Source: Candidatus Xenobia bacterium (GTDB lineage Bacteria > Vulcanimicrobiota > Xenobia > Xenobiales > QWHO01). Taken from it: 64,000 nucleotides of DNA. Below the pieces are notes generated by a model. That model was not told the origin of the DNA. It saw only the letters and a list, made by a program, of their open reading frames with translations, and did no database searches. A program made the translations under genes and the position numbers. This document shows, one piece after another, positions 1 through 64,000 of this stretch. Position 1 is the stretch's first letter. Each line of letters begins with the position of its first letter. Where the stretch lies: positions 1 through 64,000 of the forward strand of contig BTUM01000002.1 of assembly GCA_045863235.1 (NCBI GenBank), in the 5' to 3' direction.

Positions 1-2
1 GG

Positions 3-104
3 GGCTACCTGCGCATCAGCGGGCAGGCGGGGGAGCTTCGTTTCGAGCGGGCCGGGGAGGTGTTGCTGGGGGAGATGCGGGTGGTGAGCTTTGCGCCGGG
101 CTGA
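3..104 (+). CDS. 3' end of an unidentified CDS running in from the left edge
   Basis: Open frame GYLRISGQAGELRFERAGEVLLGEMRVVSFAPG* with GC-rich codon usage, TGA at 102-104. Confidence 0.45.
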   Translation, partial: GYLRISGQAGELRFERAGEVLLGEMRVVSFAPG

Positions 105-519
105 GCCATACTTGACTGAACAGAGCAAAATCAAATTTTGCTTTGAATTTCATGATATTAAATTCCTCGATGACATTGAAGGAAGGTTATCCTGGTTTGA
201 CCTCACTGATGGTTGGTTCTGGCTGGAAGTGGGCGACAAAGAGCTGTTTCGCTATACTGAGTCGGCATCCAGCTACCGATTAATGCCTTCCTGTATGCAG
301 TTCGAGATTTTGATCAACGGGGCCACCGTGGCGGAGCGTATTACCGCTCTTCAGTCGCGCAAAACACCGAGTTTCACTCTGCTTGCTGAGGAGTTGACCA
401 ACCGGTCACATTGGCTAGAGCGCTCTGCGGCACGCGCTCCTACCACAAACTGGAACACCGTTCGCCAGAGTGTAACTTGGCTGAACCAGGCCCGGCCTGG
501 CTGGGCTCATCTTGGGTGA
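91..519 (+). pseudogene. DUF5984-like protein, short or internally deleted remnant
   Basis: LSWFDLTDGWFWLEVGDKELFRY resembles the DUF5984 N-terminal motif; TNWNTVR resembles its C-terminus; only 142 aa; lower GC. Confidence 0.4.
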
Positions 520-589
520 CCTGCGTCACCTGGCAGGCGGCCTCGCGCGGATCCACGCTCCACATGATCGCCAAAGAAACGTTTGGCGA

Positions 590-1756
590 TCATGGAACCG
601 GGAACAGCTCCCGTAGCCCCTCTGTCCAGTGAAGCGCTGAGACGTGCTCGATTCTCTGGGGGGTCTCGTCCTGCGAAAAACAGAAGCACCGAGCTCCAGA
701 GAAGTCTCGACTGAGGTGCCGGAATCGACGCAGTTTCTCAGGCCGAATCGAACGGGTGGATTTGATCTCGATCAGAATGAGAGGCTCACCGGGGCGCTCC
801 AAGATGAGATCGATCTCGACTCCGTCCTTTGTCTTGAGGTAGTAGAAGTGGTAGTCGGTCCTGTGATAGGCGTTGAGCCGATAGCACTCCAGAATCAGGA
901 AATGCTCAAAGGTCTCACCGTAAAGCGAGGTTTGGGGCGTCGGCGGAAGGTGTAGCAGCCGGGCCAACGCTCGCTGCACCCCGATGTCAAAGAAATAGAA
1001 CTTCGGCTTGCCACTGACGGACTTTCGCAAAGAAGTCTCATAGGCTTCGAGCATGAAACCGACCAGGGTATCTTCGAGAATTTGGAAGTAGCTCTGAACC
1101 GTCTTGAGGTCGCAGCCGGTATCGCGGGCGATGCGGCTGGCTACCACTATCTGCCCGTTCATCTGCGCAGCGATGGGAAGAAACTTGCGAAACCCGTCCA
1201 ACTTCCTGACCAGCTGCTCGGCCCAGACTTCTTCCTTGAGATACACCTGGCTATAGGTTCGAAGATACTCTGCTCTCTCCAACTCGGAGCCCAGAGTCAC
1301 CACTCGGGGCAGGCTGCCCCAACGAAGGCAGGAGTCCAGGTCGAAAGAGCCACCGAGTTCCTGCCACGTGAGCGGAAACAGATTGTTCCAGTAGGCCCGA
1401 CCGGCCAGCATGTTCGCTTTGCCGGCTTTGAGTTTGCGGGCGCTGGAACCGGTCAGGGCAAACCTGACCCGGGTCGACTCGATGAGCCTATGGACCGAGT
1501 CGAGCAATCGCGGCACTTTCTGAATCTCATCCAGGACCACCCAGCCGGGCTGAGGCTGGCGTGCCAGCACCAATCGTTCGAGTCGCCCGGGATCGAGACT
1601 GTATGCTTCTTCCTGCTCGGGGTTGAGCAGATCGATCCACAGGACGTCAGGCTGGTCATCGAAGAACTGCCGTAGGAAAGTCGACTTGCCGGTTCCCCGT
1701 GCTCCAAAGAGAAAGAAACTCTGAGATGACAACGGCTGAATGAATCTACGGAACAT
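590..1756 (-). CDS. AAA+ ATPase with DUF4143 C-terminal domain
   Basis: Walker A GARGTGKS, Walker B VVLDEIQK, LTGSSA, KFYFFDIG, EIDLI...IEIKS; start taken at MFRRFI. Confidence 0.9.
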   Translation of the reverse strand: MFRRFIQPLSSQSFFLFGARGTGKSTFLRQFFDDQPDVLWIDLLNPEQEEAYSLDPGRLERLVLARQPQPGWVVLDEIQKVPRLLDSVHRLIESTRVRFALTGSSARKLKAGKANMLAGRAYWNNLFPLTWQELGGSFDLDSCLRWGSLPRVVTLGSELERAEYLRTYSQVYLKEEVWAEQLVRKLDGFRKFLPIAAQMNGQIVVASRIARDTGCDLKTVQSYFQILEDTLVGFMLEAYETSLRKSVSGKPKFYFFDIGVQRALARLLHLPPTPQTSLYGETFEHFLILECYRLNAYHRTDYHFYYLKTKDGVEIDLILERPGEPLILIEIKSTRSIRPEKLRRFRHLSRDFSGARCFCFSQDETPQRIEHVSALHWTEGLRELFPVP

Positions 1757-1973
1757 ACTCCATAATTTTACGCGATTAATGGAGTAAGAACCTTTTTTAG
1801 GAGCGGTCGGAAATCTTGAGGGATTTGCCGTCCAAACCAGGAGCGGAGCCGTGTCATCGGGGCGGAGGGGATTCTCCCTTGATCCCAAAGCATCCGCAAC
1901 CTGATCGGCCCTCGGCCGGTCTTACAAAGTCTTGATGAAGTTCCGAGATTCGGATTAAGCTAAGGCCCCCAAG

Positions 1974-3437
1974 GTGCAGCGCGCGATCGTCATAGCCCTG
2001 GTCCTCTGGTTTCTTCTGGTGCCCGCCCGGGCCCAGGGGCAGCCGGTGGCTGCGCCTTCCCCTTCCCCATCGCCGACACCGACTTCTCCCCCACCCTCCT
2101 TCCCTGGGCCCGACGATCCGGCCCTGACCATGGAGGATGCCGTCAGGATCGCGCTGGGCCAGCATCCCTCCATCGCCTCGGCGGGATACCAGGTAGAGGC
2201 GGCCGAGGCCGGCATCGGCAGCGCCGAGTCGAGCTACTATCCGCAGCTCAATCTTTCGGGCTCGTTCAACCATTCTGAAAACCAGCGCACGGTGGCCATC
2301 AACACACCTACCGGGGTGGCCGTGACCAACCTGCAGGGCAGCACCAGCCAGGTCAGCGTCAACAACTCGGCCAGTATCCAGGCCAATTTGAACCAGGTGT
2401 TGCTCGACCCCACACTCGGTCCGCGGGTAGAGTCAGCCACGCAGGGTTACCGGGCCTCCGAGTTCGAGCTCGACCGCACCCGCCAGGACGTCGTCGCGGA
2501 GGTGAGACGTCAGTTCGTAGCCACTCGCAACAATCAAGAGCTGGTTCGCATCGCCATTCGCCAGGTGGACACCGACCGGGCTCACCTGCGTGAGGCTCAG
2601 AGCTTCTACGAGGTGGGTACCCGGGCCCGCATCGACGTGCTCCGCGCCGAAGCCCAGCTCGCTCAATCCGAGCTGACGCTGGAGCGGGCCAAGAACCGGC
2701 TCGACGTCAGCTGGGTCACCCTCAACGTGGCCATGGGCTTGCCCCAGAGCACCCGCTATCGTCTGGCTGACCAGAGCTACAACCTCAATCCGGCCAGCGT
2801 CGATCGGCAACGCCTGTTAGAGACAGCCCTGGCCTTGCGACCCGAGCTGCAGACCCAGCAGGCCCGCTTGCGGGCCACCCTGGCCAACCTGGAGGCCACC
2901 TTTGCCGACCGCCTGCCCCGGTTGTCGGCCAACATGGGTTACAATCTCAGCGGCTCGCCATCGCCGCTGGATCCAGGGTGGAATGTGGGAGTCAACCTCA
3001 GCTGGGCCCTCTTCGATGGCTTTCTGACTCGCTATCAGGCCCTGGAGCAGATCAAGACAGCCCAGTCGCAGGCTGAGGAGCTTCGTCAGAGCCAGAACAC
3101 GGTCTACCAGGAGGTGCAGAGCAACTATCTCGATTGGAGCACCGCCTACCGCTCCATCTCCCGGGCCGAGGTGAATGAGCAAGCCGCCAAAGAAGCCTTC
3201 GTGATCGCCCAGGAGCGCTACCGGGTGGGAGTGGGCAGCTACCTCGAGTTCCTGGACGCCGAGCTGGCCTGGCGCACGGCCCAGGTGGAGCTGGTCCAGG
3301 CCCAGACCGATTACCATACCGCTCGCATCAACCTCGAGCGGGCCATCGGTGTGGCCAACCTGGAAGAGCTTCCGCCCCCTCTACCGCCGGTCGAGGCAGA
3401 CGAGATTCCGTTTACCGAGGAGGACCAGGCGCCATGA
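1974..3437 (+). CDS. TolC-family outer membrane efflux protein
   Basis: Signal peptide, two OEP repeats (YYPQLNLSGS; ERYRVGVGSYLEFLDAE), first gene of the efflux operon. Confidence 0.9.
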   Translation: MQRAIVIALVLWFLLVPARAQGQPVAAPSPSPSPTPTSPPPSFPGPDDPALTMEDAVRIALGQHPSIASAGYQVEAAEAGIGSAESSYYPQLNLSGSFNHSENQRTVAINTPTGVAVTNLQGSTSQVSVNNSASIQANLNQVLLDPTLGPRVESATQGYRASEFELDRTRQDVVAEVRRQFVATRNNQELVRIAIRQVDTDRAHLREAQSFYEVGTRARIDVLRAEAQLAQSELTLERAKNRLDVSWVTLNVAMGLPQSTRYRLADQSYNLNPASVDRQRLLETALALRPELQTQQARLRATLANLEATFADRLPRLSANMGYNLSGSPSPLDPGWNVGVNLSWALFDGFLTRYQALEQIKTAQSQAEELRQSQNTVYQEVQSNYLDWSTAYRSISRAEVNEQAAKEAFVIAQERYRVGVGSYLEFLDAELAWRTAQVELVQAQTDYHTARINLERAIGVANLEELPPPLPPVEADEIPFTEEDQAP

Positions 3438-4966
3438 AACGGTTCTTCGCCATCCTGGCGCTGCTGCTGGTTGGTCTGGCCGTGTACTACTGGCTGAGCG
3501 GTGCGGGCAAGTCCGAGAAGGTGGAGTATCGCACCGAGCCGGTCACGCGGGGGGACCTCAGCTCCAAGGTCTCGGCCACCGGCAGCCTGCAGGCGGTCAC
3601 GAAAATCACTGTCGGCAGCGAGGTCTCCGGCAAGATCGAGAAGCTTTACGTCGACTTCAACTCGCGGGTCAAGAAGGGGGACATTCTGGCCGAGATCGAC
3701 CCCTCGACCTTTCGAGCCCGGGTGGAGCTGCAAGAGGCCAACCTGAGTGACGCCCAGGCCGCCCTCGACAACGCCAGCGCCAATGCCATCAATGCTCAGG
3801 CCTCCATTCGACGCTCGGAGGCTACCATGGCATCGGCCCGGGCACAGATCGAGCAGGCACGAGCCACCATCGCCAACAACAAGGCCTCCGCCGAGGCGGC
3901 TCGGGCCAACATCGACCGCGGCCGGGCCGACCTGGACAACACGCGCCTTGATTTCGAGCGCCTGCAAGAGCTGAGAAAGCGAGACCTCATCTCCCAGGCC
4001 GATGTGGACGATGCCCGTGCGCTCTACCGCCAGTCGCAGGCGAGCTTGAGCTCGCTGGTCAGCCAGGCCGAGGCGGCCGAGGCCACCTATCGAGCCTCGC
4101 TGGCCTTGATGCAGGCCCGCGAGGCCGATCTTCTTTCAGCCCAGACCGACCGCGACGGAGCCATCGCCCAGGCCAACGCAGCCCGGGCCCAGGTGCGCTC
4201 GGCCGAGGCCCGGGTGCGCCAGGCCCGCGCCAACCTCGAGCAGGCCGAGGTCGACCTCTCCCGCACCATCCTGCGCTCTCCCATCGACGGCATCGTGCTC
4301 GACCGCAAGGTGACCATCGGTCAGACGGTGGCGGCCCAGTTCCAGGCTCCGGATCTCTTCACCCTGGCCCAGAACCTCGATCACATGCAGGTAGAGGCGG
4401 CCGTGGACGAGGCCGATATCGGGCAGGTCAAACTCGGCGCTGAGGCCAGCTTCACCGTGGACTCCTTTCCAGCCGACAAGTTCACCGGCAAGGTGACCGA
4501 GGTGCGCAAGGCGGCCGTGGTGGTGCAGAACGTGGTCACCTACACGGTCATCATCCGAACTCAGAACGAGGGTCTGCGGCTCATGCCCGGCATGACGGCC
4601 ACCGTGGGCATCCAGGTCGAGAGCCGTGAGAACGTCTTGATGGTGCCCAACGCCGCCCTGCGTTTTCTGCCCGCCGGGACCAGCGCCAGGAAGAGCCCGG
4701 CCGCCAGTCGCTCGCCTGCGGGCGGCAAGCCTGGCAGACCCGGGAAGAAGAATGGCAGCCGCACCGTTTATACCCTGGAGAACGACAATCTGAAACCCCA
4801 CGAGGTCAAGACGGGCATTACCGACGGGATCAACACCGAGCTCCTGGAGGGAGACCTGAAAGAAGGCGATCAGGTGGTGATCGAGGCCATCGGGGAAACC
4901 CCCAAGCCGGTCTCCACGGGTCAATCGGGGGGCGGCAGCCGCACCCGCGGGCCGAGGTTCTTCTGA
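3434..4966 (+). CDS. Efflux periplasmic adaptor (MacA/HlyD-like) with long coiled coil
   Basis: N-terminal TM, VGSEVSGKIEKLYVDFNSRVKKGD, RSPIDGIV, VDEADIG, LMPGMTA; ATGA overlap with TolC. Confidence 0.92.
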   Translation: MKRFFAILALLLVGLAVYYWLSGAGKSEKVEYRTEPVTRGDLSSKVSATGSLQAVTKITVGSEVSGKIEKLYVDFNSRVKKGDILAEIDPSTFRARVELQEANLSDAQAALDNASANAINAQASIRRSEATMASARAQIEQARATIANNKASAEAARANIDRGRADLDNTRLDFERLQELRKRDLISQADVDDARALYRQSQASLSSLVSQAEAAEATYRASLALMQAREADLLSAQTDRDGAIAQANAARAQVRSAEARVRQARANLEQAEVDLSRTILRSPIDGIVLDRKVTIGQTVAAQFQAPDLFTLAQNLDHMQVEAAVDEADIGQVKLGAEASFTVDSFPADKFTGKVTEVRKAAVVVQNVVTYTVIIRTQNEGLRLMPGMTATVGIQVESRENVLMVPNAALRFLPAGTSARKSPAASRSPAGGKPGRPGKKNGSRTVYTLENDNLKPHEVKTGITDGINTELLEGDLKEGDQVVIEAIGETPKPVSTGQSGGGSRTRGPRFF

Positions 4967-5694
4967 GCGGCCCGGTCATCGAGGCGCGTGATCTCACCCG
5001 CGTCTACCGTACCGGCGAAGTGGAGGTGCACGCCCTGCGCGGGGTTTCGTTCACCATCGAGAAGGGTGACTTCGTGGCCATCATGGGCCCCTCCGGCTCG
5101 GGCAAGTCCACCACGATGAACATGCTGGGCTGTCTGGATCGCCCCACCAGTGGCAGCTACCGACTCGACGGGGTGGAGGTGGCCAGCCTGTCGCGCGACG
5201 AGCTGGCGGGCATCCGCAACAAGAAGATCGGCTTCGTCTTTCAGGGGTTCAACCTGCTGCCCCGCACCACCGCTCTGGAGAACGTCGAGCTGCCGCTCCT
5301 CTATGGCAACACCACCTCGGCCAGCGAGCGCGCTCAACGGGCCACCGAGTCCCTGCAGCGGGTCAATCTGGGCAAGCGCCTGGATCACATTCCCACTCAG
5401 CTCTCGGGAGGCGAGCAGCAACGGGTGGCCATCGCCCGCGCGCTGGTGACCCGGCCAGCCCTGATTCTGGCCGACGAGCCTACCGGAAATCTCGATCACC
5501 GCACCAGCGTTGAGATCATGCGACTGTTTCAAGAGCTCAACGAGCAGGGCATGACCATCCTGGTGGTCACCCACGAGGCCGATATCGCCCAGTACTGCAA
5601 GCGGACCATCCTGTTTCGAGACGGGCAGATTCGCTCCGATCAACCGGTCATTGAACGCCTGGATGCCCAGAAGGTGCTGGCCGAGCTCGGATGA
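4963..5694 (+). CDS. ABC transporter ATP-binding protein (MacB/LolD-like), probable CTG start
   Basis: [28 protein letters not shown]; conserved N-terminus ([14 protein letters not shown]) lies upstream of the first GTG at 5020, in frame with CTG 4963. Confidence 0.9.
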
Positions 5695-6908
5695 CCTGGT
5701 ACCTGACGCTGCGCATCGCCTTCCGCGCCTTGTTGCGCAACGGACTGCGCACCTTTCTCACCATGCTGGGGATGATCATCGGGGTAGCCGCGGTCATCTC
5801 CATGCTGGCCATCGGCACCGGGGCCCAGCAGTCGGTCTCGGCCAGCATCGCCAGCCTGGGTACCAACACGCTCATCATCATGGCCGGCTCCTCCACCACG
5901 GGCGGGGTGCGCAGCGGGGCCGGAGGGCGCTCGACGCTGACCGCCGACGATGTGCAGTCCATCCTGGAGGAGTGCTCGGCGGTGGGGGCGGCCACCCCCA
6001 TGACCCAGCAAGGGGCCCAGATCGTCTACCAGAACCAGAACTGGTTCACCCAGGTCTCGGGCGGCGGGGTGGACTATCCCCAGGTGCGCAACTGGCCGGT
6101 GGTCGAGGGCCGCTTCTTCACCGAAGACGAAGTGCGCGTCTCGGCCAAGGTGTGCGTGCTGGGGCGGGTGGTGGCCGACAACCTCTTTGCCGGCGACGAT
6201 CCTCTCGACAAGGTGATCCGGATTCGCAACGTTCCGATGCGCGTGATCGGCGTTCTGAGCGAGAAGGGAGACTCGGCCTTCGGGGGCAGCCAGGATGACG
6301 TGATCCTGGTGCCCTATACCACGGCCATGCGCCGCATCTTTCGGCAAGACTCGCTGCGCACCGCCCTGGTTTCGGCCCGAACCCCGGAAGACGTGGAGCG
6401 GGCCAAACAGCAGATGACCGCACTGCTGCGCGAGCGCCACAAGCTGGCCGAGGGCGAAGAGGACGACTTCACCATTCGTTCCCAGGCCGAGTTCGCCCAG
6501 GCTGCCGACGAGTCCACCCGGGTTTTTACGATGCTGCTCGGAGGCATCGCCTCGGTCTCCTTGCTGGTAGGCGGCATCGGGATCATGAACATCATGCTGG
6601 TCTCGGTGACCGAGCGCATTCGCGAGATCGGCATTCGGATGGCCCTGGGAGCGCGAGGCAAGGACATTCTGCTCCAGTTTCTGGTGGAGGCGGTGGTCAT
6701 CTCGCTACTCGGCGGCGCGCTGGGAGTGGCCCTGGGCTACGGGGTGGCCCTGCTCTCGGCAGCCTGGTCGCAATGGCCCCCCGTGGTCACTCCTGGCTCG
6801 ATCATCCTGGCCTTCGGATTCTCGGCAGTGGTGGGCGTGTTCTTCGGGCTCTACCCGGCGGTCAAAGCCTCGCAGCTCGACCCCATCGAGGCCCTGCGGC
6901 ACGAGTGA
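5691..6908 (+). CDS. ABC transporter permease (MacB/FtsX family)
   Basis: LTMLGMIIGVAAVI, GGIGIMNIMLVSVTERIREIGIR, LDPIEALRHE. Confidence 0.93.
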   Translation: MTWYLTLRIAFRALLRNGLRTFLTMLGMIIGVAAVISMLAIGTGAQQSVSASIASLGTNTLIIMAGSSTTGGVRSGAGGRSTLTADDVQSILEECSAVGAATPMTQQGAQIVYQNQNWFTQVSGGGVDYPQVRNWPVVEGRFFTEDEVRVSAKVCVLGRVVADNLFAGDDPLDKVIRIRNVPMRVIGVLSEKGDSAFGGSQDDVILVPYTTAMRRIFRQDSLRTALVSARTPEDVERAKQQMTALLRERHKLAEGEEDDFTIRSQAEFAQAADESTRVFTMLLGGIASVSLLVGGIGIMNIMLVSVTERIREIGIRMALGARGKDILLQFLVEAVVISLLGGALGVALGYGVALLSAAWSQWPPVVTPGSIILAFGFSAVVGVFFGLYPAVKASQLDPIEALRHE

Positions 6909-6912
6909 TTGG

Positions 6913-7542
6913 CTAGTTCTGATAAACCCGCTCGCGTTCGGGAGCCGGGGCTTTCTCGAGACAGTGCGCCAGCATGCGTGCCCGCTGCAGGACGTCGGCC
7001 TGGGCCAAAAGCCAGACCCGGGTGGGCATGCTGAGAGGAAGATGGAAGGCCAGAAGATCCATCCAGATACCCGCCGGGGCCCGCCCGTGCAGCTCTGCCA
7101 CCACCGCCGGCAAGCCTGGGAACAGGCTCGTCGCCCCGCCCAGCCGGCGATAGTGCTCGAAGACCTCGGGATGCTCACGGTTGCGCTCGGGGCAGATCAC
7201 CAGGTTGGTGGCCCAGGGGCCGTCATTGTCGAACACGACCCGCTGCAGACCGACCATCTTGTAATTGGCCCCGTTGACCAGCGCCTGCACGAACTCGAGA
7301 CGGCAGAGGCATCCGAGCAGGGGGTTGCCCTCGGGCCGCAGCACGAAAGTGTCGCCCGGACTGAGTAAGGCCAGCTCAGGGAGCAAGGGCTCACCCACGT
7401 GCACCGTCATGTAGACGCCCGGAAAGAGCACCGTGGGGAAATCGATTTTTCGAAGTCGCGTGTTCACCCGGCCCGGTTCTTCTACGTCAGACTTCCAAAC
7501 CCCGCTGGCGTGCCGACCGACAAGCGATGCTTTGGAGTGCAA
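6913..7542 (-). CDS. Lon-protease N-terminal (substrate-binding) domain-like protein
   Basis: FPTVLFPGVYMTVHVGEP, C-terminal DLLAFHLPL...LLAQADVLQRARML pattern; start uncertain. Confidence 0.55.
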   Translation of the reverse strand: MHSKASLVGRHASGVWKSDVEEPGRVNTRLRKIDFPTVLFPGVYMTVHVGEPLLPELALLSPGDTFVLRPEGNPLLGCLCRLEFVQALVNGANYKMVGLQRVVFDNDGPWATNLVICPERNREHPEVFEHYRRLGGATSLFPGLPAVVAELHGRAPAGIWMDLLAFHLPLSMPTRVWLLAQADVLQRARMLAHCLEKAPAPERERVYQN

Positions 7543-7652
7543 GGCCTTTGGTCCTGGACTTTACAACGCGTTCCTCAGATTGCTAACCAGAGTGCGAGCA
7601 CACTAGGAGCGCAGCCGGAAACCCCCTTGACACGGTTTTCCGGCTGCGCGAA

Positions 7653-7699
7653 GCCCAACATATTGTGCTAGAGGTTCAGCCGCCTACAACATCTTGTGG
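7653..7699. promoter_or_regulatory. Tandem NrdR-box-like sites
   Basis: gcccaacatattgtgc (7653-7668) and ctacaacatcttgtgg (7684-7699) fit acaCwAtATaTwGtgt and are 31 bp apart; TTGACA at 7627-7632. Confidence 0.65.
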
Positions 7700-7745
7700 T
7701 GGTGGAGGTGCCCTCCGACACCACAAGGGGTTTGCGGCTGGACCT

Positions 7746-7991
7746 CTAGCTCTCAGGCCGTAGAGTGCTGCGCAAACGCAGCGTGAGCCGCTGGCGCACC
7801 TCCAGAGGCAATTCGACGTAAAGCGAGCCTTCGCGGTATAGCCTCAGCGTGCGCCGGGTCGTGCTGACCACCACCTCGCATTCGGGGCACTCTCGCAGGT
7901 GCTGCTCGAGCGCCTCGCACAGCTCGGGCGCGAGCTCTCCGTCCAGAAAATCGAGCATCGCTTCCTTGAGGCTTTCACAGCACTTCTTCAT
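7746..7991 (-). CDS. Zinc-binding anti-sigma factor (zf-HC2)
   Basis: DFLDGEL...HLRECPEC (HxxxCxxC); overlaps the sigma gene stop. Confidence 0.88.
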   Translation of the reverse strand: MKKCCESLKEAMLDFLDGELAPELCEALEQHLRECPECEVVVSTTRRTLRLYREGSLYVELPLEVRQRLTLRLRSTLRPES

Positions 7992-8566
7992 GCGTTCTCC
8001 CCCACATAGTCCGCCAGCAATTCTCGCAACTTGAGACGGGCCCTCAAAAGGCGCGTCTTGACGTTGCCCAGCTCCAGGCCCAGCACGTCGGCCACCTCCT
8101 GGGTGCTGAGGCCCTCCACGTCGCGCAAAAAGAAGACAGCCTTGTAAGGCGGTGGCAAGGCGTCCACAGCCTGAATCAGGCGACGCCGCAACTCCTCATC
8201 CTCCGCCGCCACCTCCGGGTCGGAACTCCGATCGGTGGTGACCAGCTCGGCCTCGTCATCGAGCCACTGCTCGAGCTTTCCCTTGTCCTTGCGAAGCCGG
8301 CTGAGGGCGTGATTGGCGGCGATGCGGTAGAGCCAGGTCTTGAACGAGGCCTGGCGGCGGAAGTCGGCCAGATGAGTATAGGCCGACAGAAAGGTCTCCT
8401 GGAGCACCTCCTCGGCGTCGGCCGGGTTGTGCAACATCTTGAGGCCAAGATGGTAAACCCCGCTGGCGTGACGCTCGACGAGTTGCTCAAAGGCCTGGTA
8501 ATCGCCGCCGGCAGCCTGCTCGACGAGCTGGTCCTCGGCGGTGAATCTTTCTGGTTTGACCTGCAT
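7988..8566 (-). CDS. ECF RNA polymerase sigma factor
   Basis: DAEEVLQETFLSAY, FKTWLYRIAAN, GLSTQEVADVLGLELGNVKTRLLRAR. Confidence 0.93.
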   Translation of the reverse strand: MQVKPERFTAEDQLVEQAAGGDYQAFEQLVERHASGVYHLGLKMLHNPADAEEVLQETFLSAYTHLADFRRQASFKTWLYRIAANHALSRLRKDKGKLEQWLDDEAELVTTDRSSDPEVAAEDEELRRRLIQAVDALPPPYKAVFFLRDVEGLSTQEVADVLGLELGNVKTRLLRARLKLRELLADYVGENA

Positions 8567-8594
8567 CTACAGGGATGAAAGGAAGGTTTTCAAA

Positions 8595-8927
8595 GTGTCC
8601 GTCACAGCTGTCAACAACTCACAGTTTTCGTCCGAGGTGCTCTCTTGGCCGGTTCCCGTACTGGTCGACTTCTGGGCCCCCTGGTGCCCACCCTGCCGCC
8701 TGCTCGCTCCCGAGTTGGAGAAGGTGGCCGACCGATTCGCCGGTCGCCTCAAGGTCGTCAAGGTGGACACCGAGCAAAGTCAGGGGCTGGCACTGCGCTA
8801 TCAGGTGCGCGGCATTCCCCACCTGATGGTCTTCCACCGGGGTGAGCCGGTGGCTCAGCACACCGGATTCCTGGACGCTGACATGCTCGGCCGATGGCTC
8901 GAGATGGTGCTGACCAGAGCCGCCTGA
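8595..8927 (+). CDS. trxA: Thioredoxin
   Basis: VLVDFWAPWCPPCR, YQVRGIP; GTG start at 8595 gives the usual length. Confidence 0.88.
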   Translation: MSVTAVNNSQFSSEVLSWPVPVLVDFWAPWCPPCRLLAPELEKVADRFAGRLKVVKVDTEQSQGLALRYQVRGIPHLMVFHRGEPVAQHTGFLDADMLGRWLEMVLTRAA

Positions 8928-8972
8928 TCCGCTCGAGGGGATTTCCCCCGGTCTCGTGCCGAACCGACGGCC

Positions 8973-9641
8973 ATGCACCACCATCGCAGCCGCTCGGCCT
9001 ATCTGGTCTGGAGCCTGACCTTGATGGTGTTGCTCGCGCCGTTCTTCGTCGAGACCCCGCATCTGAGCCATCACCTGATCGCCCGCATTCTCATCACCAT
9101 CGGACTTGCGGCCGGCGTCTACGCGGTCAGCCACGATCGCGGCCACCTCATCCTGTGTGGAATCCTCATGCTGGCCACGGTGGTGCTCTCACTTTGCATG
9201 ATATGGTGGCCGGTGCGAGCAATGATCATCGCCAACCTGATTCTCGGGGCGGTGCTCTACTTCGTGCTGGCCCTGTTGCTGGTGCAACACATCATGCGCA
9301 CGCGCAGGGTCACGGCTGACACGATCTATACCTCGGTGGCTGGCTACCAGCTGCTGGTGGCGGGCTGGGCGGCCCTCTACTTGCTGGTGGCGGTGGTCGA
9401 GCCGGGCTCCTTCACGGGCAACCTGCACCCCCACCCGCCACTGCCTTTCAACTTCTTTGAGGCGCTCTACTTCAGCACCACCACGCTGACGTCGGTCGGA
9501 TATGGGGACATCATCCCCGTGTCCCCCATGGCGCGCGCACTGGCGGTGGTGGAGATGTGGATGGGGGCCCTCTATCCGGCCGTGCTGATCGCGCGACTTG
9601 TAGGGATGTACTCGGGCCCGTCCGAGACAGGCTCGATTTAA
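8973..9641 (+). CDS. Potassium channel family protein
   Basis: Multiple TMs; LYFSTTTLTSVGYGDIIP selectivity filter. Confidence 0.88.
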   Translation: MHHHRSRSAYLVWSLTLMVLLAPFFVETPHLSHHLIARILITIGLAAGVYAVSHDRGHLILCGILMLATVVLSLCMIWWPVRAMIIANLILGAVLYFVLALLLVQHIMRTRRVTADTIYTSVAGYQLLVAGWAALYLLVAVVEPGSFTGNLHPHPPLPFNFFEALYFSTTTLTSVGYGDIIPVSPMARALAVVEMWMGALYPAVLIARLVGMYSGPSETGSI

Positions 9642-10405
9642 CGCTGGGCCCAGCTGGGCGGCGGCGGCGGGGTTGCGTCACCTTCCTGGGCCTGCTGCTG
9701 CTGGGGCGCAGGCTGATTGGAGCCAAACTGTACCGGAGCGGTCGGAACGGCACCGAACTGGGCCGGCGACGGCGTATTGGACCCGAACTGGACCGGTGGC
9801 GAGGCAAGCGGACCGGAAACGAGCTGCCCCTGAGTCTGAGCCTGCACGGGCTGGGTGGTCGGCGCCTGCCAGGTCTGCCCCTGGGTCGGCGGCTGGAACT
9901 GCGTCGGGGGCGGCTGCTGCCCGCCCTGATTGCGTCCACCCATGGCCTCTTTGGCCCACAGGAAGGTTGCCACCGGGCCAGCCACCAGCAACGGCAGAGC
10001 CAGTAACCCGGTGATCCCGTCGCCCATCCCGGCGGCCGAAGCCAGCCCGGAGGCCAGGGCGCTGAAGGCGGCCACCCGGGCCGACTTGTCCAGCATTCCC
10101 TTGTCCTTCAAAGCGCTGAAGCTGCCGTCCTTGCTGGCGAAGGTAAGCGCCACCGCAGCCACGCCGCCCAGCGCGACCGGCAGTCCGAGTAAGCCCAGCA
10201 CCCCCTCCGAGGCACCCGCCGCATAGGCCAGCAGGAGCGCCGTGGCACCCACGGCCGTGCCCCGACTGACCAGATCCACGGTGGCGGGGCGTCCGCTGGG
10301 AACGTATCCGTCCGTCGGCTCAGGTGCCCCCTGGGCCGGGCCCTGGGTCCGATAACCCTGAGGGTTCCACTGGTTGGCGGATACTTGAGCGGTGGTGACG
10401 TTCAC
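9638..10405 (-). CDS. Hypothetical membrane protein with low-complexity N-terminus and Q/P-rich tail
   Basis: GGAGG RBS before GTG; about 4 hydrophobic segments; repeated PVQFG in the tail. Confidence 0.7.
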   Translation of the reverse strand: MNVTTAQVSANQWNPQGYRTQGPAQGAPEPTDGYVPSGRPATVDLVSRGTAVGATALLLAYAAGASEGVLGLLGLPVALGGVAAVALTFASKDGSFSALKDKGMLDKSARVAAFSALASGLASAAGMGDGITGLLALPLLVAGPVATFLWAKEAMGGRNQGGQQPPPTQFQPPTQGQTWQAPTTQPVQAQTQGQLVSGPLASPPVQFGSNTPSPAQFGAVPTAPVQFGSNQPAPQQQQAQEGDATPPPPPSWAQR

Positions 10406-10438
10406 GGCGGAGCCTCCAAAAGTTGCTTGTCTGTGAAC

Positions 10439-10471
10439 AATCTACCGCCGGGCACTGAAAGAGAGCTGAAC
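10439..10471 (-). promoter_or_regulatory. TTTCAGG direct-repeat promoter
   Basis: GTTCAGC-tctc-TTTCAGT-N9-TAGATT upstream of 10405. Confidence 0.65.
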
Positions 10472-10894
10472 TCAATCGGTGTGCAAGATGACCTGAAACT
10501 CCTGGCAACGGGGGCAGATCCCCATGACCACGCCGCAGTCAAAAAAGCCCCCGTCCTCGTACCGATCGCACTGGCCCAGGTGGAAAGCGTTGCCGCCGCA
10601 CTTGGAGCAGCGGGGATCCTCGCGCTGACGGGGGGCCGAGCCGTCGCTGCGCACCTCGAGGTGGCGCGTCTCGCGCTGGCACTCGACACAGCGGACGAAC
10701 ATGGCCCCGATGAAATCCATCTCGTCGCTGGTAGGCTCGTGCTCCAGGCGCGGGATCAAGACCGTCTCGCCGCACGGACACTCCACCAGGCAGAAGCTGA
10801 AGGTCACGTCGCTGGAGGCCCTCCCCTCCCCCAGTCGTTCCCCGGTGGCCTGGCTGAGCACTCTCCAGGCCTCGTTTCTCTCCATGCGTGCCAC
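10472..10894 (-). CDS. Cys-rich hypothetical protein (putative zinc ribbons)
   Basis: CPCG, CVEC, CSKCG, CPRC motifs. Confidence 0.6.
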   Translation of the reverse strand: MARMERNEAWRVLSQATGERLGEGRASSDVTFSFCLVECPCGETVLIPRLEHEPTSDEMDFIGAMFVRCVECQRETRHLEVRSDGSAPRQREDPRCSKCGGNAFHLGQCDRYEDGGFFDCGVVMGICPRCQEFQVILHTD

Positions 10895-10932
10895 TCCCAG
10901 GAAGGTTAGTCGGGAGGTGGAATTCCCAACCG

Positions 10933-11739
10933 ATGCTCGCTCCCCTGCCCGTCGACCGACGCCAGAACCTGAGCTACGAAGAGTTCACCGCCGAGTATGC
11001 GGTACCCAACCGACCGGTCATCCTGGAGAACCTGACCGCCGAGTGGCCCGCCCAGAAACTCTGGACGCCCGACTTCTTTCGCGTTCGCTACGGCCACCTG
11101 CGGGTCACCGTATCACGGGCCGCCCGCAAGACCGAGTTACCGGTCACCATGAGCCTGGATGAATATGTTCGCTATTTGCAGGCAACCACCGAGAAGCGGC
11201 CCTGGTATCTCACCAGCTGGGATTTCACCGCCGCGGCGCCCGAGCTGAGAAACGACTTCAGCCTGCCGCGCTATTTCGCCGAGGATTTCATCGCCGAGTT
11301 GCCGGAGGCGGTGCGCCCGCGGCTGCTCTGGCTCTTCATGGGGCCACCCGGCTCAGGCTTTCGCATGCACGTGGACGTGGGTCACACGGCCGCCTGGAAC
11401 GCCCAGCTGATCGGACGCAAAGAGTGGATCTTGTACGCACCCGATGAGGCGGAGAACGTTTATCAGGGCCGGGCCGACGCCTTCAGCCCCGACCTGGAGC
11501 GCTTCCCTCGCCTGAAGCAAGCGCAGGCACGCACGGCCACGCTCGGCCCCGGCGACGTGATCTTTACCCCCAGTTGCTGGTGGCACCAGACCAGAATCCT
11601 GGAGACCAGCCTCTCGCTGACCGGCAACTACGTCAACCACACCAACCTGGCTCTGGTCCTGGAGTATCTGAGGGGGCAACCGGATACCCTCGAGCTGGCC
11701 GAGCAACTCGAGCGCATCGCTCAGCTCCAGCCGAAGTAA
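10933..11739 (+). CDS. JmjC/cupin-8 Fe(II)/2-oxoglutarate oxygenase (JMJD6-like)
   Basis: NRPVIL, WLFMGPPGSGFRMHVD, GRKEWIL, PGDVIFTPSCWWHQ (HxD...H triad). Confidence 0.88.
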   Translation: MLAPLPVDRRQNLSYEEFTAEYAVPNRPVILENLTAEWPAQKLWTPDFFRVRYGHLRVTVSRAARKTELPVTMSLDEYVRYLQATTEKRPWYLTSWDFTAAAPELRNDFSLPRYFAEDFIAELPEAVRPRLLWLFMGPPGSGFRMHVDVGHTAAWNAQLIGRKEWILYAPDEAENVYQGRADAFSPDLERFPRLKQAQARTATLGPGDVIFTPSCWWHQTRILETSLSLTGNYVNHTNLALVLEYLRGQPDTLELAEQLERIAQLQPK

Positions 11740-12821
11740 TCGCGCATCTTCAGGTACACTTCGGGGCTCTGGATCAGCTCCCCGTGCTTGCTGGTCTTGT
11801 CTTGCAAGACCTCAACCGGCAAGCCTTCCAGAGCCAGACTACCGACCGGCACCATGCCATCCCCTTTGCCTGGCCAGCTGATCGTCGTGCCCACCGTCAT
11901 GCGCGAGGCGGCGCCCAGGTGCAGCACCGCTTCCACGCTATCCCGCTGCCGGGGCCAGCGACTGTTCAGGTCGGCCCGAGGCTCAGAGTTCGGGCGCAGC
12001 CACTCCAGGGCCCGCCGGTCCTCTTCGCGCACGTCCTTACCCACCAGCAGCCACTGGGTGTCCCAGCCCCGAGCCTTTCCGTTCAGCAGGCCCAGCGACA
12101 GACCGGCCAGGCCCGCACCTTGCTGGGGCGTGGCGATGAACAACAGCTTCCCCACGCCGTGGTCTTCGTTCTGGTCCACGAAGAGCCGGGTGGCCAGACC
12201 GCCCATGCTGAAGGCGGTGACGTCCACCACCTCCTGGCCGGTGAGCTTCTTGATGGCGGCCAGGTTCTGACTCAACTCGGGCTGGGCTTCGTCAGGCGCC
12301 ATGCGGTTGGAGGTGAGCACGCTCACGAAGACCTTCATGCCCGGATCGGGGTTGGCCAGCGGCTGTTGGCACTGCGGGTCGGAGAAGAACTGCCCTTGCT
12401 GCACGTAGCCCACTCGTCCACCATTGCCGCCATTCTCGGTCAGCTTCTGGCCAATCGGTCCGAACCGCTCGATGTGGGTGTGCCAGCCGTGCACGAACAC
12501 CAGCGGTCGCTGAATGCTGGCCGAAGGAAGCGGGCCCAGCTCACTGGGCGGAATGTTGGGCTTGCGATAGGTCGGGGTCTTCCCCACGGCGCAGACAACC
12601 TTGCCCACGCAGTGGGCGACCGGTCCGAACAAGGCCGCCCGGCAGGCACCCGAGGCTGCCGCCAGGGCCTGGGCTCCCAGGCCCTTCTTGCAGGGGGGAG
12701 CGGGCGACTGCGACGGCAGGGGGTCTACCCTGTCCGGAGCCGGCGTCTCAGGGGTAGAAGAAGACCGGACGGGCCGATCCCAGTGCACAGACAGAGGCAG
12801 CAAGGCTGCTCGAGCGATCAT
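11721..12821 (-). CDS. Alpha/beta hydrolase (lipase/PGAP1-like) with N-terminal low-complexity leader
   Basis: PLVFVHGW, AFSMGG nucleophile elbow, IATPQQG, GDGMVP, His in KHGEL. Confidence 0.82.
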   Translation of the reverse strand: MIARAALLPLSVHWDRPVRSSSTPETPAPDRVDPLPSQSPAPPCKKGLGAQALAAASGACRAALFGPVAHCVGKVVCAVGKTPTYRKPNIPPSELGPLPSASIQRPLVFVHGWHTHIERFGPIGQKLTENGGNGGRVGYVQQGQFFSDPQCQQPLANPDPGMKVFVSVLTSNRMAPDEAQPELSQNLAAIKKLTGQEVVDVTAFSMGGLATRLFVDQNEDHGVGKLLFIATPQQGAGLAGLSLGLLNGKARGWDTQWLLVGKDVREEDRRALEWLRPNSEPRADLNSRWPRQRDSVEAVLHLGAASRMTVGTTISWPGKGDGMVPVGSLALEGLPVEVLQDKTSKHGELIQSPEVYLKMRDYFGWS

Positions 12822-12827
12822 AAGGGC

Positions 12828-12860
12828 AGTTTATTCGGGTGGCCTGAAAGGAACTTGAAG
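12828..12860 (-). promoter_or_regulatory. TTTCAGG direct-repeat promoter, probably leaderless
   Basis: CTTCAAG-ttcc-TTTCAGG-N9-TAAACT-N6-ATG(12821). Confidence 0.7.
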
Positions 12861-12886
12861 CCTTGCTGGTCAATCAGCCCCGCCTG

Positions 12887-15800
12887 ATGGCGATCGCAAT
12901 CGTAGGCATGGGAGCGGTGCTTCCCGGAGCCAAAAGTCTCGAGGAATTCTGGCAGAACCTGGCAGCCGGCCGCTCGGCCGCGCGCGAGGTTCCAGCCTCG
13001 CGCTGGGCCTTCCAACCCGAGGTGGGAAAGGGTCCCGACCAGGTGGCCTCGCGCATTGCCTGCCTGCTCGACGAGCTGCCCGGCGGTCACCCCGACCCGG
13101 TCTGCCAGCTTGCCCTGGCGGCCGGGCGCCAGGCCTTCGCCCAGGCCCGCACCGAGGGACTGGATCGCTCCCGGGTCGGGGTTATTCTGGCCTCCATGGC
13201 CCTGCCCACCGAGCTCTCCTCGGCCCACAGCTTGAGTGTGCTCGAGCGGGGCCAGGGTCGGCCCGAGGACCGCGCCGCCGTCAGCCTGCCCGCGGCCGAG
13301 TTGGCACGCGATCTGGGACTGGGCGGCGGCAGCTTCACCCTGGATGCGGCCTGCGCCAGCAGCCTGTACGCCCTCAAGTTCGCCTGCGACGAGCTTGTGA
13401 GCGGGCGGCGCGACGCCATGCTGGCCGGCGGCCTGAATCGCTCCGACAGCCTCTACACCCAGATCGGCTTCACCGCCCTGCAGGCCCTGAGCTCGAGCGG
13501 CGTGTGCCGGCCCTTCGACCGGCGCGGGGACGGCCTGGTGGTGGGGGAAGGAGCCGCCGTCTTCCTGCTCAAGCGCCTGAAGGACGCGCGCCGCGACGGC
13601 GACCGGGTGCTGGGCATCATCCGCGGCATCGGCCTGTCGAACGATACGGGCGGCAGCCTGCTGGCGCCCGACGCGGAGGGCCAGCTACGAGCCATGCGGG
13701 CGGCTTACCGGCAGGCTGGCTGGAGCCCCGGCCAGGTCGACCTGGTGGAGTGCCATGGCACCGGCACCGCCGCGGGCGATCAGACTGAGCTGCTGAGCCT
13801 GCGCGAGATGTGGGGCGACGAGCCGCGAGGTTGCGCCATCGGCTCGGTCAAGTCGATGATCGGGCACCTCTTGACCGGCGCCAGCGCGGCTGGCCTGGTC
13901 AAGGTGCTGCTGGGAATGCAGCACGAGACGATCCCTCCCCACCTGAACTTCGAGCAGCCACTTCCTGCACTGGAAGGCTCTCCCTTCGTGGTGCCGACCC
14001 GAGCGGAGAGCTGGCCACGGAGGGCCCCGGACGTGCCTCGCCGGGCAGCCGTGAGCGGCTTCGGCTTTGGCGGCGTCAATGGCCACTTGCTGCTGGAAGA
14101 GGACCTGGGCCAGGAGGTGCCCGAGCCCCCCGGCAAGCCCTCCCACCCCATCGCCATCGTAGGCCTGGGTGCGCACATCGGCCCCCACACCCATCGTGAC
14201 GCCTGGCTGCGGGCCGCTCTCAAGGGCGAGTCGGCGGCCGGACGGGTGGGCGAGGTCGCCCTCCCGGTCGGCAAGTTCCGGGTGCCTCCCCACGATCTGC
14301 CCTCGCTTTTGCCCCAGCAGCTCCTGATGCTGAACGTGGCCGCTCAGGCGGTGGAGGACGCTGGCCTGGAGCTGAACGGCCCCCAGCCCTCCATGGGGAC
14401 CTACATCGGTGTGAGTCTCGATGCGGAGACCAACAACTACCACCATCGCTGGGTGCGCGGACCCCAGGTGCATCCCGCCCTGGACTCCACCCGCACCCTG
14501 GGAGCCCTGGCCAGCATCGTGGCCAGCCGCGTGGCCCGCGAGCTCTCGCTGGGCGGGCCCAGCTTCAGCCTGTCGGCCGAGGAGGTATCCGGTCTCAAAG
14601 CCCTCGAGCTGGCCGTGCGCGCCCTGCAGCAGGGCGAGCTGGACTGCGCCCTGGTGGGGGCGGTGGATCTTTATGCCGACCCGCGCTCGCTGCACGCTCA
14701 CAAGCAGCTCTTCCCCTCCCTGCCGGCCGGCGAGGGGGCTGTGGCCCTGGTCTTGAAGCGGCTCGGCGATTGTGCCCCGGACCAGAAGATCTACGCCCTG
14801 ATCGGAGGTGTGGGCGCGGCCAACACGCCCAGGCTGGCCCTGGAGCGCAGCGGAGCCAGCGGCTTCTCGCTTTTCGATGGCCCCGAGCTGCCTGCCGCCG
14901 ACCGTCTTTGCGCCGTCACCGAGCTGAGCGACCACCTGGGCGCGGTCACCGGCCTGGCCGCCCTGGCCCGGGCGGCCGCCTGTCTCTACCACCAGCTGCT
15001 GCCCGCCGGACCGGCCGGGGCCCGAGTCGAGGAGCCCCTGCACGTGACCCGCGAGCCCCTCTACTGGTTCCGCGATCGGATCCAGGGCCCACGCCGGGCC
15101 GCAGTGGCCTATCCGGCTCGCGACGGCAACGCGATGGCGGTCATGCTCGAAGGGCTCGAGCAGCCACCTCCGCGCCTCTACGATCTGCCCGCCGCCATCT
15201 TCTGCTTCGCTCCCGACCAGATTCCCGCGTTGCGGGCCCGGCTGGCCGAGGACTTCACCTCCCTGGCTCGCTCCTGGCAGGGCCAGCCCATCTTTGCCTG
15301 CGTGGCTTCCAGCCCGGCCGGCCTGAAGGACGCCCTGGACCTGGCCGAGCAGCACCTGGAGCGCCACCGGGAGGTCCCCTTACGGGGCCAGAGCGGCCTT
15401 TTCTACGCTCCGACGCCCCTGGGGCAGGGTGAGGTGGCCTTCGTCTATCCCGGCTCGGGTAGCCACTTCCTGGGGATGGGCCGCGAGCTGGCGCGCAGCT
15501 TCCCCGAGCTGGTCCACGCCCTGGACCAGGAGACCGAGGAGCTCTCCACCCACTTCATGACCCGCTACTACACCCCCTATCGGGGCGATTTTGGCCCCGA
15601 CTGGCGCGAGCTGGCGCGGCGTGACATCGAGGCAGATCCCCATCACATGATCTTTGGCCAGGTCTGTTTTGGCATTCTGGCCACCCGGGTCGCCCTGGCG
15701 CTGGGCCTCACAGCCCAGGCGGCGCTGGGCTACTCGCTGGGGGAGTCGTCCGCCCTCTTCTCGCTGGGCGCCTGGACCGAGCGAGACCTGATCTACCGGC

Positions 15801-18800
15801 GCATCCAGCAGTCTCCCCTGTTCAGCCAGGAACTGGGGGGCGAGTGCCGAGCCGCCCGCCAGGTGCTGGGCGAGCCGTTTGCCTGGAAAGTGGTCGTGGT
15901 CAACCGCGGTGCCCAGGCGGTGAGCGCGGCTCTGGTAAGCGGCAGCTACCTCTTGATCGTGAACACCGATTCCGAGTGCGTGATCGGAGGGCATTGCGAG
16001 GCTGTGGACCGGGTGGTCTCCACCCTGCGGTGCGAAGCCTTCGAGCTGGCCGGAGTGCCCACGGTGCACTGCGAGTTGATCGAGCCTGTGGCCAGGCCGT
16101 ACTATGAGCTGCACCTGCTGAGCGTGAAGGTCGTGCCTCAGCGGTTCTACTCGGGGCACTGGACCCGCGCTTACGAGCTTTCCAGCGAGAGCTGCGCCCG
16201 CTCGATTCTCGAGCAGGCCGAGTCGGGCCTGGACTACCCAGCCACCGTGCGGCAGGCTTACGCCGACGGAGTACGGGTGTTCCTGGAGATGGGGCCGGGC
16301 AGCTCCTGCTCACGGATGATCGACCTCATTTTGGAGGATCAGCCCCACCTGGCCCGTTCCCTGAGCGCCGGCTCGGAGGATGAGGTGGGGCCGCTCTTGC
16401 GGATGTTGGCTTCCTGTCTGGTGGAGCGAGTCCCGGGGGTGTCGCTGGAGCCGCTCTACGCACTGGGTCCGGCTCCTCCCCCGCCTCAGGCCGAGCAAGT
16501 CGTACGGGTCCAGGTGGGGATCGTGCCCAAGCCTGCCCGGGAGCCCGAGCGCCCGGTGGCCCCTGCGGCGGAGAGCGTGCGGCCGGCCCCGGTCAGGGTT
16601 GCGGTCGCGACCCCGGCGACCAGCGCGCCCGTGGCAGCCGTGGCCAGCAGGCCGCAGGCTCCACTGGGCGAGCTGGAGCAGCAGGTGCTGGCCGCCGCCG
16701 CCGCCCGCGCCGAGGCCCATGATGCCTACCTCCGCTTCTCCAGCCAGAACCTGGCCGGAATGGGCCAGGCGGTGCAATTGCAGACCCGCTTGCTGGAGAG
16801 CATGGTTGGAGGCGCTCGGCTGGCAGTCGCTCCTGTGGCCATCGCTCCTGTGGCCATCGCTCCGCCCCCCCCTCCCCCGCCGCTCTTTGCGCGCGAGCTT
16901 TGCATGGAGTTTGCCATCGGCTCCATTGCCCGGGTGCTCGGGCCCGAGTTCGCCGAGGTGGACAGCTACCCCACCCGCGTGCGCCTGCCCGACGAGCCCC
17001 TCATGCTGGTGGACCGCATCATGGCCGTCGAGGGGGAGCCTCGCTCGCTGGGGGCCGGGCGCGTCGTCACCGAGCACGACGTCCTCCCGGGGGCCTGGTA
17101 CCTCGACTGCGGGCGGGCTCCCGTGTGCATCAGCGTGGAGGCCGGCCAGGCCGACCTGTTCCTGTCGGCCTACCTGGGCATCGACCTGGCCACCAAGGGC
17201 CTCCGGGTCTACCGCCTGCTGGACGCGGAGGTCTTCTTCCACCGCGGCCTTCCACGGGCCGGCGAAACCATCCAGTACGACATCCGCATCGACCGCTTCG
17301 TGCGCCAGGGTGAGTCCTATCTGTTCTTCTTCCGCTTCGAGGGCAGCATCAACGGAGAGCCCCTCATCACCATGCAAAATGGCTGTGCCGGATTTTTCAC
17401 CTACGCCGAGATCGAAGGCTCGGGCGGCATCCTGGAGGCCGGGAACCTGCCCCCAGATCCGCGCGCCTTCCCCCCCGACTGGACCCCCCTGACCCCCTTC
17501 GAGGGGCGCGAGAGCTATTCCGACGAGCAGGTCGAGGCCCTGCGCCGGGGCGATCTGGCCGGCTGCTTCGGCCCGGCCTTCGCCGACCTCGGTCTGCGCG
17601 ACCCGGCCCGCCTGCCCGGTCCACCCATGAACCTGCTCCACCGCGTGCTCGAGGTCGATCCCCGGGGCGGACGATTCGGCCTGGGCCGGGTGGTGGCCGA
17701 GGCCGACATCCAGCCCGACAACTGGTTTCTGACCTGCCACTTCGTGGACGACATGGTCATGCCCGGCACCTTGATGTACGAGTGCTGCGCCCACACCCTG
17801 CGCTTTTTCTTGTTGCGCCTGGGCTGGGTGGCCGAGGCCAGCGAGGTCGCCTACGAGCCCATCTGCGGCATTCCCGCGGTGCTGCGCTGCCGAGGTCCGG
17901 TCACGGCCAGCACCCGCAAGGTGATCTACGAGGTCGAAATCAGCGAGATCGGCTACCGTCCCGAGCCCTACGTGCTGGCCGACGCGCTCATGTACGCCGA
18001 CGGCAAACCGATCGTGCGCTTCACCGGGATGAGCATGCAGCTCACCGGCCTGACCCGCGAGGTGCTGGCCGCCCGCTGGGCCCAACCCGCCCCCCTCTAC
18101 GACGCTCAGAGCATCCTCGAGTTCTCGGTAGGCCGCCCCTCGCTGGCTTTCGGCGAGCCCTACCGGGTCTTCGACTCCGAACGCCGGATCGCGCGTCTGC
18201 CCGGCCCGCCCTATCTCTTCATGGACCGGGTGGTGGAGGTCAACCAGCCCCCCTGGGAGCTCAAGCCGGGCGGCTGGATCGAAAGTCACTACGACATCCC
18301 GCGTCATGCCTGGTACTTTGGCGCCAATCGCCAGTCCACCATGCCGTTCTGCGTGCTGCTGGAAGCCGCCCTGCAGCCCTGCGGCTGGCTGGCCGCCTAC
18401 CTGGGCTCGGCCCTGCGCAGCCCTCAGGACATGCACTTTCGTAACCTGGGAGGCACGGCCGTGCTGCACCGCGAGGTGTGGCCCGAGGACGGCACGATGC
18501 GAGTGCGGGTGAAGATGACCGATGTCAGCGAGGCGGGCGGCATGATCATCGAGAACTTCGCGATGCAGGTGCTGCTGGGCCAGGAGATGGTGTACGAAGG
18601 CACCACCAACTTCGGCTTCTTCTCGGCCGCGGCCCTGGCCCAGCAACTCGGAGTGCGCGACGCGGTGCGCTACCTTCCCCCCTCCCAGGGCCGGGCCTTC
18701 GAGCTCCCCGTCCTCGAGCCGCTGCGGCCCGAGGAGCCCGCCCTGGCCGGCCTGGGCCTGCCCGGCAAGGCGCTCTTGATGATGGATCGGGTGGATTGCT

Positions 18801-19195
18801 GGCTAAGCGAGGGCGGTCCGGCCGGGCTCGGATTCATCCGAGGGGTGAAAACGGTCGATCCCGAGGAGTGGTTCTTCAAGGCCCACTTCTATCAGGATCC
18901 CGTCTGGCCCGGCTCGCTGGGGTTGGAAGCCTTCCTGCAGCTTTTGAAGATCGTGGCTTTCGAGCGCTGGCCCGAGTTAGCCGCCACCCAACGGGTGGAG
19001 GCGATCACCGTGGGCCAGGAGCACACCTGGATCTATCGCGGACAGGTCATCCCTCCCAATCGCAAGGTGGAAGTGGAGGCCTGCATCACGGCGATCGAGG
19101 GGCACTCGCTCACGGCAGACGGCTACCTGGTGGTGGACGGGTTGCCCATCTACCAGATGAAGAACTTCGGGATCCGCCTGGTGCCGATCTCCTGA
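12887..19195 (+). CDS. Iterative PUFA synthase subunit, Pfa3/PfaBC-type (KS-CLF-AT-DH'-DH-DH'-DH)
   Basis: KS DAACASS, HGTGT, KSMIGH; second KS lacks the catalytic Cys (SAEEVSG, CLF); AT GYSLG; FabA-like DH motifs WFLTCHFVDDMVMPG and WFFKAHFYQDPVWPG plus two pseudo-DH. Confidence 0.9.
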   Translation: MAIAIVGMGAVLPGAKSLEEFWQNLAAGRSAAREVPASRWAFQPEVGKGPDQVASRIACLLDELPGGHPDPVCQLALAAGRQAFAQARTEGLDRSRVGVILASMALPTELSSAHSLSVLERGQGRPEDRAAVSLPAAELARDLGLGGGSFTLDAACASSLYALKFACDELVSGRRDAMLAGGLNRSDSLYTQIGFTALQALSSSGVCRPFDRRGDGLVVGEGAAVFLLKRLKDARRDGDRVLGIIRGIGLSNDTGGSLLAPDAEGQLRAMRAAYRQAGWSPGQVDLVECHGTGTAAGDQTELLSLREMWGDEPRGCAIGSVKSMIGHLLTGASAAGLVKVLLGMQHETIPPHLNFEQPLPALEGSPFVVPTRAESWPRRAPDVPRRAAVSGFGFGGVNGHLLLEEDLGQEVPEPPGKPSHPIAIVGLGAHIGPHTHRDAWLRAALKGESAAGRVGEVALPVGKFRVPPHDLPSLLPQQLLMLNVAAQAVEDAGLELNGPQPSMGTYIGVSLDAETNNYHHRWVRGPQVHPALDSTRTLGALASIVASRVARELSLGGPSFSLSAEEVSGLKALELAVRALQQGELDCALVGAVDLYADPRSLHAHKQLFPSLPAGEGAVALVLKRLGDCAPDQKIYALIGGVGAANTPRLALERSGASGFSLFDGPELPAADRLCAVTELSDHLGAVTGLAALARAAACLYHQLLPAGPAGARVEEPLHVTREPLYWFRDRIQGPRRAAVAYPARDGNAMAVMLEGLEQPPPRLYDLPAAIFCFAPDQIPALRARLAEDFTSLARSWQGQPIFACVASSPAGLKDALDLAEQHLERHREVPLRGQSGLFYAPTPLGQGEVAFVYPGSGSHFLGMGRELARSFPELVHALDQETEELSTHFMTRYYTPYRGDFGPDWRELARRDIEADPHHMIFGQVCFGILATRVALALGLTAQAALGYSLGESSALFSLGAWTERDLIYRRIQQSPLFSQELGGECRAARQVLGEPFAWKVVVVNRGAQAVSAALVSGSYLLIVNTDSECVIGGHCEAVDRVVSTLRCEAFELAGVPTVHCELIEPVARPYYELHLLSVKVVPQRFYSGHWTRAYELSSESCARSILEQAESGLDYPATVRQAYADGVRVFLEMGPGSSCSRMIDLILEDQPHLARSLSAGSEDEVGPLLRMLASCLVERVPGVSLEPLYALGPAPPPPQAEQVVRVQVGIVPKPAREPERPVAPAAESVRPAPVRVAVATPATSAPVAAVASRPQAPLGELEQQVLAAAAARAEAHDAYLRFSSQNLAGMGQAVQLQTRLLESMVGGARLAVAPVAIAPVAIAPPPPPPPLFARELCMEFAIGSIARVLGPEFAEVDSYPTRVRLPDEPLMLVDRIMAVEGEPRSLGAGRVVTEHDVLPGAWYLDCGRAPVCISVEAGQADLFLSAYLGIDLATKGLRVYRLLDAEVFFHRGLPRAGETIQYDIRIDRFVRQGESYLFFFRFEGSINGEPLITMQNGCAGFFTYAEIEGSGGILEAGNLPPDPRAFPPDWTPLTPFEGRESYSDEQVEALRRGDLAGCFGPAFADLGLRDPARLPGPPMNLLHRVLEVDPRGGRFGLGRVVAEADIQPDNWFLTCHFVDDMVMPGTLMYECCAHTLRFFLLRLGWVAEASEVAYEPICGIPAVLRCRGPVTASTRKVIYEVEISEIGYRPEPYVLADALMYADGKPIVRFTGMSMQLTGLTREVLAARWAQPAPLYDAQSILEFSVGRPSLAFGEPYRVFDSERRIARLPGPPYLFMDRVVEVNQPPWELKPGGWIESHYDIPRHAWYFGANRQSTMPFCVLLEAALQPCGWLAAYLGSALRSPQDMHFRNLGGTAVLHREVWPEDGTMRVRVKMTDVSEAGGMIIENFAMQVLLGQEMVYEGTTNFGFFSAAALAQQLGVRDAVRYLPPSQGRAFELPVLEPLRPEEPALAGLGLPGKALLMMDRVDCWLSEGGPAGLGFIRGVKTVDPEEWFFKAHFYQDPVWPGSLGLEAFLQLLKIVAFERWPELAATQRVEAITVGQEHTWIYRGQVIPPNRKVEVEACITAIEGHSLTADGYLVVDGLPIYQMKNFGIRLVPIS

Positions 19196-19244
19196 TCCAG
19201 CCGGCCATATCCTGGTAACATTTGCTGCCTGGCAGAGACGGTCT

Positions 19245-19277
19245 TTTCTGAATTTGGTAAGAGCCCGGGGTTACTCT
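19245..19277 (+). promoter_or_regulatory. Degenerate direct-repeat promoter
   Basis: TTTCTGA-attt-GGTAAGA-N9-TACTCT; same spacing, weaker second repeat. Confidence 0.4.
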
Positions 19278-19312
19278 CCTGCAAAAGACACAATGACGGT
19301 GGAGAGTTTCCC

Positions 19313-20869
19313 ATGCTCGCGATGAACCTGACCCCGTCGCCCGCCCTGCGGCTGGCGATGTCTCGGCCCGTGGCCGCCCAGAACCCGGCCGAATGGCTGA
19401 AACCGGTGGACACCCCTCCGGCCACGGAAGGCAAGAAACTGGTGGCGCGCGAGAGCGAGGGCGACAAGACCATCATCTGGGAGCGCGACGACCAGGGCGT
19501 GGTGACAACCCCCGACTCCAACCTGGCGGCCGGCGGCACGCCGATGCAGAAGGTGGGCCGCTGGCTCTCCAACAAGCTGGTGCCCGAGAACTACAAGGTG
19601 GCCTGCAGCCCCGACTACCCGGCCACCCGGGCCTGGCAGCTGGTGCGTGACTATGCCGGCTCGATGGCCGGCACGGCTGCGGTCGGGTGCGTCATGGGCA
19701 GCGTGACCGGCGCCACCACCGCCCTGCTGGCCCTGGGCTGGGGGGCGGTCAACTTCGCTAACATGAACAACCTCAAGGACCGCGTCGGTCAGGTGACCAG
19801 TTTCCTGGCCACCCCGCTGGCCATTCGGGCCGAGCGCAACCCCCGTCCCTGGATGATGGCCGGCGATGTCTGCCAGCACGTCTGCACGGCCATGGACGCG
19901 GCCGTAGCCGTGGCTCCCCCCTTGCTCTACTTCCCGATCCTCACTGTCAGCACCACCCTGCGCTCGATTGCAGGAGCCGTTTCGGGCGCAGCCAGCGCCA
20001 ATATCGGACCGCGCCAGGCCATCAAGGGAAATCTGGGCGAGGTCAGCGTCAAGAACGCCAACCAGGGCAACGCCGCCACCATGGCCGGCGCGCTCACCAC
20101 CCCTCTCGTCGTGGGCGGCCTGACCAGCTACTTCGGGGCCACCGGCGCCCAGGTGACCGCCGCCCTGGCCGGGGACCTGACCGCCCTGGCCAGCGTAGGC
20201 CACGCGGTCGCCCTGGCCGGCCTGGTCACCGTGGGAATCGGAGCCGCCCTGGGCCTGTTTGCCAACTATATGATGCTCAAGAACCTGGATTACAACCCGG
20301 TCAACGAGCCCGCCCTGCGCGCCATCGTCAACCACATGGAAGAAAACCAGGGCCAGATCTGCAAGCCCGACCCCTCGGTGCTGCAAGCCATGGGCACCCT
20401 GGTCGGATGCGAGAAGCTGGTGGTGGGAGACCGCATCAAGCCCATCCTGGAGGATCCCGAGTTCGAGACCCTGCGCGAGCTCTACAAGGACCGCCCCTAT
20501 ATCCTGCGCTACACCGAAGCTCAGCCTTACATCGTGATGAAGACCGACGAGCGCTTTGCCCAGAGCCAGACCCCCACCGTGACCACCACCACCCTGCCTC
20601 ACAACACCGACTACCTCAATCGGATGGGCCAGGTCCAGGCGGCCATCCAGGCCATCCACGGCGAGCGCCTGGTCGCCTCGCCCGAGTACCAGGAGAAGCT
20701 CGCCTCGGGAGGGCACAGGGAGGCCGACCGCTGGCTGCTCGAGGAGAGCCTGAAGAAGACTCCCCGGAACGTCGAGCCCTTCTTGCTCAAGCTGCAAGAG
20801 GCCGGCTGGAGCGTAGACCTCCTGCGCCTGCGGGGCAAGGATCGACCCACGGTGTTCGAGGAAAAGTGA
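19313..20869 (+). CDS. RUS1/DUF647 (root UV-B sensitive) family membrane protein
   Basis: LVPENY...SPDY...WQ, LKDRVGQ, NPRPW...GD, IAGAVSGAASANI, GNLGEVSVKNANQ parallel the eukaryotic RUS motifs (recalled, not searched). Confidence 0.72.
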   Translation: MLAMNLTPSPALRLAMSRPVAAQNPAEWLKPVDTPPATEGKKLVARESEGDKTIIWERDDQGVVTTPDSNLAAGGTPMQKVGRWLSNKLVPENYKVACSPDYPATRAWQLVRDYAGSMAGTAAVGCVMGSVTGATTALLALGWGAVNFANMNNLKDRVGQVTSFLATPLAIRAERNPRPWMMAGDVCQHVCTAMDAAVAVAPPLLYFPILTVSTTLRSIAGAVSGAASANIGPRQAIKGNLGEVSVKNANQGNAATMAGALTTPLVVGGLTSYFGATGAQVTAALAGDLTALASVGHAVALAGLVTVGIGAALGLFANYMMLKNLDYNPVNEPALRAIVNHMEENQGQICKPDPSVLQAMGTLVGCEKLVVGDRIKPILEDPEFETLRELYKDRPYILRYTEAQPYIVMKTDERFAQSQTPTVTTTTLPHNTDYLNRMGQVQAAIQAIHGERLVASPEYQEKLASGGHREADRWLLEESLKKTPRNVEPFLLKLQEAGWSVDLLRLRGKDRPTVFEEK

Positions 20870-20927
20870 CGTTTCGGTAAACTGGCGGTAACCAAATCGA
20901 CCGCATTGACGAGGTATGTTTCAGGGG

Positions 20928-21173
20928 ATGAGCCAGCATGCGCCCAACTGCCACCAATGCCAGTATTTCAAGGTGTCCTGGGACAGCCGTTTCCCCAAGA
21001 GCTGCAGCAAGTTCGGCTTCAAGGGCCGACAACTGCCGAGCATCGAGGTGCTGGCCACCACCGGGCAGCAGTGCATCTTCTTCATCCCCAAGCCCGAGGC
21101 CGTCCCGGCCCGGCCGGCTTATCAGCCTTTGAACGTGCTGCCCAGCCACTGCACCATCTCCGTCGTGGGGTGA
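20928..21173 (+). CDS. Small Cys-rich protein (family often labelled 'uracil-DNA glycosylase')
   Basis: NCHQCQYFKVSWD...CSKFGFK...PS.EV...G..C..F pattern. Confidence 0.7.
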   Translation: MSQHAPNCHQCQYFKVSWDSRFPKSCSKFGFKGRQLPSIEVLATTGQQCIFFIPKPEAVPARPAYQPLNVLPSHCTISVVG

Positions 21174-21189
21174 CCTACACATCGCGCTG

Positions 21190-22179
21190 TCATCGCGGCC
21201 GGCGAAAGAGCACCTCGACCTTGGAACGGTGGGTCTCCCAGAACCCCAGCCTCTCATACAGCCGTCGCGCCTCCCGGTAGCGACCCAGAGTGGACAGCCG
21301 TGCCCTCTTGACCCCGCCGGAAGAAAGCCCGTGCAGAAGAGAAACGAGCAGGGCCTCCCCGACCCCGTGACCGCGGTGCTCGGCCTTCAGGGCGAGCCAG
21401 TGGATGTTGCCGCGAGCATCCGAAACGCCCACCCCGACCGCCTCATCGGTGGTCCGGTCAAGGGCCAGAATCACCTTGATCTGCCCTGACATGCCAGGTT
21501 GCTCGGGAGCCAGATCCTCCTCGTCGGCTGCGAAAATCTGCTTGAGCAGCGCCTTCCATTCCTCACCATCGGACTCCAGCCAATCGCGCACCCGGTAGCC
21601 TTCTGGCTCGAAAACGGGTGGCAGCCCCTCGAGAGCTCGCTCGAGCTTGTGATGGGTGCGAGCTTCCTCGCGCCAGCCCAGCGAGCGGAAGAAGGCCAGG
21701 GCCCCGGTATTCTCGTGACTGACCGGGCTGGTGACGACCGGCGCAGCCCCCACCGTCGACAGGAAGCGCTCGACCAGGGCTCGTCCGATACCCTGGCGCC
21801 GGCGCTCGGGGCAAACGACAACCGTCAGGTCGCGGTGAGCCAGGCGGCTCGGACGAGTGCCGAGCAGGCCGATCGGGCGTTGGTCGCGCGCCAACACGAC
21901 CTGGCTGGCGAGCGAAAAGACGCCGACCCCCCAGCGGATTGCTTGCAGAGCGTGGTGATGCCGCAGACAACTGCGAAGAAAGCTCAAGCGGCCCGAAGGC
22001 TCGGCCAGCAGGCGCTCGGCCCACAGCTCGAGCCTGGCGGCCCGCTCGGGGTGATTGCGTCCTCGCAGAGCGAGGGCGGCCTCACGGGCCTTCTCGGCAG
22101 AGCGCAGCCAGTCACCCTGGTTTCGATAGAATCCGGCCTCTCGCAGGCTGCTCGCCAGCTGGTCGCGCTCGGTCAGCAA
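21190..22179 (-). CDS. Tandem GNAT acetyltransferase
   Basis: Two acetyl-CoA motifs RRRQGIG and HRGHGVG; FFRSLGW and LYERLGF; start uncertain. Confidence 0.8.
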   Translation of the reverse strand: MLTERDQLASSLREAGFYRNQGDWLRSAEKAREAALALRGRNHPERAARLELWAERLLAEPSGRLSFLRSCLRHHHALQAIRWGVGVFSLASQVVLARDQRPIGLLGTRPSRLAHRDLTVVVCPERRRQGIGRALVERFLSTVGAAPVVTSPVSHENTGALAFFRSLGWREEARTHHKLERALEGLPPVFEPEGYRVRDWLESDGEEWKALLKQIFAADEEDLAPEQPGMSGQIKVILALDRTTDEAVGVGVSDARGNIHWLALKAEHRGHGVGEALLVSLLHGLSSGGVKRARLSTLGRYREARRLYERLGFWETHRSKVEVLFRRPR

Positions 22180-22216
22180 GGTCTGCGCCTGGATGGGGCG
22201 AGGAGGTCCTCCACGC

Positions 22217-22825
22217 TCAGCGGACCGACACCCGCTCGAGCACGTGGCGCACCACCTCGAAAGGTTGGATGCCCGAAATCAGCACCCCCCGGTCGGGCGG
22301 CTCGGCAGCACGGTGAACCACCATGGCGGGTACGGCGGTCAGCTTGAGGTGGGCAGCCAGAGCCTCATCCTCCAAAACGGCAGCCGTGAACCGCGACCCC
22401 TCCAGGGTGGCCCGGACCTCGGTCGCGGGCGCTCCGAGCTCGACGCAGAGGCGGACAAGCACTTCAACCTGGCCGATATCCGCCCCCCGCTCGAAGAACG
22501 CTTGAAAAATGGCCGTGGTCAAGGCTTCTCCAGCTCCATAGGCCTGGGCCAGCTTCACGGCCTCGTGGGCCAGTCGGCTGCGCGGCTGGACAGGCGGCAG
22601 CCTCAAGACCATTCCCCGGGCTTCGGCCAGGGGATAGACCGAGCTCTGCCAGACGTCGCGCAGGTAGTCTCCGTTCGGATCGAGCGTAGGAAACGGCTCG
22701 GGACGCAGCTCGAAGGCCCGCCAGACCACCTCGGTCCCGGGCACCTCCAGCGCCACCCGCTCGAGCACGGGCAGGGCCAGGTAGCAGAAGGGGCAGACGA
22801 AATCGCTCCAGACATCGATCCGCAT
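22217..22825 (-). CDS. DsbA/FrnE family oxidoreductase
   Basis: IDVWSDFVCPFCY, WRAFELRP, TAVP, ISGIQP. Confidence 0.9.
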   Translation of the reverse strand: MRIDVWSDFVCPFCYLALPVLERVALEVPGTEVVWRAFELRPEPFPTLDPNGDYLRDVWQSSVYPLAEARGMVLRLPPVQPRSRLAHEAVKLAQAYGAGEALTTAIFQAFFERGADIGQVEVLVRLCVELGAPATEVRATLEGSRFTAAVLEDEALAAHLKLTAVPAMVVHRAAEPPDRGVLISGIQPFEVVRHVLERVSVR

Positions 22826-22968
22826 ACGCGTGGCCAGCATCCTGAAAGGCTTCGAGCCGCTGCCTACAGCACCTCCGCTCGAACTTACAGTCCAGCGTCA
22901 TTCAAAATGAAGGCCCTATGCTCGCTTTCTGAACCGCCGGTGGTTTCCGCTCGTTGGCTCAGGCCAGA

Positions 22969-24327
22969 TCAGCTCAGATAGCCGAGAAACTGAGGCTGCA
23001 GGCTGATCATCACGTCCACCAGCTCGCGGGCGCACACGGCCCGATCCACCACAGGATCCACCAGCAAAGCCTGGGCGGCGGCTTTGCGCGAGCGGGTCAA
23101 CACCGCCTCGGCGGTCATTTCGTGGATGCCGACCTGGTTCTGGAGCAGGGCGGCATAGGCTTTGGGCAAGGGCGCGACCGAGACGCCGCGCACGCCGCTC
23201 TTGCCGATGATGCCGGGCACCTCGACGGCGATGCCGCTGGGAAGCTCGCGCAGATAGCTCTGGTTGGGCAGGTTGACGGCCGGCTCCTCAAAGCCCTGGT
23301 CGGTGAGAATCCCTGCCATGATGGGCACCAGGCGCTCCTTGATGGTGCGCTCGATGCGAGGCTCGGCAGTGCAGAGGCAGCTTCGGTAATAGCGGTAGAA
23401 ATCCATGATGCCCTTGTGATCGACCACTTCATAAGCCCAGCCCAGATACTCGCCAAAATGGCTGTCGGTGGTGATGGGCAAGAGGTCGAACTGCTCGAGC
23501 ACGAATTTGAACAGCCCCCGCTCGGTCCAGTCCCGGGCAGCTCGGGAGAGCTCGGGGTTCATGGTATGCGAGCCCTCGGTATCGAAGGTTTTGCCGGTAT
23601 CGAGATAGTGCTGCAGGTGGTCGCTCGAGCCGGGTACGGCGGAGAAGAATTCGTGAGCTCTGGCTCGGATGTCCGGGTAGGCGTCCTGGCCGCTGGACTT
23701 GTAGCGAGCCTCCAGCAAGCAGCTGAAGTGATTGAGCCCCGCGGCGCGCAGCTCGAGCTCTTCGAAAGGCACCTTCAGCATCGGGGGAAGGTAACGCTCG
23801 AGCGAGGCGATCTCGTGGCACAGGCCGACGAATCGCAAATCGGGGAAGGCGCGGTGGACGGTGGTGCAGATCCGGCTCATCGGGTTGGAGTAGTTGAACA
23901 CCGTGGCCTGGTCGCAGATGGTGCGCACGTCCTCGCAGATCGCCAGGATGGGGGGAATGATGCGAAGGGCGTGAAACAGGCCTCCCGGCCCACCGTTCTC
24001 ACCAAACACCTGATGGATGCCGTACTGCTGGGGAACGGTGCGGTCCTGGTCCCAGAGCGCGAACCGATCGCCCACCTCGATGGAGATGACCACGAATTCG
24101 GCTCCCTCCAGCGCCACCTTGCGGTCGACGGTGGCGCTCAGGCGACAGGCCAGCTTCTCCGCCTCGATGAACGCCTTGCCCGCCTGGTAGACCCGGTCGA
24201 GCGCCTCGGCGTTGATGTCGTGCAGCACCAGCTCGCAGTCCTGGAGGACCTCGCTGGCCAGCACCTCGCCCAGAGTGCCGTAGCCGAACTGAGCGCTGCC
24301 GGCTCCAATCAGGACGATCTTGGTCAT
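22969..24327 (-). CDS. Family 4 glycoside hydrolase (alpha-galactosidase/glucosidase)
   Basis: KIVLIGAGS, GENGGPGG, NYSNP, GLCHE, AGLNH. Confidence 0.92.
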   Translation of the reverse strand: MTKIVLIGAGSAQFGYGTLGEVLASEVLQDCELVLHDINAEALDRVYQAGKAFIEAEKLACRLSATVDRKVALEGAEFVVISIEVGDRFALWDQDRTVPQQYGIHQVFGENGGPGGLFHALRIIPPILAICEDVRTICDQATVFNYSNPMSRICTTVHRAFPDLRFVGLCHEIASLERYLPPMLKVPFEELELRAAGLNHFSCLLEARYKSSGQDAYPDIRARAHEFFSAVPGSSDHLQHYLDTGKTFDTEGSHTMNPELSRAARDWTERGLFKFVLEQFDLLPITTDSHFGEYLGWAYEVVDHKGIMDFYRYYRSCLCTAEPRIERTIKERLVPIMAGILTDQGFEEPAVNLPNQSYLRELPSGIAVEVPGIIGKSGVRGVSVAPLPKAYAALLQNQVGIHEMTAEAVLTRSRKAAAQALLVDPVVDRAVCARELVDVMISLQPQFLGYLS

Positions 24328-24490
24328 GGGTCGTTCCTCCAGGACATTTGGTCAGAGCCTATTTGGAGTGCAGGGCCCTGCCTCCTGGTCAAGTGGCTTC
24401 TGGTGCTTCCGGGCGGCCTCAAGTGCCCTGAACTTGGAGGGATCAGCGCCTCCTTGCGAAATGACTATGGTCATGACCAGCTCAGATTCG

Positions 24491-24718
24491 ATGCGCATCT
24501 CCAAGAGCCAGCTCAAGGCCCGCATGCTGGAGATCTTTCGGCAGCTCGAGGAGACGGGTCAGGAAGCGCTCGTAACAGACCGCGGTCGGGTTGTGCTCAA
24601 GATTGTCCCGGTTCGGGCTGTCAGGTCGGTGGATGAGGTGTTTGCCGACTTGCGCGGCAAGGTCATCTTTCACCAGGACCCTGATCTCCCGACGGAGGCG
24701 GAGTGGCCCGAGACTTGA
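24491..24718 (+). CDS. Phd/YefM-family antitoxin
   Basis: ISKSQLKARMLEIFRQLEETGQEALVTDRGRVVLKIVP; directly upstream of a PIN toxin. Confidence 0.85.
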   Translation: MRISKSQLKARMLEIFRQLEETGQEALVTDRGRVVLKIVPVRAVRSVDEVFADLRGKVIFHQDPDLPTEAEWPET

Positions 24719-25098
24719 GCACTCTCGTGCTGGACACGTCTGCCCTACTCTTCTGGACGACCGAGCCAGCCAGACTGAGCCACCCGGCGGCCCACGCGAT
24801 TCACACGACAAGCGCCCTCGTCGTCAGCTCGATCTCGATCTGGGAAATCGGCCTCAAAGTGATTCGGGGCCATTTGACGATCCCCACCACCCTTCGGGAT
24901 TATGTTCAACGTCTCAAGGCCGTCGGCTTGGACATACGATCGGTCGACGAGGAATGCTGGCTGCGGAATCTAGAGCTGACATGGAGCCATCGCGACCCGG
25001 CCGACCGAACCATCGTAGCGCTAGCGGTCCGTCTGGATGCTCCCCTGGTGAGTAGCGACGCGACGATTGCCGCCTTTTATCCCAAGACGATCTGGTAA
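24715..25098 (+). CDS. vapC: VapC/PIN-domain toxin
   Basis: VLDTSALL, SSISIWEI, HRDPADRTIVA, LVSSD; TTGA overlap with the antitoxin. Confidence 0.9.
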   Translation: MSTLVLDTSALLFWTTEPARLSHPAAHAIHTTSALVVSSISIWEIGLKVIRGHLTIPTTLRDYVQRLKAVGLDIRSVDEECWLRNLELTWSHRDPADRTIVALAVRLDAPLVSSDATIAAFYPKTIW

Positions 25099-25186
25099 AC
25101 GGGCGCCACGAATCAGTGTAGTGCGATCGCGCCGGGACGCGCCTGACGCGGGAAACCGCGCCCCCCCGCTCGAACCCCCAACCCCC

Positions 25187-26425
25187 ATGAAGCCAGCTTG
25201 GCGCCAGGTGCTCGACAGCTCGGTCCTGGTCGGTGCGCTGGGGTACTTCGTGGACAGCTTCGACCTCAATCTCTTCGCCATCGTGCGGGTGGCCAGCCTG
25301 AAGGCGCTGGGGGTTCCCGAGGACCAGATCCTGGACGTGGGCGTGCGCCTCTTCAACTACCAGATGGTGGGCATGCTGCTGGGAGGCCTGCTGTGGGGCG
25401 TGCTGGGCGACCGCATCGGACGACGCACGGTGCTGTTCGGCTCCATCCTGCTCTACTCCATCACCACCTTTGCCAACGGGCTGGTGCACTCCATCGAGAC
25501 CTATGCCTGGCTGCGCTTCTTCGCCGGCATCGGCATGGCCGGAGAGCTGGGAGCGGCCATCACGCTGGTCTCCGAGCGGGTGCGACCGGAGCTGCGCGGC
25601 TACGCCACCATGCTGGTCGCTTCGTTCGGGCTGCTCGGCTCGGCCACGGCCGGCATCGTGACCGCCTGGATGAGCTGGCGCACGGCCTACTTCCTGGGCG
25701 GCGTGCTGGGTTTCTTGCTGCTCTTTCTGCGGGTCAGCACCCAGGAATCCTCGCTCTTCAACCAGCATGCCCGGGGCCGGGGAGACCTGCGCCTGCTGCT
25801 CGCACCAGGACGCGGCTTCACTTACCTCAAGTGCGTGCTGCTGGGAGTGCCTGTCTGGTTCACCCAGGCCATCTTGATCGGCCTTGCCCCCGAGCTGACC
25901 GCGGCCACCGGCGTGCACCCGGCCATCGTCGTGGGCACGGCCGTGGCCTGGTACGCGGCCGGGGCGGCCACCGGCGACATCCTGAGCGGCACCCTGAGCC
26001 AGCGCCTGCAGAGTCGCAAGAAGGCCTTGCTTGTCTTCCTGCTCTTTCTCAGCGCCATGGACGCTGTCTATCTCAGCAGTCACGGCCTGTCCTCGCAGGC
26101 CTTCTATGGGCTCTGCATGCTGCTCGGGGTAGGCACGGGCTACTGGGCGGTGTTCGTGACGGTGGCCGCCGAGCAATTCGGCACCAACCTGAGGGCCACC
26201 GTGGCCACCACGGTGCCAAACGTGGTGCGCGGATCCTCGGTGCTGATCCTGATGGCCTTCCATGCCGGGAAATCCAGCCTGAGTCTGCTGGGCAGCGCCG
26301 CCCTGGTGGGGCTGGGCTGCAGCCTGCTGGCCCTGATCGCCCTGGCCGACCTGCAGGAGACCTTCGCTCGCGATCTCGACTTCTCCGAGGGTCAGGGAGA
26401 GCCGAAAGCGAACCCGGCGGCATGA
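25187..26425 (+). CDS. MFS transporter
   Basis: GVLGDRIGRR motif A, GIGMAGELG, about 12 TMs. Confidence 0.9.
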   Translation: MKPAWRQVLDSSVLVGALGYFVDSFDLNLFAIVRVASLKALGVPEDQILDVGVRLFNYQMVGMLLGGLLWGVLGDRIGRRTVLFGSILLYSITTFANGLVHSIETYAWLRFFAGIGMAGELGAAITLVSERVRPELRGYATMLVASFGLLGSATAGIVTAWMSWRTAYFLGGVLGFLLLFLRVSTQESSLFNQHARGRGDLRLLLAPGRGFTYLKCVLLGVPVWFTQAILIGLAPELTAATGVHPAIVVGTAVAWYAAGAATGDILSGTLSQRLQSRKKALLVFLLFLSAMDAVYLSSHGLSSQAFYGLCMLLGVGTGYWAVFVTVAAEQFGTNLRATVATTVPNVVRGSSVLILMAFHAGKSSLSLLGSAALVGLGCSLLALIALADLQETFARDLDFSEGQGEPKANPAA

Positions 26426-26898
26426 GAACCTTGCTCTTCTGCCTCCTGTGCACTCTGGCTCTGGCTCAGGAAACCCTGATCTGGCGGGACATTCCCCGCA
26501 CGGTCTACGAAATCGAGGCCCCTGGCGAATGGAAGCCGGAAACCAAGACCGACCGCCTGACGCTGGAAGTGCGCGACCAGCAGAAGATCGTCTTCACCGT
26601 CGAAAGCAAGGTCGAGCCCAACGCCGACCTCGAGACCGTGGCGAAAGTGCACCTCACCCGCTGGAACGCGCGCTCGGACAAGTACACCCTGAGGCAGCTC
26701 GACGGCGTCAAAGCCGGCAAGCTGCGCGGCTATCGGGTCACGGTCGAGGTACGCGAGGCGAACAGCTCTCCCCGCGAGGCCGTGTCCTACGTCTTCCCGG
26801 CGCTGCTGGCCGGCGACTACCTGTGGATCTGGAACGAGCAGGGCGTGGAGGTCGACCGGGTGGACAAGATGGTGCGCACCCTGCGTATGCGCAGGTAG
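26422..26898 (+). CDS. Exported hypothetical protein
   Basis: ATGA overlap with the MFS gene; signal peptide MRTLLFCLLCTLALA. Confidence 0.7.
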   Translation: MRTLLFCLLCTLALAQETLIWRDIPRTVYEIEAPGEWKPETKTDRLTLEVRDQQKIVFTVESKVEPNADLETVAKVHLTRWNARSDKYTLRQLDGVKAGKLRGYRVTVEVREANSSPREAVSYVFPALLAGDYLWIWNEQGVEVDRVDKMVRTLRMRR

Positions 26899-27303
26899 CC
26901 CTTCACCGACGCGGTGGTCCGGCTCGGGGAAGAGCTGACGGAGCAACTGGCCCGAGATGTCGCGCGGGTCGGGTCCTCCCAGGTGATGGAGCGCTCGAGC
27001 CAGCGCAGGTCATCGTCGCACAACCTCCTTCAGCGCCTCCAGTTCCTGCCCACCTGGCCCAGGCGACAGTTACCTCCCATGCGGAGGGACAGCAGTTCTT
27101 CCGTCATCCGACTCCAAATTTGATCGCGATCAATTTGTAGAACCTGAACAAAAATTTGACGCCGATCAAGGAACGGCTCCAGTGAGAGGTTTTCTGAGAC
27201 AGGTTAACAATTTTTGTATTAATTCTTAACAAGTCAGCAACATCCGGACGGGGGGAGATTTTCATCCCTTCATCGCCTTGCCCTAAACTCAGCACAAGAA
27301 ACG

Positions 27304-27870
27304 TTGCCAGAGGAGCTGAGCGAGATGGCGAGCAAGCAACAGTCGGGACACGTGGCCGAGTTGATGCAGGAGTTGAACGGGCTGCTCGACAACGTCCACT
27401 CGATTGCAGCGCAGGTGTCTGTCGAATGCCAGAGCCTGCTCGACGAAGAGACTCCCCAGGCCTGTGGAAACGGCAACAGCTTTGCCGGACAGTTCCTCAG
27501 TCCGCAGTTTTGTGATCGCGCCGACCGATTTCACGAGGAATGTGTCGGAAGCCACCTGGTTCGTCGCTATGAGAACGGCGCGGTCCGGGTTGAGAACATC
27601 AGCAGCGGAGTGATCATGGAAGAGCGGCCTGATGGCTCGCTGATCGTTTCTCTGGTGAACGGGCTGATGCTGCACCAGGCGGCTCCCCAGGAATCGGTTC
27701 TGGTCCTCGACTGCAATGGTAGACGCCCCCCGCAGGTTGCCCGGGTGAGCAACGTCCACCTGCGGGGAGCGCAGGCACCGGTGACTTTCATGCATTTCGA
27801 GGATGAAGAGGGCGAGCACTACGTCGATATCGAGACGCTGCGCTACTTCCGCTTAAGCCGCTCGGCCTGA
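27304..27870 (+). CDS. Hypothetical protein
   Basis: 188-aa ORF after an AT-rich promoter region; followed by a terminator-like hairpin. Confidence 0.65.
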   Translation: MPEELSEMASKQQSGHVAELMQELNGLLDNVHSIAAQVSVECQSLLDEETPQACGNGNSFAGQFLSPQFCDRADRFHEECVGSHLVRRYENGAVRVENISSGVIMEERPDGSLIVSLVNGLMLHQAAPQESVLVLDCNGRRPPQVARVSNVHLRGAQAPVTFMHFEDEEGEHYVDIETLRYFRLSRSA

Positions 27871-27890
27871 GGCGAGCGGCGCTCAGTTAG

Positions 27891-27917
27891 AGTGCAAGGC
27901 CTATGGTCTTGCACTTT
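27891..27917 (+). terminator. Probable intrinsic terminator
   Basis: agtgcaag-gcctatggt-cttgcact followed by a short T run. Confidence 0.55.
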
Positions 27918-28028
27918 ACAACTCGCTGGAACGCAGTTCCGGCGGGTTCGTCAGATAATGTGCAATACTCCCTCGCATTGACTGTGCGATGAATTCTCAA
28001 CAGGTTGAACACCAAAGCGCGAGCACAT

Positions 28029-28138
28029 TACACTCCCGCGCGTTGACCGGTTCAGGATTGGAACGCGCGGGAGTGTAGACAATCTGTTGAACGGCGCCGC
28101 GCGTATTCCTAAAGTGTTCAACGCGCGGCACCTTAGCT
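28029..28138 (-). repeat. 110-bp hairpin-rich dispersed repeat, copy 1 (REP/MITE-like)
   Basis: Near-identical reverse complement of 46317-46426; 16-bp perfect stem tacactcccgcgcgtt/aacgcgcgggagtgta. Confidence 0.88.
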
Positions 28139-28447
28139 CGCCTGCAGGAACTCCGCCAGACCTTCTTGCTCGCAGACCACGCGCAACTCTTCCGGGTGGG
28201 CGGCCAGAAAGGCGGCCAGTCGGTCCATCAGAGGCAACAAACACTCCGAGTAGACTGATCGAATCTGGCCAACAGTCTGGTCGTAAACCTGGCACTCGTC
28301 GTGCAATCGGTCGATTTCTTCGACGTTCCCGAAGAAGTCACGCTCGAGCAGGTCGTCCTTCAGCCTCTTCAGGCGCATGCAGTGCTCGACGAACTCCTGC
28401 ATCAGGTCGAGTACTTGTTTTTGCGTTAGTCTCTCAGGCTGCGGCAT
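28133..28447 (-). CDS. Hypothetical helical protein
   Basis: 104-aa ORF overlapping the end of the upstream gene; amphipathic helices. Confidence 0.65.
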   Translation of the reverse strand: MPQPERLTQKQVLDLMQEFVEHCMRLKRLKDDLLERDFFGNVEEIDRLHDECQVYDQTVGQIRSVYSECLLPLMDRLAAFLAAHPEELRVVCEQEGLAEFLQAS

Positions 28448-29486
28448 AAGGGGTCCTTCCAACCAGGCCGGCCACCTGGTAGGCGGCCTGGAACAGAAGA
28501 CAGCACTGGCAGATGGCTGCTTGCATCGCGTGGTCCTCGAGCACCGGAACGTTGGGAGCCGTCAGGTTGAGCCTGGCAAGCTCGGGGACGAGGGTCCCCT
28601 TTTTCCAAAGCTCGAAGGGGCTCTCGCCCCCCTGGTATCCAGCAGCCATCATCTGGGGCGCAAGTCCCGCCAGAGCCTCCTGGACCATCGCCTCGTAGTC
28701 ATAATTTGCCGGTCGCCCGGCTTCCCCGGGTGCCGGTTGGCCGGGTCCTAGCAGGCCGTACATTCCGGGTCCAGCCAGCCCCATCTTCTTGGCGGCCTTC
28801 TCGGCTTTACGCTGGGCCGCCAAGAGGTCGAGGGTGCTCTTCATCTGGGCGAGGTTGATCCCGTGCTTTTGCTCAATCTTGCTCAACGATTCATTGAACT
28901 TGACATCCTCGCTGCCAAGTTGGCCGTCCCCGCTGGAGTCAACGAAGATGTCTCCGTTCTGGAAGCGAATCGCCTTCTTGCCATCGACGCTGGTGACCTC
29001 GACGTTGTAGCCCCGATCTCTGAGCTCGTTGGCCATGTCGTCCACTTTGATGTCTGACTTGCCACGCTTGACGAGAATCTCACCGATCTCAACGGCCGTG
29101 TCCGCATCGGTGATGACCGACTTGCCTTCGAAGTAGTCGGTGTCACCGGTCTGCGTGCTCTTGCCAGCCTCGAGCTCCCCGCCGAGAGCCCGGGCCGGCT
29201 GCTCACCGGGAGGCAACGGTTGGCCCGCTCTGGCTGCTTCGACAGCGGCATAGCCGGGAGGGAGGGGCTGACCGAGGAAGGCGCCCCAGTTCGCCTGGAG
29301 CCGGGCTGCGGTGCGGAGCACATTTTGAATGAGCTCGACGAGAGCCACGGGGCTCAGGCCGGCATAGCCGTTGCCACCATATCCGAGCTGACCAGGATCG
29401 CCTGAGAGGTTGAGATTGCCTACCTGGACTGGCAAACCAAGACCGAACAGGCCTGGACCGACTTGGAGTTGATCCATTTTCGCCAT
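28434..29486 (-). CDS. Hypothetical protein with EF-hand-like loop
   Basis: GGGAGG RBS before ATG; DSSGDGQLGSED loop; G/P-rich linkers. Confidence 0.7.
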   Translation of the reverse strand: MAKMDQLQVGPGLFGLGLPVQVGNLNLSGDPGQLGYGGNGYAGLSPVALVELIQNVLRTAARLQANWGAFLGQPLPPGYAAVEAARAGQPLPPGEQPARALGGELEAGKSTQTGDTDYFEGKSVITDADTAVEIGEILVKRGKSDIKVDDMANELRDRGYNVEVTSVDGKKAIRFQNGDIFVDSSGDGQLGSEDVKFNESLSKIEQKHGINLAQMKSTLDLLAAQRKAEKAAKKMGLAGPGMYGLLGPGQPAPGEAGRPANYDYEAMVQEALAGLAPQMMAAGYQGGESPFELWKKGTLVPELARLNLTAPNVPVLEDHAMQAAICQCCLLFQAAYQVAGLVGRTPYAAA

Positions 29487-29556
29487 GAGAAATCCTCCCA
29501 CAGGCGCACGCTAAAGGGTTCGCTATCAGAGCCGGTCAAGTCCTTCACGACAGGGC

Positions 29557-30024
29557 TCAGCGCGGCCCGAGCTCGCGAACCCTCATCCCCCGTATCTTGC
29601 CTTCGGCCAGCTCGAGCAAAACCACCGTCTTCACCTGGTGGATTCCCTCCCTCCCGCAGGCCCCGGGGTTGAGCGAGAGCCAGCGCCCCTGGCGCGCTTC
29701 AACGATATGGGAATGTCCGAAACAGAAGAGGTCAGGCGGGTCGGCCGCCAGCAGCTTGCGGGCCCGCGCGTCCAAGATGTGGGTCATGAGCACGCGCACC
29801 CCTTCCACCTCGAAGCGAAGATCGCGAGGGAACCGGCGTCTCACCGCCTGGTCGTCGATGTTCCCGCAGACCCCGCGCAGGGGGATACCCAGCGACTCAA
29901 GCTTGCCAACCAGCTCCATCCCTCCGAAGTCGCCCGCGTGCCACAGCTCGTCGCACCCCTGCAGCGCCTGCCCAAGCAGGGGGTCAAAGTGGCCGTGCGT
30001 ATCCGACAAGACTCCGACGAGCAT
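29557..30024 (-). CDS. YfcE-family metallophosphoesterase
   Basis: LSDTHG, HAGDFG, GNID, GHSH, LNPGA. Confidence 0.9.
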   Translation of the reverse strand: MLVGVLSDTHGHFDPLLGQALQGCDELWHAGDFGGMELVGKLESLGIPLRGVCGNIDDQAVRRRFPRDLRFEVEGVRVLMTHILDARARKLLAADPPDLFCFGHSHIVEARQGRWLSLNPGACGREGIHQVKTVVLLELAEGKIRGMRVRELGPR

Positions 30025-30067
30025 GCGGGGCGCAGGTTCCCCTCGCGGCAGCCCGAACCCTGGGTCG

Positions 30068-31204
30068 ATGGAGGTTCCTGACCAGAAGAACCTGTTCGTG
30101 CTCGGCGCCCTGGAGCGCAACGTTTCCATCTACCTGCAGCAGGTGCGGGCCCTCAACCTGGCCTGGGATCTGGGGCGGCGCGGCCCGGTGGCCGTCATCG
30201 GAGGGGGGTTCGCCGGCCTCACGGCGGCCGCCGGGCTCACCGCACTGGGCACCCGGGCGGTGGTCTTCGAGCGCCAGGACCAGCTGCTCAAGCTCCAGCG
30301 GGGCAATCGGGTGCGCTGGATCCACCCTCACATCCACGAGTGGCCCCGCCCCGGCGCGGAGGATCCACGCGCCGGGCTGCCCTTGATGGACTGGCAGGCC
30401 GGTTACGCCGGCGACGTGGCCGAGAGCCTGCTCGCCCAGGTCGACTTCGAGGTGCGCCTCAACTCCCGGGTGACCCTGGAGACCGGCTGGAAAGTCAACG
30501 CCGAGAGCTTCGAAGCGGTCATCCTGGCGGTGGGGCTGGGGGTGGAGAAGACCTTTGGCAACCTGCCCTTGCTCTCTTACTGGCTCGACCGCGACATCGA
30601 GGCAGGTGGGCGTGTCTTCATTTCCGGGTGCGGCGAAGGTGGGCTGATCGACGCACTCTACCTCAAGCTGACAGACTTCCGCCACGACCGGGTCGTCAGC
30701 GAGTGCCTGAGCGGCCTGGACGAGCTGAAAGCCCGCCTGCTCGAGCTCGAGGATGGCCTGGAGAACGCCGATCCTGTCGAGGCAGGGCAGAAGCTGACCA
30801 GGGCTTACGCAACCCTGGCCGTGCCCGAGAAGGTGGACGCGTGTCTCGCCGCCCGCCTGCGCAAAGATACCGACGTGGTTCTGAACAGCCCGAGCAGCCA
30901 CTTTCTTACCAACAAGGCAGACATTCTCAACCGCTTTCTGATCAGCCGGCTGCACCGGATGGGAGCGGTGGCCCACGTCCCGGGCAAGCTCCAGAGCATC
31001 GAACCAGAGGGAGAGCGTTGGCGAGTTCAGCTCGATACCGGGCTGGACGAGCCCTACGATCGCGTGCTCGTCCGCCACGGCACCGTGCCGGCCCTCAAGT
31101 CGGAGTTCGCTCGCTGGTGGGAGCCCTATCTGGCCGTGCGTAAGGAACGCCCCTTCGAGGTTCCGGTGCCACGCTTTCAGTTTTCTTTGGGCCGCCACAG
31201 CTAA
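30068..31204 (+). CDS. FAD/NAD(P)-dependent oxidoreductase
   Basis: VAVIGGGFAGLTAA, RWIHPHIHEWP, ISGCGEGGLID, VLVRHG. Confidence 0.8.
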   Translation: MEVPDQKNLFVLGALERNVSIYLQQVRALNLAWDLGRRGPVAVIGGGFAGLTAAAGLTALGTRAVVFERQDQLLKLQRGNRVRWIHPHIHEWPRPGAEDPRAGLPLMDWQAGYAGDVAESLLAQVDFEVRLNSRVTLETGWKVNAESFEAVILAVGLGVEKTFGNLPLLSYWLDRDIEAGGRVFISGCGEGGLIDALYLKLTDFRHDRVVSECLSGLDELKARLLELEDGLENADPVEAGQKLTRAYATLAVPEKVDACLAARLRKDTDVVLNSPSSHFLTNKADILNRFLISRLHRMGAVAHVPGKLQSIEPEGERWRVQLDTGLDEPYDRVLVRHGTVPALKSEFARWWEPYLAVRKERPFEVPVPRFQFSLGRHS

Positions 31205-31207
31205 CCT
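31175..31207 (+). promoter_or_regulatory. TTTCAGG direct-repeat promoter, probably leaderless
   Basis: TTTCAGT-tttc-TTTGGGC-N9-TAACCT-N6-GTG(31214). Confidence 0.62.
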
Positions 31208-31213
31208 GGCAGA

Positions 31214-32086
31214 GTGAGGATCCCTACCCTGACCGGTCCGGTTTCATTCCAGGAGATGCGCTCGACCCTGGATGCGCGTATGACCGAGTGCGCCGCGCAA
31301 ATCGAAAAAGACCTCCCCGCCTGGGATCAGCTCACCCGCGAGAAGCTCGATGCGGTCAGCGAGCTGGCCTGCTCGCTCTCCCCCACCAACTCAGTCGAGG
31401 TCAAGCAGAGCATGCGCACCGCTCTGTGGGAGCTTCGTCAGGCCCTGGAGGCGGGCGCGGCCGAGTCGCTGGGCGCTCACCCGGGCAGCCGTCCCGAGGT
31501 GCGCAAGGCGCTCGAGAAAGTGCGTACCATCGCCCTGGACAACTCCTTCGAGGGGGCCGCTCGTTTCCCCAGGGAAGTTGTCGGCGTGCGCTGCGGCATC
31601 GACGCCATCCCCAATTTTCGTGAGGCGTCCCCGGGCATTTACCGGGGCGGCCAGCCCACCCAGGAGGGCGTGGACTGGCTGATCGCCCGCGGAGTCAGGA
31701 CGGTGGTGGACCTGCGTGGCTCTGATCAGCACAGTCCCTTCTGCCAGTGGGATCCGCCCAGCTGGAAGGGTGTGCAGCACGTCAATATCCAGGTGGAGGA
31801 CTACCAGACCCCCAGCCATGAGGAGTTGGCCCGGTTCATCACTCTGGCCGACCAGGCCTCGCCCGACAACCCGATGTTCTTGCACTGCAAGGCCGGCATC
31901 GGCCGCACCGGCACCATGATCGCCTGCTGGCGCATCACCAGGGGTTGGACCGCCGAGGAGGCAGTCCAGGCCGAGCGGCTGCACTCCTACGACGCCAGCT
32001 TCCGCCAGGAAGAGTTCGTGCGCAATTTCGAGCAACTCTGGAAAAGTGGCCAGTTTGCAGGAAAAATGGCCGCTGTTAACGACTAG
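31214..32086 (+). CDS. Cys-based dual-specificity/tyrosine phosphatase with helical N-terminal domain
   Basis: PNFREASPGIYRGGQP, VVDLR, HCKAGIGRTG (CX5R). Confidence 0.9.
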   Translation: MRIPTLTGPVSFQEMRSTLDARMTECAAQIEKDLPAWDQLTREKLDAVSELACSLSPTNSVEVKQSMRTALWELRQALEAGAAESLGAHPGSRPEVRKALEKVRTIALDNSFEGAARFPREVVGVRCGIDAIPNFREASPGIYRGGQPTQEGVDWLIARGVRTVVDLRGSDQHSPFCQWDPPSWKGVQHVNIQVEDYQTPSHEELARFITLADQASPDNPMFLHCKAGIGRTGTMIACWRITRGWTAEEAVQAERLHSYDASFRQEEFVRNFEQLWKSGQFAGKMAAVND

Positions 32087-32122
32087 ATCCCCCACCAATC
32101 AAAGACAGGTGGGGCTGCTAAA

Positions 32123-32584
32123 GTGATACAGTTCGAATCTCCCGCACAAAAGGCGACCTTCGAGAAGATCGTCCCCTGGATGAAAGACCTCTTCGGCTCC
32201 TTTGCCGGCCAGCGCGAGGACGCGCCTGCCTTCAGCGTCTCGGTCGGCTCAGCCATGGCCCTCACTATGGTCTACCCCTGGCGCGATGAGGAGGCGGTCA
32301 TCTCCACCCGGGCCTGGGTGGTCACCGGCGCCGAGCTGACCCCTGAGTTGATGCACTATCTGCTCCGCGAGAACGACCGCATGAGCTTTGGAGCCTTCGG
32401 CATCGATCCCGACGGGGACATCTTCTTCGAGCACACCATCCTGGGCTCGACCTGCGACCAGCCCGAGCTGAAGAGCTCGGTGCTCTCGGTCGTGCTGGTG
32501 GCCGACGAGTATGACGACGAGATCGTCTCGCGCTGGGGCGGCCAGCGGGCCATCGACCGGGTGGCCAAGACGGCTCCGGCCTAG
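32123..32584 (+). CDS. YbjN / type III chaperone (CesT)-like protein
   Basis: Small acidic protein; LLRENDRMSFGAFGIDPDGDIFFEHTI, ADEYDDEIVSRWGG. Confidence 0.75.
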   Translation: MIQFESPAQKATFEKIVPWMKDLFGSFAGQREDAPAFSVSVGSAMALTMVYPWRDEEAVISTRAWVVTGAELTPELMHYLLRENDRMSFGAFGIDPDGDIFFEHTILGSTCDQPELKSSVLSVVLVADEYDDEIVSRWGGQRAIDRVAKTAPA

Positions 32585-32592
32585 GAGTCGCC

Positions 32593-35103
32593 ATCCCCCC
32601 CGAGGTTCTGGCCCCCGCGGGCGACCAGGAATCGCTGGCAGCCGCTCTGGCGGCCGGGGCCGACGCGGTGTATTTCGGCCTGGACGAGGGCTTCAACGCC
32701 CGTGCCCGGGCCGAAAACTTTTCCCTGGCCAACCTGGCCGAGACCGTGGAGGTCATCCACCGGGCTGGGGCGCGAGCTTACCTCACGCTGAACACGCTGG
32801 TCTTCCAGAGCGAGCTGGCGGCCATTGACCGCATTCTGCGCCAGGTGGCGCAAAGTGGCGTGGACGCCCTGATCGTGCAGGACCCGGCCGTAGCGCTGCT
32901 GGCTCGGGCCATCTGCCCCGAGCTCGAGCTGCATGCCAGCACCCAGATGACCATCTCCAGCGCCGAGGGAGCGCTCTTTGCCGAGACGCTGGGCATCACC
33001 CGGGTGGTGGTGCCCCGCGAGCTGTCCGTCAACGAGATCCGGCGCCTGCGCCAGCAGACGAAGCTCGAGCTGGAGGTCTTCATCCTGGGAGCCCTGTGCG
33101 TCTCCTGGAGTGGCCAGTGCCTGTCCAGCGAGGCCTGGGGCGGGCGCTCGGCCAACCGCGGCCAGTGTGCCCAGGCCTGCCGGATGCCTTACGAGCTGGT
33201 GGTGGACGGGGTGACCCGCCCCCTGGGCGACGTGGCTTACCTCCTCAGCCCCAAAGACCTGGCCGGGTTCCGGGCCGTGCCCGAGCTGGCCGAGCTGGGC
33301 ATCCACACCCTCAAGATCGAAGGACGCCAGAAGGGGCCTACGTACGTGCGCACGGCCGTGGAGAGCATGCGCCGCTGGGTGGACGCGGTGACCCGCGGCC
33401 TGACCCGACCCGACGAGGAGCAGCTGGCCCGGGACGTGCGCGACCTGACTCTGGCCTACTCGCGCGGCTTCTCGGACGGCTTTCTGGCGGGCAGCGACCA
33501 CCAGAACCTGGTGGAGGGGCGCTTCCCACGCCACCGGGGCCTCTACCTGGGGCGCGTGACCGCGCTGGGGCCAGACCGGGTGCTGGTGGATCCGACCCCC
33601 GAGCCGGAGCGAGCGGCGCTGGGGGAGGTGTCCTCTCCCCTGCCCGCCTTCGGGGGCACCACCTCCTCGCTGGCAATCGCCCCGCTCGACCTCAAACCGG
33701 GGATGGGAGTGCTGTTCGATGAGGGCAAGCCCCAGGCCGAGGAGCAGGGGGGACCGATCTTTCGGGTGGATCGCACCCACGAGGGCCTCTGGCTGGGCTT
33801 TGGCCGGCCCGGCCCCGATCTCGCCCGAGTGAGCCCCGGAGCGCGGGTGTGGGTCACCAGCGACCCCTCACTGCAGCGCAAGGGCAGCCGTCCTGCGGCC
33901 GGACGCAGCCGGCTCTTCGTGCGCGCCGAAGGCAAGCTGGGCGAGCCCCTGCGTCTTCACTGCCGGGGGGTCAGGGTTCAAAGCGACTCGGGGCTGCAGA
34001 AAGCCACCACCCGCGGACTCGAGCAGGGCGTGCTGGAGGAGAAGTTGGGCGAGCTGGGCGGCACCCCCTATCACCTGGGCCAGCTCGATCTGAGCGGGCT
34101 CGAACCGGGATTGTTTCTGCCTGTCAGCCAGCTCAAGAGTCTGCGCCGCGAGCTCTGTGATCAGCTCGACCAGCGAACCAGGCGCCAGGTGGCCTCCGAG
34201 GAGGTCTGGCCGCAGTTGCAGGAATCTCTGCGACTGCCCGTCGGACAGCGTGTCACGCCCCGGCTGGTGGCTCTGTGCCGCACCCACGAGCAGCTGGAAG
34301 CGGTGATCGAGTCGGGAGCAAGCGAGGTCATCCTGGACTGGATGGAGCTGGTGGGCCTGGGCCAGGCAGTCCGCAGGGCGCGAGAGCAAGGCCTGAAGGT
34401 CGGCATCGCCACCGTGCGGGTGCAAAAGCCCGGCGAGGAGGTCTACGACAAGCGCATCCGGGCGCTTTCGCCCGATCTGTTGCTGGTGCGCCACTGGGCG
34501 GGAGTGATGCACCCTTATGGCGACAACCGCCCTGGCGAGCTGGTGGGCGACTTCTCGCTCAACGTGACCAACGCCCTGACTGCCTTCCACCTCCTTCGCC
34601 TGGGGCTCGACCGCCTGACCGTGGCCCACGACCTGGACGAGCACCAGCTCGAGGCGCTGCTCTCTGAGGTACCGCCCGAGCGCACCGCGGTGGTGGTCCA
34701 CCAGCACATTCCCACCTTTCACACCGAGCACTGCGTCTACTCCAACCTGCTCAGCCAGGGGCGCGACTACCGTAGCTGCGGCCGTCCCTGCGAGCAGCAC
34801 CAGGTGGCCCTGACCGACCACCTGGGCAAATCGCACCCGGTGGTGGTGGACGTGGGCTGCCGCAACACGGTCTTCAACGCCGCCGCCCAGAGCGCGGCCT
34901 GGCTCGTGCCCCGTCTCCTCGAGCAGGGAGTGGGCGAGCTGCGCCTCGAGTTCGTGCGCGAGTCGCGCTCGGAGACGCTGGACGTCTTGCAAGCCTACAG
35001 CGATCTGATCGCCGGCCGGGCCCAGCCAGCCGAGGTGGTGCGCCGGGTTGGCTCGCACGAGCAGTTCGGGGTGACGCGAGGCACCATGAAGGTGCTGCGG
35101 TGA
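32593..35103 (+). CDS. U32 family protein with DUF3656 (RlhA-like), probable ATC start
   Basis: PEVLAPAG...GADAVYFG N-terminus, HASTQM, LCVSWSGQC, NRGQCAQACR, LKIEGR; AGGAG at 32583-32587 precedes in-frame ATC. Confidence 0.9.
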   Translation: MPPEVLAPAGDQESLAAALAAGADAVYFGLDEGFNARARAENFSLANLAETVEVIHRAGARAYLTLNTLVFQSELAAIDRILRQVAQSGVDALIVQDPAVALLARAICPELELHASTQMTISSAEGALFAETLGITRVVVPRELSVNEIRRLRQQTKLELEVFILGALCVSWSGQCLSSEAWGGRSANRGQCAQACRMPYELVVDGVTRPLGDVAYLLSPKDLAGFRAVPELAELGIHTLKIEGRQKGPTYVRTAVESMRRWVDAVTRGLTRPDEEQLARDVRDLTLAYSRGFSDGFLAGSDHQNLVEGRFPRHRGLYLGRVTALGPDRVLVDPTPEPERAALGEVSSPLPAFGGTTSSLAIAPLDLKPGMGVLFDEGKPQAEEQGGPIFRVDRTHEGLWLGFGRPGPDLARVSPGARVWVTSDPSLQRKGSRPAAGRSRLFVRAEGKLGEPLRLHCRGVRVQSDSGLQKATTRGLEQGVLEEKLGELGGTPYHLGQLDLSGLEPGLFLPVSQLKSLRRELCDQLDQRTRRQVASEEVWPQLQESLRLPVGQRVTPRLVALCRTHEQLEAVIESGASEVILDWMELVGLGQAVRRAREQGLKVGIATVRVQKPGEEVYDKRIRALSPDLLLVRHWAGVMHPYGDNRPGELVGDFSLNVTNALTAFHLLRLGLDRLTVAHDLDEHQLEALLSEVPPERTAVVVHQHIPTFHTEHCVYSNLLSQGRDYRSCGRPCEQHQVALTDHLGKSHPVVVDVGCRNTVFNAAAQSAAWLVPRLLEQGVGELRLEFVRESRSETLDVLQAYSDLIAGRAQPAEVVRRVGSHEQFGVTRGTMKVLR

Positions 35104-35471
35104 GCCCCCGACTGGCACTGGGAGTGGCCGCTGGCCTGACCACCCTGGGCCTGGCGGGGTGGCTCTTCCTTCGCCACCAGTTCAACGCCCAGACCTCCAG
35201 CCGCGAGCGCGAGTGCGAGACTTCGATCCGCACCATCGTCAGCGCCATCGAGCTCTATCGCACCCACAATCCGCGCGTGCCCGAGCGACTCGAGCAACTG
35301 ATCCCTCGCTATCTGCCCGAGATCCCTCGCTGCCCGAAGGCAAAAAAGGACACCTACTCGGAGAGCTACCTGGTCTATCGGGCCAAATACACCCTGTTCT
35401 GTCGCGGGCACCACCATCGGCACGAGAACCGGCCCGCCTTCAGCAAGACACAAGGCTGGATTCGCGAGTGA
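35100..35471 (+). CDS. Membrane-anchored hypothetical protein (pseudopilin-like)
   Basis: N-terminal TM, C...I.SAIELY, P..LEQLIP.YL..IP.CP pattern; GTGA overlap. Confidence 0.6.
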   Translation: MSPRLALGVAAGLTTLGLAGWLFLRHQFNAQTSSRERECETSIRTIVSAIELYRTHNPRVPERLEQLIPRYLPEIPRCPKAKKDTYSESYLVYRAKYTLFCRGHHHRHENRPAFSKTQGWIRE

Positions 35472-35860
35472 AGATTCTGGCAGTGCTGACGCTCATCTGC
35501 CTGTGCACGCTGGGCTTTTTCTTCCTGGCGACCCGCCCGGTCAACCGGGTGGTCAAGACCTGGTCGTCCCCCGATGGGCAGTATCACCTGACCGTCCTCC
35601 AAACCGACCGGGACTTTCGGGGCTTCCCCCTGGACGTGCGAGCCCGCTATGCGGTCTACGTGGGGCGCGAGGCGGGCCAGCCCACCTACGGCCACCTGGT
35701 GGACTACAGCTTCACTCCCAAGAGCGCTGACGCCCTGGGCGCCATCGAGCGCGACATCGAGCGCTGCCAGGTGGAGTGGGGCCAGAGCGGGGTCAGCCTG
35801 ACCGCTCCCTCGGGGCACACCTTGCTCATTCCCCGCTCGGCCTACGAGGGTGGACGCTAA
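35468..35860 (+). CDS. Membrane-anchored hypothetical protein
   Basis: GTG start overlapping the previous stop; hydrophobic N-terminus. Confidence 0.62.
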   Translation: MKILAVLTLICLCTLGFFFLATRPVNRVVKTWSSPDGQYHLTVLQTDRDFRGFPLDVRARYAVYVGREAGQPTYGHLVDYSFTPKSADALGAIERDIERCQVEWGQSGVSLTAPSGHTLLIPRSAYEGGR

Positions 35861-35877
35861 TGTGCTCGCACTTTAGC

Positions 35878-36477
35878 TCAGACCGGAGACGGCGCTCGTG
35901 AAGCGGAGCGGGCCACCTGCTCGAGGTTGTCCAGCGCCGCACGGCCGGCCGCCAGCTGAAGATGACGGGCTAGAGGCAAGACCGGCTGCAAAATCGGCCA
36001 GCGCGGGCGCGACCAGGCGAAGATCAGGACCCGCACCTCACCGGTGGCGTGGCGCTTGAGCACCGAGAAGGTCTCCTCGCCTTGCTCGGGATGGCCTTCC
36101 AGGGTCTGGTAGGTGAAGCCGCTGCTCCACCAGCCGTCGGCCAGCTGGCGGGTGAAGACCCGCACCACCCGGCTGGCGAAGAAGAGGTCGAGTCCAGGCA
36201 GGAAATGGTAGCGCAGGCCCACCGCGTCGCCGGGCTGGACCGCCCGGCGCAGCACCGGCTTGCCCACCCGGGCGGGAAAGATCTCATAGCTGAGAATCGC
36301 TCGGGCCACACGGGTGAACGGACCCTCAGCTTCCGGCTCACCCGGTGACTCGACGGCCACGATGCGCTCATGACGGTCGTGAAAGGCGTTGGCCGGGGGG
36401 GGGCCGGCAGAGCCAGAGGCCAGGGACCGATCCTCCCAGCTCTCCAGGCGGGCCTTCATAAAAGGCAAGAGGAACAT
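35878..36477 (-). CDS. DUF1990-family protein
   Basis: GFTYQTLEGHPEQGEETF, IFAWSRP. Confidence 0.8.
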   Translation of the reverse strand: MFLLPFMKARLESWEDRSLASGSAGPPPANAFHDRHERIVAVESPGEPEAEGPFTRVARAILSYEIFPARVGKPVLRRAVQPGDAVGLRYHFLPGLDLFFASRVVRVFTRQLADGWWSSGFTYQTLEGHPEQGEETFSVLKRHATGEVRVLIFAWSRPRWPILQPVLPLARHLQLAAGRAALDNLEQVARSASRAPSPV

Positions 36478-37490
36478 CAGCCGGTGTATTTGGAGAACGC
36501 CACCCGGTTGCGCCCCTCGCGCTTGGCCCGATAGAGGGCTTCGTCGGCGGCCTGCACCAGCGCTTGCTGGACCACGTTCACCGGATTGTCGGCAGCGGCC
36601 ACTCCCAGGCTGATGGTGACGGGAATCGAGCCCACGTCGCTCTTGACCGGCTCCTCGGCCACCAGCTGGCGGATGCGCTCGGCCACCAGCACCGCCTGAC
36701 CACCGGGTGTGTCGGGCAGCACGATGAGAATCTCTTCTCCACCGTAGCGCCCCACCGCATCTTGAGCCCTGAGAACGGCCCCGATGCGCCGGCTCACCTC
36801 CCGCAACACGGCGTCGCCAGCCAGGTGGCCATAGTTGTCATTGATGGACTTGAAGTGATCCAGGTCGCCCAGGATGATGGCCAGCGGGGCTCGTGTCTTG
36901 CTGGATTTCTCGGCCTCGATACCCAGGAACTCGAAGATGGAGCCCCGATTGCGCAAGCCTGTGAGAGGGTCGTGGTTGGCCTGAAAATGGAGCTGCTTGT
37001 TGACCTCTTCCAGCTGCTGCTGCTGGGCCTTGGAGATCAGCACGCCGCCGGCGAAGGCCAACGCCTCGGCGGCCATGGTCAGGAGCAGACCGGCAGGCCC
37101 CAGGGCAAAGGCTCCTGCCGCGGCGCCTGCCAGCAGCCCTCCCACGGCCAGGGCTCGGGCCACCGTGGGGCGCGACCAGACCGCTTTGGGGTCGGTCTGT
37201 TTGGCGGCTTCCTTGGCGGGAGCCGCTTCCTTGGAAGAGCCCAATCCCTCCATGAACGCCAGCAGATTCAGGGCCGAGGGCGCCTGGGACTCATTCTCAA
37301 CCGGTTGGTGACTGACCGGCATGTCGTGAGCGGTAGGCAGCATCTCCGGGCCGGAATTGGGAACGCCACCGATCCGGGAGGCCGCTAACCCCTGATTCAG
37401 GGCGGAAACGGAGGCAGAGCTGGCGGCGTCGCTGGCTTCGCCGGCTCGCTTGGTGCCATCCAATTGGCCGAGTTTGCGCAACTCATCCAC
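36477..37490 (-). CDS. Membrane diguanylate cyclase (GGEEI) with low-complexity N-terminus
   Basis: HDPLTGLRNR, DLDHFKSINDNYGHLAGD, RAQD I-site, GRYGGEEI, ADEALYRAK; start GTG 37490 is uncertain. Confidence 0.88.
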   Translation of the reverse strand: MDELRKLGQLDGTKRAGEASDAASSASVSALNQGLAASRIGGVPNSGPEMLPTAHDMPVSHQPVENESQAPSALNLLAFMEGLGSSKEAAPAKEAAKQTDPKAVWSRPTVARALAVGGLLAGAAAGAFALGPAGLLLTMAAEALAFAGGVLISKAQQQQLEEVNKQLHFQANHDPLTGLRNRGSIFEFLGIEAEKSSKTRAPLAIILGDLDHFKSINDNYGHLAGDAVLREVSRRIGAVLRAQDAVGRYGGEEILIVLPDTPGGQAVLVAERIRQLVAEEPVKSDVGSIPVTISLGVAAADNPVNVVQQALVQAADEALYRAKREGRNRVAFSKYTG

Positions 37491-37572
37491 GATACGCTCA
37501 GATTCGCGTTCGTTGCCAGAGTGACCTTTCCCGAGCGGGATTTGCGCGTTGATGCGAGAATGCCAGGGCGCC

Positions 37573-38346
37573 ATGAAACGAACTCTGCTTTTCCTGCTCC
37601 TCGCCCTGACGACCACCCTCCAGGCAGCCGCGCCGGTCAGACGTCTGGTGGTGGGCTTTGCGCCCAGGGACACCTTTGATTTCAACCTGGTGGCCGGCTT
37701 CGACCGGGGCCGGGGCTGGCGCGACGCCGACACCATCATGGGGATGGTCGGCACACGCCAGTACACCATCTGCACCCTGACCGGGAACCTCGGCACGGTG
37801 GAGGGATCTCAACCCCGCGTGCGGGGTGAGAACGGGGTGCAGGGGCGGCTGACTCGCAAACTCTATCGCGATGCGGTGCTCCTCAACGGGGACATGCCCG
37901 ATCTGGCCCCGGTCAAGGAGACCGACAGTCAGGACCCGGTCGCCCACCAGGCGGTGGCCGCCTTTCTGAGCGGCCAGGGGGTCCAGGTGCAAAAGCCGAC
38001 CCTGTCTCAGAATCTGCGCGTCGATCTGGACGCAGATGGCCAGGCCGAGTACCTGGTGGCAGCCACCCACCGTGACCCCTACGGCCCGGACAAGAAGCCG
38101 GATGAGTATTCCCTGCTGGCCATCGTCAAGAACGGCCAGGTGACGCCCCTGTTCTTCCAGAGCCAGAAAGTGCAGCCCGACCTCCCCTGGGAGGACCAGC
38201 AGGTCCTGCTGGTGGCCAACCTGGACGGTCAGGGCGGACCCGAGATCGTCAGCCGCTACGAGTATTACGAGGGCGGCGGGGTGGTGATCATGGGCCAGGT
38301 GCAGGGCGCCTGGAAGGACGTGGCCAGGACCGACTGGGGTCTTTGA
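37573..38346 (+). CDS. Exported hypothetical protein (FG-GAP-like DxDGxxE loops)
   Basis: Signal peptide; VDLDADGQAEYLV, ANLDGQGGPEIV. Confidence 0.72.
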   Translation: MKRTLLFLLLALTTTLQAAAPVRRLVVGFAPRDTFDFNLVAGFDRGRGWRDADTIMGMVGTRQYTICTLTGNLGTVEGSQPRVRGENGVQGRLTRKLYRDAVLLNGDMPDLAPVKETDSQDPVAHQAVAAFLSGQGVQVQKPTLSQNLRVDLDADGQAEYLVAATHRDPYGPDKKPDEYSLLAIVKNGQVTPLFFQSQKVQPDLPWEDQQVLLVANLDGQGGPEIVSRYEYYEGGGVVIMGQVQGAWKDVARTDWGL

Positions 38347-38370
38347 TGCGATACGAAAACTGCAAGCACA

Positions 38371-39477
38371 TTAGCGGCTGAGATCCAGGGCGATGCCCGT
38401 GGGCCCGAGCAAGCCGGTGTTGGTTCCTCTCAGCCGCCGGTTGGGGAACTGGTTCCCCTCCAGGCCGGCGATACTGTTGAAGACCAGGATCTCGTTGCTG
38501 CCCGTGTTGGCCAGGTAGAGGTTGCCTGACTCGAGCAACATCTGACCCGGTTGGCGAATTCCCGTGTTCTCGCCGGTGAGGATGGCCGTGGGGGCCACGT
38601 CCACGTCGATGGTGCTGGCCCCCGCAAAACGCAACAGGCTGCTCGAATCGGCCACCAGAAGGTTGTCGCTCGAGTCCACCAGCACGGCAGTGGGGCTGGT
38701 CAAGCGCGTGTTGGCGCCCCGCAGGACTCGATTGGGGAAGATATTGCCGTTCAGCGTGCTGATGCTGTCAAAGACGCTGATGGCACCGGCCCCGGTGTTG
38801 GCCACGAACATGCGGTCGGCCGTGCTGTCCAGGAAGAGGTCGGTGTTGTTTTGCAACCCCGGATTGGCGCCTTCGACGGTGCGCAGGGGCGCCACATCTG
38901 CGGTCAGCGTGGCCGCCGAGTTGAAGGTCATCAGGCCGCCCCGCCCGGTGTTCGAGACGTAGAGCAGGTCGCGTCCGATATCAACCAGGGCGGCAGCCGG
39001 ACCACTCAGGGTGGTGTTGGCCCCTTCCAGGAAACGGACGGGAGGCACGTCGCCCTGCAAGGTGCTGACGTTGTCGAACACCAGGATCGAGCTCTGGCCG
39101 GCATTGGCCACATAGAGGCGGTCGTTGGCCACGTCCAGGAACAGATACTGAGGCGCGGACAGGCGCGTCAACCCGCCCTGGATGATCGCCACCGGGGCGA
39201 TGTCCGCATCCAGGGTGGTGGCACCATCGAAACGCAGGATGGAGTTGTTCTGGGCGTTGGCCACGTAGAGCAGCCCCTGCCCTCCGGTGCCCCCATCGCT
39301 GCCCCCGTCGGTGGAACCTCCTCCATCGCTCGAGCCGCTTCCTCCCGAACTGCAGTCGCCCAGCGCGCCGAACCCCTCACGGTTGGTGCAGGTGCTGTCG
39401 CTGCAACCGCCGCTCACTCCGATCAGTGTCAACAGACCGAAGAGCAAAAGGAAGGACAACAGAAGCCGTAATTTCAT
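38371..39477 (-). CDS. Lipoprotein with NHL/beta-propeller repeats
   Basis: Lipobox-like SGGC; repeated LYVAN...SILVFD...P.R...G.NT.L..P units. Confidence 0.8.
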   Translation of the reverse strand: MKLRLLLSFLLLFGLLTLIGVSGGCSDSTCTNREGFGALGDCSSGGSGSSDGGGSTDGGSDGGTGGQGLLYVANAQNNSILRFDGATTLDADIAPVAIIQGGLTRLSAPQYLFLDVANDRLYVANAGQSSILVFDNVSTLQGDVPPVRFLEGANTTLSGPAAALVDIGRDLLYVSNTGRGGLMTFNSAATLTADVAPLRTVEGANPGLQNNTDLFLDSTADRMFVANTGAGAISVFDSISTLNGNIFPNRVLRGANTRLTSPTAVLVDSSDNLLVADSSSLLRFAGASTIDVDVAPTAILTGENTGIRQPGQMLLESGNLYLANTGSNEILVFNSIAGLEGNQFPNRRLRGTNTGLLGPTGIALDLSR

Positions 39478-39517
39478 GCCCGGCTTTTCGCAGCCCGCGA
39501 ACGATTCCCTGGAGCAC

Positions 39518-39552
39518 AAGAAAGCCCGACCGGAACCGGCCGGGCTTCTTTC
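39518..39552 (-). terminator. Intrinsic terminator downstream of the RNB gene (possibly bidirectional)
   Basis: aagcccg-accggaaccggc-cgggctt flanked by A-rich and T-rich runs. Confidence 0.7.
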
Positions 39553-39568
39553 TGCATTGCCAGAGAGC

Positions 39569-41317
39569 TCAGGCTTTCTCGAAGTCGATAAAGCCCTTCT
39601 CGACGTTGGTGCCGGTCAGGCGCACCGTCATCTGTTGGCCATAGCGTCCACTGCCGTCGAGCTTTCCTTCGATCGGCATTTCCAGCAGGCGCACCCAGGT
39701 GCCCTTGTCGTTGGCGCCCGAGACGATGGCGTCGAAGGTCTCGCCGATGCGGTTCTGCAGCAACATCGCCGCAGCCGACTTCTGAATCTGGCGCTCGACC
39801 TTCTGGGCGTTCCCTTCTTGCTCGGTGCATCGGGTCGTCAACTCGCTCAGCTCAGCTTTGGTATAGCCCCAGTCCTTCTCGGTGGGGTTGGTGATACCCG
39901 CCGCCACACAGGCCTGAGCGGCCTTCAAGAGACGCTGGGTAATGACGTCGGGATAACGGCGATTAGGAGCCGTCGAGTGCGAGTAATCCTTGACGGCCAG
40001 TCCGAAGTGACCCACGGGCTCCTCGCCCGGGAACTGCACCACATACTCGCCCCGGCCGAGCAGCTTGACCACGTTCAAAGACAGATCGGGGAAGCGCAGA
40101 GGATCGTTTGCCCTCTCGCCCTCGAGGAACTGCTCGAGAGCGGCCGAATCGGGCTTGTCGGGCAACTCGTATCCCTTTTCGGCAGCGATATCGACGATCT
40201 TGTCCCAGTTCTTGGGCTCGCGCACGATGCGCTGGATGGTGGGGAAGCCGGCCTGGGTGAGGAACTTGGAGGCGCAGCCGTTGGAGGCTACCATCAGGTT
40301 CTCGATCAGCTCGGTGGCCAGGTTCTTCTCCGTCTTGTTGAGGTCCTTAACGGCCCCATCCTCCATCTTGGCCTTGGCCTCCTGCGACTCGAGCTGCAGT
40401 GAGCCGTTGCGGCGGCGCACTTCCTTGAGGGCCTGGGCCACCCGGCTCTGCGACTGGAGAGCAGCTGACACCTCGTCGCGCCCGTCCAGGGCTTTGGGGC
40501 GCTCGCCGCTGCCCTCGAGCCACTTGCCGATGCTGTCGTAGTTCAGAGCCACCTTGGAATTCACCATCGCCGGGTAGATGTCGAATTTTGTGACCTCACC
40601 CTCGGGGCTGATAATCATCTCGGTCACCATGGCCTGGCGGTCCACGCCCGGATTCATCGAGGTCAGGTTCTCGGAGAAGTGAGGGTCGATCATCGGGTAG
40701 ATTTTGTCGGCCGTGTAGACGGTGGTCGTATTCTTCTGGGCCTGCTTGTCGGGAGGGGAATTCTTGGGCATGAGCGCGTCCACGTCGGCGATGGCCACGT
40801 AGACCCTGGTGAACCCGTTGGGCAGGTCCTCGGAGGCCGAGAGCTGGTCGAGGTCCTTGGAGGTGACCACCTCACCGTAGCCGTTGTCCACCGAGCACCA
40901 GTTGAGGTGGCGCAGGTCCTTGATCTCGGGATTGAACGCGGGCTGTTGGATGGCCTTGATGAAAGCTGCCGCCTCACTGGAGTAGGTAGGGGTCAGGCCC
41001 TTCTCCGTCATGGCTTTGTCGGCCAGGACCTTCAGGTCGTACGTCTTGCCGCTGGCCGCCATGACCCCGATAGCGGCCTGGGTGCCCCCCACCCCCGCCG
41101 CTCCGATCTCGCCGTAACGACTGGACTCGCTCTGGGCCCGCTCGCGACCGCGATTGCTGCGCTGTTGCTGTTGAGGCCCGCGGGGCCCCCGCTGCTCTTG
41201 CGTGTTGTTCCCCGGACGATACCCGTCTTGAGGCCCCTGGTTCTGTCGATTCTTGCGATTCTTGCGCCCCGCCTCGACGGGGGCGGTGAAGGGGATCGAG
41301 GCCATGTTCACTTGCAT
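39569..41317 (-). CDS. RNB-domain exoribonuclease (RNase II/R family) with Q/R-rich N-terminal extension
   Basis: SVDN...SKDLDQ, VAIADV, IENLMVASN, HFGL...YSHSTAPNRRYPD; alternative TTG start at 41341. Confidence 0.9.
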   Translation of the reverse strand: MQVNMASIPFTAPVEAGRKNRKNRQNQGPQDGYRPGNNTQEQRGPRGPQQQQRSNRGRERAQSESSRYGEIGAAGVGGTQAAIGVMAASGKTYDLKVLADKAMTEKGLTPTYSSEAAAFIKAIQQPAFNPEIKDLRHLNWCSVDNGYGEVVTSKDLDQLSASEDLPNGFTRVYVAIADVDALMPKNSPPDKQAQKNTTTVYTADKIYPMIDPHFSENLTSMNPGVDRQAMVTEMIISPEGEVTKFDIYPAMVNSKVALNYDSIGKWLEGSGERPKALDGRDEVSAALQSQSRVAQALKEVRRRNGSLQLESQEAKAKMEDGAVKDLNKTEKNLATELIENLMVASNGCASKFLTQAGFPTIQRIVREPKNWDKIVDIAAEKGYELPDKPDSAALEQFLEGERANDPLRFPDLSLNVVKLLGRGEYVVQFPGEEPVGHFGLAVKDYSHSTAPNRRYPDVITQRLLKAAQACVAAGITNPTEKDWGYTKAELSELTTRCTEQEGNAQKVERQIQKSAAAMLLQNRIGETFDAIVSGANDKGTWVRLLEMPIEGKLDGSGRYGQQMTVRLTGTNVEKGFIDFEKA

Positions 41318-41351
41318 GGGGGACGGGTTCTCACTTTCCAAGGCTGCACCC

Positions 41352-41384
41352 AGTGTAAGGACGGACCCTCAAAGCCTCCTGAAA
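41352..41384 (-). promoter_or_regulatory. TTTCAGG direct-repeat promoter
   Basis: TTTCAGG-aggc-TTTGAGG-N9-TACACT. Confidence 0.7.
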
Positions 41385-41388
41385 ACTT

Positions 41389-43218
<1,830 letters not shown>

Positions 43219-43269
43219 GCCTGGAGAGCTTCAAGAGGCCGGGAAGGAACCCTGGCGAAGGCAGGAGCG

Positions 43270-44598
43270 ATGCGCCGCCTCATCCTGCTTCTGTTTCTCC
43301 TCCCGTGGCTGCTGGCCGATGCCCAGCGGAGCCCGTTTGTCATCGCCCCTTACCTGCAGTTGGGCGACTCGCAGTCGGGCCAGAGCCTGGAAATCTGGTG
43401 GGGGGCCAAACCTGGCAGTCCCTTTGAAGTACGCTACCAGGTGGCCGGTCAGAGCCGGATCGCCACTCCCGAGGCGCAGGCTCTGAAGGGCTACCACCTC
43501 TACCATGCCCGTCTCGAGGGCCTCTCCGGCGAGGTCGACTACCAGGTCGTCCAGGACGGCAAGTCGCTCTTTTCGGCCCGCGCTCGAGCGCCCAGGCCCC
43601 CGGGCAGCACGGCTCGCTTCGTGGTGGTGGGAGACACCGCCTGCGGCACTTCCTGGGAGAAGGAGGTGGCCTACCAGATGCATCGCCAGAACCCCGACTG
43701 CGGGGTGATCCTGGGTGACATCGTCTACGAGTCGGGACGTCAGAGCGAGTATCTGGAGCACTTTTTTCCCATCTACAACGCCCCTTCGGCCGACCCCGCC
43801 CGGGGCGCCCCGCTGCTACGCTCCACGCTCTTCCTGGCCGTGCCGGGCAATCACGACCTGCGGACCCCCCGCCAGGATCGGCCCTACACCGATGGTTACG
43901 CATATTTTCTGTTCTGGTCGCTGCCCCTGAACGGGCCCTCGACCGGTTGGCCGGTCTTTCAGCCAGCCAGCGGTCGCTCGGCCTTCCAGGAGCTGGCCGG
44001 CAGACGCTATCCCCGCATGGCCAGCTACTCGGTGAATTATGGAGATGTGCACTGGACCATGCTCGACTCCAACCCTCAAGTCGACTGGACTCGACCGGAG
44101 CTGCGCAAATGGCTGGCTCAAGACCTGCAAGCCGCTTCCGGGGCTGCCTGGCGCATCGTGGCCCTGCACCATTCCCCCTTCTCCTCGGGGCACCATCATT
44201 TCCACGAGCAACACGCGCGAGTGCTGGCCGACGTGTTCGAGAAAGGCAGGGTGGACGTGGTCATGAGCGGCCACATGCACAACTACCAGCGCACCCGACC
44301 CCTGCGTTTCAGCGGGGCACGCCGCCAGGGGGATGGCACCGTGAGCGGCAACTTCAACCTCGACCGGGCCTTTGACGGCCACAAGGTCACACGAGCGCAG
44401 GGGGTCGTCTACGTGATCAGCGGGGGCGGCGGAGCCTACCTGCACGACACCGGCCGCGTCCATCTCGAGCCCTACACGGCGCGCATGGAGTCGAACCAGC
44501 ACTCGTTCACCGTGCTCGAAGCCAACCCCAGGCGCCTGAGCTTCAGACAGATCGCCAACTCGGGCCAGGAGATCGACCGCTTCGTGGTGGATCGCTGA
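43270..44598 (+). CDS. Exported purple-acid-phosphatase-like metallophosphoesterase
   Basis: AGGAG RBS, signal peptide, GD, GDIVY, GNHD, HH, SGHMHNY. Confidence 0.87.
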   Translation: MRRLILLLFLLPWLLADAQRSPFVIAPYLQLGDSQSGQSLEIWWGAKPGSPFEVRYQVAGQSRIATPEAQALKGYHLYHARLEGLSGEVDYQVVQDGKSLFSARARAPRPPGSTARFVVVGDTACGTSWEKEVAYQMHRQNPDCGVILGDIVYESGRQSEYLEHFFPIYNAPSADPARGAPLLRSTLFLAVPGNHDLRTPRQDRPYTDGYAYFLFWSLPLNGPSTGWPVFQPASGRSAFQELAGRRYPRMASYSVNYGDVHWTMLDSNPQVDWTRPELRKWLAQDLQAASGAAWRIVALHHSPFSSGHHHFHEQHARVLADVFEKGRVDVVMSGHMHNYQRTRPLRFSGARRQGDGTVSGNFNLDRAFDGHKVTRAQGVVYVISGGGGAYLHDTGRVHLEPYTARMESNQHSFTVLEANPRRLSFRQIANSGQEIDRFVVDR

Positions 44599-44634
44599 AG
44601 GCATTTTCGCCCACTTCGTCCAACCTTTCTCAGT

Positions 44635-45222
44635 ATGGCGCCGGACGAGCCCGACCTGCTCGACTACCTGCTGGAAGCCGAGCAATCTGCAGTCGATCCG
44701 CCCACCTCGGAGGCTCCCGGGTGGGGCACTGCGGAAGCTTACCTCGAGCAACTGGGCGCGCCACCGGCCAGTGACGACGTGCCGGTCGGGACGGCCCACT
44801 ATTCCGTCATGCAAGAATTCTGCGAGCAGATGCACTTTGAGGCGCCCGCTGCAGCCATTTCCCAGGGCCCTCCGCCGGCCGGGTACACCAATACCGACGA
44901 ATTGCTCGACCGCCTGGCCGCCCCCCCCAGCGAGCGCCGGAGGGAGCAGCGCGTTGACCGCCTGATCCCTGCCGATCTGGTCGAGCCAGAGCGCACGCGC
45001 GTGGTCGTCATCGACATGTCCCCGGGAGGGATGCGTCTGGGCTGCGTCGAGGCGTTGGCTCGAGGCACGCGGGTGGCCATCTTCGTCGGCGGAATGCGCC
45101 TGGAAGGCCAGGTTCGGCGCTGCGTTCGGCATCTTTCCGGCAATTATGAAGTCGGCATTCAGCTGGAGGCGCTCGGAAGCGACGAGGCAGAGCGTTACCG
45201 TCGCATGCGCGGGGCTTCCTGA
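44635..45222 (+). CDS. PilZ-domain protein with acidic N-terminus
   Basis: ERRREQR (RxxxR) and DMSPGG (DxSxxG). Confidence 0.8.
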   Translation: MAPDEPDLLDYLLEAEQSAVDPPTSEAPGWGTAEAYLEQLGAPPASDDVPVGTAHYSVMQEFCEQMHFEAPAAAISQGPPPAGYTNTDELLDRLAAPPSERRREQRVDRLIPADLVEPERTRVVVIDMSPGGMRLGCVEALARGTRVAIFVGGMRLEGQVRRCVRHLSGNYEVGIQLEALGSDEAERYRRMRGAS

Positions 45223-46322
45223 GGGTCCTCCATTGCCTCGGTCAGCGACTCGGGCGTACGGGCTCGGGGGTTTACCTGGAGGCTCTGCACGCTGAAGGTC
45301 AGTCGGTCGGCCTGGCCCAGGCCGTGCTGGCCGTCGATTCGACCGCCGACTATCCGGTCGAACTGCCCTTCGGCCAGGTCGGAATGAGCGACGTGATGCC
45401 TTATCCCTCTCGCACCTGGAGCAGTCTCAGCCAGGATGAGCTGGAGCTCTATGCTTCGATCTTCAACGATCGCCTGGCCCAGGCGGTAAACCTTTTTCAG
45501 CCCGATGTGCTGCACTGCCACCACCTCTGGTTGATGACCGCCCTGGCCCGACAGCAGTTCCCTGATCTTCGAGTGGTAGCTTCCTGTCACGGGACCGATC
45601 TTCGCCAACTGGCACTGGCCCCCCAGGTCGCCCCGAGAGTTCTCCCCTGGTTGAAAAAACTCGATGCCGCCTTCGCCCTTCACGCTCCCCAGGCCGAAGA
45701 GCTGATCCAGCGGCTGAGCCTTTCTCCCCAACGGGTTCACGTGGTGGGCTCGGGATTTGCCCAGGAGCGTTTTCAGCCTCCCACCGAGCGCTTGCCTGGA
45801 CCGCCCCGCGTACTGTACGTAGGCAAACTCAGTCGCGCCAAGGGTGTGCCCTGGCTGCTGGAGGCCGTGGATGGCCTGAGCATCGACCTGACCCTGGTGG
45901 GAGGGGGCGATGGTCCTGAGGCAGACGAGATTCGAGCTCGAGCCGGCTCGAGGGCCGCCGGCGTGCTGAGCGTCGAGAATCTGGTGCAGGCCTTTCAACG
46001 GGCCGACGTCTTCGTGCTGCCGAGCTTCTCCGAGGGGTTGCCGCTTGTGCTTCTGGAGGCTCTGGCCTGCGGCTGCCGAGCGGTGATCAGCGACCTGCCC
46101 GGCCTGCCCGAGTTCGCACCGGAATGGGTGAGACTGGTCCCCCTTCCTCGCCTGATCGGGCCGGATAACCCGGTCGATGCCGACCTGCCCGAGTTTGTGG
46201 CCAACCTGCGAGCGGCCATCGAGGCCCAGTGCGCCCGGCCGCGCTCACTCGAGCGTGCCCCGGGAGTGGCGGCCTGGAGCTGGAGCGCCGTCTTCCACTC
46301 GATACTCCGCCATTACAGCTAA
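45219..46322 (+). CDS. Glycosyltransferase family 4, probable CTG start
   Basis: HCHHLW, HGTD, YVGKLSRAKG, EGLPLVLLEALACG; N-terminal RVLHCLGQR..TGSGVY in frame with CTG 45219. Confidence 0.9.
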   Translation: MRVLHCLGQRLGRTGSGVYLEALHAEGQSVGLAQAVLAVDSTADYPVELPFGQVGMSDVMPYPSRTWSSLSQDELELYASIFNDRLAQAVNLFQPDVLHCHHLWLMTALARQQFPDLRVVASCHGTDLRQLALAPQVAPRVLPWLKKLDAAFALHAPQAEELIQRLSLSPQRVHVVGSGFAQERFQPPTERLPGPPRVLYVGKLSRAKGVPWLLEAVDGLSIDLTLVGGGDGPEADEIRARAGSRAAGVLSVENLVQAFQRADVFVLPSFSEGLPLVLLEALACGCRAVISDLPGLPEFAPEWVRLVPLPRLIGPDNPVDADLPEFVANLRAAIEAQCARPRSLERAPGVAAWSWSAVFHSILRHYS

Positions 46323-46426
46323 GGCGTCGCGCGTTGAACACTTCAGGAATTCGCGCGGCGCCGTTCAACAGATTGTCTACACTCCCGCGCGTTCCAATTC
46401 TGAAAAGGTCAACGCGCGGGAGTGTA
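46317..46426 (+). repeat. 110-bp hairpin-rich dispersed repeat, copy 2
   Basis: Reverse complement of 28029-28138; differences mostly in loops. Confidence 0.88.
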
Positions 46427-46460
46427 GGAAGCTAAACCCTCGACAACCACAGGTCTTGCT

Positions 46461-47786
46461 TCATTTCTCCACCACGACAGCTTCCTCGACGGTCTCGCCG
46501 GTAAAAAGCGTCTCATCCCCTCCGGTCCGCCGGTCGAGCATGTAGCTGGACTGATTCTGGCGCTTGATGTGATCGCGAATCTCGCTGAGGATGCTCTCGA
46601 CCTGCGCCAGGTGGACGATGGGCCTCTTGAGGTTGGTACTGACAGCTACCAGAGCCTGCATCATGGGAAAACTCTCCACCACTCCCATTCGATTGCGCAA
46701 CTTGATGGCCCCTTCGGCGCGCTCCTGGGGGCTGTAGAGGGTCAGGATCTCGAGCTCGAAACGGCGCAAGAACTCGCTACAGATGAGCTCGATATTCGCC
46801 GGGGCGGCCAGGAAAAGGAAGCGATCCGCCCCGACGTGAGTGAGCAGGTGCGAGTCGGGGCTATGCTCTCGTAGGACCTCCTGAAGAATGGTAGCCATCT
46901 TCAACAGGACCTCGTCCCCTTTGCGCAAGCCATAGCGGCGATTGAAAGAACGAAAGTAGCTCAGGTCAACCAGTGCAGCCGCAAAGGGGAGACGCTGATC
47001 AATCCTCTCTGAGAGGGCCGCCCGAAAGACTGCCGCGCCAGGGAGATTGGTAAGCGAGGACTCTGTGTCGGGCGTCCCCATAATCGTTGTCTGACGCTGG
47101 TTGCGTTCCAACTGCACCACCGCCGCTTCCAGTACAGCAAGCTCGCGGATCTCCGTGTGAGGCCCGGCCACGTTCCTTCCGTCCAGGGTGTCGCTGGCGA
47201 AACGGGCCAGAGCTCGCACCGGGCTCGAAGACCAGTTGGAAATCACAAGAACCCCGATCAGAGCGAATCCGGCCAATCCCAGCACGGCAGCCCATACGGT
47301 GGAGCGAGCTCTGGCCAGTGGCTCATTCCAGTTCGGGAGGCAGAGGACCAGCGTGATGGGCGAGTCTGCCTGGCCGGCGAAAAAGAGGAGTCGAGAAGGA
47401 CCGATGGACTCAACACGGGCCCCGGTCGCCTGATTGGTAACTCCCCAGCGAAGCAACTCCTGGCGATCCGCCTCGATCACCCCCGGATAGCTCTGGGCGA
47501 CCCATTTGGGGTGGAACGACTTGTTCTCGGCCAGATTGCCTATCCAGGCATACGCCCCGACGCGGGATTGAAAGGAGGTCACCTCCAGCTCGCATTCTTG
47601 AAACGTGCGGCCCTTGATTTGCACCAGGAGGTCGCTGGCCTCGATCCGGAGAGCTTCGCCGTACTGGAGCTGCATCGAGGTCTGCAATCTGTTCAGGACA
47701 TAGACGGTGGACCAGGCAGCCAGGCCGAGAATGGTCCATACAAGCAGCAGCGTGGGGACGAGCAGTCGGCTACGGAAGCTTCGCAT
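46461..47786 (-). CDS. Membrane sensor with HAMP-like linker and degenerate GGDEF domain
   Basis: Two TMs; SLTNLPG, DLSYFRSFNRRYG...GD, signature HVGADRF. Confidence 0.75.
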   Translation of the reverse strand: MRSFRSRLLVPTLLLVWTILGLAAWSTVYVLNRLQTSMQLQYGEALRIEASDLLVQIKGRTFQECELEVTSFQSRVGAYAWIGNLAENKSFHPKWVAQSYPGVIEADRQELLRWGVTNQATGARVESIGPSRLLFFAGQADSPITLVLCLPNWNEPLARARSTVWAAVLGLAGFALIGVLVISNWSSSPVRALARFASDTLDGRNVAGPHTEIRELAVLEAAVVQLERNQRQTTIMGTPDTESSLTNLPGAAVFRAALSERIDQRLPFAAALVDLSYFRSFNRRYGLRKGDEVLLKMATILQEVLREHSPDSHLLTHVGADRFLFLAAPANIELICSEFLRRFELEILTLYSPQERAEGAIKLRNRMGVVESFPMMQALVAVSTNLKRPIVHLAQVESILSEIRDHIKRQNQSSYMLDRRTGGDETLFTGETVEEAVVVEK

Positions 47787-47898
47787 TGCGGCACATTTCG
47801 ACGGATGCGGCCGGTTTCATTTTCCGACTCCTGCCGTGGAAACCTCATTGAACGGCTCTAAGCGAAATGATTGCATCGATTCGAATCCCACACCTGTA

Positions 47899-48843
47899 TC
47901 AGGGAACGGTAGCGTAGACCTCATCCTCGTCGTCTGGCTTGCTGTTGGTGAAGATGTCCACCAGTTGGATGGTCTGGGCCACTCCCCCGATGGCCAGGCC
48001 AAGCAGGCTGCCGTCCGAGAAGACATAGGACTTGCCGAATTCCGACAGCAGGCCTGCCGGCAGGGCGCCCAGGCAGCCGGCCAGAGCCGGCGACAGAGGT
48101 TTCTTCACGATTCCCGCCCGGCGGGCTCCGCTCTCCATGGCCCCACCCAGGTCGTGGCTGACGTTGCGGATCAACTGGCCAAAGCGCGGGCCCACCACCG
48201 GCCCCACCGCGCCGCCCAGGGCGCTGGAGGCGACCATGAGGGCGGGAGGGACCGGGCTGGCGCCCAGCGCACCGAAAACGACCGCCAGGCCCGCGCCCAG
48301 GCCGGCGCCCAGAGCGGCCCGGGCGGCCGGGTGGAGGTCGGCTCCGTAGCGGGATGCCAGGGCGCTGGCCACGCCCCCGGTTGCCTTGGAGGCCCCTGGC
48401 AGAAAGAGGCCCGAGGCCACTGCGCCCATGTCACTCGCATCGCGCACTGAGGCGGTAGCCGCGCCGCCCAGCGTGGCAAAGCAGCCCAGCAAGCCTCCGG
48501 CCACGGTGCGCGAGACCAGTTCGGGCTGGCTGGTCAGATAGGCTACTCCAGCCCCGAGAGCCGCTCCCACCGCGATTCCCGCGGCCATGCCGGCCACCGC
48601 GTTGCCGGTCCGGCGCTCGGTCCAGATGCCTACCGTGCTGGCCAGGCTGGCGCTCAGGGCCCCCGACAGGCCGCCCATGGCCAGACCCTCGACAGCGCCG
48701 CCGATGGCTGCCTGGACATAGGAGGCTTCGGGCAGGTCGCCATGGGTGTGGGCGGCAGGACGCGACTTCTGGTCGAGCCACTGCCAGGCTCCGGTCGGAG
48801 GCCCTAACGGACGGGAAGGCAACTGCACGCTATCCATCCTCAT
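47899..48843 (-). CDS. Gly/Ala-rich (glycine-zipper-like) membrane protein
   Basis: Repeated GxxxG hydrophobic helices, polar N-terminal leader, acidic tail. Confidence 0.7.
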   Translation of the reverse strand: MRMDSVQLPSRPLGPPTGAWQWLDQKSRPAAHTHGDLPEASYVQAAIGGAVEGLAMGGLSGALSASLASTVGIWTERRTGNAVAGMAAGIAVGAALGAGVAYLTSQPELVSRTVAGGLLGCFATLGGAATASVRDASDMGAVASGLFLPGASKATGGVASALASRYGADLHPAARAALGAGLGAGLAVVFGALGASPVPPALMVASSALGGAVGPVVGPRFGQLIRNVSHDLGGAMESGARRAGIVKKPLSPALAGCLGALPAGLLSEFGKSYVFSDGSLLGLAIGGVAQTIQLVDIFTNSKPDDEDEVYATVP

Positions 48844-48857
48844 CGCATCGAGGATAG

Positions 48858-48875
48858 CCTGAAAGAAGCCTGAAA
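48858..48875 (-). promoter_or_regulatory. Perfect TTTCAGG-N4-TTTCAGG direct repeat
   Basis: TTTCAGG-cttc-TTTCAGG 14 bp upstream of ATG 48843; no good -10 at the usual N9 position (TATCCT lies 1 nt downstream). Confidence 0.6.
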
Positions 48876-48913
48876 GTGGTTAACAGCACTTTAACCGCTC
48901 TCCGAACAAACGG

Positions 48914-48942
48914 TTGACACTCTGCCCGCCTCGGCTTATGAT
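48914..48942 (+). promoter_or_regulatory. Sigma70 promoter of rplY-pth
   Basis: TTGACA-N17-TATGAT; GGAGG RBS at 48962-48966. Confidence 0.85.
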
Positions 48943-48976
48943 AACGGCTGATTTTCAGCACGGAGGATGTCCGATC

Positions 48977-49597
48977 ATGGCACAGGTGAAACTCGAGGCG
49001 CGCCACCGCACGGGAACTGGCAAAGGAGTGGCCCGGAAATTGCGCCGCGATGGACGCGTGCCGGCGGTGATCTATGGCCACGGCGAGGCTCCCATTGCGC
49101 TCGATGTGGACGCCAAGAGCGTCGACCACCTGCTGCGCGAGTTCGGCCACAATGCCATCATCGAGCTGACCGTGACCGGCGGCGCTGGCTCGGACACCTG
49201 CATGGTCAAGATGTTCGACCGCGACCTCTACCAGCGCCATCTGGTGCATGTCGACTTCAAGCGCATCTCTCTCAAAGAGAAGATCGAGACCAAGGTGCCG
49301 GTGCACGTGGTGGGCGACGAGAAGATCGAGAAGGAAGGCGGCGTTCTCGAGCTGATGATGCCCGAGGTCGAGATCCGCGCCCTGCCGCTGGAGATCCCCG
49401 AGAGCATCGAGGTGGACGTGAGTGCCCTGGCTCTGGGGGACAACCTGCACGTTTCCGCCCTGAAGCTGCCGGCCGGAGTCGAGTTGGTCAGCGACCCCGA
49501 AGCCGTGCTTCTGCTGGTCCACGTGCCGCGCGCCGTGGCCGAGGCCGAGGCCGCCGAGGGTGAAGCCGCCGCCGCGCCGGCCGCCGCCGCCGAGTAG
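48977..49597 (+). CDS. rplY: 50S ribosomal protein L25/CTC
   Basis: RKLRRDGRVPAVIYG, HVDF, IPESIEVDVS; upstream of pth. Confidence 0.95.
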   Translation: MAQVKLEARHRTGTGKGVARKLRRDGRVPAVIYGHGEAPIALDVDAKSVDHLLREFGHNAIIELTVTGGAGSDTCMVKMFDRDLYQRHLVHVDFKRISLKEKIETKVPVHVVGDEKIEKEGGVLELMMPEVEIRALPLEIPESIEVDVSALALGDNLHVSALKLPAGVELVSDPEAVLLLVHVPRAVAEAEAAEGEAAAAPAAAAE

Positions 49598-49599
49598 TC

Positions 49600-50232
49600 T
49601 TGGCGGAGGAGCTCCTCCACCTCATTGTTGGGCTGGGAAATCCTGGCCAGGAGTATGCCCAGACCCGCCACAACGCCGGCTTTGAAGTGGTCAAAGAGCT
49701 GCTGCGTCGCCATTCGTTCGGCGACAAGAAGGCCAGCAAGCTTGCCCACGCTTACCGTGGTACTATCCGGGGCAAACAGGTCCTCATGCTCAAGCCGCTC
49801 ACCTTCATGAATCTGTCCGGCAATGCCGTGCAGCACTTCGTGAGCTACTTCAAGGTGCCGCTGGAACAGCTGCTGGTCGTTTACGATGATTTTGCCCTGC
49901 CGCTGGGTCGGCTGAGAATGCGGGCCAACGGCTCGGCAGGGGGCCAGAACGGGCTCAAAAGCATCATCGCCTGCCTGGGTACCGAGGCTATCCCGCGCCT
50001 GCGCATCGGCATCGGGCCGGTACCGGACGGCTGGGATCCGGCCGATTTCGTCCTGAGCCGGTTTCGCAAGGACGAGGAGAAGCTCTGGAACGAGACACTC
50101 ACCCGCGCTGCCGACTGCGTGGAGTGCTGGCTCGAGCGGGGGGTGGAGGACACCGCCTCACGCTTCAATGTGTCGACCGTCGCTGAAAAGTCTGAACCGA
50201 AAGGCCCCACCGAATGTCACGAAGTACCCTGA
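49600..50232 (+). CDS. pth: Peptidyl-tRNA hydrolase
   Basis: LIVGLGNPGQEYAQTRHNAGF, KPLTFMNLSG, GSAGGQNG, RLRIGIG. Confidence 0.96.
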   Translation: MAEELLHLIVGLGNPGQEYAQTRHNAGFEVVKELLRRHSFGDKKASKLAHAYRGTIRGKQVLMLKPLTFMNLSGNAVQHFVSYFKVPLEQLLVVYDDFALPLGRLRMRANGSAGGQNGLKSIIACLGTEAIPRLRIGIGPVPDGWDPADFVLSRFRKDEEKLWNETLTRAADCVECWLERGVEDTASRFNVSTVAEKSEPKGPTECHEVP

Positions 50233-52025
50233 CCCTCCTGCTGGTGCTGCTGTGCTCCGCAGCCCAGGCTGATTCGCCCTCGCTGGAGCGCTACTTGAAC
50301 ATCCGCTCGTGTCAGGGCGGCGCCCCCCTGGCAGGCCAGGGAACCGCCTTTCTGACCAACGTGACCGGCGTCAACCAGATCTGGACGGTGAACGCTCCCG
50401 CCTCCTGGGCCACCCAGCTGACCTTCGAGACCGACCGGGTAGCCCGGGTGGAGGCCAGCCCCGACGGCAAATGGCTCCTGTTCGAGCGCGACCAGGGCGG
50501 CGACGAGCATAATCAGCTCTACCTCCTGTCCGCCACCGGGGGCGTGCCGGTCGCCTTGACGGCCAACCGAAAGGCCATCCACACCTTTGGCGACTTCTCG
50601 CCCGATGGCAAGAGCATCGCCTACGTGACCACCGAGCGCAATGGCACTGACTTCGATGCCATCGTGATGGACCTGGCCAGCCGTAGCAAGAAGGTGGTCT
50701 ACAACCAGGGCGGCTCGGCTCAGGTGGCCTGCTTCTCCCCCGACGGGAAGAGCCTGATCGTTTCCAAGGCGCTGTCGAATGTCGATTTCGACCTCTACCG
50801 GGTGGATCTGGCCGATGGCAAGCTGACCCACCTGACTCCGCATCAGGGCCCGGTCTTCTTTGGAGACGTGCAGTGGGGCGCCGACAACACTCTGTACCTG
50901 GCCTGCGACCTCAAGCGCGAGTTCGCCGGCCTGGCTCGGATGGACGCCAGCAAGGGCATCTCCAGCCTGGAGTTTCTCGAGCCCGACCGCCAGGACGTGG
51001 ACGCTCTGGCCCTGGCTCCCGACGGGAAGACCCTGGCCGTGGCCCACAACCGCGAAGGCTATTCGTCTCTGACCGTGGGCGGCCAGAGCGTGGCTCTGGC
51101 AAACGGCGTGGTCGACGGGGGCGGCTTTCAGTTCTCTTCCGACGGCCAGCGCCTGATCTTCACTTTCACCTCCCCCATCGAGCCGGCCAACGTCTACTCC
51201 TATGAGCTCGCCAGCGGTAAGCTGACCAATGTGACCCGCTCCACCCTGGCGGGCGTGGACCCGTCCGGCTTTGTCTCCCCTACCCTGATCAAGTATCCCA
51301 GCTTTGACGGCAAAGAGATTCCAGCTTTCTACTACCAGCCCCCGGGCGTCAGCAAACCGCCGGCGGTCATCAGCGTGCACGGCGGCCCCGAGGCCCAGAC
51401 TCGGGCCCATTTCTCGGGTCTGACCCAATACTTCCTGAGCCGTGGCTACGCCATCCTGGCCCCCAACGTGCGGGGTAGCACCGGCTACGGGCGCACCTAC
51501 ACCCACCTCGACGACGTGCGCCTGCGCATGGACTCTGTCAAAGACCTGGAATACGCCAACCGCTGGCTCTCCGAGAGAGCCGGAAAAATCGCTGTGATGG
51601 GCGGCTCATATGGCGGCTACATGACGCTGGCGGCGGTGACCTACCAGCCCGAGCGCTGGGCCGCCGGAGTGGACATCGTGGGCATCTCCAACTTCATCAG
51701 CTTCCTCAACAACACAGGCAGCTACCGCCGGGCCCTGCGCATCGCCGAATACGGCGATCCGGTCAAGGATGCCGAGTTCCTGCGTGAGGTCTCGCCGTTC
51801 TTCCACGTGGAGAAGATCCGGGCGCCCATGCTGATCATCCAGGGGGCGAACGACCCGCGCGTTCCCCAGTCGGAGTCGGACCAGATGGTGGCCAGCCTCA
51901 AGGCACGCAGCCTCCCGGTGGAGTACCTGCTCTACAAGGACGAGGGCCATGGTCTGGCCAAACTGTCCAATCGCATCGACGCCTACGCGAAGGTGGTCGA
52001 GTTCCTGGACAAGCACCTCAAGTAG
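50214..52025 (+). CDS. Exported S9-family peptidase
   Basis: Signal peptide, propeller repeats, HGGP, GGSYGG, DPRV, EGHG. Confidence 0.92.
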   Translation: MSRSTLTLLLVLLCSAAQADSPSLERYLNIRSCQGGAPLAGQGTAFLTNVTGVNQIWTVNAPASWATQLTFETDRVARVEASPDGKWLLFERDQGGDEHNQLYLLSATGGVPVALTANRKAIHTFGDFSPDGKSIAYVTTERNGTDFDAIVMDLASRSKKVVYNQGGSAQVACFSPDGKSLIVSKALSNVDFDLYRVDLADGKLTHLTPHQGPVFFGDVQWGADNTLYLACDLKREFAGLARMDASKGISSLEFLEPDRQDVDALALAPDGKTLAVAHNREGYSSLTVGGQSVALANGVVDGGGFQFSSDGQRLIFTFTSPIEPANVYSYELASGKLTNVTRSTLAGVDPSGFVSPTLIKYPSFDGKEIPAFYYQPPGVSKPPAVISVHGGPEAQTRAHFSGLTQYFLSRGYAILAPNVRGSTGYGRTYTHLDDVRLRMDSVKDLEYANRWLSERAGKIAVMGGSYGGYMTLAAVTYQPERWAAGVDIVGISNFISFLNNTGSYRRALRIAEYGDPVKDAEFLREVSPFFHVEKIRAPMLIIQGANDPRVPQSESDQMVASLKARSLPVEYLLYKDEGHGLAKLSNRIDAYAKVVEFLDKHLK

Positions 52026-52074
52026 CCAGCACCACAGTTGACGAACCTGTGCCGGCGGGCCAGGAGAGGATGGG

Positions 52075-54966
52075 TTAGTTCGCCCCCGGGAAATTGGTCA
52101 CGCCCAGCGGCCGCTTGCCCTGGTCGACCATCTTGACGAACGCTTCCACGACCTGCGGGTCGAACTGCGTGCCGGCGCCCTTCTTGAGCTGCTCCAGAGC
52201 AGCCTCAGGAGGGAGAGCCTTGGCCGCGTCGGGGCGCTCGGCGATGTTCCAGCGCTTCTCGGTCATGGCGTCGTAGGCGTCGGCCACCGCCAGGATGCGA
52301 GCCCCGATAGGGATCTGCTCGCCAGCCAGGCCGGCCGGGTAGCCCTTGCCGTCAAAGCGCTCGTGATGGTGAGTGACCACCTGCTGGGCTCCCGGACTGG
52401 TCTGGAAAGCCTCGAAGTAAGGCTTGAGGCGATCGGGCGAAACGTGCTGCTTCATCGCAGCGAACTCCTCGTCGGTGTACTTGCCCACTTTGTCAAGGAT
52501 CTCTTTGGGGACGTCGATCTTGCCGATGTCATACACTTGACCTGCCTCGTGCAGGGTTGCAGCGTCCTGAGCGTTCAGCCCCATCACCTCGGCCAGTGTG
52601 TTGGCAATGGCATTGGCTCGCGCCTGGTGCTTCATCGTGTAGCCGCCCTCGAGCTGGCTGAACTCGGTGGAGATCTGGGCCAGGTTGCGCCCGTTCACCG
52701 AGATCTCCGGCTGGGCCTGAGCGGCTGCCGCGTTCGCATCCATGATGGCCACCGCGTCGACGAGCTGAAGCATGTGGCTCGCTGCCTGATCGCCACCCTT
52801 GGCCGCCTCCAGCTTCTGCTGGATCTCAGCCATATCGCCGGCCTGAGCCTTGCTGACCAGAGCCCGGGCCGAAGCCAGTTGCTCGGGGGTAGCCCCGGCC
52901 ACCAGCGCCTCGGCCGCCTGGCGTGCCTGGGCCTGAACCTCCAGGATGCGGGCGTCGGCCTTCGCCAGGAAGGCGACCGCGGCCTGATCGCCACCGTCGG
53001 CGGCGGCCTTGATCTGGCTGACGACACCGGCGGCATTCGGGTCACCGTTCACCAGCGCGTTGACCAGGGCATCGACGGTGACGCCCTGATAGCTGTCAGC
53101 GGGTGGGGCTTGCGGCCTGGGAGCAGCGGCCGGCTCGGCCGGAGGCGCCGCCTGGGGACGGGGAGCCGCGGCGGGGGCCGGCTGACTCAGGGCGGCCTGC
53201 AGCTTGCCGGCCGTCTCCTGGTCGCCGTAGATGACGAACTTGATGTCCTTCACGTTCTGAGACCTGGCCGAGAAGTCGCGCACGGCCCGCGCCATGTCGG
53301 CGATCTTCTCGGCTTCGGTGCCGCCCACGTTCTTCATGACGCCCAGGCGCATAGCCGGGATGGACAAAGACTGCATCCCCGCTTTGTCGGCCGCTTCCAG
53401 GCCGGCAGTCAACACGTCGTAGAGCGGCTTGTTCAGGTCATCGACCACGAAGACCACATTCTTGAAGGCGCCCTGGTGGGCTTGCTGGGTGGTGGCGATC
53501 TTGACCTGGCCGGTCTGCCCGCCGATTAGCGACTGGGCCTGCTGGTGGAACTGGCCACCGCCTGCGCGACCGATGGCGCCGTCCACGCCACCGGCCCACA
53601 TGCCTTCGGAGTTGACCCCGGTGATGAGGCCGTCAGCGGGAACGCGGGTGATGTCGCCCATCTGCACGCTGACCGTGGGAGCCGTGCGAGCGGCGGCCGG
53701 GCTGGTGGCCACCTCGGCGGCCGGGGCCATGTTCCGCGGGGGAGCGTTGGCCGGCTGCTGGGCCGGGCTGGCCCCCTGCATCTGGCTCATGATCTGCTGA
53801 GCGCCCGCCATGTCTCCCCGATTGAGAGCGTCTTGCAGCGAGGCCAGCAGTTGCTCCTGGGTGGCCGGCGCGGGACCGGGCACCGGGCCCGAAGGCGGGG
53901 CGGGGCCAGCCGGGGGTGGCGTAGGCGGCGGCGAGCCGGCCGCGGCCGCGTTCACCGGCGGGGTGGGAGGCGCGAAACCGGCGGCCTGAGCGGGCTGGGG
54001 CTGGATGAAGTGGGCCAGGCCCGGGAAGATGGCTCCGGCTCCGGCGGCCGAGAAGGGCATCAGGTGCATCTCTTGCTGCTGGCGGCTGCGCCACCACTTC
54101 TGCACGGGGGCGTTCTTCCAGTCGAAAAAGCCGTTGTAGCCGTTCTTGTTGCTGGCTGTGGCGTGCCCGAGCAGTGAACCGCCAGTGACGCTGTAGCCTT
54201 GCTGGGAGTTGCCCTTTACGGTGAGAGGGTCTTCCTGACGCGGAGCCGGGCCGCCGATGCCGAAGGCCCGACCCAGGCTGGACATGATCCCGCCCTCCTG
54301 GGCCTGGTTGGCCTGCGGGGTCTCGCTGACTTGCGAGCCCCATACCTGGCCTTTTGGATTCTCGAAAATCTGCGTGTACTGCTTGCCCTGGGCCGTGGTC
54401 ACCTCGTTGAATACGCTGATCTTGGTGCCATCGGCGGCGATCATCTGGGCGTGCTCGCGAACCAGGCCTTCCGGTCGCTGCTGGAAGGGTGAGCTGACCC
54501 CGTATTCAGCCTTCTCGGGATCGAGGATGAGCAGGGTGGGGTTATTGGCCTCCATCTGGACATACAGCTTGCCGTCGCTGCCCATCTGGGCGTTCAGGCC
54601 GATGGGCTGGTCGGGGTTGGATGGGTTGAACATCTTGGCCTGCACGCTGCCGTCGAGACTGCGCTGCACGGCAACCTGGACCGGCAGGAAGGGACCGGCC
54701 GGGAGCACCGCCTGGAAGGCCACTCCGCCCTGATCGCGCAACAGTTGCAGCCCGCTGGGATAGGCTTTGACGGTCTGCTGAGCCTGCTGGGCCTGTTGGG
54801 CGCCGCCCATCTGGGTGGGTGGCTGGGGAACCGAGCCAGCCAGCCCATCGGAACCGTAGTCGTGACCCGCCGGAGGCTGGCCCTGAACCTGGCCGCGATT
54901 GGCCCAGCCCGCGATGTACGAGGCTCCATTTGCTCCGGGCTGATTGACAGGGTTGCTTCCGTTCAT
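52075..54966 (-). CDS. Multidomain protein: unknown N-terminus, P/Q/A linkers, macro domain, HD-GYP domain
   Basis: GAGGAGG RBS before ATG 54966; macro GDITRVPADGLITGVN...GGVDGAI; HD-GYP YDIGK, HHHERFDGKGYP, RILAVADAYDAMT. Confidence 0.82.
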   Translation of the reverse strand: MNGSNPVNQPGANGASYIAGWANRGQVQGQPPAGHDYGSDGLAGSVPQPPTQMGGAQQAQQAQQTVKAYPSGLQLLRDQGGVAFQAVLPAGPFLPVQVAVQRSLDGSVQAKMFNPSNPDQPIGLNAQMGSDGKLYVQMEANNPTLLILDPEKAEYGVSSPFQQRPEGLVREHAQMIAADGTKISVFNEVTTAQGKQYTQIFENPKGQVWGSQVSETPQANQAQEGGIMSSLGRAFGIGGPAPRQEDPLTVKGNSQQGYSVTGGSLLGHATASNKNGYNGFFDWKNAPVQKWWRSRQQQEMHLMPFSAAGAGAIFPGLAHFIQPQPAQAAGFAPPTPPVNAAAAGSPPPTPPPAGPAPPSGPVPGPAPATQEQLLASLQDALNRGDMAGAQQIMSQMQGASPAQQPANAPPRNMAPAAEVATSPAAARTAPTVSVQMGDITRVPADGLITGVNSEGMWAGGVDGAIGRAGGGQFHQQAQSLIGGQTGQVKIATTQQAHQGAFKNVVFVVDDLNKPLYDVLTAGLEAADKAGMQSLSIPAMRLGVMKNVGGTEAEKIADMARAVRDFSARSQNVKDIKFVIYGDQETAGKLQAALSQPAPAAAPRPQAAPPAEPAAAPRPQAPPADSYQGVTVDALVNALVNGDPNAAGVVSQIKAAADGGDQAAVAFLAKADARILEVQAQARQAAEALVAGATPEQLASARALVSKAQAGDMAEIQQKLEAAKGGDQAASHMLQLVDAVAIMDANAAAAQAQPEISVNGRNLAQISTEFSQLEGGYTMKHQARANAIANTLAEVMGLNAQDAATLHEAGQVYDIGKIDVPKEILDKVGKYTDEEFAAMKQHVSPDRLKPYFEAFQTSPGAQQVVTHHHERFDGKGYPAGLAGEQIPIGARILAVADAYDAMTEKRWNIAERPDAAKALPPEAALEQLKKGAGTQFDPQVVEAFVKMVDQGKRPLGVTNFPGAN

Positions 54967-55000
54967 TGACCAGACCCTCCTCGGTTGGATATCCACTTCT

Positions 55001-55033
55001 TGTTTCCCACGCGGAGCGGAAAATTCACTGAAA
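55001..55033 (-). promoter_or_regulatory. Degenerate direct-repeat promoter
   Basis: TTTCAGT-gaat-TTTCCGC-N9-GAAACA (weak -10). Confidence 0.4.
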
Positions 55034-55035
55034 GG

Positions 55036-56958
55036 TTACACGTGGGTGCGCTGGCCGTTCCAGAAGGAGACGGCGTTCCCCCCGGAAGAGCGGGACATGC
55101 CGATGGCGGCCTCGACGCGCTGCTGGAGCTGCTCCTCGTTGGTGGCATCGTGGGGCACGCCCGCCACTCCGACGGAAGCGGTGAGGGAGACCTTGGCGGG
55201 GCCATTGCCGAAAGGCCGCGCGTGGATCGCGGCCCGTATCCGCTCGCCGATGTCGTAGGCGTTGTTGCGGTCTGAGTGCACGAGGAGGACAGCGAAGTCG
55301 GCCCCTTCCAGGCGCGCAGGAATGTCGGTCTCCCGGGTCGCCTGACGAATGATCTCGGCCACGTCTTTCAAGATTTGCTCGCAGATTTCCTGGCCCAGAG
55401 CGGCTTGAATCTCTTCAAATCGGTCCAGCGAAAGCAGGATTTGAGACACCGGGTAGGTGTAGCGTCGACCCCGCATCACCTCCTCGCGAGTGCGCTCGTG
55501 CAAGTAGAGACCGTTGTAGAGGTGGGTCAAAGGGTCATTGAGCCCGCCCGTAATGGTGCGCTGATACAAGAGCGAGTTGGCCAGGGCCGCGCTGGCCACC
55601 TGACAGTACTCTTGCAGCAACTCCATCTCCTCGGAACGATACTGACCTGGATTGGGGCGGCCCAGGTAGATGGCCCCCAGCACATCGCCCCCGGTGGCCA
55701 GGGGGGCCACCAGGGCGCTTTTCTCATAGACAAGCAGGGTGGGAAGCTCCACTCCACCTTCGACGGCCACCGCCCCGTTGTCGATCTTGAGCGAGCGACG
55801 CTGGCTGGCGCAGTAGCCGGGGGCACCCTCATTGAGCTGCAGGGTGAGGTTGCGGAACATATCGGTGTAAGGGCTGGCAGCCACCTCGGCAAACAGCTCT
55901 CTGGTCCCGTCCACCTCGTCGAGCAAGAAGATCACGCAAGTCTGGCTGGGCAAGAGCTCTTGCAGGTGCTGGGTCATGGCCAGCAGGGTATCGGACAGGT
56001 GCAGACTCTGGTGCAGCACCCGGTAGTAGCTGTCCAGCTCGCGCATGAACTCGAGCGTCTGGTTGAGCTGCTCGATGGCGGCCTGGTTCTGCTTGATGCT
56101 CTCGCGCATCCCGGCCAGCTCGCGCTCGGCCGATTGTCGCTCCTTGCGCGAGGTGCTGGCCAGACGGTGCTCGAGTTCAGTGATCACCGTCTCGAGCGAA
56201 TCTTTCTGAGCGCGGGCCTGGTGCAGCTCCTCAGCCATCTCTTCGAGCTTGCCCAGCAACTGCTGGCTGGTGACCTCGAGCTCGGCCAGGCGCTCCTCCC
56301 GGTCGCCCACCTCACCGAAAACCTCGCCCACTTCCTTGGTCTTGAGCTGGATCTCCTCAAAAAGCATCTGCTTCTCATGTCCGGCCGCGACCTCGAGCTT
56401 GAAGCGCTCGAAGCGCTCGCGCCCGACCAGGCTGAGAAGCCATAAGAGCAGGGCTGAGAGCAGGCCCTGAATGCCAGCCAGGTTGAGTTGGAAGATGACC
56501 GCAGCCTTGTTCTGGGTGGTCTTGAGCATCTCCAGCAGAGGTAGACCGCTGATCAAGCCATAGAACGACCCCCCGATCAGCAGCACCGCCAGGCCCAGGC
56601 TGCTGCCCAGATAAGTGGCCGTTTCCAGCACCGGCAGGGTGAATCCCAGCACCAGATAGGGCGGGCCGAACACGTAGGTGAGAATGGCTCCCATCAGGGC
56701 GTCCACGGCCATGATGGCGCCCCCCACCGTATTGTTGGGCACCTTGAGCACGATGAAAGCGGCGATCAGGTGATAGAATATCACCGCTGCTGTCACCAGG
56801 GAGGGTTGCTTCTCCAGTGCTTCCGGCAAATGAGCAAACTGCTGAGTGTGATTGAGAGAAAGGGAAATTGCAATGAGCAGGCCCATCGCTCGGACTCCCA
56901 CCAGGAACCAGCGAAGCGCCAGGGAGGGCTCGTTCGGCAGGGAGAGTTGCGCTGGCAT
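55036..56958 (-). CDS. Membrane protein with coiled coil, GAF and degenerate GGDEF domain
   Basis: About 5 TMs, long heptad region, GAF (SALVAPL...GAIYLG), DPLTHLYN, RETD I-site, signature RLEGADF. Confidence 0.82.
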   Translation of the reverse strand: MPAQLSLPNEPSLALRWFLVGVRAMGLLIAISLSLNHTQQFAHLPEALEKQPSLVTAAVIFYHLIAAFIVLKVPNNTVGGAIMAVDALMGAILTYVFGPPYLVLGFTLPVLETATYLGSSLGLAVLLIGGSFYGLISGLPLLEMLKTTQNKAAVIFQLNLAGIQGLLSALLLWLLSLVGRERFERFKLEVAAGHEKQMLFEEIQLKTKEVGEVFGEVGDREERLAELEVTSQQLLGKLEEMAEELHQARAQKDSLETVITELEHRLASTSRKERQSAERELAGMRESIKQNQAAIEQLNQTLEFMRELDSYYRVLHQSLHLSDTLLAMTQHLQELLPSQTCVIFLLDEVDGTRELFAEVAASPYTDMFRNLTLQLNEGAPGYCASQRRSLKIDNGAVAVEGGVELPTLLVYEKSALVAPLATGGDVLGAIYLGRPNPGQYRSEEMELLQEYCQVASAALANSLLYQRTITGGLNDPLTHLYNGLYLHERTREEVMRGRRYTYPVSQILLSLDRFEEIQAALGQEICEQILKDVAEIIRQATRETDIPARLEGADFAVLLVHSDRNNAYDIGERIRAAIHARPFGNGPAKVSLTASVGVAGVPHDATNEEQLQQRVEAAIGMSRSSGGNAVSFWNGQRTHV

Positions 56959-57068
56959 CGTCTTTTATCAGGCCTGACCGGTAGAGATTTATTCCATGCC
57001 GATCAATGCCGATCCTGCTCCAACAGCGATCCAGGAGGCAGGCAGAGAGCGTCGAAGCTGCCGCGCCC

Positions 57069-60365
<3,297 letters not shown>

Positions 60366-60369
60366 AGGG

Positions 60370-60747
60370 TCAAGCCAGGGCGGCCAGCGACCAGCCCAGG
60401 TTATCGAAGCGGAAGGTGGCCGTGCCGATGCGGTGACCGGCCCGCATGAGAGGGCAGAAGACCTGGTCTCCGACCGACTGCTCCTCCCCCAGCCGAAGCA
60501 GGCCGTGGGGGTTGGTGATGAGGTTCTCGAGCTTGCGCAGGAGGGGCTCTTCGCCGTCCTGACGGACCTGACTTTTGAAGCGGTTGCGCAGGGGGGTGTC
60601 GAGCACTGCCCAGAGGGCGTCGGGTTGTCCCTTCAGCACGGCCCGGGTGAACGTGTCGAAGGTGGAGCGAGGGGTGCGCCGGTCAATCTTGACCGTGATC
60701 TTTTGTTCGCTCGCGGGGCACTCGCTCAAGGTCTGCGTAAGGACCAT
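60370..60747 (-). CDS. Hypothetical protein
   Basis: GGAGG RBS before ATG; 125 aa. Confidence 0.65.
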   Translation of the reverse strand: MVLTQTLSECPASEQKITVKIDRRTPRSTFDTFTRAVLKGQPDALWAVLDTPLRNRFKSQVRQDGEEPLLRKLENLITNPHGLLRLGEEQSVGDQVFCPLMRAGHRIGTATFRFDNLGWSLAALA

Positions 60748-60865
60748 CCGAACCTCCGATCCGACTCCGGTGCTGCCGGGACCGAGGTCATCGTAATTTG
60801 CCGGATGGTTACAGATGTAAACAGAGTGTTAACAAATGGAAACGGGGATCGATTTTGTTACCGGC

Positions 60866-61213
60866 TTATGAACGGCCGGTCAGAGCGCGCAGATCCTCGC
60901 GATCCAGGGGAGCGCCCTTGAGCACGGACAGGAACTTGTGGATGCGCCGGCGGATGTGCTCGGCGACCCAGCCGATGGCCGCACCCCAGGCGATCCCGAT
61001 GACGAGCAGATAGGGAGGCTCGGAGGGGCAGAAGAGCATGGTCAAAATGGCGCTGGAAGCAAAGCCCAGAGCCAATCCCAACTGTACCAGGGCGGGAACG
61101 GTCAAACGTCGGACCTTTTTGCGGACCACGGGCCGGGCCAGGCCAGGCCGCTGGCGCTGGGCCTCCTCGAAGGCCAGCTTGTTGGCGTAATAAGTATAGA
61201 CATTGACCGTCAT
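60866..61213 (-). CDS. Small two-TM hypothetical protein
   Basis: Two hydrophobic helices; preceded by the repeat promoter. Confidence 0.65.
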   Translation of the reverse strand: MTVNVYTYYANKLAFEEAQRQRPGLARPVVRKKVRRLTVPALVQLGLALGFASSAILTMLFCPSEPPYLLVIGIAWGAAIGWVAEHIRRRIHKFLSVLKGAPLDREDLRALTGRS

Positions 61214-61219
61214 AACCCG

Positions 61220-61252
61220 AGTTTAGGAAAGCGACCTGAAAGCTCGCTGAAA
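61220..61252 (-). promoter_or_regulatory. TTTCAGG direct-repeat promoter, probably leaderless
   Basis: TTTCAGC-gagc-TTTCAGG-N9-TAAACT-N6-ATG(61213). Confidence 0.72.
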
Positions 61253-61258
61253 CAGAAT

Positions 61259-61291
61259 GTTCAGTTTTCTTTGAGCAGGGGATGGCAGTTT
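61259..61291 (+). promoter_or_regulatory. Direct-repeat promoter (divergent partner)
   Basis: GTTCAGT-tttc-TTTGAGC-N9-CAGTTT-N7-ATG(61299). Confidence 0.52.
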
Positions 61292-61298
61292 GGGAGAG

Positions 61299-62111
61299 AT
61301 GGAGATCAAGTCCCCTTCTCGCGAGCTGATCGGTCAGGCCCTGCGGGCCCAGAGCGCCGAGCTGCTTCGCACTGGCCAGGTCGCCGAGGCCACGCGAGTG
61401 CAGCAAGACCTGACCGTTTTGTCAGGAGCACCCGGCGACAGTCTTTACGACAAGCACTTTGAAGCCAGCGAGCGCGCTCGGGCTACCTGGCCCAAGCATG
61501 AGAGTGTAGCAGCCTCCTGGAAGGCCAGCCCGGCATTCTTTGGGGCCGAGCTGGTGGGGGCCGCCGGGCTGGCAGCAGCCTGGCTCTTTCGCCACGAGCC
61601 GATCGTGGCCGGCGCTGGTCTGGCTGTCACCGCCGGGGTGGCTGCTCTGCACGTGGTCTACCAGGTCAAAGCCCGCCGGCGCAGCCAGGCTCAAGCCGTT
61701 CTGCAGGCCATCGCCCGCCGACAGGACGCGATCTGCAACTTCGTTCCCAGCAATGCGCCCACACCATTGAACATCGAGCGCAACGCCTTCATGGCCACAT
61801 TGAAGGGTCAGGAGGCCCGTCTAGTCGAGAACCGCGACTACGCCGGCGCTGGGAACCTGCGCCGGCTGCGCGAGGGCCTCGAGCCTGTGCCCGGGCAGAC
61901 CGTGGATGAGCTGTTCGAGAATCTGCTTCAGGATGGATCGCGCAAGGAGACCCTGCAGCTCTTGCAAGGGGACTGCAGCCAGCAAGTCTTCGAAGGCCTC
62001 AGAGCCCTGGCCGAGGTGGTCAAGCTGACCTCTCCCGGTCAGGGCGGGCTCCAGGATGGCGCCGACTCGGTGGTCGTGGGCGGCGTGGTCATCCGCAAGC
62101 GCGCGGCGTAA
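61299..62111 (+). CDS. Hypothetical two-TM protein with internal duplication
   Basis: Segments ELIGQALRAQSAELL...PGDSLYD and NAFMATLKGQEARLV...PGQTVDE resemble each other; C-terminus DSVVVGGVVIRKR. Confidence 0.68.
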   Translation: MEIKSPSRELIGQALRAQSAELLRTGQVAEATRVQQDLTVLSGAPGDSLYDKHFEASERARATWPKHESVAASWKASPAFFGAELVGAAGLAAAWLFRHEPIVAGAGLAVTAGVAALHVVYQVKARRRSQAQAVLQAIARRQDAICNFVPSNAPTPLNIERNAFMATLKGQEARLVENRDYAGAGNLRRLREGLEPVPGQTVDELFENLLQDGSRKETLQLLQGDCSQQVFEGLRALAEVVKLTSPGQGGLQDGADSVVVGGVVIRKRAA

Positions 62112-62187
62112 TCGGGACCCGGGCGGCCCGAACTGGTGCTCGGGGTTCGCCGGTCGGGGCGCGGGGCCACCCGCGTCAATCCGCCCC

Positions 62188-62223
62188 AAAACAAGGAGAA
62201 GGCCCCCCTGCGGGAGCCTTCTC
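62188..62223 (-). terminator. Intrinsic terminator of ftsZ
   Basis: gagaaggc...gccttctc stem followed by TTGTTTT on the minus strand. Confidence 0.72.
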
Positions 62224-62248
62224 GACCAGTCGCCGCGCAGGCGAGCGG

Positions 62249-63541
62249 TTAGTTGTTGCCCTTGGTGCGACGGAAGATGGCGGGCTCGAGGTCGACATCG
62301 CGCAGCGAGCTGCCGAAGGAGATCTCTTCCTTGATGCCACCGAGGGTGAAGGCAGCGTCGTCGGAGTCGACGGGCTGGCCGGGCAGCGACTGGAAGCCGG
62401 TGGCCACCACGGTGATGCGAACCTCGCCTTCCATGCGCTCGTCCTGCACCGACCCGAAGATGATCTGAGCGTCGGGGTCGACGGCCTCGTAGATGATCCG
62501 GGCGGCTTCGTTGAGCTCGAGGAGAGTGAGGTCGGGTCCGCCGGTGACATTGAACAGCACACCGGTGGCACCGTCGATGCTGGCCTCGAGCAAGGGGCTG
62601 GAGATGGCCGCGCGAGCAGCCTCGACAGCGCGATTCTCGCCCGAAGCAACGCCAATCCCGAGCAACGCCGAGCCAGCGTCGGCCATGATGGCCTGCACGT
62701 CAGCAAAGTCGACGTTGATACGACCCGGAACGGTGATGATCTCGGAGATACCCTGCACGCCGTTGCGCAGCACGTCGTCGGCGAGCCGGAAAGCGTCGGC
62801 AATCGACTCCTTGTCGCTGACGATCTTGAGCAGACGGTCGTTGGGGATGGTGATGATGGTGTCAACCTTGGATTTGAGCTGCTTGATGCCTTCCTCGGCC
62901 AGCTCCATCCGGCGGCGCCCCTCGAACACGAAAGGCTTGGTGACGACGGCCACGGTCAACGCGCCTGCCTGGCGTGCCAACTCGGCCACCACGGGACTGG
63001 CCCCGGTTCCCGTACCGCCCCCCATACCGGCGGTGATGAACACCATGTCGGCGCCCTCGATGGCCTTGAGCACCTCTTCGGAGTTCTCTTCCACGGCTTT
63101 CTTTCCGCAGTCAGGGTTCGAGCCAGCGCCCAGACCCTTGGTGACGGTCGAGCCGATGTGGATGCGCTGGTCGGCGTCACAGAGGAACAGCGCCTGGGCA
63201 TCGGTATTGATGGCGATGAACTCGACACCACCGAGCCCCTCCTGGATCATCCGGCTGACCGCGTTGCAGCCGGCTCCACCGACTCCGATCACTTTGATAC
63301 CGGCAAAGTGCTCGACCTGGCCGCGATGCTCACCCGAGGCGGCCTTCTTGGGAGTGCTGGCAGCCGCGATAGGCTGACGCAGCACTGGCTGGCCCACGTT
63401 CGGCTTGGCAGGCTGCCCGGCGCGAGGAGCGGCGGAAGGTCCGGCCATCGGCGGCGGCGGAGCGAGCAAGGGCTCCAGGCTCGGCTCCACAGCCGGCTCA
63501 GAGCTCTTGATTTCTGATTTCGTGTTGTCCTTGGGGTCCAT
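62249..63541 (-). CDS. ftsZ: Cell division protein FtsZ
   Basis: [29 protein letters not shown]-terminal LEPAIFRR. Confidence 0.97.
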
Positions 63542-63661
63542 GGTTTACCCCCATCATTCAAAATTAGTGTGGTTTCTCAAGCTGCCCGGGTTGACCATCC
63601 CCCGCCCGAGCACGACCGGGAGGAAATGGCCCTGCGGACCGCCTCCATCCGGAAGGTCCCG

Positions 63662-63670
63662 ACTATATCA
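63662..63670 (-). promoter_or_regulatory. Extended -10 element upstream of ftsZ
   Basis: TG-a-TATAGT about 120 bp before the ftsZ ATG. Confidence 0.5.
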
Positions 63671-63844
63671 TGGACATCAAGACCATGGCTAGAGTCTGTA
63701 CGATTGGAGGGCAAGAAACTTCGCTGTGCAGTGTGATTTCGCTTCCAAATTTGAATTTCCTTCGAACACACGGCCGTTTTTTGCCCTTGCCTGCCGATTC
63801 GTTCCAAGGGGGTCTCGAGCGACGCCTGAGCGAACCCCAAGCGC

Positions 63845-64000
63845 GTGTCGGTGCTGGTTGTGGACATGCTCACCAAATCCTACGGGCAGACCCTGGCCGT
63901 GGATCGTGTCTCTTTCCAGGTGCGCCCCAACGAGATTGTGGGTCTGCTCGGGCCGAACGGCGCCGGCAAGACCACCACCATCAGCATGGTGCTGGGCGTG
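63845..64000 (+). CDS. ABC transporter ATP-binding protein, truncated by the window edge
   Basis: [44 protein letters not shown]. Confidence 0.88.

Follow-up and report, generated by a model that had tools for sequence, protein, structure and literature searches.

A promoter-linked set of tagged proteins and a non-motile, flagellum-derived export machine suggest a candidate type III delivery system in Xenobia

In this study, we followed up a sequence-only reading of a 64-kb stretch of DNA (the window, meaning the whole stretch analysed) from a Candidatus Xenobia bacterium of the Eremiobacterota, whose genome (G000; class Xenobia) is 97.6% complete. Analyses across that genome and its relatives revealed one promoter motif upstream of 360 genes, an N-terminal tag enriched in their products and a flagellar-type export cluster that has lost its motor features and is conserved throughout the phylum. 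On balance, we favor the interpretation that these are parts of a non-motile, flagellum-derived type III system that would deliver several hundred proteins into other cells; that the tagged proteins are exported, whatever their destination, appears likely. The sequence-only interpretation was supported by all three of the checks made on it: leaders are enriched in motif-bearing genes, the genome holds a candidate export machine, and FlgM of relatives and genes within the export cluster have the leader pattern too. No published description of such a system was found in the literature searched.

The promoter consensus, TTTCAG-N5-TTTCAG-N10-TAnnCT, was identified by a genome-wide scan with a cut-off of 16 bits, using genes called with a simple custom caller. 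The repeat TTTCAG-N5-TTTCAG occurs 56 times (53 intergenic), versus once with an N4 and twice with an N6 spacer, and the real matrix yielded ~330 intergenic matches versus 0–3 with five column-shuffled matrices, both above chance. The start codon lies at +39 to +42 for 226 of 363 assigned sites, and about two thirds of the regulon genes are thus predicted to be leaderless mRNAs, with transcription starts deduced from the motif. The strict pattern was found in 25 of 44 class genomes, with zero reversed-control matches in every one, these genomes being MAGs whose related members are not independent.

All eight leaders reported for the window were at their claimed positions, each opening a full ORF, and seven of the eight promoter sites reached the cut-off, that of the RUS1-like gene being weaker. 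Two genes absent from the first list, including a ninth window gene with a strong site (60866..61213), are added here:

9638..10405, minus strand: 255-aa protein with hydrophobic Gly-rich segments and a leader containing P-T-D-G-Y-V-P-S; no Pfam family
10439..10471, minus strand: promoter site, direct repeat plus -10 hexamer, 29.5 bits
11721..12821, minus strand: 366-aa lipase-like alpha/beta hydrolase with leader (D-R-V-D-P)
12828..12860, minus strand: promoter site, 29.5 bits, start codon at +39, putative leaderless mRNA
19245..19277, plus strand: weak promoter site, 15.5 bits, below the 16-bit cut-off
19322..20869, plus strand: 515-aa RUS1/DUF647-like protein with leader (PF04884, E 3e-20)
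31175..31207, plus strand: promoter site, 26.9 bits, start codon at +39
31214..32086, plus strand: 290-aa dual-specificity Cys phosphatase with leader (DSP-PTPase, HCx5R)
32180..32584, plus strand: 134-aa TY-Chap1 (T3SS chaperone/YbjN fold) gene (PF22551, E 2e-13)
39569..41317, minus strand: 582-aa RNB exoribonuclease (RNB+S1) with an added ~90-aa N-terminus (Q-D-G-Y-R-P-G)
41352..41384, minus strand: promoter site, 22.7 bits
47899..48843, minus strand: 314-aa glycine-zipper-like protein with leader, no Pfam family
48843..48875, minus strand: atypical promoter site, perfect direct repeat, TATCCT at +19 rather than +27, 16.2 bits
52075..54966, minus strand: 963-aa Macro + HD-GYP protein, long low-complexity N-terminus
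55001..55033, minus strand: promoter site, 17.6 bits, poor -10
60866..61213, minus strand: 115-aa regulon gene, start at +39, no Pfam family
61220..61252, minus strand: promoter site, 27.8 bits, adjacent to and divergent from the 61259 site
61259..61291, plus strand: promoter site, 21.4 bits, start codon at +40
61299..62111, plus strand: 270-aa two-TM protein with leader, no Pfam family

The DUF647/RUS1, DSP-PTPase (with HCx5R), RNB+S1 and Macro+HD-GYP domains were all confirmed, while the lipase-like protein has an AFSMGG nucleophile motif and a sub-cutoff Pfam match only (DUF7379); three of the eight listed genes have no Pfam family. The other added gene, directly 3' of the phosphatase gene, encodes a TY-Chap1 protein, one of five PF22551 matches in the genome and a candidate export chaperone.

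A direct repeat of 11-bp period ~10 bp upstream of a -10 hexamer is the typical geometry of an OmpR/PhoB-type activator box, and the TTTCAG repeat with its hexamer matches it. Among 26 matches to the winged-helix regulator family PF00486 none is clearly autoregulated by the motif, and inspection of 22 regulators and five other loci gave no clear case of autoregulation. A sigma-28 promoter was considered and rejected, as the motif is unlike the consensus and FlgM is absent, though FliA-like genes exist.

The leaders had been described as polar and rich in Pro, Ser and Gln, which proved no better than chance (44% of leaders, versus 46% of intergenic and 55–94% of off-frame translations). Their enrichment in motif-bearing genes is instead evident genome-wide from two positional features. 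Ile or Val occupies residue 3 in 177 of 359 regulon proteins (49%) versus 913 of 6681 other genes, and in 176 of 356 versus 2–3% off-frame, 11% shuffled and 7% intergenic (2–19% over all controls). The motif [DE]-x-[VFY]-x-[LP]-[SG] at residues 25–41 is present in 20% of regulon N-termini versus 0–5% in controls (strict form: 70/356 versus 0–2% off-frame, shuffled or intergenic). The P-x-D-G-Y-x-P shared by two window leaders is indeed enriched (3/359 versus 1/6681), but is a minor variant of this wider motif and too rare to be the export signal itself. In line with the reported lack of Sec signal peptides, signal-peptide-like cores are depleted in the regulon (21/359 versus 1797/6681). Leaderless translation was rejected as the cause of the residue-3 bias, since regulon genes with a 5' UTR also carry the tag (40/100) and leaderless-type genes outside the regulon do so far less (46/237).

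A classifier for the tag had a cross-validated AUC of 0.888 at the N-terminus versus 0.587 at residue 100. Because it over-calls (16% of translated intergenic stretches score >=0.8, one PIN-domain gene was falsely picked and frame-error ORFs of family f15 scored high), tagged-gene counts outside the regulon are rough, including the several hundred genes that bear the leader without the promoter motif. The tag appears to be an addition to pre-existing proteins: of 120 homologs of the window RNase, 102 have no counterpart of its first ~90 residues, while the remaining 18 are extended at the N-terminus, in most cases by a stretch that contains the same strand motif, and 19 of 31 regulon proteins have at least 15 extra N-terminal residues over a tag-less paralog, with the reverse in one. 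In FlgM of flagellated relatives, residue 3 is Ile or Val in 9 of 9 readable proteins (two of 11 matches were not readable, and start codons were chosen by eye). Type III substrates tend to have an aliphatic residue at position 3 or 4, no early acidic residues and a Ser-rich N-terminus, patterns that are described as not strictly required (PMC3338616). These three P. syringae patterns occur in 77, 64 and 38% of the regulon versus 55, 37 and 18% of other genes, and together in 74 of 359 (21%) versus 314 of 6681 (5%); the limits of the tag are thus that a fifth of the regulon matches the strict strand motif and 21% all three rules.

It is rather improbable that the regulon is real and its tag unrelated to the machine, with products following a T2SS or type IV pilus route or having an internal role in development, stress response, localisation or turnover. 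The genome does contain loci for a T2SS and for type IV pili, the machine's operon has no promoter motif, and motif and machine differ in range across genomes, gut family f3 and family f4 keeping the machine with the motif at background level; the regulon also contains housekeeping-like enzymes, although tag-less housekeeping paralogs exist beside tagged copies. T2SS cargo, however, needs the Sec or Tat signals that are depleted in the regulon, and the leader pattern is common to the lineage's FlgM and to genes inside the export cluster.

The window itself encodes no secretion apparatus, as had been reported, the export machine sitting elsewhere in the genome. A search for one returned a flagellar-type III candidate, with flgB to flhA clustered on contig C27 (60.7–79.3 kb) and flgF-flgG-flgJ on C74; TssC/VipB (T6SS) and contractile sheath (eCIS) proteins had no match in the genome and the Tad marker RcpC none in five genus genomes, a further argument against another route for the tag. 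The core export gate, ATPase complex, MS/C rings and rod are all present. FlhA, FlhB, FliP, FliQ, FliR, FliI, FliF, FliE, FlgB and FlgC pass flagellar NCBIfam cut-offs, and for all core export proteins the Fli/Flh models outscore the Sct models (the SctV model scores 616 against a cut-off of 692).

Judged by its gene content, the cluster appears to encode a flagellar export machine without flagellin filament and motor. The genome contains no flagellin (PF00669) and FlgI, FlgM, FlgD (the hook cap) and MotB were not found in it, nor did FliC, FliD, FliS, FlgK, FlgL, FliW, FlgA, MotA and MotB of a flagellated relative have any match; the hook is represented only by a 271-aa FlgE/F/G-like gene. 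The sole MotA/ExbB match lies in a TonB-ExbB-ExbD-type operon, and MotB occurs in 11 of 44 class genomes, 10 of these being the flagellated ones. Two positively charged torque residues of FliG are absent in 8/8 copies and kept in 2/2 flagellar copies, and FliM is without the CheY-binding peptide. The FliK domain is kept and a lytic transglycosylase is present.

The cluster continues with an 81-aa HrpA-like helical protein, followed by leader-bearing paralogs. HrpA_pilin was matched by 13 of 64 members of this small-protein family (best E 4e-4), below the Pfam cut-off and among chance matches. Atlas features gave 0.91 (180 features; family on 23% of that cluster), the predicted structure is one long helix, and a PDB profile search gave a chance match only. 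Outside the phylum this helix is also present in unrelated proteins, some of which start with a Sec-type or double-glycine leader. Genes 3' of the small protein bear the tag, and do so too in gut genomes that lack the promoter motif, and one small-protein copy lies behind the motif. Between flhA and the small protein is a conserved 104-aa gene for which Pfam, Atlas, PDB profile and fold searches returned no family, the best fold matches being generic helical bundles (Z up to 7.6). In four RNA libraries, contigs span the small-protein gene and its neighbors, but DNA carry-over is possible and depth cannot rank genes, so that these contigs do not count as evidence.

Across the phylum, FlhA is present in 147 of 161 genomes and flagellin in 51; FlhA is kept in 97 of the 110 flagellin-less genomes and occurs at least twice in 48 of the 51 flagellated ones, while FlgI tracks flagellin (50 versus 51 genomes). 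In the best trees the FlhA clade is separate from SctV (SH-aLRT 100), and a joint clade was not rejected by the AU test (p-AU 0.169, with two SctV rows only); these are quick trees with no Myxo or Chlamydia rows, and the homolog search returned close relatives only. The machine's FlhA therefore appears to form its own clade, though kinship with SctV is not rejected. We consider it very improbable, and already largely refuted, that the cluster represents a flagellum in decay and that the leaders arose as a side effect of promoter insertion ahead of genes in GC-rich DNA. The Pro/Ser richness is reproduced by translated non-coding DNA and the f15 cluster is fast-evolving and compositionally odd, whereas the cluster has intact frames, one gene order across several classes and FlhA proteins 62–95% identical. 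Moreover, three small proteins are identical despite 13–23 nucleotide differences, the positional tag features vanish off-frame and after shuffling, and leader GC3 (0.80) is near that of the gene body (0.85).

The content of the regulon bears on where its products would go. About two thirds of the several hundred candidate effectors appear to have no Pfam family; the remainder include RNase, HD-GYP, acyltransferase, desaturase and thioredoxin-reductase-like proteins and many hydrolases. One or two hydrophobic segments occur in 125 of 360 regulon proteins versus 927 of 6782. F-box, LRR, ankyrin and clear peptidoglycan-hydrolase families were absent among the 140 of 360 regulon proteins scanned, and no translocon was recognisable. 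The arsenal proposed earlier would be only part of the regulon, which also includes plain non-type III cargo (an MFS transporter, a helicase, Sec-signal proteins).

Possibly, although we think it unlikely, the same tag and machine release cargo into the periplasm, surface or medium for scavenging, biofilm or envelope building, with no injection. The export cluster has no outer-membrane ring (L/P ring) or secretin, the secretins of the genome belonging to T2SS or type IV pilus loci, apart from one short stand-alone, and the machine persists in 2.4-Mb gut genomes. Abby and Rocha (PMC3459982) cite the basal bodies of Buchnera among proposed secretion systems and argue that the Myxococcales systems without a secretin may stop short of the outside. 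The many hydrolases would suit such release; however, many cargo proteins depend on substrates or cofactors of the cytoplasm (RNA, c-di-GMP, acyl donors, NADPH), and the genome already has a T2SS and Sec-signal hydrolases for outside digestion. The FliK ruler, rod genes, lytic transglycosylase and multi-copy helical subunit also point to a built, length-controlled appendage.

In the delivery mechanism that we favor, a dimeric activator, putatively OmpR/PhoB-like, would bind TTTCAG-N5-TTTCAG, with a sigma-70-type -10 box ten bases downstream, and so switch on ~360 scattered, mostly single genes. Many of their products would carry an uncleaved, FlgM-like tag (M-x-I/V, then a D-x-V-x-L-S-type strand at residues 25–41) routing them to a second, non-rotating flagellar-type export apparatus. 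This apparatus would build a rod and then, putatively, a thin filament made of the 81-aa helical protein, with its longer paralogs as the cap and FliK/FlhB flipping substrate specificity, and enzymes and membrane-inserting proteins may then pass into a contacted prey or host cell.

More tentatively, the Eremiobacterota may possess a second, ancient type III system, a flagellum-derived injection device that arose separately from the classical injectisome or is a surviving relative of its rod-bearing ancestor, with a new pilin-like filament; in large-genome Xenobia it might send at least 500 tagged proteins (5–10% of the proteome) into prey or host under one master promoter, and gut members would keep the machine. 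Classical injectisomes are held to derive from the flagellum once (PMC3459982); a second such event or a living intermediate, if true, would bear on how flagella become secretion machines. It would also offer a concrete mechanism for the predatory lifestyle predicted for large-genome Eremiobacterota (PMC9259500), and the fact that small gut genomes retain the machine suggests that these members have a parasitic or predatory role that has gone unrecognised. In addition, 'motile/flagellar' annotations would be corrected for most phylum genomes, and several hundred candidate effectors with well-defined starts would form a large natural data set on the type III export signal.

The machine shares with the flagellar export apparatus and basal body its parts (FlhAB, FliPQR, FliHIJ, FliFGMN, FliE, FlgBCFG, FliK), a Firmicutes-like order and a cargo tag resembling FlgM of flagellated relatives. 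Unlike a flagellum, it is without flagellin, cap, hook-junction proteins, hook cap, P-ring, stator and FlgM, has lost the FliG torque residues and FliM CheY peptide, and has an FlhA of a separate clade, found alongside true flagella in 48 genomes. Plant-type Hrp systems have HrpA/HrpE pili and promoter-box regulons (hrp box, PIP box), and the Xenobia system may resemble them in having one promoter motif over a dispersed cargo set, an uncleaved N-terminal tag, chaperone-fold genes and a small helical subunit with weak HrpA likeness; in most Hrp systems, however, cargo numbers in the tens, as opposed to several hundred here. Unlike non-flagellar T3SS as defined by Abby and Rocha, the cluster lacks an SctC secretin, retains rod and switch genes, includes flgB, flgC and fliE, and has a core that scores as Fli/Flh. 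Buchnera likewise has a basal body without filament or motor that is proposed to secrete (PMC3459982), but the Xenobia machine is an old paralog retained throughout a phylum with both free-living and gut members, many of whose genomes also encode working flagella, and it has its own subunit family and large tagged repertoire; it is not a reduced copy of an only flagellum. The needle-less T3SS of Myxococcales is likewise a type III core without a secretin, in bacteria that are free-living and probably predatory; those systems are without FlgBCDEK and FliEG and group with injectisomes (PMC3459982), whereas the Xenobia machine keeps FlgBC, FliE and FliG and adds a candidate filament subunit.

The repeat TTTCAG-N5-TTTCAG, behind which the disordered leaders of the window had been seen, occurs 56 times in the source genome (G000, 8.36 Mb, 97.6% complete, of which the window is C2:1-64000), and 53 of these occurrences are intergenic, with intergenic DNA making up 12% of the genome; spacers of N4 and N6 gave one and two occurrences, respectively. 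A matrix grown from the repeat sites revealed a second element, TAnnCT, ten bases 3' of the repeat and found 375 sites at ≥16 bits, whose intergenic enrichment is partly circular as intergenic sites had served to train the matrix; five column-shuffled matrices gave 0-3 intergenic sites each at ≥15 bits. A gene lies behind 363 of the sites and none behind 12, and at 226 of the 363 the start codon is at +39 to +42, which puts it six to nine bases past the hexamer, so the mRNAs from those sites are probably leaderless. The resulting regulon of 360 distinct genes represents 5% of the 7142 genes called with a simple codon model (start positions are approximate), is spread over 108 of 166 contigs and consists mostly of single genes, a tightly coupled next gene being found for 49/360 versus 2243/6782 of the others. 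Repeat and hexamer are arranged as in a PhoB-type activator box; among the winged-helix regulators of G000 that were inspected, there is none clearly preceded by the motif. The strict promoter pattern was found in 25 of 44 genomes of the class Xenobia (families f1 4/4, f2 16/16, f5 3/3, f3 1/19 and f4 0/1; reversed control 0), and the looser pattern is at about background in small gut genomes. A back-to-back pair of sites at 61220-61291 of the window drives divergent genes, and relatives have similar pairs. Other frequent intergenic motifs in G000 are AACA-N2-TTGT, TTAA-N7-TTAA, GTGC-N15-GCAC, AGTG-N17-CACT, GTAC-N16-TATA and TGTG-N17-CACA.

All eight leaders quoted from the window open real ORFs (range 9638-62111), and a ninth motif-preceded gene, missed by the sequence-only reading, lies at 60866-61213. 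Pfam searches recovered the proposed RUS1/DUF647, DSP phosphatase, RNB+S1 and Macro+HD domains, the lipase was recognised only via an AFSMGG motif and a sub-cutoff Pfam match, and three of the leader genes returned no Pfam family. Also missed, at 32180-32584 and immediately behind the phosphatase, was a TY-Chap1 gene (E 2e-13) of the T3SS-chaperone/YbjN fold. Elsewhere in the window are a 2110-aa PUFA-synthase-like PKS (12863-19195; with four FabA domains besides KS and AT), which runs divergently to the lipase-like gene and has a short intergenic region in common with it, and an FtsZ-family protein with a Pro-rich N-terminal extension of ~80 aa (62249-63541), a further FtsZ-like start being at C8:90687. 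The window also holds two inverted, 94% alike copies of a 110-nt element (28029-28138 and 46317-46426), a 39-nt intergenic repeat (7532-7570 and 27887-27925, 87% alike) and, near the latter, a hairpin with 39-bp arms (7667-7750).

Comparison of 359 regulon proteins of ≥60 aa with 6681 other genes of G000 extended the reported scarcity of Sec signals to the whole genome (signal-peptide-like cores in 5.8% versus 26.9%) and changed the description of the leaders. Their P/S richness alone is no evidence, because non-coding, off-frame and shuffled translations reach 37-94%, and the shared P-x-D-G-Y-x-P was found in just three regulon proteins and one other. The enrichment lies instead in Ile/Val at residue 3 (49% versus 14%), in [DE]-x-[VF]-x-[LI]-[SG] (14% versus 2%), a strand motif located at residues 25-41 (89 cases, looser pattern), and in D-[RG]-[FY]-x-[PS] (5.6% versus 0.4%); in off-frame, shuffled and intergenic controls, Ile/Val at residue 3 came to 2-11% and the strand motif to 0-2%. 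A cross-validated classifier of this N-terminal tag had an AUC of 0.888 at N-termini and 0.587 at residue 100. The residue-3 bias is not a translation-start effect, since it is retained in regulon genes with a 5' UTR (40/100) and is mostly lacking from leaderless-type genes outside the regulon (46/237). In relatives, the downstream ORF was readable at 13 of 21 sampled motif sites, with a tag score of ≥0.67 for nine of them. Three N-terminal patterns of P. syringae type III substrates, taken from PMC3338616, together match 21% of the regulon versus 5% of the others.

By comparison with homologs, the tag has been appended to enzymes that are otherwise ordinary. Among the 120 best matches to the window's RNase, 102 (≤520 aa) are without the first ~90 residues, and the other 18 are long, with N-terminal extensions carrying QDRFQP, SDRVEL, GDEVTL or VDQVSL in place of QDGYRP. 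Likewise, the N-terminus is at least 15 residues longer in 19 of 31 regulon proteins than in a tag-less paralog (selected by low tag score), and shorter in one. As 199 motif-less genes score ≥0.9 with the classifier, many of them similar by eye, tagged genes outnumber the regulon, this count being rough.

Type III or flagellar export had been suggested for the leaders, with no apparatus in the window; a flagellar type III apparatus was found elsewhere in G000, as follows.

C27, in this order: flgB flgC fliE fliF fliG-like fliG fliH fliI fliJ SLT fliK flgE/F-like fliM fliN fliN fliO fliP fliQ fliQ fliR flhB flhA
C74: flgF, flgG, short flgJ

The FlhA on C27 is the single full-length one of G000, and Sct models consistently score below flagellar ones (815 bits for FlhA at a cut-off of 772, 616 bits for SctV at one of 692). 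Profile searches of G000 gave no match to flagellin, FlgI, FlgM, FlgD or MotB, and its sole MotA/ExbB match sits in a TonB-type operon. A tblastn search with FliC, FliD, FliS, FliW, FlgK, FlgL, FlgA, MotA and MotB of a flagellated relative (G005) was also negative; it missed FlgB although G000 has flgB, so diverged genes escape it and the profile searches weigh more. FlhA and flagellin are present in 42 and 10, respectively, of the 44 class genomes, and in 147 (E≤1e-150) and 51 of 161 sampled genomes of the phylum (Eremiobacterota/Vulcanimicrobiota). By hand tally, 48 of the 51 with flagellin carry at least two FlhA and 97 of the 110 flagellin-less genomes at least one, six of the latter being single-contig, with the caveat that related genomes are not independent. 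An assembly gap is therefore discounted as the cause of the missing genes. FlgI (50/161 genomes) and MotB (11/44) follow flagellin. Two positively charged FliG residues that serve torque generation are lost in 8/8 cluster copies read and kept in 2/2 flagellar copies, and the CheY-binding LSQxEID peptide of FliM is absent from 10/10 full-length cluster copies and present in 2/3 flagellar-type copies. The gene order of the cluster is conserved in several classes, and we consider a relic whose leaders are a by-product most improbable.

Outside the cluster, C94:8991-9908 carries another FlgE/F-like gene, whose start resembles a signal peptide, and C74:2384-4124, ahead of flgF, carries a gene resembling the FlhB C-terminus together with one of 484 aa that looks conserved. 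Five proteins have no part of FlhA but its cytoplasmic domain (L002-L006; C80:28012-29436, C3:26973-28175, C1:377631-378854, C106:14866-16857 and C107:13658-15829); FliG_N domains accompany it in two of them, and a weak match to the FlhB C-terminus in one. Such proteins might act as soluble adaptors that sort a large set of cargo.

In quick FlhA trees of 36 and 20 rows, the cluster FlhA and a divergent sister form of families f15 and f20 make one clade (SH-aLRT 100), which neither SctV nor the phylum's own flagellin-linked FlhA (98-99) joins. The AU test, with only two SctV rows in the tree, did not reject grouping the clade with SctV (p-AU 0.169), so that an origin of the cluster independent of injectisomes is no more than likely. 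The f15 and f20 clusters (L092-L099, L101-L102) are strongly diverged with similar gene order, and no small protein (see below) was detectable in them. A third, fast-evolving FlhA (62% to G000; L067 on G010:C21 and further rows) belongs to the flagellin-less clade; it is carried by genus g3 and probably also by family f4.

Behind flhA follow a conserved gene for a 104-aa helical protein without a recognised family and three genes for one 81-aa protein (nucleotide differences 13-23), the candidate filament subunit, modelled as one long helix, with four more copies elsewhere in G000; only the third copy is preceded by the motif. This small-protein family was found in 51/161 phylum genomes (class 38/44, f15 0/80) and was undetectable in g3 (0/6). 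Pfam HrpA_pilin matched 13 of 64 members, all below cut-off (best E 4e-4), and HrpA/HrpE-like clusters rank next to it by Atlas features (0.91, 0.88), a likeness that is a lead, not proof. The same helix terminates unrelated proteins outside the phylum: in Acidobacteria-labelled records (L049:9073-10144, L045:9728-10204) it is fused to other N-termini, in L049 behind a double-glycine-type leader among similar short peptides, with transporter-like genes adjoining. Next in the cluster are one or two longer paralogs with the helix at the end and the tag at the start (for example M-I-I-S ... D-S-V-L-L-S; in G000 D-E-V-T-L-S), present also in gut genomes without the promoter motif, and often a LolA-like gene, which in relatives has a signal peptide. 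Helical CxxC proteins (U162/U166/U562 family, ~ten paralogs in G000) flank the small-protein genes in many genomes (C27:41934-43622, 52244-54279).

Several observations connect tag and machine. FlgM is a known flagellar export substrate, and FlgM of the relatives' true flagella has Ile/Val at residue 3 in 9/9 readable cases (11 matches; starts by eye) and, in most, a strand V-x-[LIV]-S at about residue 40. Among the proteins of the machine, the short FlgJ, FliE, FliK and the small-protein paralog score 0.68-0.92 with the classifier and the gate and ATPase proteins ≤0.18; exceptions are FlgB, FlgF and FlgE-like (low) and FliM and an FlhB-like fragment (high). TY-Chap1 has five matches in G000, two adjoining a tagged gene. 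A tag unrelated to the machine is, given the FlgM likeness, improbable in our estimation, and we predict with good confidence that tagged proteins are exported via this flagellar-type apparatus.

For 140 of the 360 regulon proteins, picked by local density, Pfam scans (E≤1e-5 for 80, E≤1e-8 for 60) gave a family in 46 (29/80 + 17/60) and none in 94. These include 12 PQQ-type propellers, five acyltransferases, two lipid desaturases, seven peptidases (M48 x2, C11, S51, C1, C26, C92), and one each of GDPD, endonuclease I, His phosphatase, WD40, VWA, amylase, AMP-binding, FKBP, AAA, aldolase and thioredoxin-reductase-like proteins. The regulon also has non-cargo members (an MFS transporter, an HrpB helicase and Sec-signal proteins). 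One or two hydrophobic segments are present in 125/360 regulon proteins versus 927/6782 elsewhere, and a glycine zipper in 14/360 versus 41/6782. Delivery into a cell is favoured because many regulon enzymes require cytoplasmic substrates; the presence of HD-GYP and RNase II would suit a bacterial target, and that of RUS1-like and WD40 proteins a eukaryotic one. The weakest step of delivery is outer-membrane passage, for which no part was recognised. The secretins of G000 belong to T2SS loci, to type IV pili and to a short gene standing alone, and this last secretin-domain gene (C70:35090-35977) is a candidate for the missing pore. Searches of G000 and genus genomes found no T6SS, sheath or Tad markers. 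Release of cargo to the periplasm, surface or medium, which would suit the lack of a recognised part, is rather unlikely given the enzymes' substrates, and delivery of tagged proteins into another cell via a filament is, by a modest margin of belief, what we predict.

We came across no description of the cluster, the tag or the promoter in a literature search largely outside subscription papers. For marine Eremiobacterota, Paoli et al. (PMC9259500) predict a motile, predatory life with 'diverse secretion systems', and in their TXSScan sheet, which has 36 T3SS rows, the first such row is 'no decision'; Yabe et al. (PMC9758169) describe the cultured Vulcanimicrobium strain as having no flagellin gene and no flagella. 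According to Abby and Rocha (PMC3459982), injectisomes arose once, secretin-less Myxococcales systems exist, Buchnera has basal bodies, and flagella-like loci occur in a dozen non-flagellated species. By the criteria tested, the system of G000 appears to be neither a flagellum nor a member of the injectisome family, and we predict that it very probably works in a T3SS-like manner with a very large tagged repertoire.

Follow-up and report, generated by a model that had tools for sequence, protein, structure and literature searches.

The window, the whole stretch of 64,000 nucleotides analysed here, belongs to a member of the class Xenobia (Vulcanimicrobiota), a likely predatory bacterium that has been studied little. 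It carries five main and four weaker copies of one promoter box, a pair of direct repeats followed by a -10 hexamer. The copies are given below with their target genes and with the scores of a matrix trained on the whole genome; a housekeeping promoter is added as a contrast.

10439..10471, minus strand: box promoter, score 30.2, leader of about 33 nt
9638..10405, minus strand: its target, 255 aa, without a Pfam family or a usable Atlas match, export-like N-terminus
12828..12860, minus strand: box promoter, score 30.2, ATG 6 nt past the -10
11721..12821, minus strand: its target, 366 aa, matching DUF7379 weakly (E 5e-5)
19245..19277, plus strand: weaker box promoter, score 18.2, second repeat degenerate
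19313..20869, plus strand: its target, 515-518 aa, UVB_sens_prot (RUS) domain
31175..31207, plus strand: box promoter, score 27.2, GTG 6 nt past the -10
31214..32086, plus strand: its target, a 290-aa dual-specificity/tyrosine phosphatase (PF22741) with a long N-terminal extension
32123..32584, plus strand: T3SS-chaperone-like protein (TY-Chap1), immediately 3' of the phosphatase
41352..41384, minus strand: box promoter, score 23.2
39569..41317, minus strand: its target, an exonuclease of RNase II/R type (RNB+S1) whose N-terminus is of low complexity
48843..48875, minus strand: weaker site, two strong repeats, poor -10, score 16.5
47899..48837, minus strand: its target, 312 aa, no Pfam family
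48914..48942, plus strand: contrast, housekeeping rplY promoter TTGACA-N17-TATGAT
55001..55033, minus strand: weaker site, poor -10, score 18.2
52075..54966, minus strand: its target, a 963-aa Macro + HD_5 protein
61220..61252, minus strand: box promoter, score 28.8, ATG 6 nt past the -10, back-to-back with the next box
60866..61213, minus strand: its target, 115 aa, no Pfam family
61259..61291, plus strand: box promoter, score 22.9, ATG 7 nt past a non-canonical -10
61299..62111, plus strand: its target, 270 aa, no Pfam family

All five main sites have exactly the letters, coordinates and strands that a sequence-only reading of this DNA had assigned to them (matrix scores 23-30), and the four weaker copies it had listed also lie above threshold (18.2, 16.5, 18.2 and 22.9). 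Its heptamer TTTCAGG needs trimming: the TTTCAG part stands, but the base in seventh place varies freely (G 0.37, C 0.31-0.40), and the core becomes TTTCAG with a preceding pyrimidine. Genome-wide (8.36 Mb) the element (Y)TTTCAG-N5-TTTCAG-N10-TAnnnT occurs at 378 places, and it is a real motif, not a chance pattern. The spacing (5,10) gave 180 matches in a genome scan, against at most 12 for each of 41 other spacings. Taken separately, the repeat-to-repeat gap of 5 was met 97 times versus 4-19 times at other gaps, and the distance from repeat to -10 hexamer peaked at 10 (138 versus 3-12 elsewhere), with a further 58 matches at gap 21 that belong to the upstream repeat. Neither flexible spacing nor a third upstream repeat was found in the genome-wide scans, and an Rfam search of the window returned no structured-RNA match. 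In intergenic DNA 143 strict sites were counted, compared to 0 in ten out of ten dinucleotide shuffles; 353 of the 380 matrix matches with a score of at least 16 are intergenic, intergenic DNA being 12% of the genome, and the reversed matrix gave 9 matches. The spacing, shuffle and reversed-matrix controls rule out chance or a compositional artefact, and the comparison of upstream regions with coding sequence and shuffles that had been proposed along with the motif comes out strongly intergenic. Base frequencies in the upstream repeat are 0.80 for T-38, 0.89 for T-37, 0.80 for C-36, 0.88 for A-35 and 0.82 for G-34, and T-27 of the downstream repeat reaches 0.96; the first 8 bp of each repeat, including T-38 and T-27, are conserved and the final 3 bp are weak or free.

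The orientation of each box towards its downstream gene, noticed at the window sites, is general: a same-strand start lies within 110 nt in 357 of 378 cases. The start codon is placed 5-10 nt past the -10 at 248 of the 378 sites, and the three starts that had been read 6 nt after it (12821, 31214 with GTG, and 61213) are correct, as is the plain TTGACA/TATGAT promoter of rplY. The positions of transcription starts at the box promoters are inferred. Assembled RNA contigs overlap parts of several targets; those of one sequencing run are spread evenly across the stretch, as DNA would be. These RNA-derived contigs were set aside as evidence for transcription starts, as their ends near 54999-55012 cannot place one. 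A very large regulon, extrapolated from 5-9 sites in 64 kb, is supported by the 378 sites, although sites in the window are packed about three times as densely as the genome average of about 2.9 per 64 kb. Counts, rigid spacing, orientation and class-wide conservation all support the idea of a master-activator regulon in which a winged-helix site with 11-bp repeats takes the place of the -35 element.

The targets had been called unrelated genes. They include proteases, nucleases and phosphatases, enzymes active on lipids or the wall, beta-propellers and many unknown proteins, but a shared export-like signal at the N-terminus had been overlooked. Gene starts were taken from a hexamer gene caller made for this analysis, which renders the control gene sets in the following comparisons approximate. 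Residue 3 is I, L or V in 210/357 targets, compared to 200/885 controls and 74/255 leaderless genes without a box; D and E are missing from the first 12 residues in 232/357 versus 369/885, and a hydrophobic signal or transmembrane start is present in 17/357 versus 214/885. All three P. syringae-type rules (PMC3338616), which are loose and were used minus their proline option, are obeyed by 64/357 targets and 37/885 controls. A classifier trained on N-termini reached an AUC of 0.84, compared to 0.55 for an internal segment, and in relatives it scored above 0.5 for 14 of 31 motif genes (after removal of 10 box matches without a clear start) versus 6 of 76 controls (p 7e-8). The N-terminal pattern is also borne by about 86 of 1,140 non-target controls, and hidden boxes at such pattern-bearing genes showed no significant excess (p 0.07-1.0). 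Among 140 targets scanned against Pfam, chosen from target-dense regions and not at random, 94 received no annotation; the targets are for the most part either unannotated or hydrolases. For some of them a role as cargo is clearly out of the question: they are MFS or other membrane transporters, a helicase and a PilZ protein. Of five chaperone-like genes, only one adjoins a target. Judged by these sequence features, the box likely controls a regulon of about 350 genes for secreted cargo with putative export; our literature searches found no match for a secreted-cargo regulon of this kind.

A candidate exporter is encoded in the same genome (G000): FlhA/B, FliP/Q/R/O/N/M/I/H/G/F/E/J, FlgB/C and FliK are present, and the apparatus core scores best as flagellar type. 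Queries with FliC, FlgK/L, FliD, FliS, FlgM, FlgA/H/I and MotA/B of the relative G013 gave no tblastn match in G000, i.e. none for flagellin, cap, junction, P/L-ring or stator. Flagellin was found in only 8 of 41 genomes and full-length FlhA in 36 of 41. The export locus has one pilin-like gene with the box in 4/4 triplet loci of group f1, and in the region C27:25-84.7 kb one pilin-like copy alone scores at least 16. Most apparatus genes lack this box, and at the flgB operon a GTTAAC-type repeat stands instead.

The guess of a SARP-type activator could be narrowed to one protein. Our screen covered the SARP and OmpR families, and the likely reader of the box, by sequence criteria, is a REC-HD-TPR-SARP protein, C19 (G000 C19:72632-75097). 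Among the 20 ODB+BTAD (SARP) proteins encoded by G000, only C19 has a counterpart in 5/5 test genomes that keeps winged-helix identity at 0.70-0.90 and helix identity at 0.82-1.00; each of the other 19 falls to a winged-helix identity of 0.52 or less in at least one test genome. The best six matches of a fold search with C19 were AfsR and EmbR. A box upstream of the SARP gene was not found in 25 loci (best score 6.2), and autoregulation of this gene or of a group-2 sigma gene by the box was not seen.

The box is common to the class Xenobia, and C19 appears to track it roughly across genomes. Motif counts in relatives come from a scan of 151 genomes including G122, on which no claim rests. C19 orthologues are present in 25/27 genomes of the groups f1, f2, f4, g8 and g9, and in 0/14 genomes of g3, g6 and g7, where no motif excess was detected at up to one mismatch. 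This co-absence is weak evidence because many genes have been lost from the reduced genomes of g3, g6 and g7; related genomes are, moreover, not independent in this comparison, and the nearly equal distribution of the group-2 sigma counts against the inference of C19. The excess in g8 and g9 is small (2-7 sites). G030 has two SARPs in total, one of them the C19 orthologue. Out of sample, G097 combines 31 versus 0 motifs with a full C19 orthologue, and G052 has 25 versus 1 together with a related SARP whose helix is similar. The candidate cognate ODB+BTAD protein is conserved with the motif except in five genomes: G001 (90% complete, 136 sites) and G003 (64% complete), whose assemblies lack the C19 orthologue; G091, with a diverged orthologue yet no motif excess (3 versus 1); and G045 and G059, with small excesses (15 versus 2 and 13 versus 0) and no SARP domain among the matches listed.

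We propose, at a probability of roughly 0.5, that a rigid promoter element at about 360 genes is bound as a pair by the single SARP C19, that this binding replaces -35 recognition, and that the proteins so co-activated are likely exported by a flagellar-type type III apparatus without flagellin and motor. By analogy to the AfsR structure, two SARP protomers would lie side by side on the repeats at -40..-30 and -29..-19, region 4 of sigma would dock on the activator and the -10 would open in the normal way. Some two thirds of the mRNAs would then begin with the start codon or close to it. Phosphorylation of the receiver presumably relieves inhibition by the TPR spacer, as the domain content suggests, and the ecology of the lineage makes it conceivable that the cargo serves the attack on, or the digestion of, other cells.

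Several other readings have to be weighed against this proposal. With promoter class and reader left as they are, the regulon could be a general growth-phase or attack-state programme whose N-termini go back to recent gene birth or to constraints on translation start instead of type III export. The transporters, helicase, metabolic enzymes and signalling proteins among the targets, the lineage specificity of many of them and the partial compliance (64/357) with the three rules would fit. However, the N-terminal bias is missing from leaderless genes without a box (74/255) and kept in leadered targets (52/108), the targets are depleted of signal peptides though many are hydrolases, and among 68 targets with a non-target paralogue the N-terminus is at least 20 residues longer in 27 and at least 20 shorter in 7, the starts of the controls being those of our own gene caller. 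We regard this programme as unlikely but not remote. Sharing of the box by several of the 20 SARP paralogues, or recognition by a DNA-binding protein of another, unrecognised kind, seems quite improbable to us: motif-rich genomes do have 20-29 SARPs, and the paralogues C115 and C114 carry the base-reading Thr/Arg pair of AfsR, but their helices vary freely among genomes. The FHA-SARP C115, the best candidate by AfsR-like base readers, was dropped for its patchy distribution, with close homologues in only 5/41 genomes.

A reader from outside the SARP family has been considered as well. An ultra-conserved OmpR/PhoB-family response regulator (G000 C4:205130-205825), which as reader would be a master of the CtrA or PhoB kind, is 95-99% identical across f1, f2 and g8, as would be expected for the reader of hundreds of sites, and the pho box in a phoA promoter primer has an equal geometry of heptamer-N4-heptamer-N10-TATAGT (PMC8601176). 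Yet a C4 protein with the same helix occurs in the motif-free genomes G012 (g3) and G014 (g6), positions -38 and -27 are T in the box but G in the pho box, and a second family of 11-bp repeats, of GTTAACA type and at class-I/II positions, offers C4 a natural site; we consider this regulator an improbable reader. The GTTAACA-type motif was clear for G030 and G040 only among five related genomes and without clear excess in g3/g6 (8 versus 3, 12 versus 20, 13 versus 12). The C4 gene adjoins a gene for a PAS histidine kinase. Little credence is also given to a dedicated group-2 RpoD-like sigma factor (C30:52185-53195) that would define the box promoters alone or with an activator. C at -8 has a frequency of 0.71 in box promoters and 0.33 in housekeeping-like ones (p 2e-13), and this sigma, with an altered region 4.2, is found in f1, f2, f4, g8 and g9, with none in g3, g6 or g7. 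But a single region 4 leaves two equal repeats at a distance of 11 bp unexplained, the region-4 helix of this sigma differs between families while the motif is constant, it was not found in the motif-rich G031 (97% complete), and the His following region 4, a contact of AfsR in the primary sigma, is missing from it.

If the preferred reading, with C19 on the box, is correct, SARP-type activation extends from antibiotic clusters to a genome-scale regulon. We hold tentatively, and at somewhat less than even odds, that Xenobia independently converted the basal body of the flagellum into an exporter dedicated to attack, with some 300 or more cargo genes all under one phosphorylation-controlled SARP, a second tier beside a separate GTTAAC-repeat regulator that would control the machine itself. 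The SARP would then be a genome-wide master regulator outside Actinobacteria, and the cargo would be among the largest type III substrate repertoires known. The findings suggest that a type III machine for secretion alone arose separately from the flagellum. The box is also a simple handle on an uncultured, widespread class that includes Ca. Eudoremicrobiaceae, a family proposed to be predatory and biosynthetically rich (PMC9259500). From each genome it provides candidate secreted proteins by the hundreds, two thirds of the sample without a known family, and hundreds of natural SARP-promoter variants for the study of leaderless initiation.

Comparable regulons of type III effectors are controlled in plant pathogens by HrpL through the hrp box and by HrpX through the PIP box, and comprise tens of targets compared to about 350 here. 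One motif at dispersed genes is shared with them, and so are the N-terminal features given in PMC3338616: an aliphatic residue at position 3 or 4, the lack of early acidic residues and richness in Ser. The Xenobia system differs in its SARP-type box, in a flagellar-type apparatus without flagellin or motor, and in having most apparatus genes under another motif. HilA of Salmonella SPI-1, a winged-helix and TPR activator, likewise drives type III genes from repeats with an 11-bp period; unlike the Xenobia box, however, the HilA box sits further upstream and controls a few operons. PhoB on the pho box of E. coli phoA (PMC8601176) shares the heptamer-N4-heptamer-N10-(-10) geometry and an OmpR-type winged helix, but the Xenobia box has T (0.80 and 0.96) and not the G of the CTGTCAT-type consensus at -38 and -27, and no phosphate-uptake proteins of pst/phoA type were present among the 149 of 357 targets scanned. 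The closest counterpart is AfsR on the afs box of Streptomyces coelicolor afsS. Its two repeats, -40..-30 and -29..-19, have their centre at -29.5, TTCAGC lies at -38..-33, and AfsR contacts only the first 8 bp of each repeat (PMC10936776). Both systems have two 11-bp direct repeats at the same positions with a common core at -38..-34, no usable -35 and a retained -10, and C19 shares the ODB+BTAD fold of AfsR and its backbone contacts W, P, S, R and K at equal spacing. In C19, however, the SARP module is C-terminal (residues 555-821, approximately), behind REC-HD-TPR, and A638 and H642 take the places of the base-reading T88 and R92, as mapped by residue spacing from W74. In contrast to AfsR with its few targets, the Xenobia system lies outside Actinobacteria and has hundreds of scattered targets that resemble secreted cargo and not antibiotic biosynthesis.

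The five main and four weaker sites that the sequence-only reading had listed for the window were all found where it had placed them, and the motif extends over the entire genome under study (G000; 8.36 Mb, 66% GC; the window is C2:1-64000). Genome-wide, a second TTTCAG follows the first with a peak at a gap of 5 (97 versus 4-19 at other gaps), and TAnnnT follows TTTCAG 138 times at a gap of 10 and 58 times at a gap of 21, versus 3-12 at other gaps; a reversed control word gave no spacing peak. With up to two mismatches the (5,10) spacing occurs at 180 sites, 162 of them intergenic, versus at most 12 at each of 41 other spacings. The proposed comparison with shuffled controls yielded 143 sites in intergenic DNA versus none in ten dinucleotide shuffles. 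A matrix scan (score >=16) gave 380 matches, against 9 in the reversed control: 353 are intergenic, 21 are sense and 6 antisense, and 378 remain once redundancy is removed. A same-strand start codon lies within 110 nt of 357 of the 378 and only 5-10 nt away from 248, with gaps peaking at 6, 7 and 9 for ATG and at 6 for GTG. When 396 leaderless anchors were scanned without bias, the top positional word was TTTCA at -28 (58), compared to only 20 for TTGAC at -35. The TTTCAGG heptamer proposed earlier holds as to repeat and spacing, but its seventh base is free, so that the core reads (Y)TTTCAG-N5-TTTCAG-N10-TAnnnT. It is almost certain that this box is a genuine promoter motif and that it serves a very large regulon.

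Ten divergent back-to-back box pairs were also seen, including window 61220-61291; in seven, at most 6 nt separate the two boxes. Such an arrangement suggests that activator occupancy is shared by the pair. Two identical 71-aa genes (G000:C133:656 and 2618) carry two tandem boxes each, one of which scores 36-37, among the highest in the genome.

In the known afs box of AfsR the centre falls at -29.5, the repeats span -40 to -30 and -29 to -19, and TTCAGC occupies -38 to -33; AfsR contacts are limited to the first 8 bp of either repeat, T-38/T-27 are essential, and sigma region 4 rests on the activator, not on DNA (PMC10936776, accessible part). With the -10 placed at -12 to -7, the Xenobia box matrix agrees position by position with the afs box. 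The box shares its geometry with the E. coli pho box as well, though the latter carries G at -38/-27 (PMC8601176, accessible part). The mechanism class is therefore well supported by the match to the afs box in geometry and sequence and by pho-box geometry: an OmpR-type winged-helix pair on the two repeats would take the place of the -35 element. We infer that the reader binds the box.

G000 encodes 13 ordinary OmpR regulators and 20 ODB+BTAD (SARP) proteins. Two features are relevant here:
G000 C19:72632-75097, candidate box reader (C19 SARP), REC-HD_5-TPR-SARP, 821 aa
window 60815-60833, minus strand, GTTAACA repeat of a second family

The reader is probably the C19 SARP. SARP loci were retrieved from five diverse genomes (29, 23, 20, 9 and 2; for G013 the best 30 of 40 BTAD matches), and among these loci only the C19 SARP, of all G000 SARPs, has counterparts in all five at a winged-helix identity of 0.70-0.90 and a recognition-helix identity of 0.82-1.00. 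Its profile search gave weak matches to AfsR and EmbR (E 5e-4 to 6e-3), which also supply the top six fold matches of the predicted model (pLDDT 74; TM 0.43-0.48). Counting from the conserved Trp, the AfsR backbone contacts are kept, and Ala and His replace AfsR T88 and R92. His stands there in KdpE and B. subtilis PhoP, both of which read T-rich repeats. Of the 77 loci listed from 424 relatives, only 18 match the C19 SARP at full length; they are labelled Vulcanimicrobiota/Xenobia/UBP9 (8), unspecific (4) or other (6). C-terminal SARP regulators are expanded lineage-wide (20-29 per genome in G000, G007, G009 and G013, the last from the best 30 of 40 BTAD matches); most are of REC-...-SARP type, with fast-varying recognition helices.

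Within the source lineage, class Xenobia of the Vulcanimicrobiota (Eremiobacterota), box counts with at most one mismatch (reversed-motif control in parentheses) were 136-167 (0-1) in genome group f1, 21-162 (0-4) in f2, 27-31 (0) in f4, 2-7 (0) in g8/g9 and 0-3 (0-2) in g3/g6/g7. A C19 SARP orthologue was found in f1, f2, f4, g8 and g9 (25 of 27 genomes) and in none of the 14 genomes of g3, g6 and g7. Some exceptions count against this protein as the reader: it is missing from G001 and G003 and was not seen in G045 or G059 among the matches listed; G091, of the same class, has it with no box excess (3 sites, control 1). For groups outside the class the counts are 15-27 (3-6, once 1) in f12, 15 and 5 in f10, 13 in f16, and 0-4 across the 81 genomes of f14; small excesses are weak because the reversed control is not composition-matched.

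The strongest rival reader is an OmpR regulator (OmpR C4, G000:C4:205130-205825, L098; adjoining a PAS kinase gene), which is 95-99% identical across f1, f2 and g8 and 73-84% in other families; the OmpR comparison in G007, G009 and G013 covered 30 of 59 matches. It is likely a master regulator, but it also occurs in G012 and G014, both box-free, and another site is at hand for it: a second 11-bp repeat family, GTTAACA-N4-GTTAACA, which it possibly regulates. These repeats lie 21-22 or 32-33 nt 5' of -10 hexamers, at the export-apparatus operon (C27, upstream of flgB), at genes for pilin-like proteins and at many genes whose products have an export-like N-terminus; their genome-wide count in G000 is only rough, as the self-seeded matrix gave 507 intergenic matches versus 92 in the reversed control. 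A group-2 sigma factor (G000:C30:52185-53195, L053) may be the partner sigma of box promoters, since C-8 is preferred there and its distribution resembles that of the C19 SARP. It is an RpoD paralogue with altered region 4.2 and shares a ~30-residue insertion in region 3 with the RpoD of the class.

The downstream genes had been called unrelated; an N-terminal pattern is nevertheless enriched among the 357 targets, which fall into 264 families. It is biased to M-[IQLNR]-[IV] and Pro/Ser-rich, with few early acidic residues and few hydrophobic signals. Residue 3 is I, L or V in 210/357 targets versus 200/885 SD-led and 74/255 box-free leaderless controls; all three P. syringae-type rules (PMC3338616, accessible part) apply to 64/357 versus 37/885 and 17/255. 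A cross-validated classifier reached an AUC of 0.84 on target N-termini, whereas an internal segment gave 0.55, and it carries over to relatives (14/31 box genes versus 6/76 controls). No Pfam family was assigned at E 1e-5 to 94 of 140 scanned targets, drawn from target-dense regions; at E 1e-3, 7 of 32 non-target window proteins had none. The 46 assigned targets include 11 PQQ-type propellers, three InhA-like MAM proteins, peptidases (M48, C1, C11, C26, C92, S51), four acyltransferases, two glycosyltransferases, a nuclease, a lytic transglycosylase, a phosphodiesterase and a phosphatase, besides a transporter, a helicase and metabolic enzymes. In the window, a T3SS-chaperone-like gene lies directly 3' of a phosphatase target. 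We consider it fairly probable, at least as much so as the choice of reader, that the regulon is mainly type III cargo.

The largest target family comprises 17 PQQ-type beta-propellers that lack signal peptides (e.g. C16:90731-91882, C31:60865-61869), the second-largest 11 members including large InhA-like MAM proteins. The divergent box 12828-12860 is directly followed by the start of a PUFA-synthase-like PKS (window 12863-19195, plus strand; 2,110 aa, KS and four FabA-like domains).

A flagellar-type core is encoded on C27. With queries from G013's true flagellar cluster, tblastn found no match in G000 to flagellin, FlgK/L, FliD, FliS, FliW, FlgM, FlgA/H/I or MotA/B; single absences are provisional, because the assembly is 97.6% complete and even RpoD is missing. 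Among 41 genomes, 8 have flagellin and 36 full-length FlhA. One of three f1 pilin-like genes stands under a box, the other two under housekeeping-like promoters. In a minority of Xenobia the flagellin-less exporter coexists with a second flagellar system, which is complete (G013:C1:555-595 kb; also G004, G011, G015, G019, G023, G031, G040). In many stand-alone proteins the C-terminal FHIPEP domain (FlhA cytoplasmic) is the sole domain (G000 C80:28174-29157, C3:27006-27977, C1:377670-378254; 7 FHIPEP matches in G000, as many as 19 in relatives); they might serve a large cargo set as sorting adaptors.

Predation has been proposed for the related Ca. Eudoremicrobiaceae, in which secretion and degradative genes co-vary over expression states; the accessible part of that source (PMC9259500) has no mention of such a motif or regulon. 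Literature on secretion or promoters in Eremiobacterota/Vulcanimicrobiota/Xenobia/UBP9 and on SARP/BTAD effector regulons, in a coverage that excludes most subscription papers, gave no sign of the box. For the joint model of a box regulon read by the C19 SARP and consisting mainly of type III cargo we estimate a probability of about 0.5, as its components draw on shared evidence. Although single typical features of each are lacking, the box would work like an AfsR-type promoter and the regulon like a type III effector regulon.
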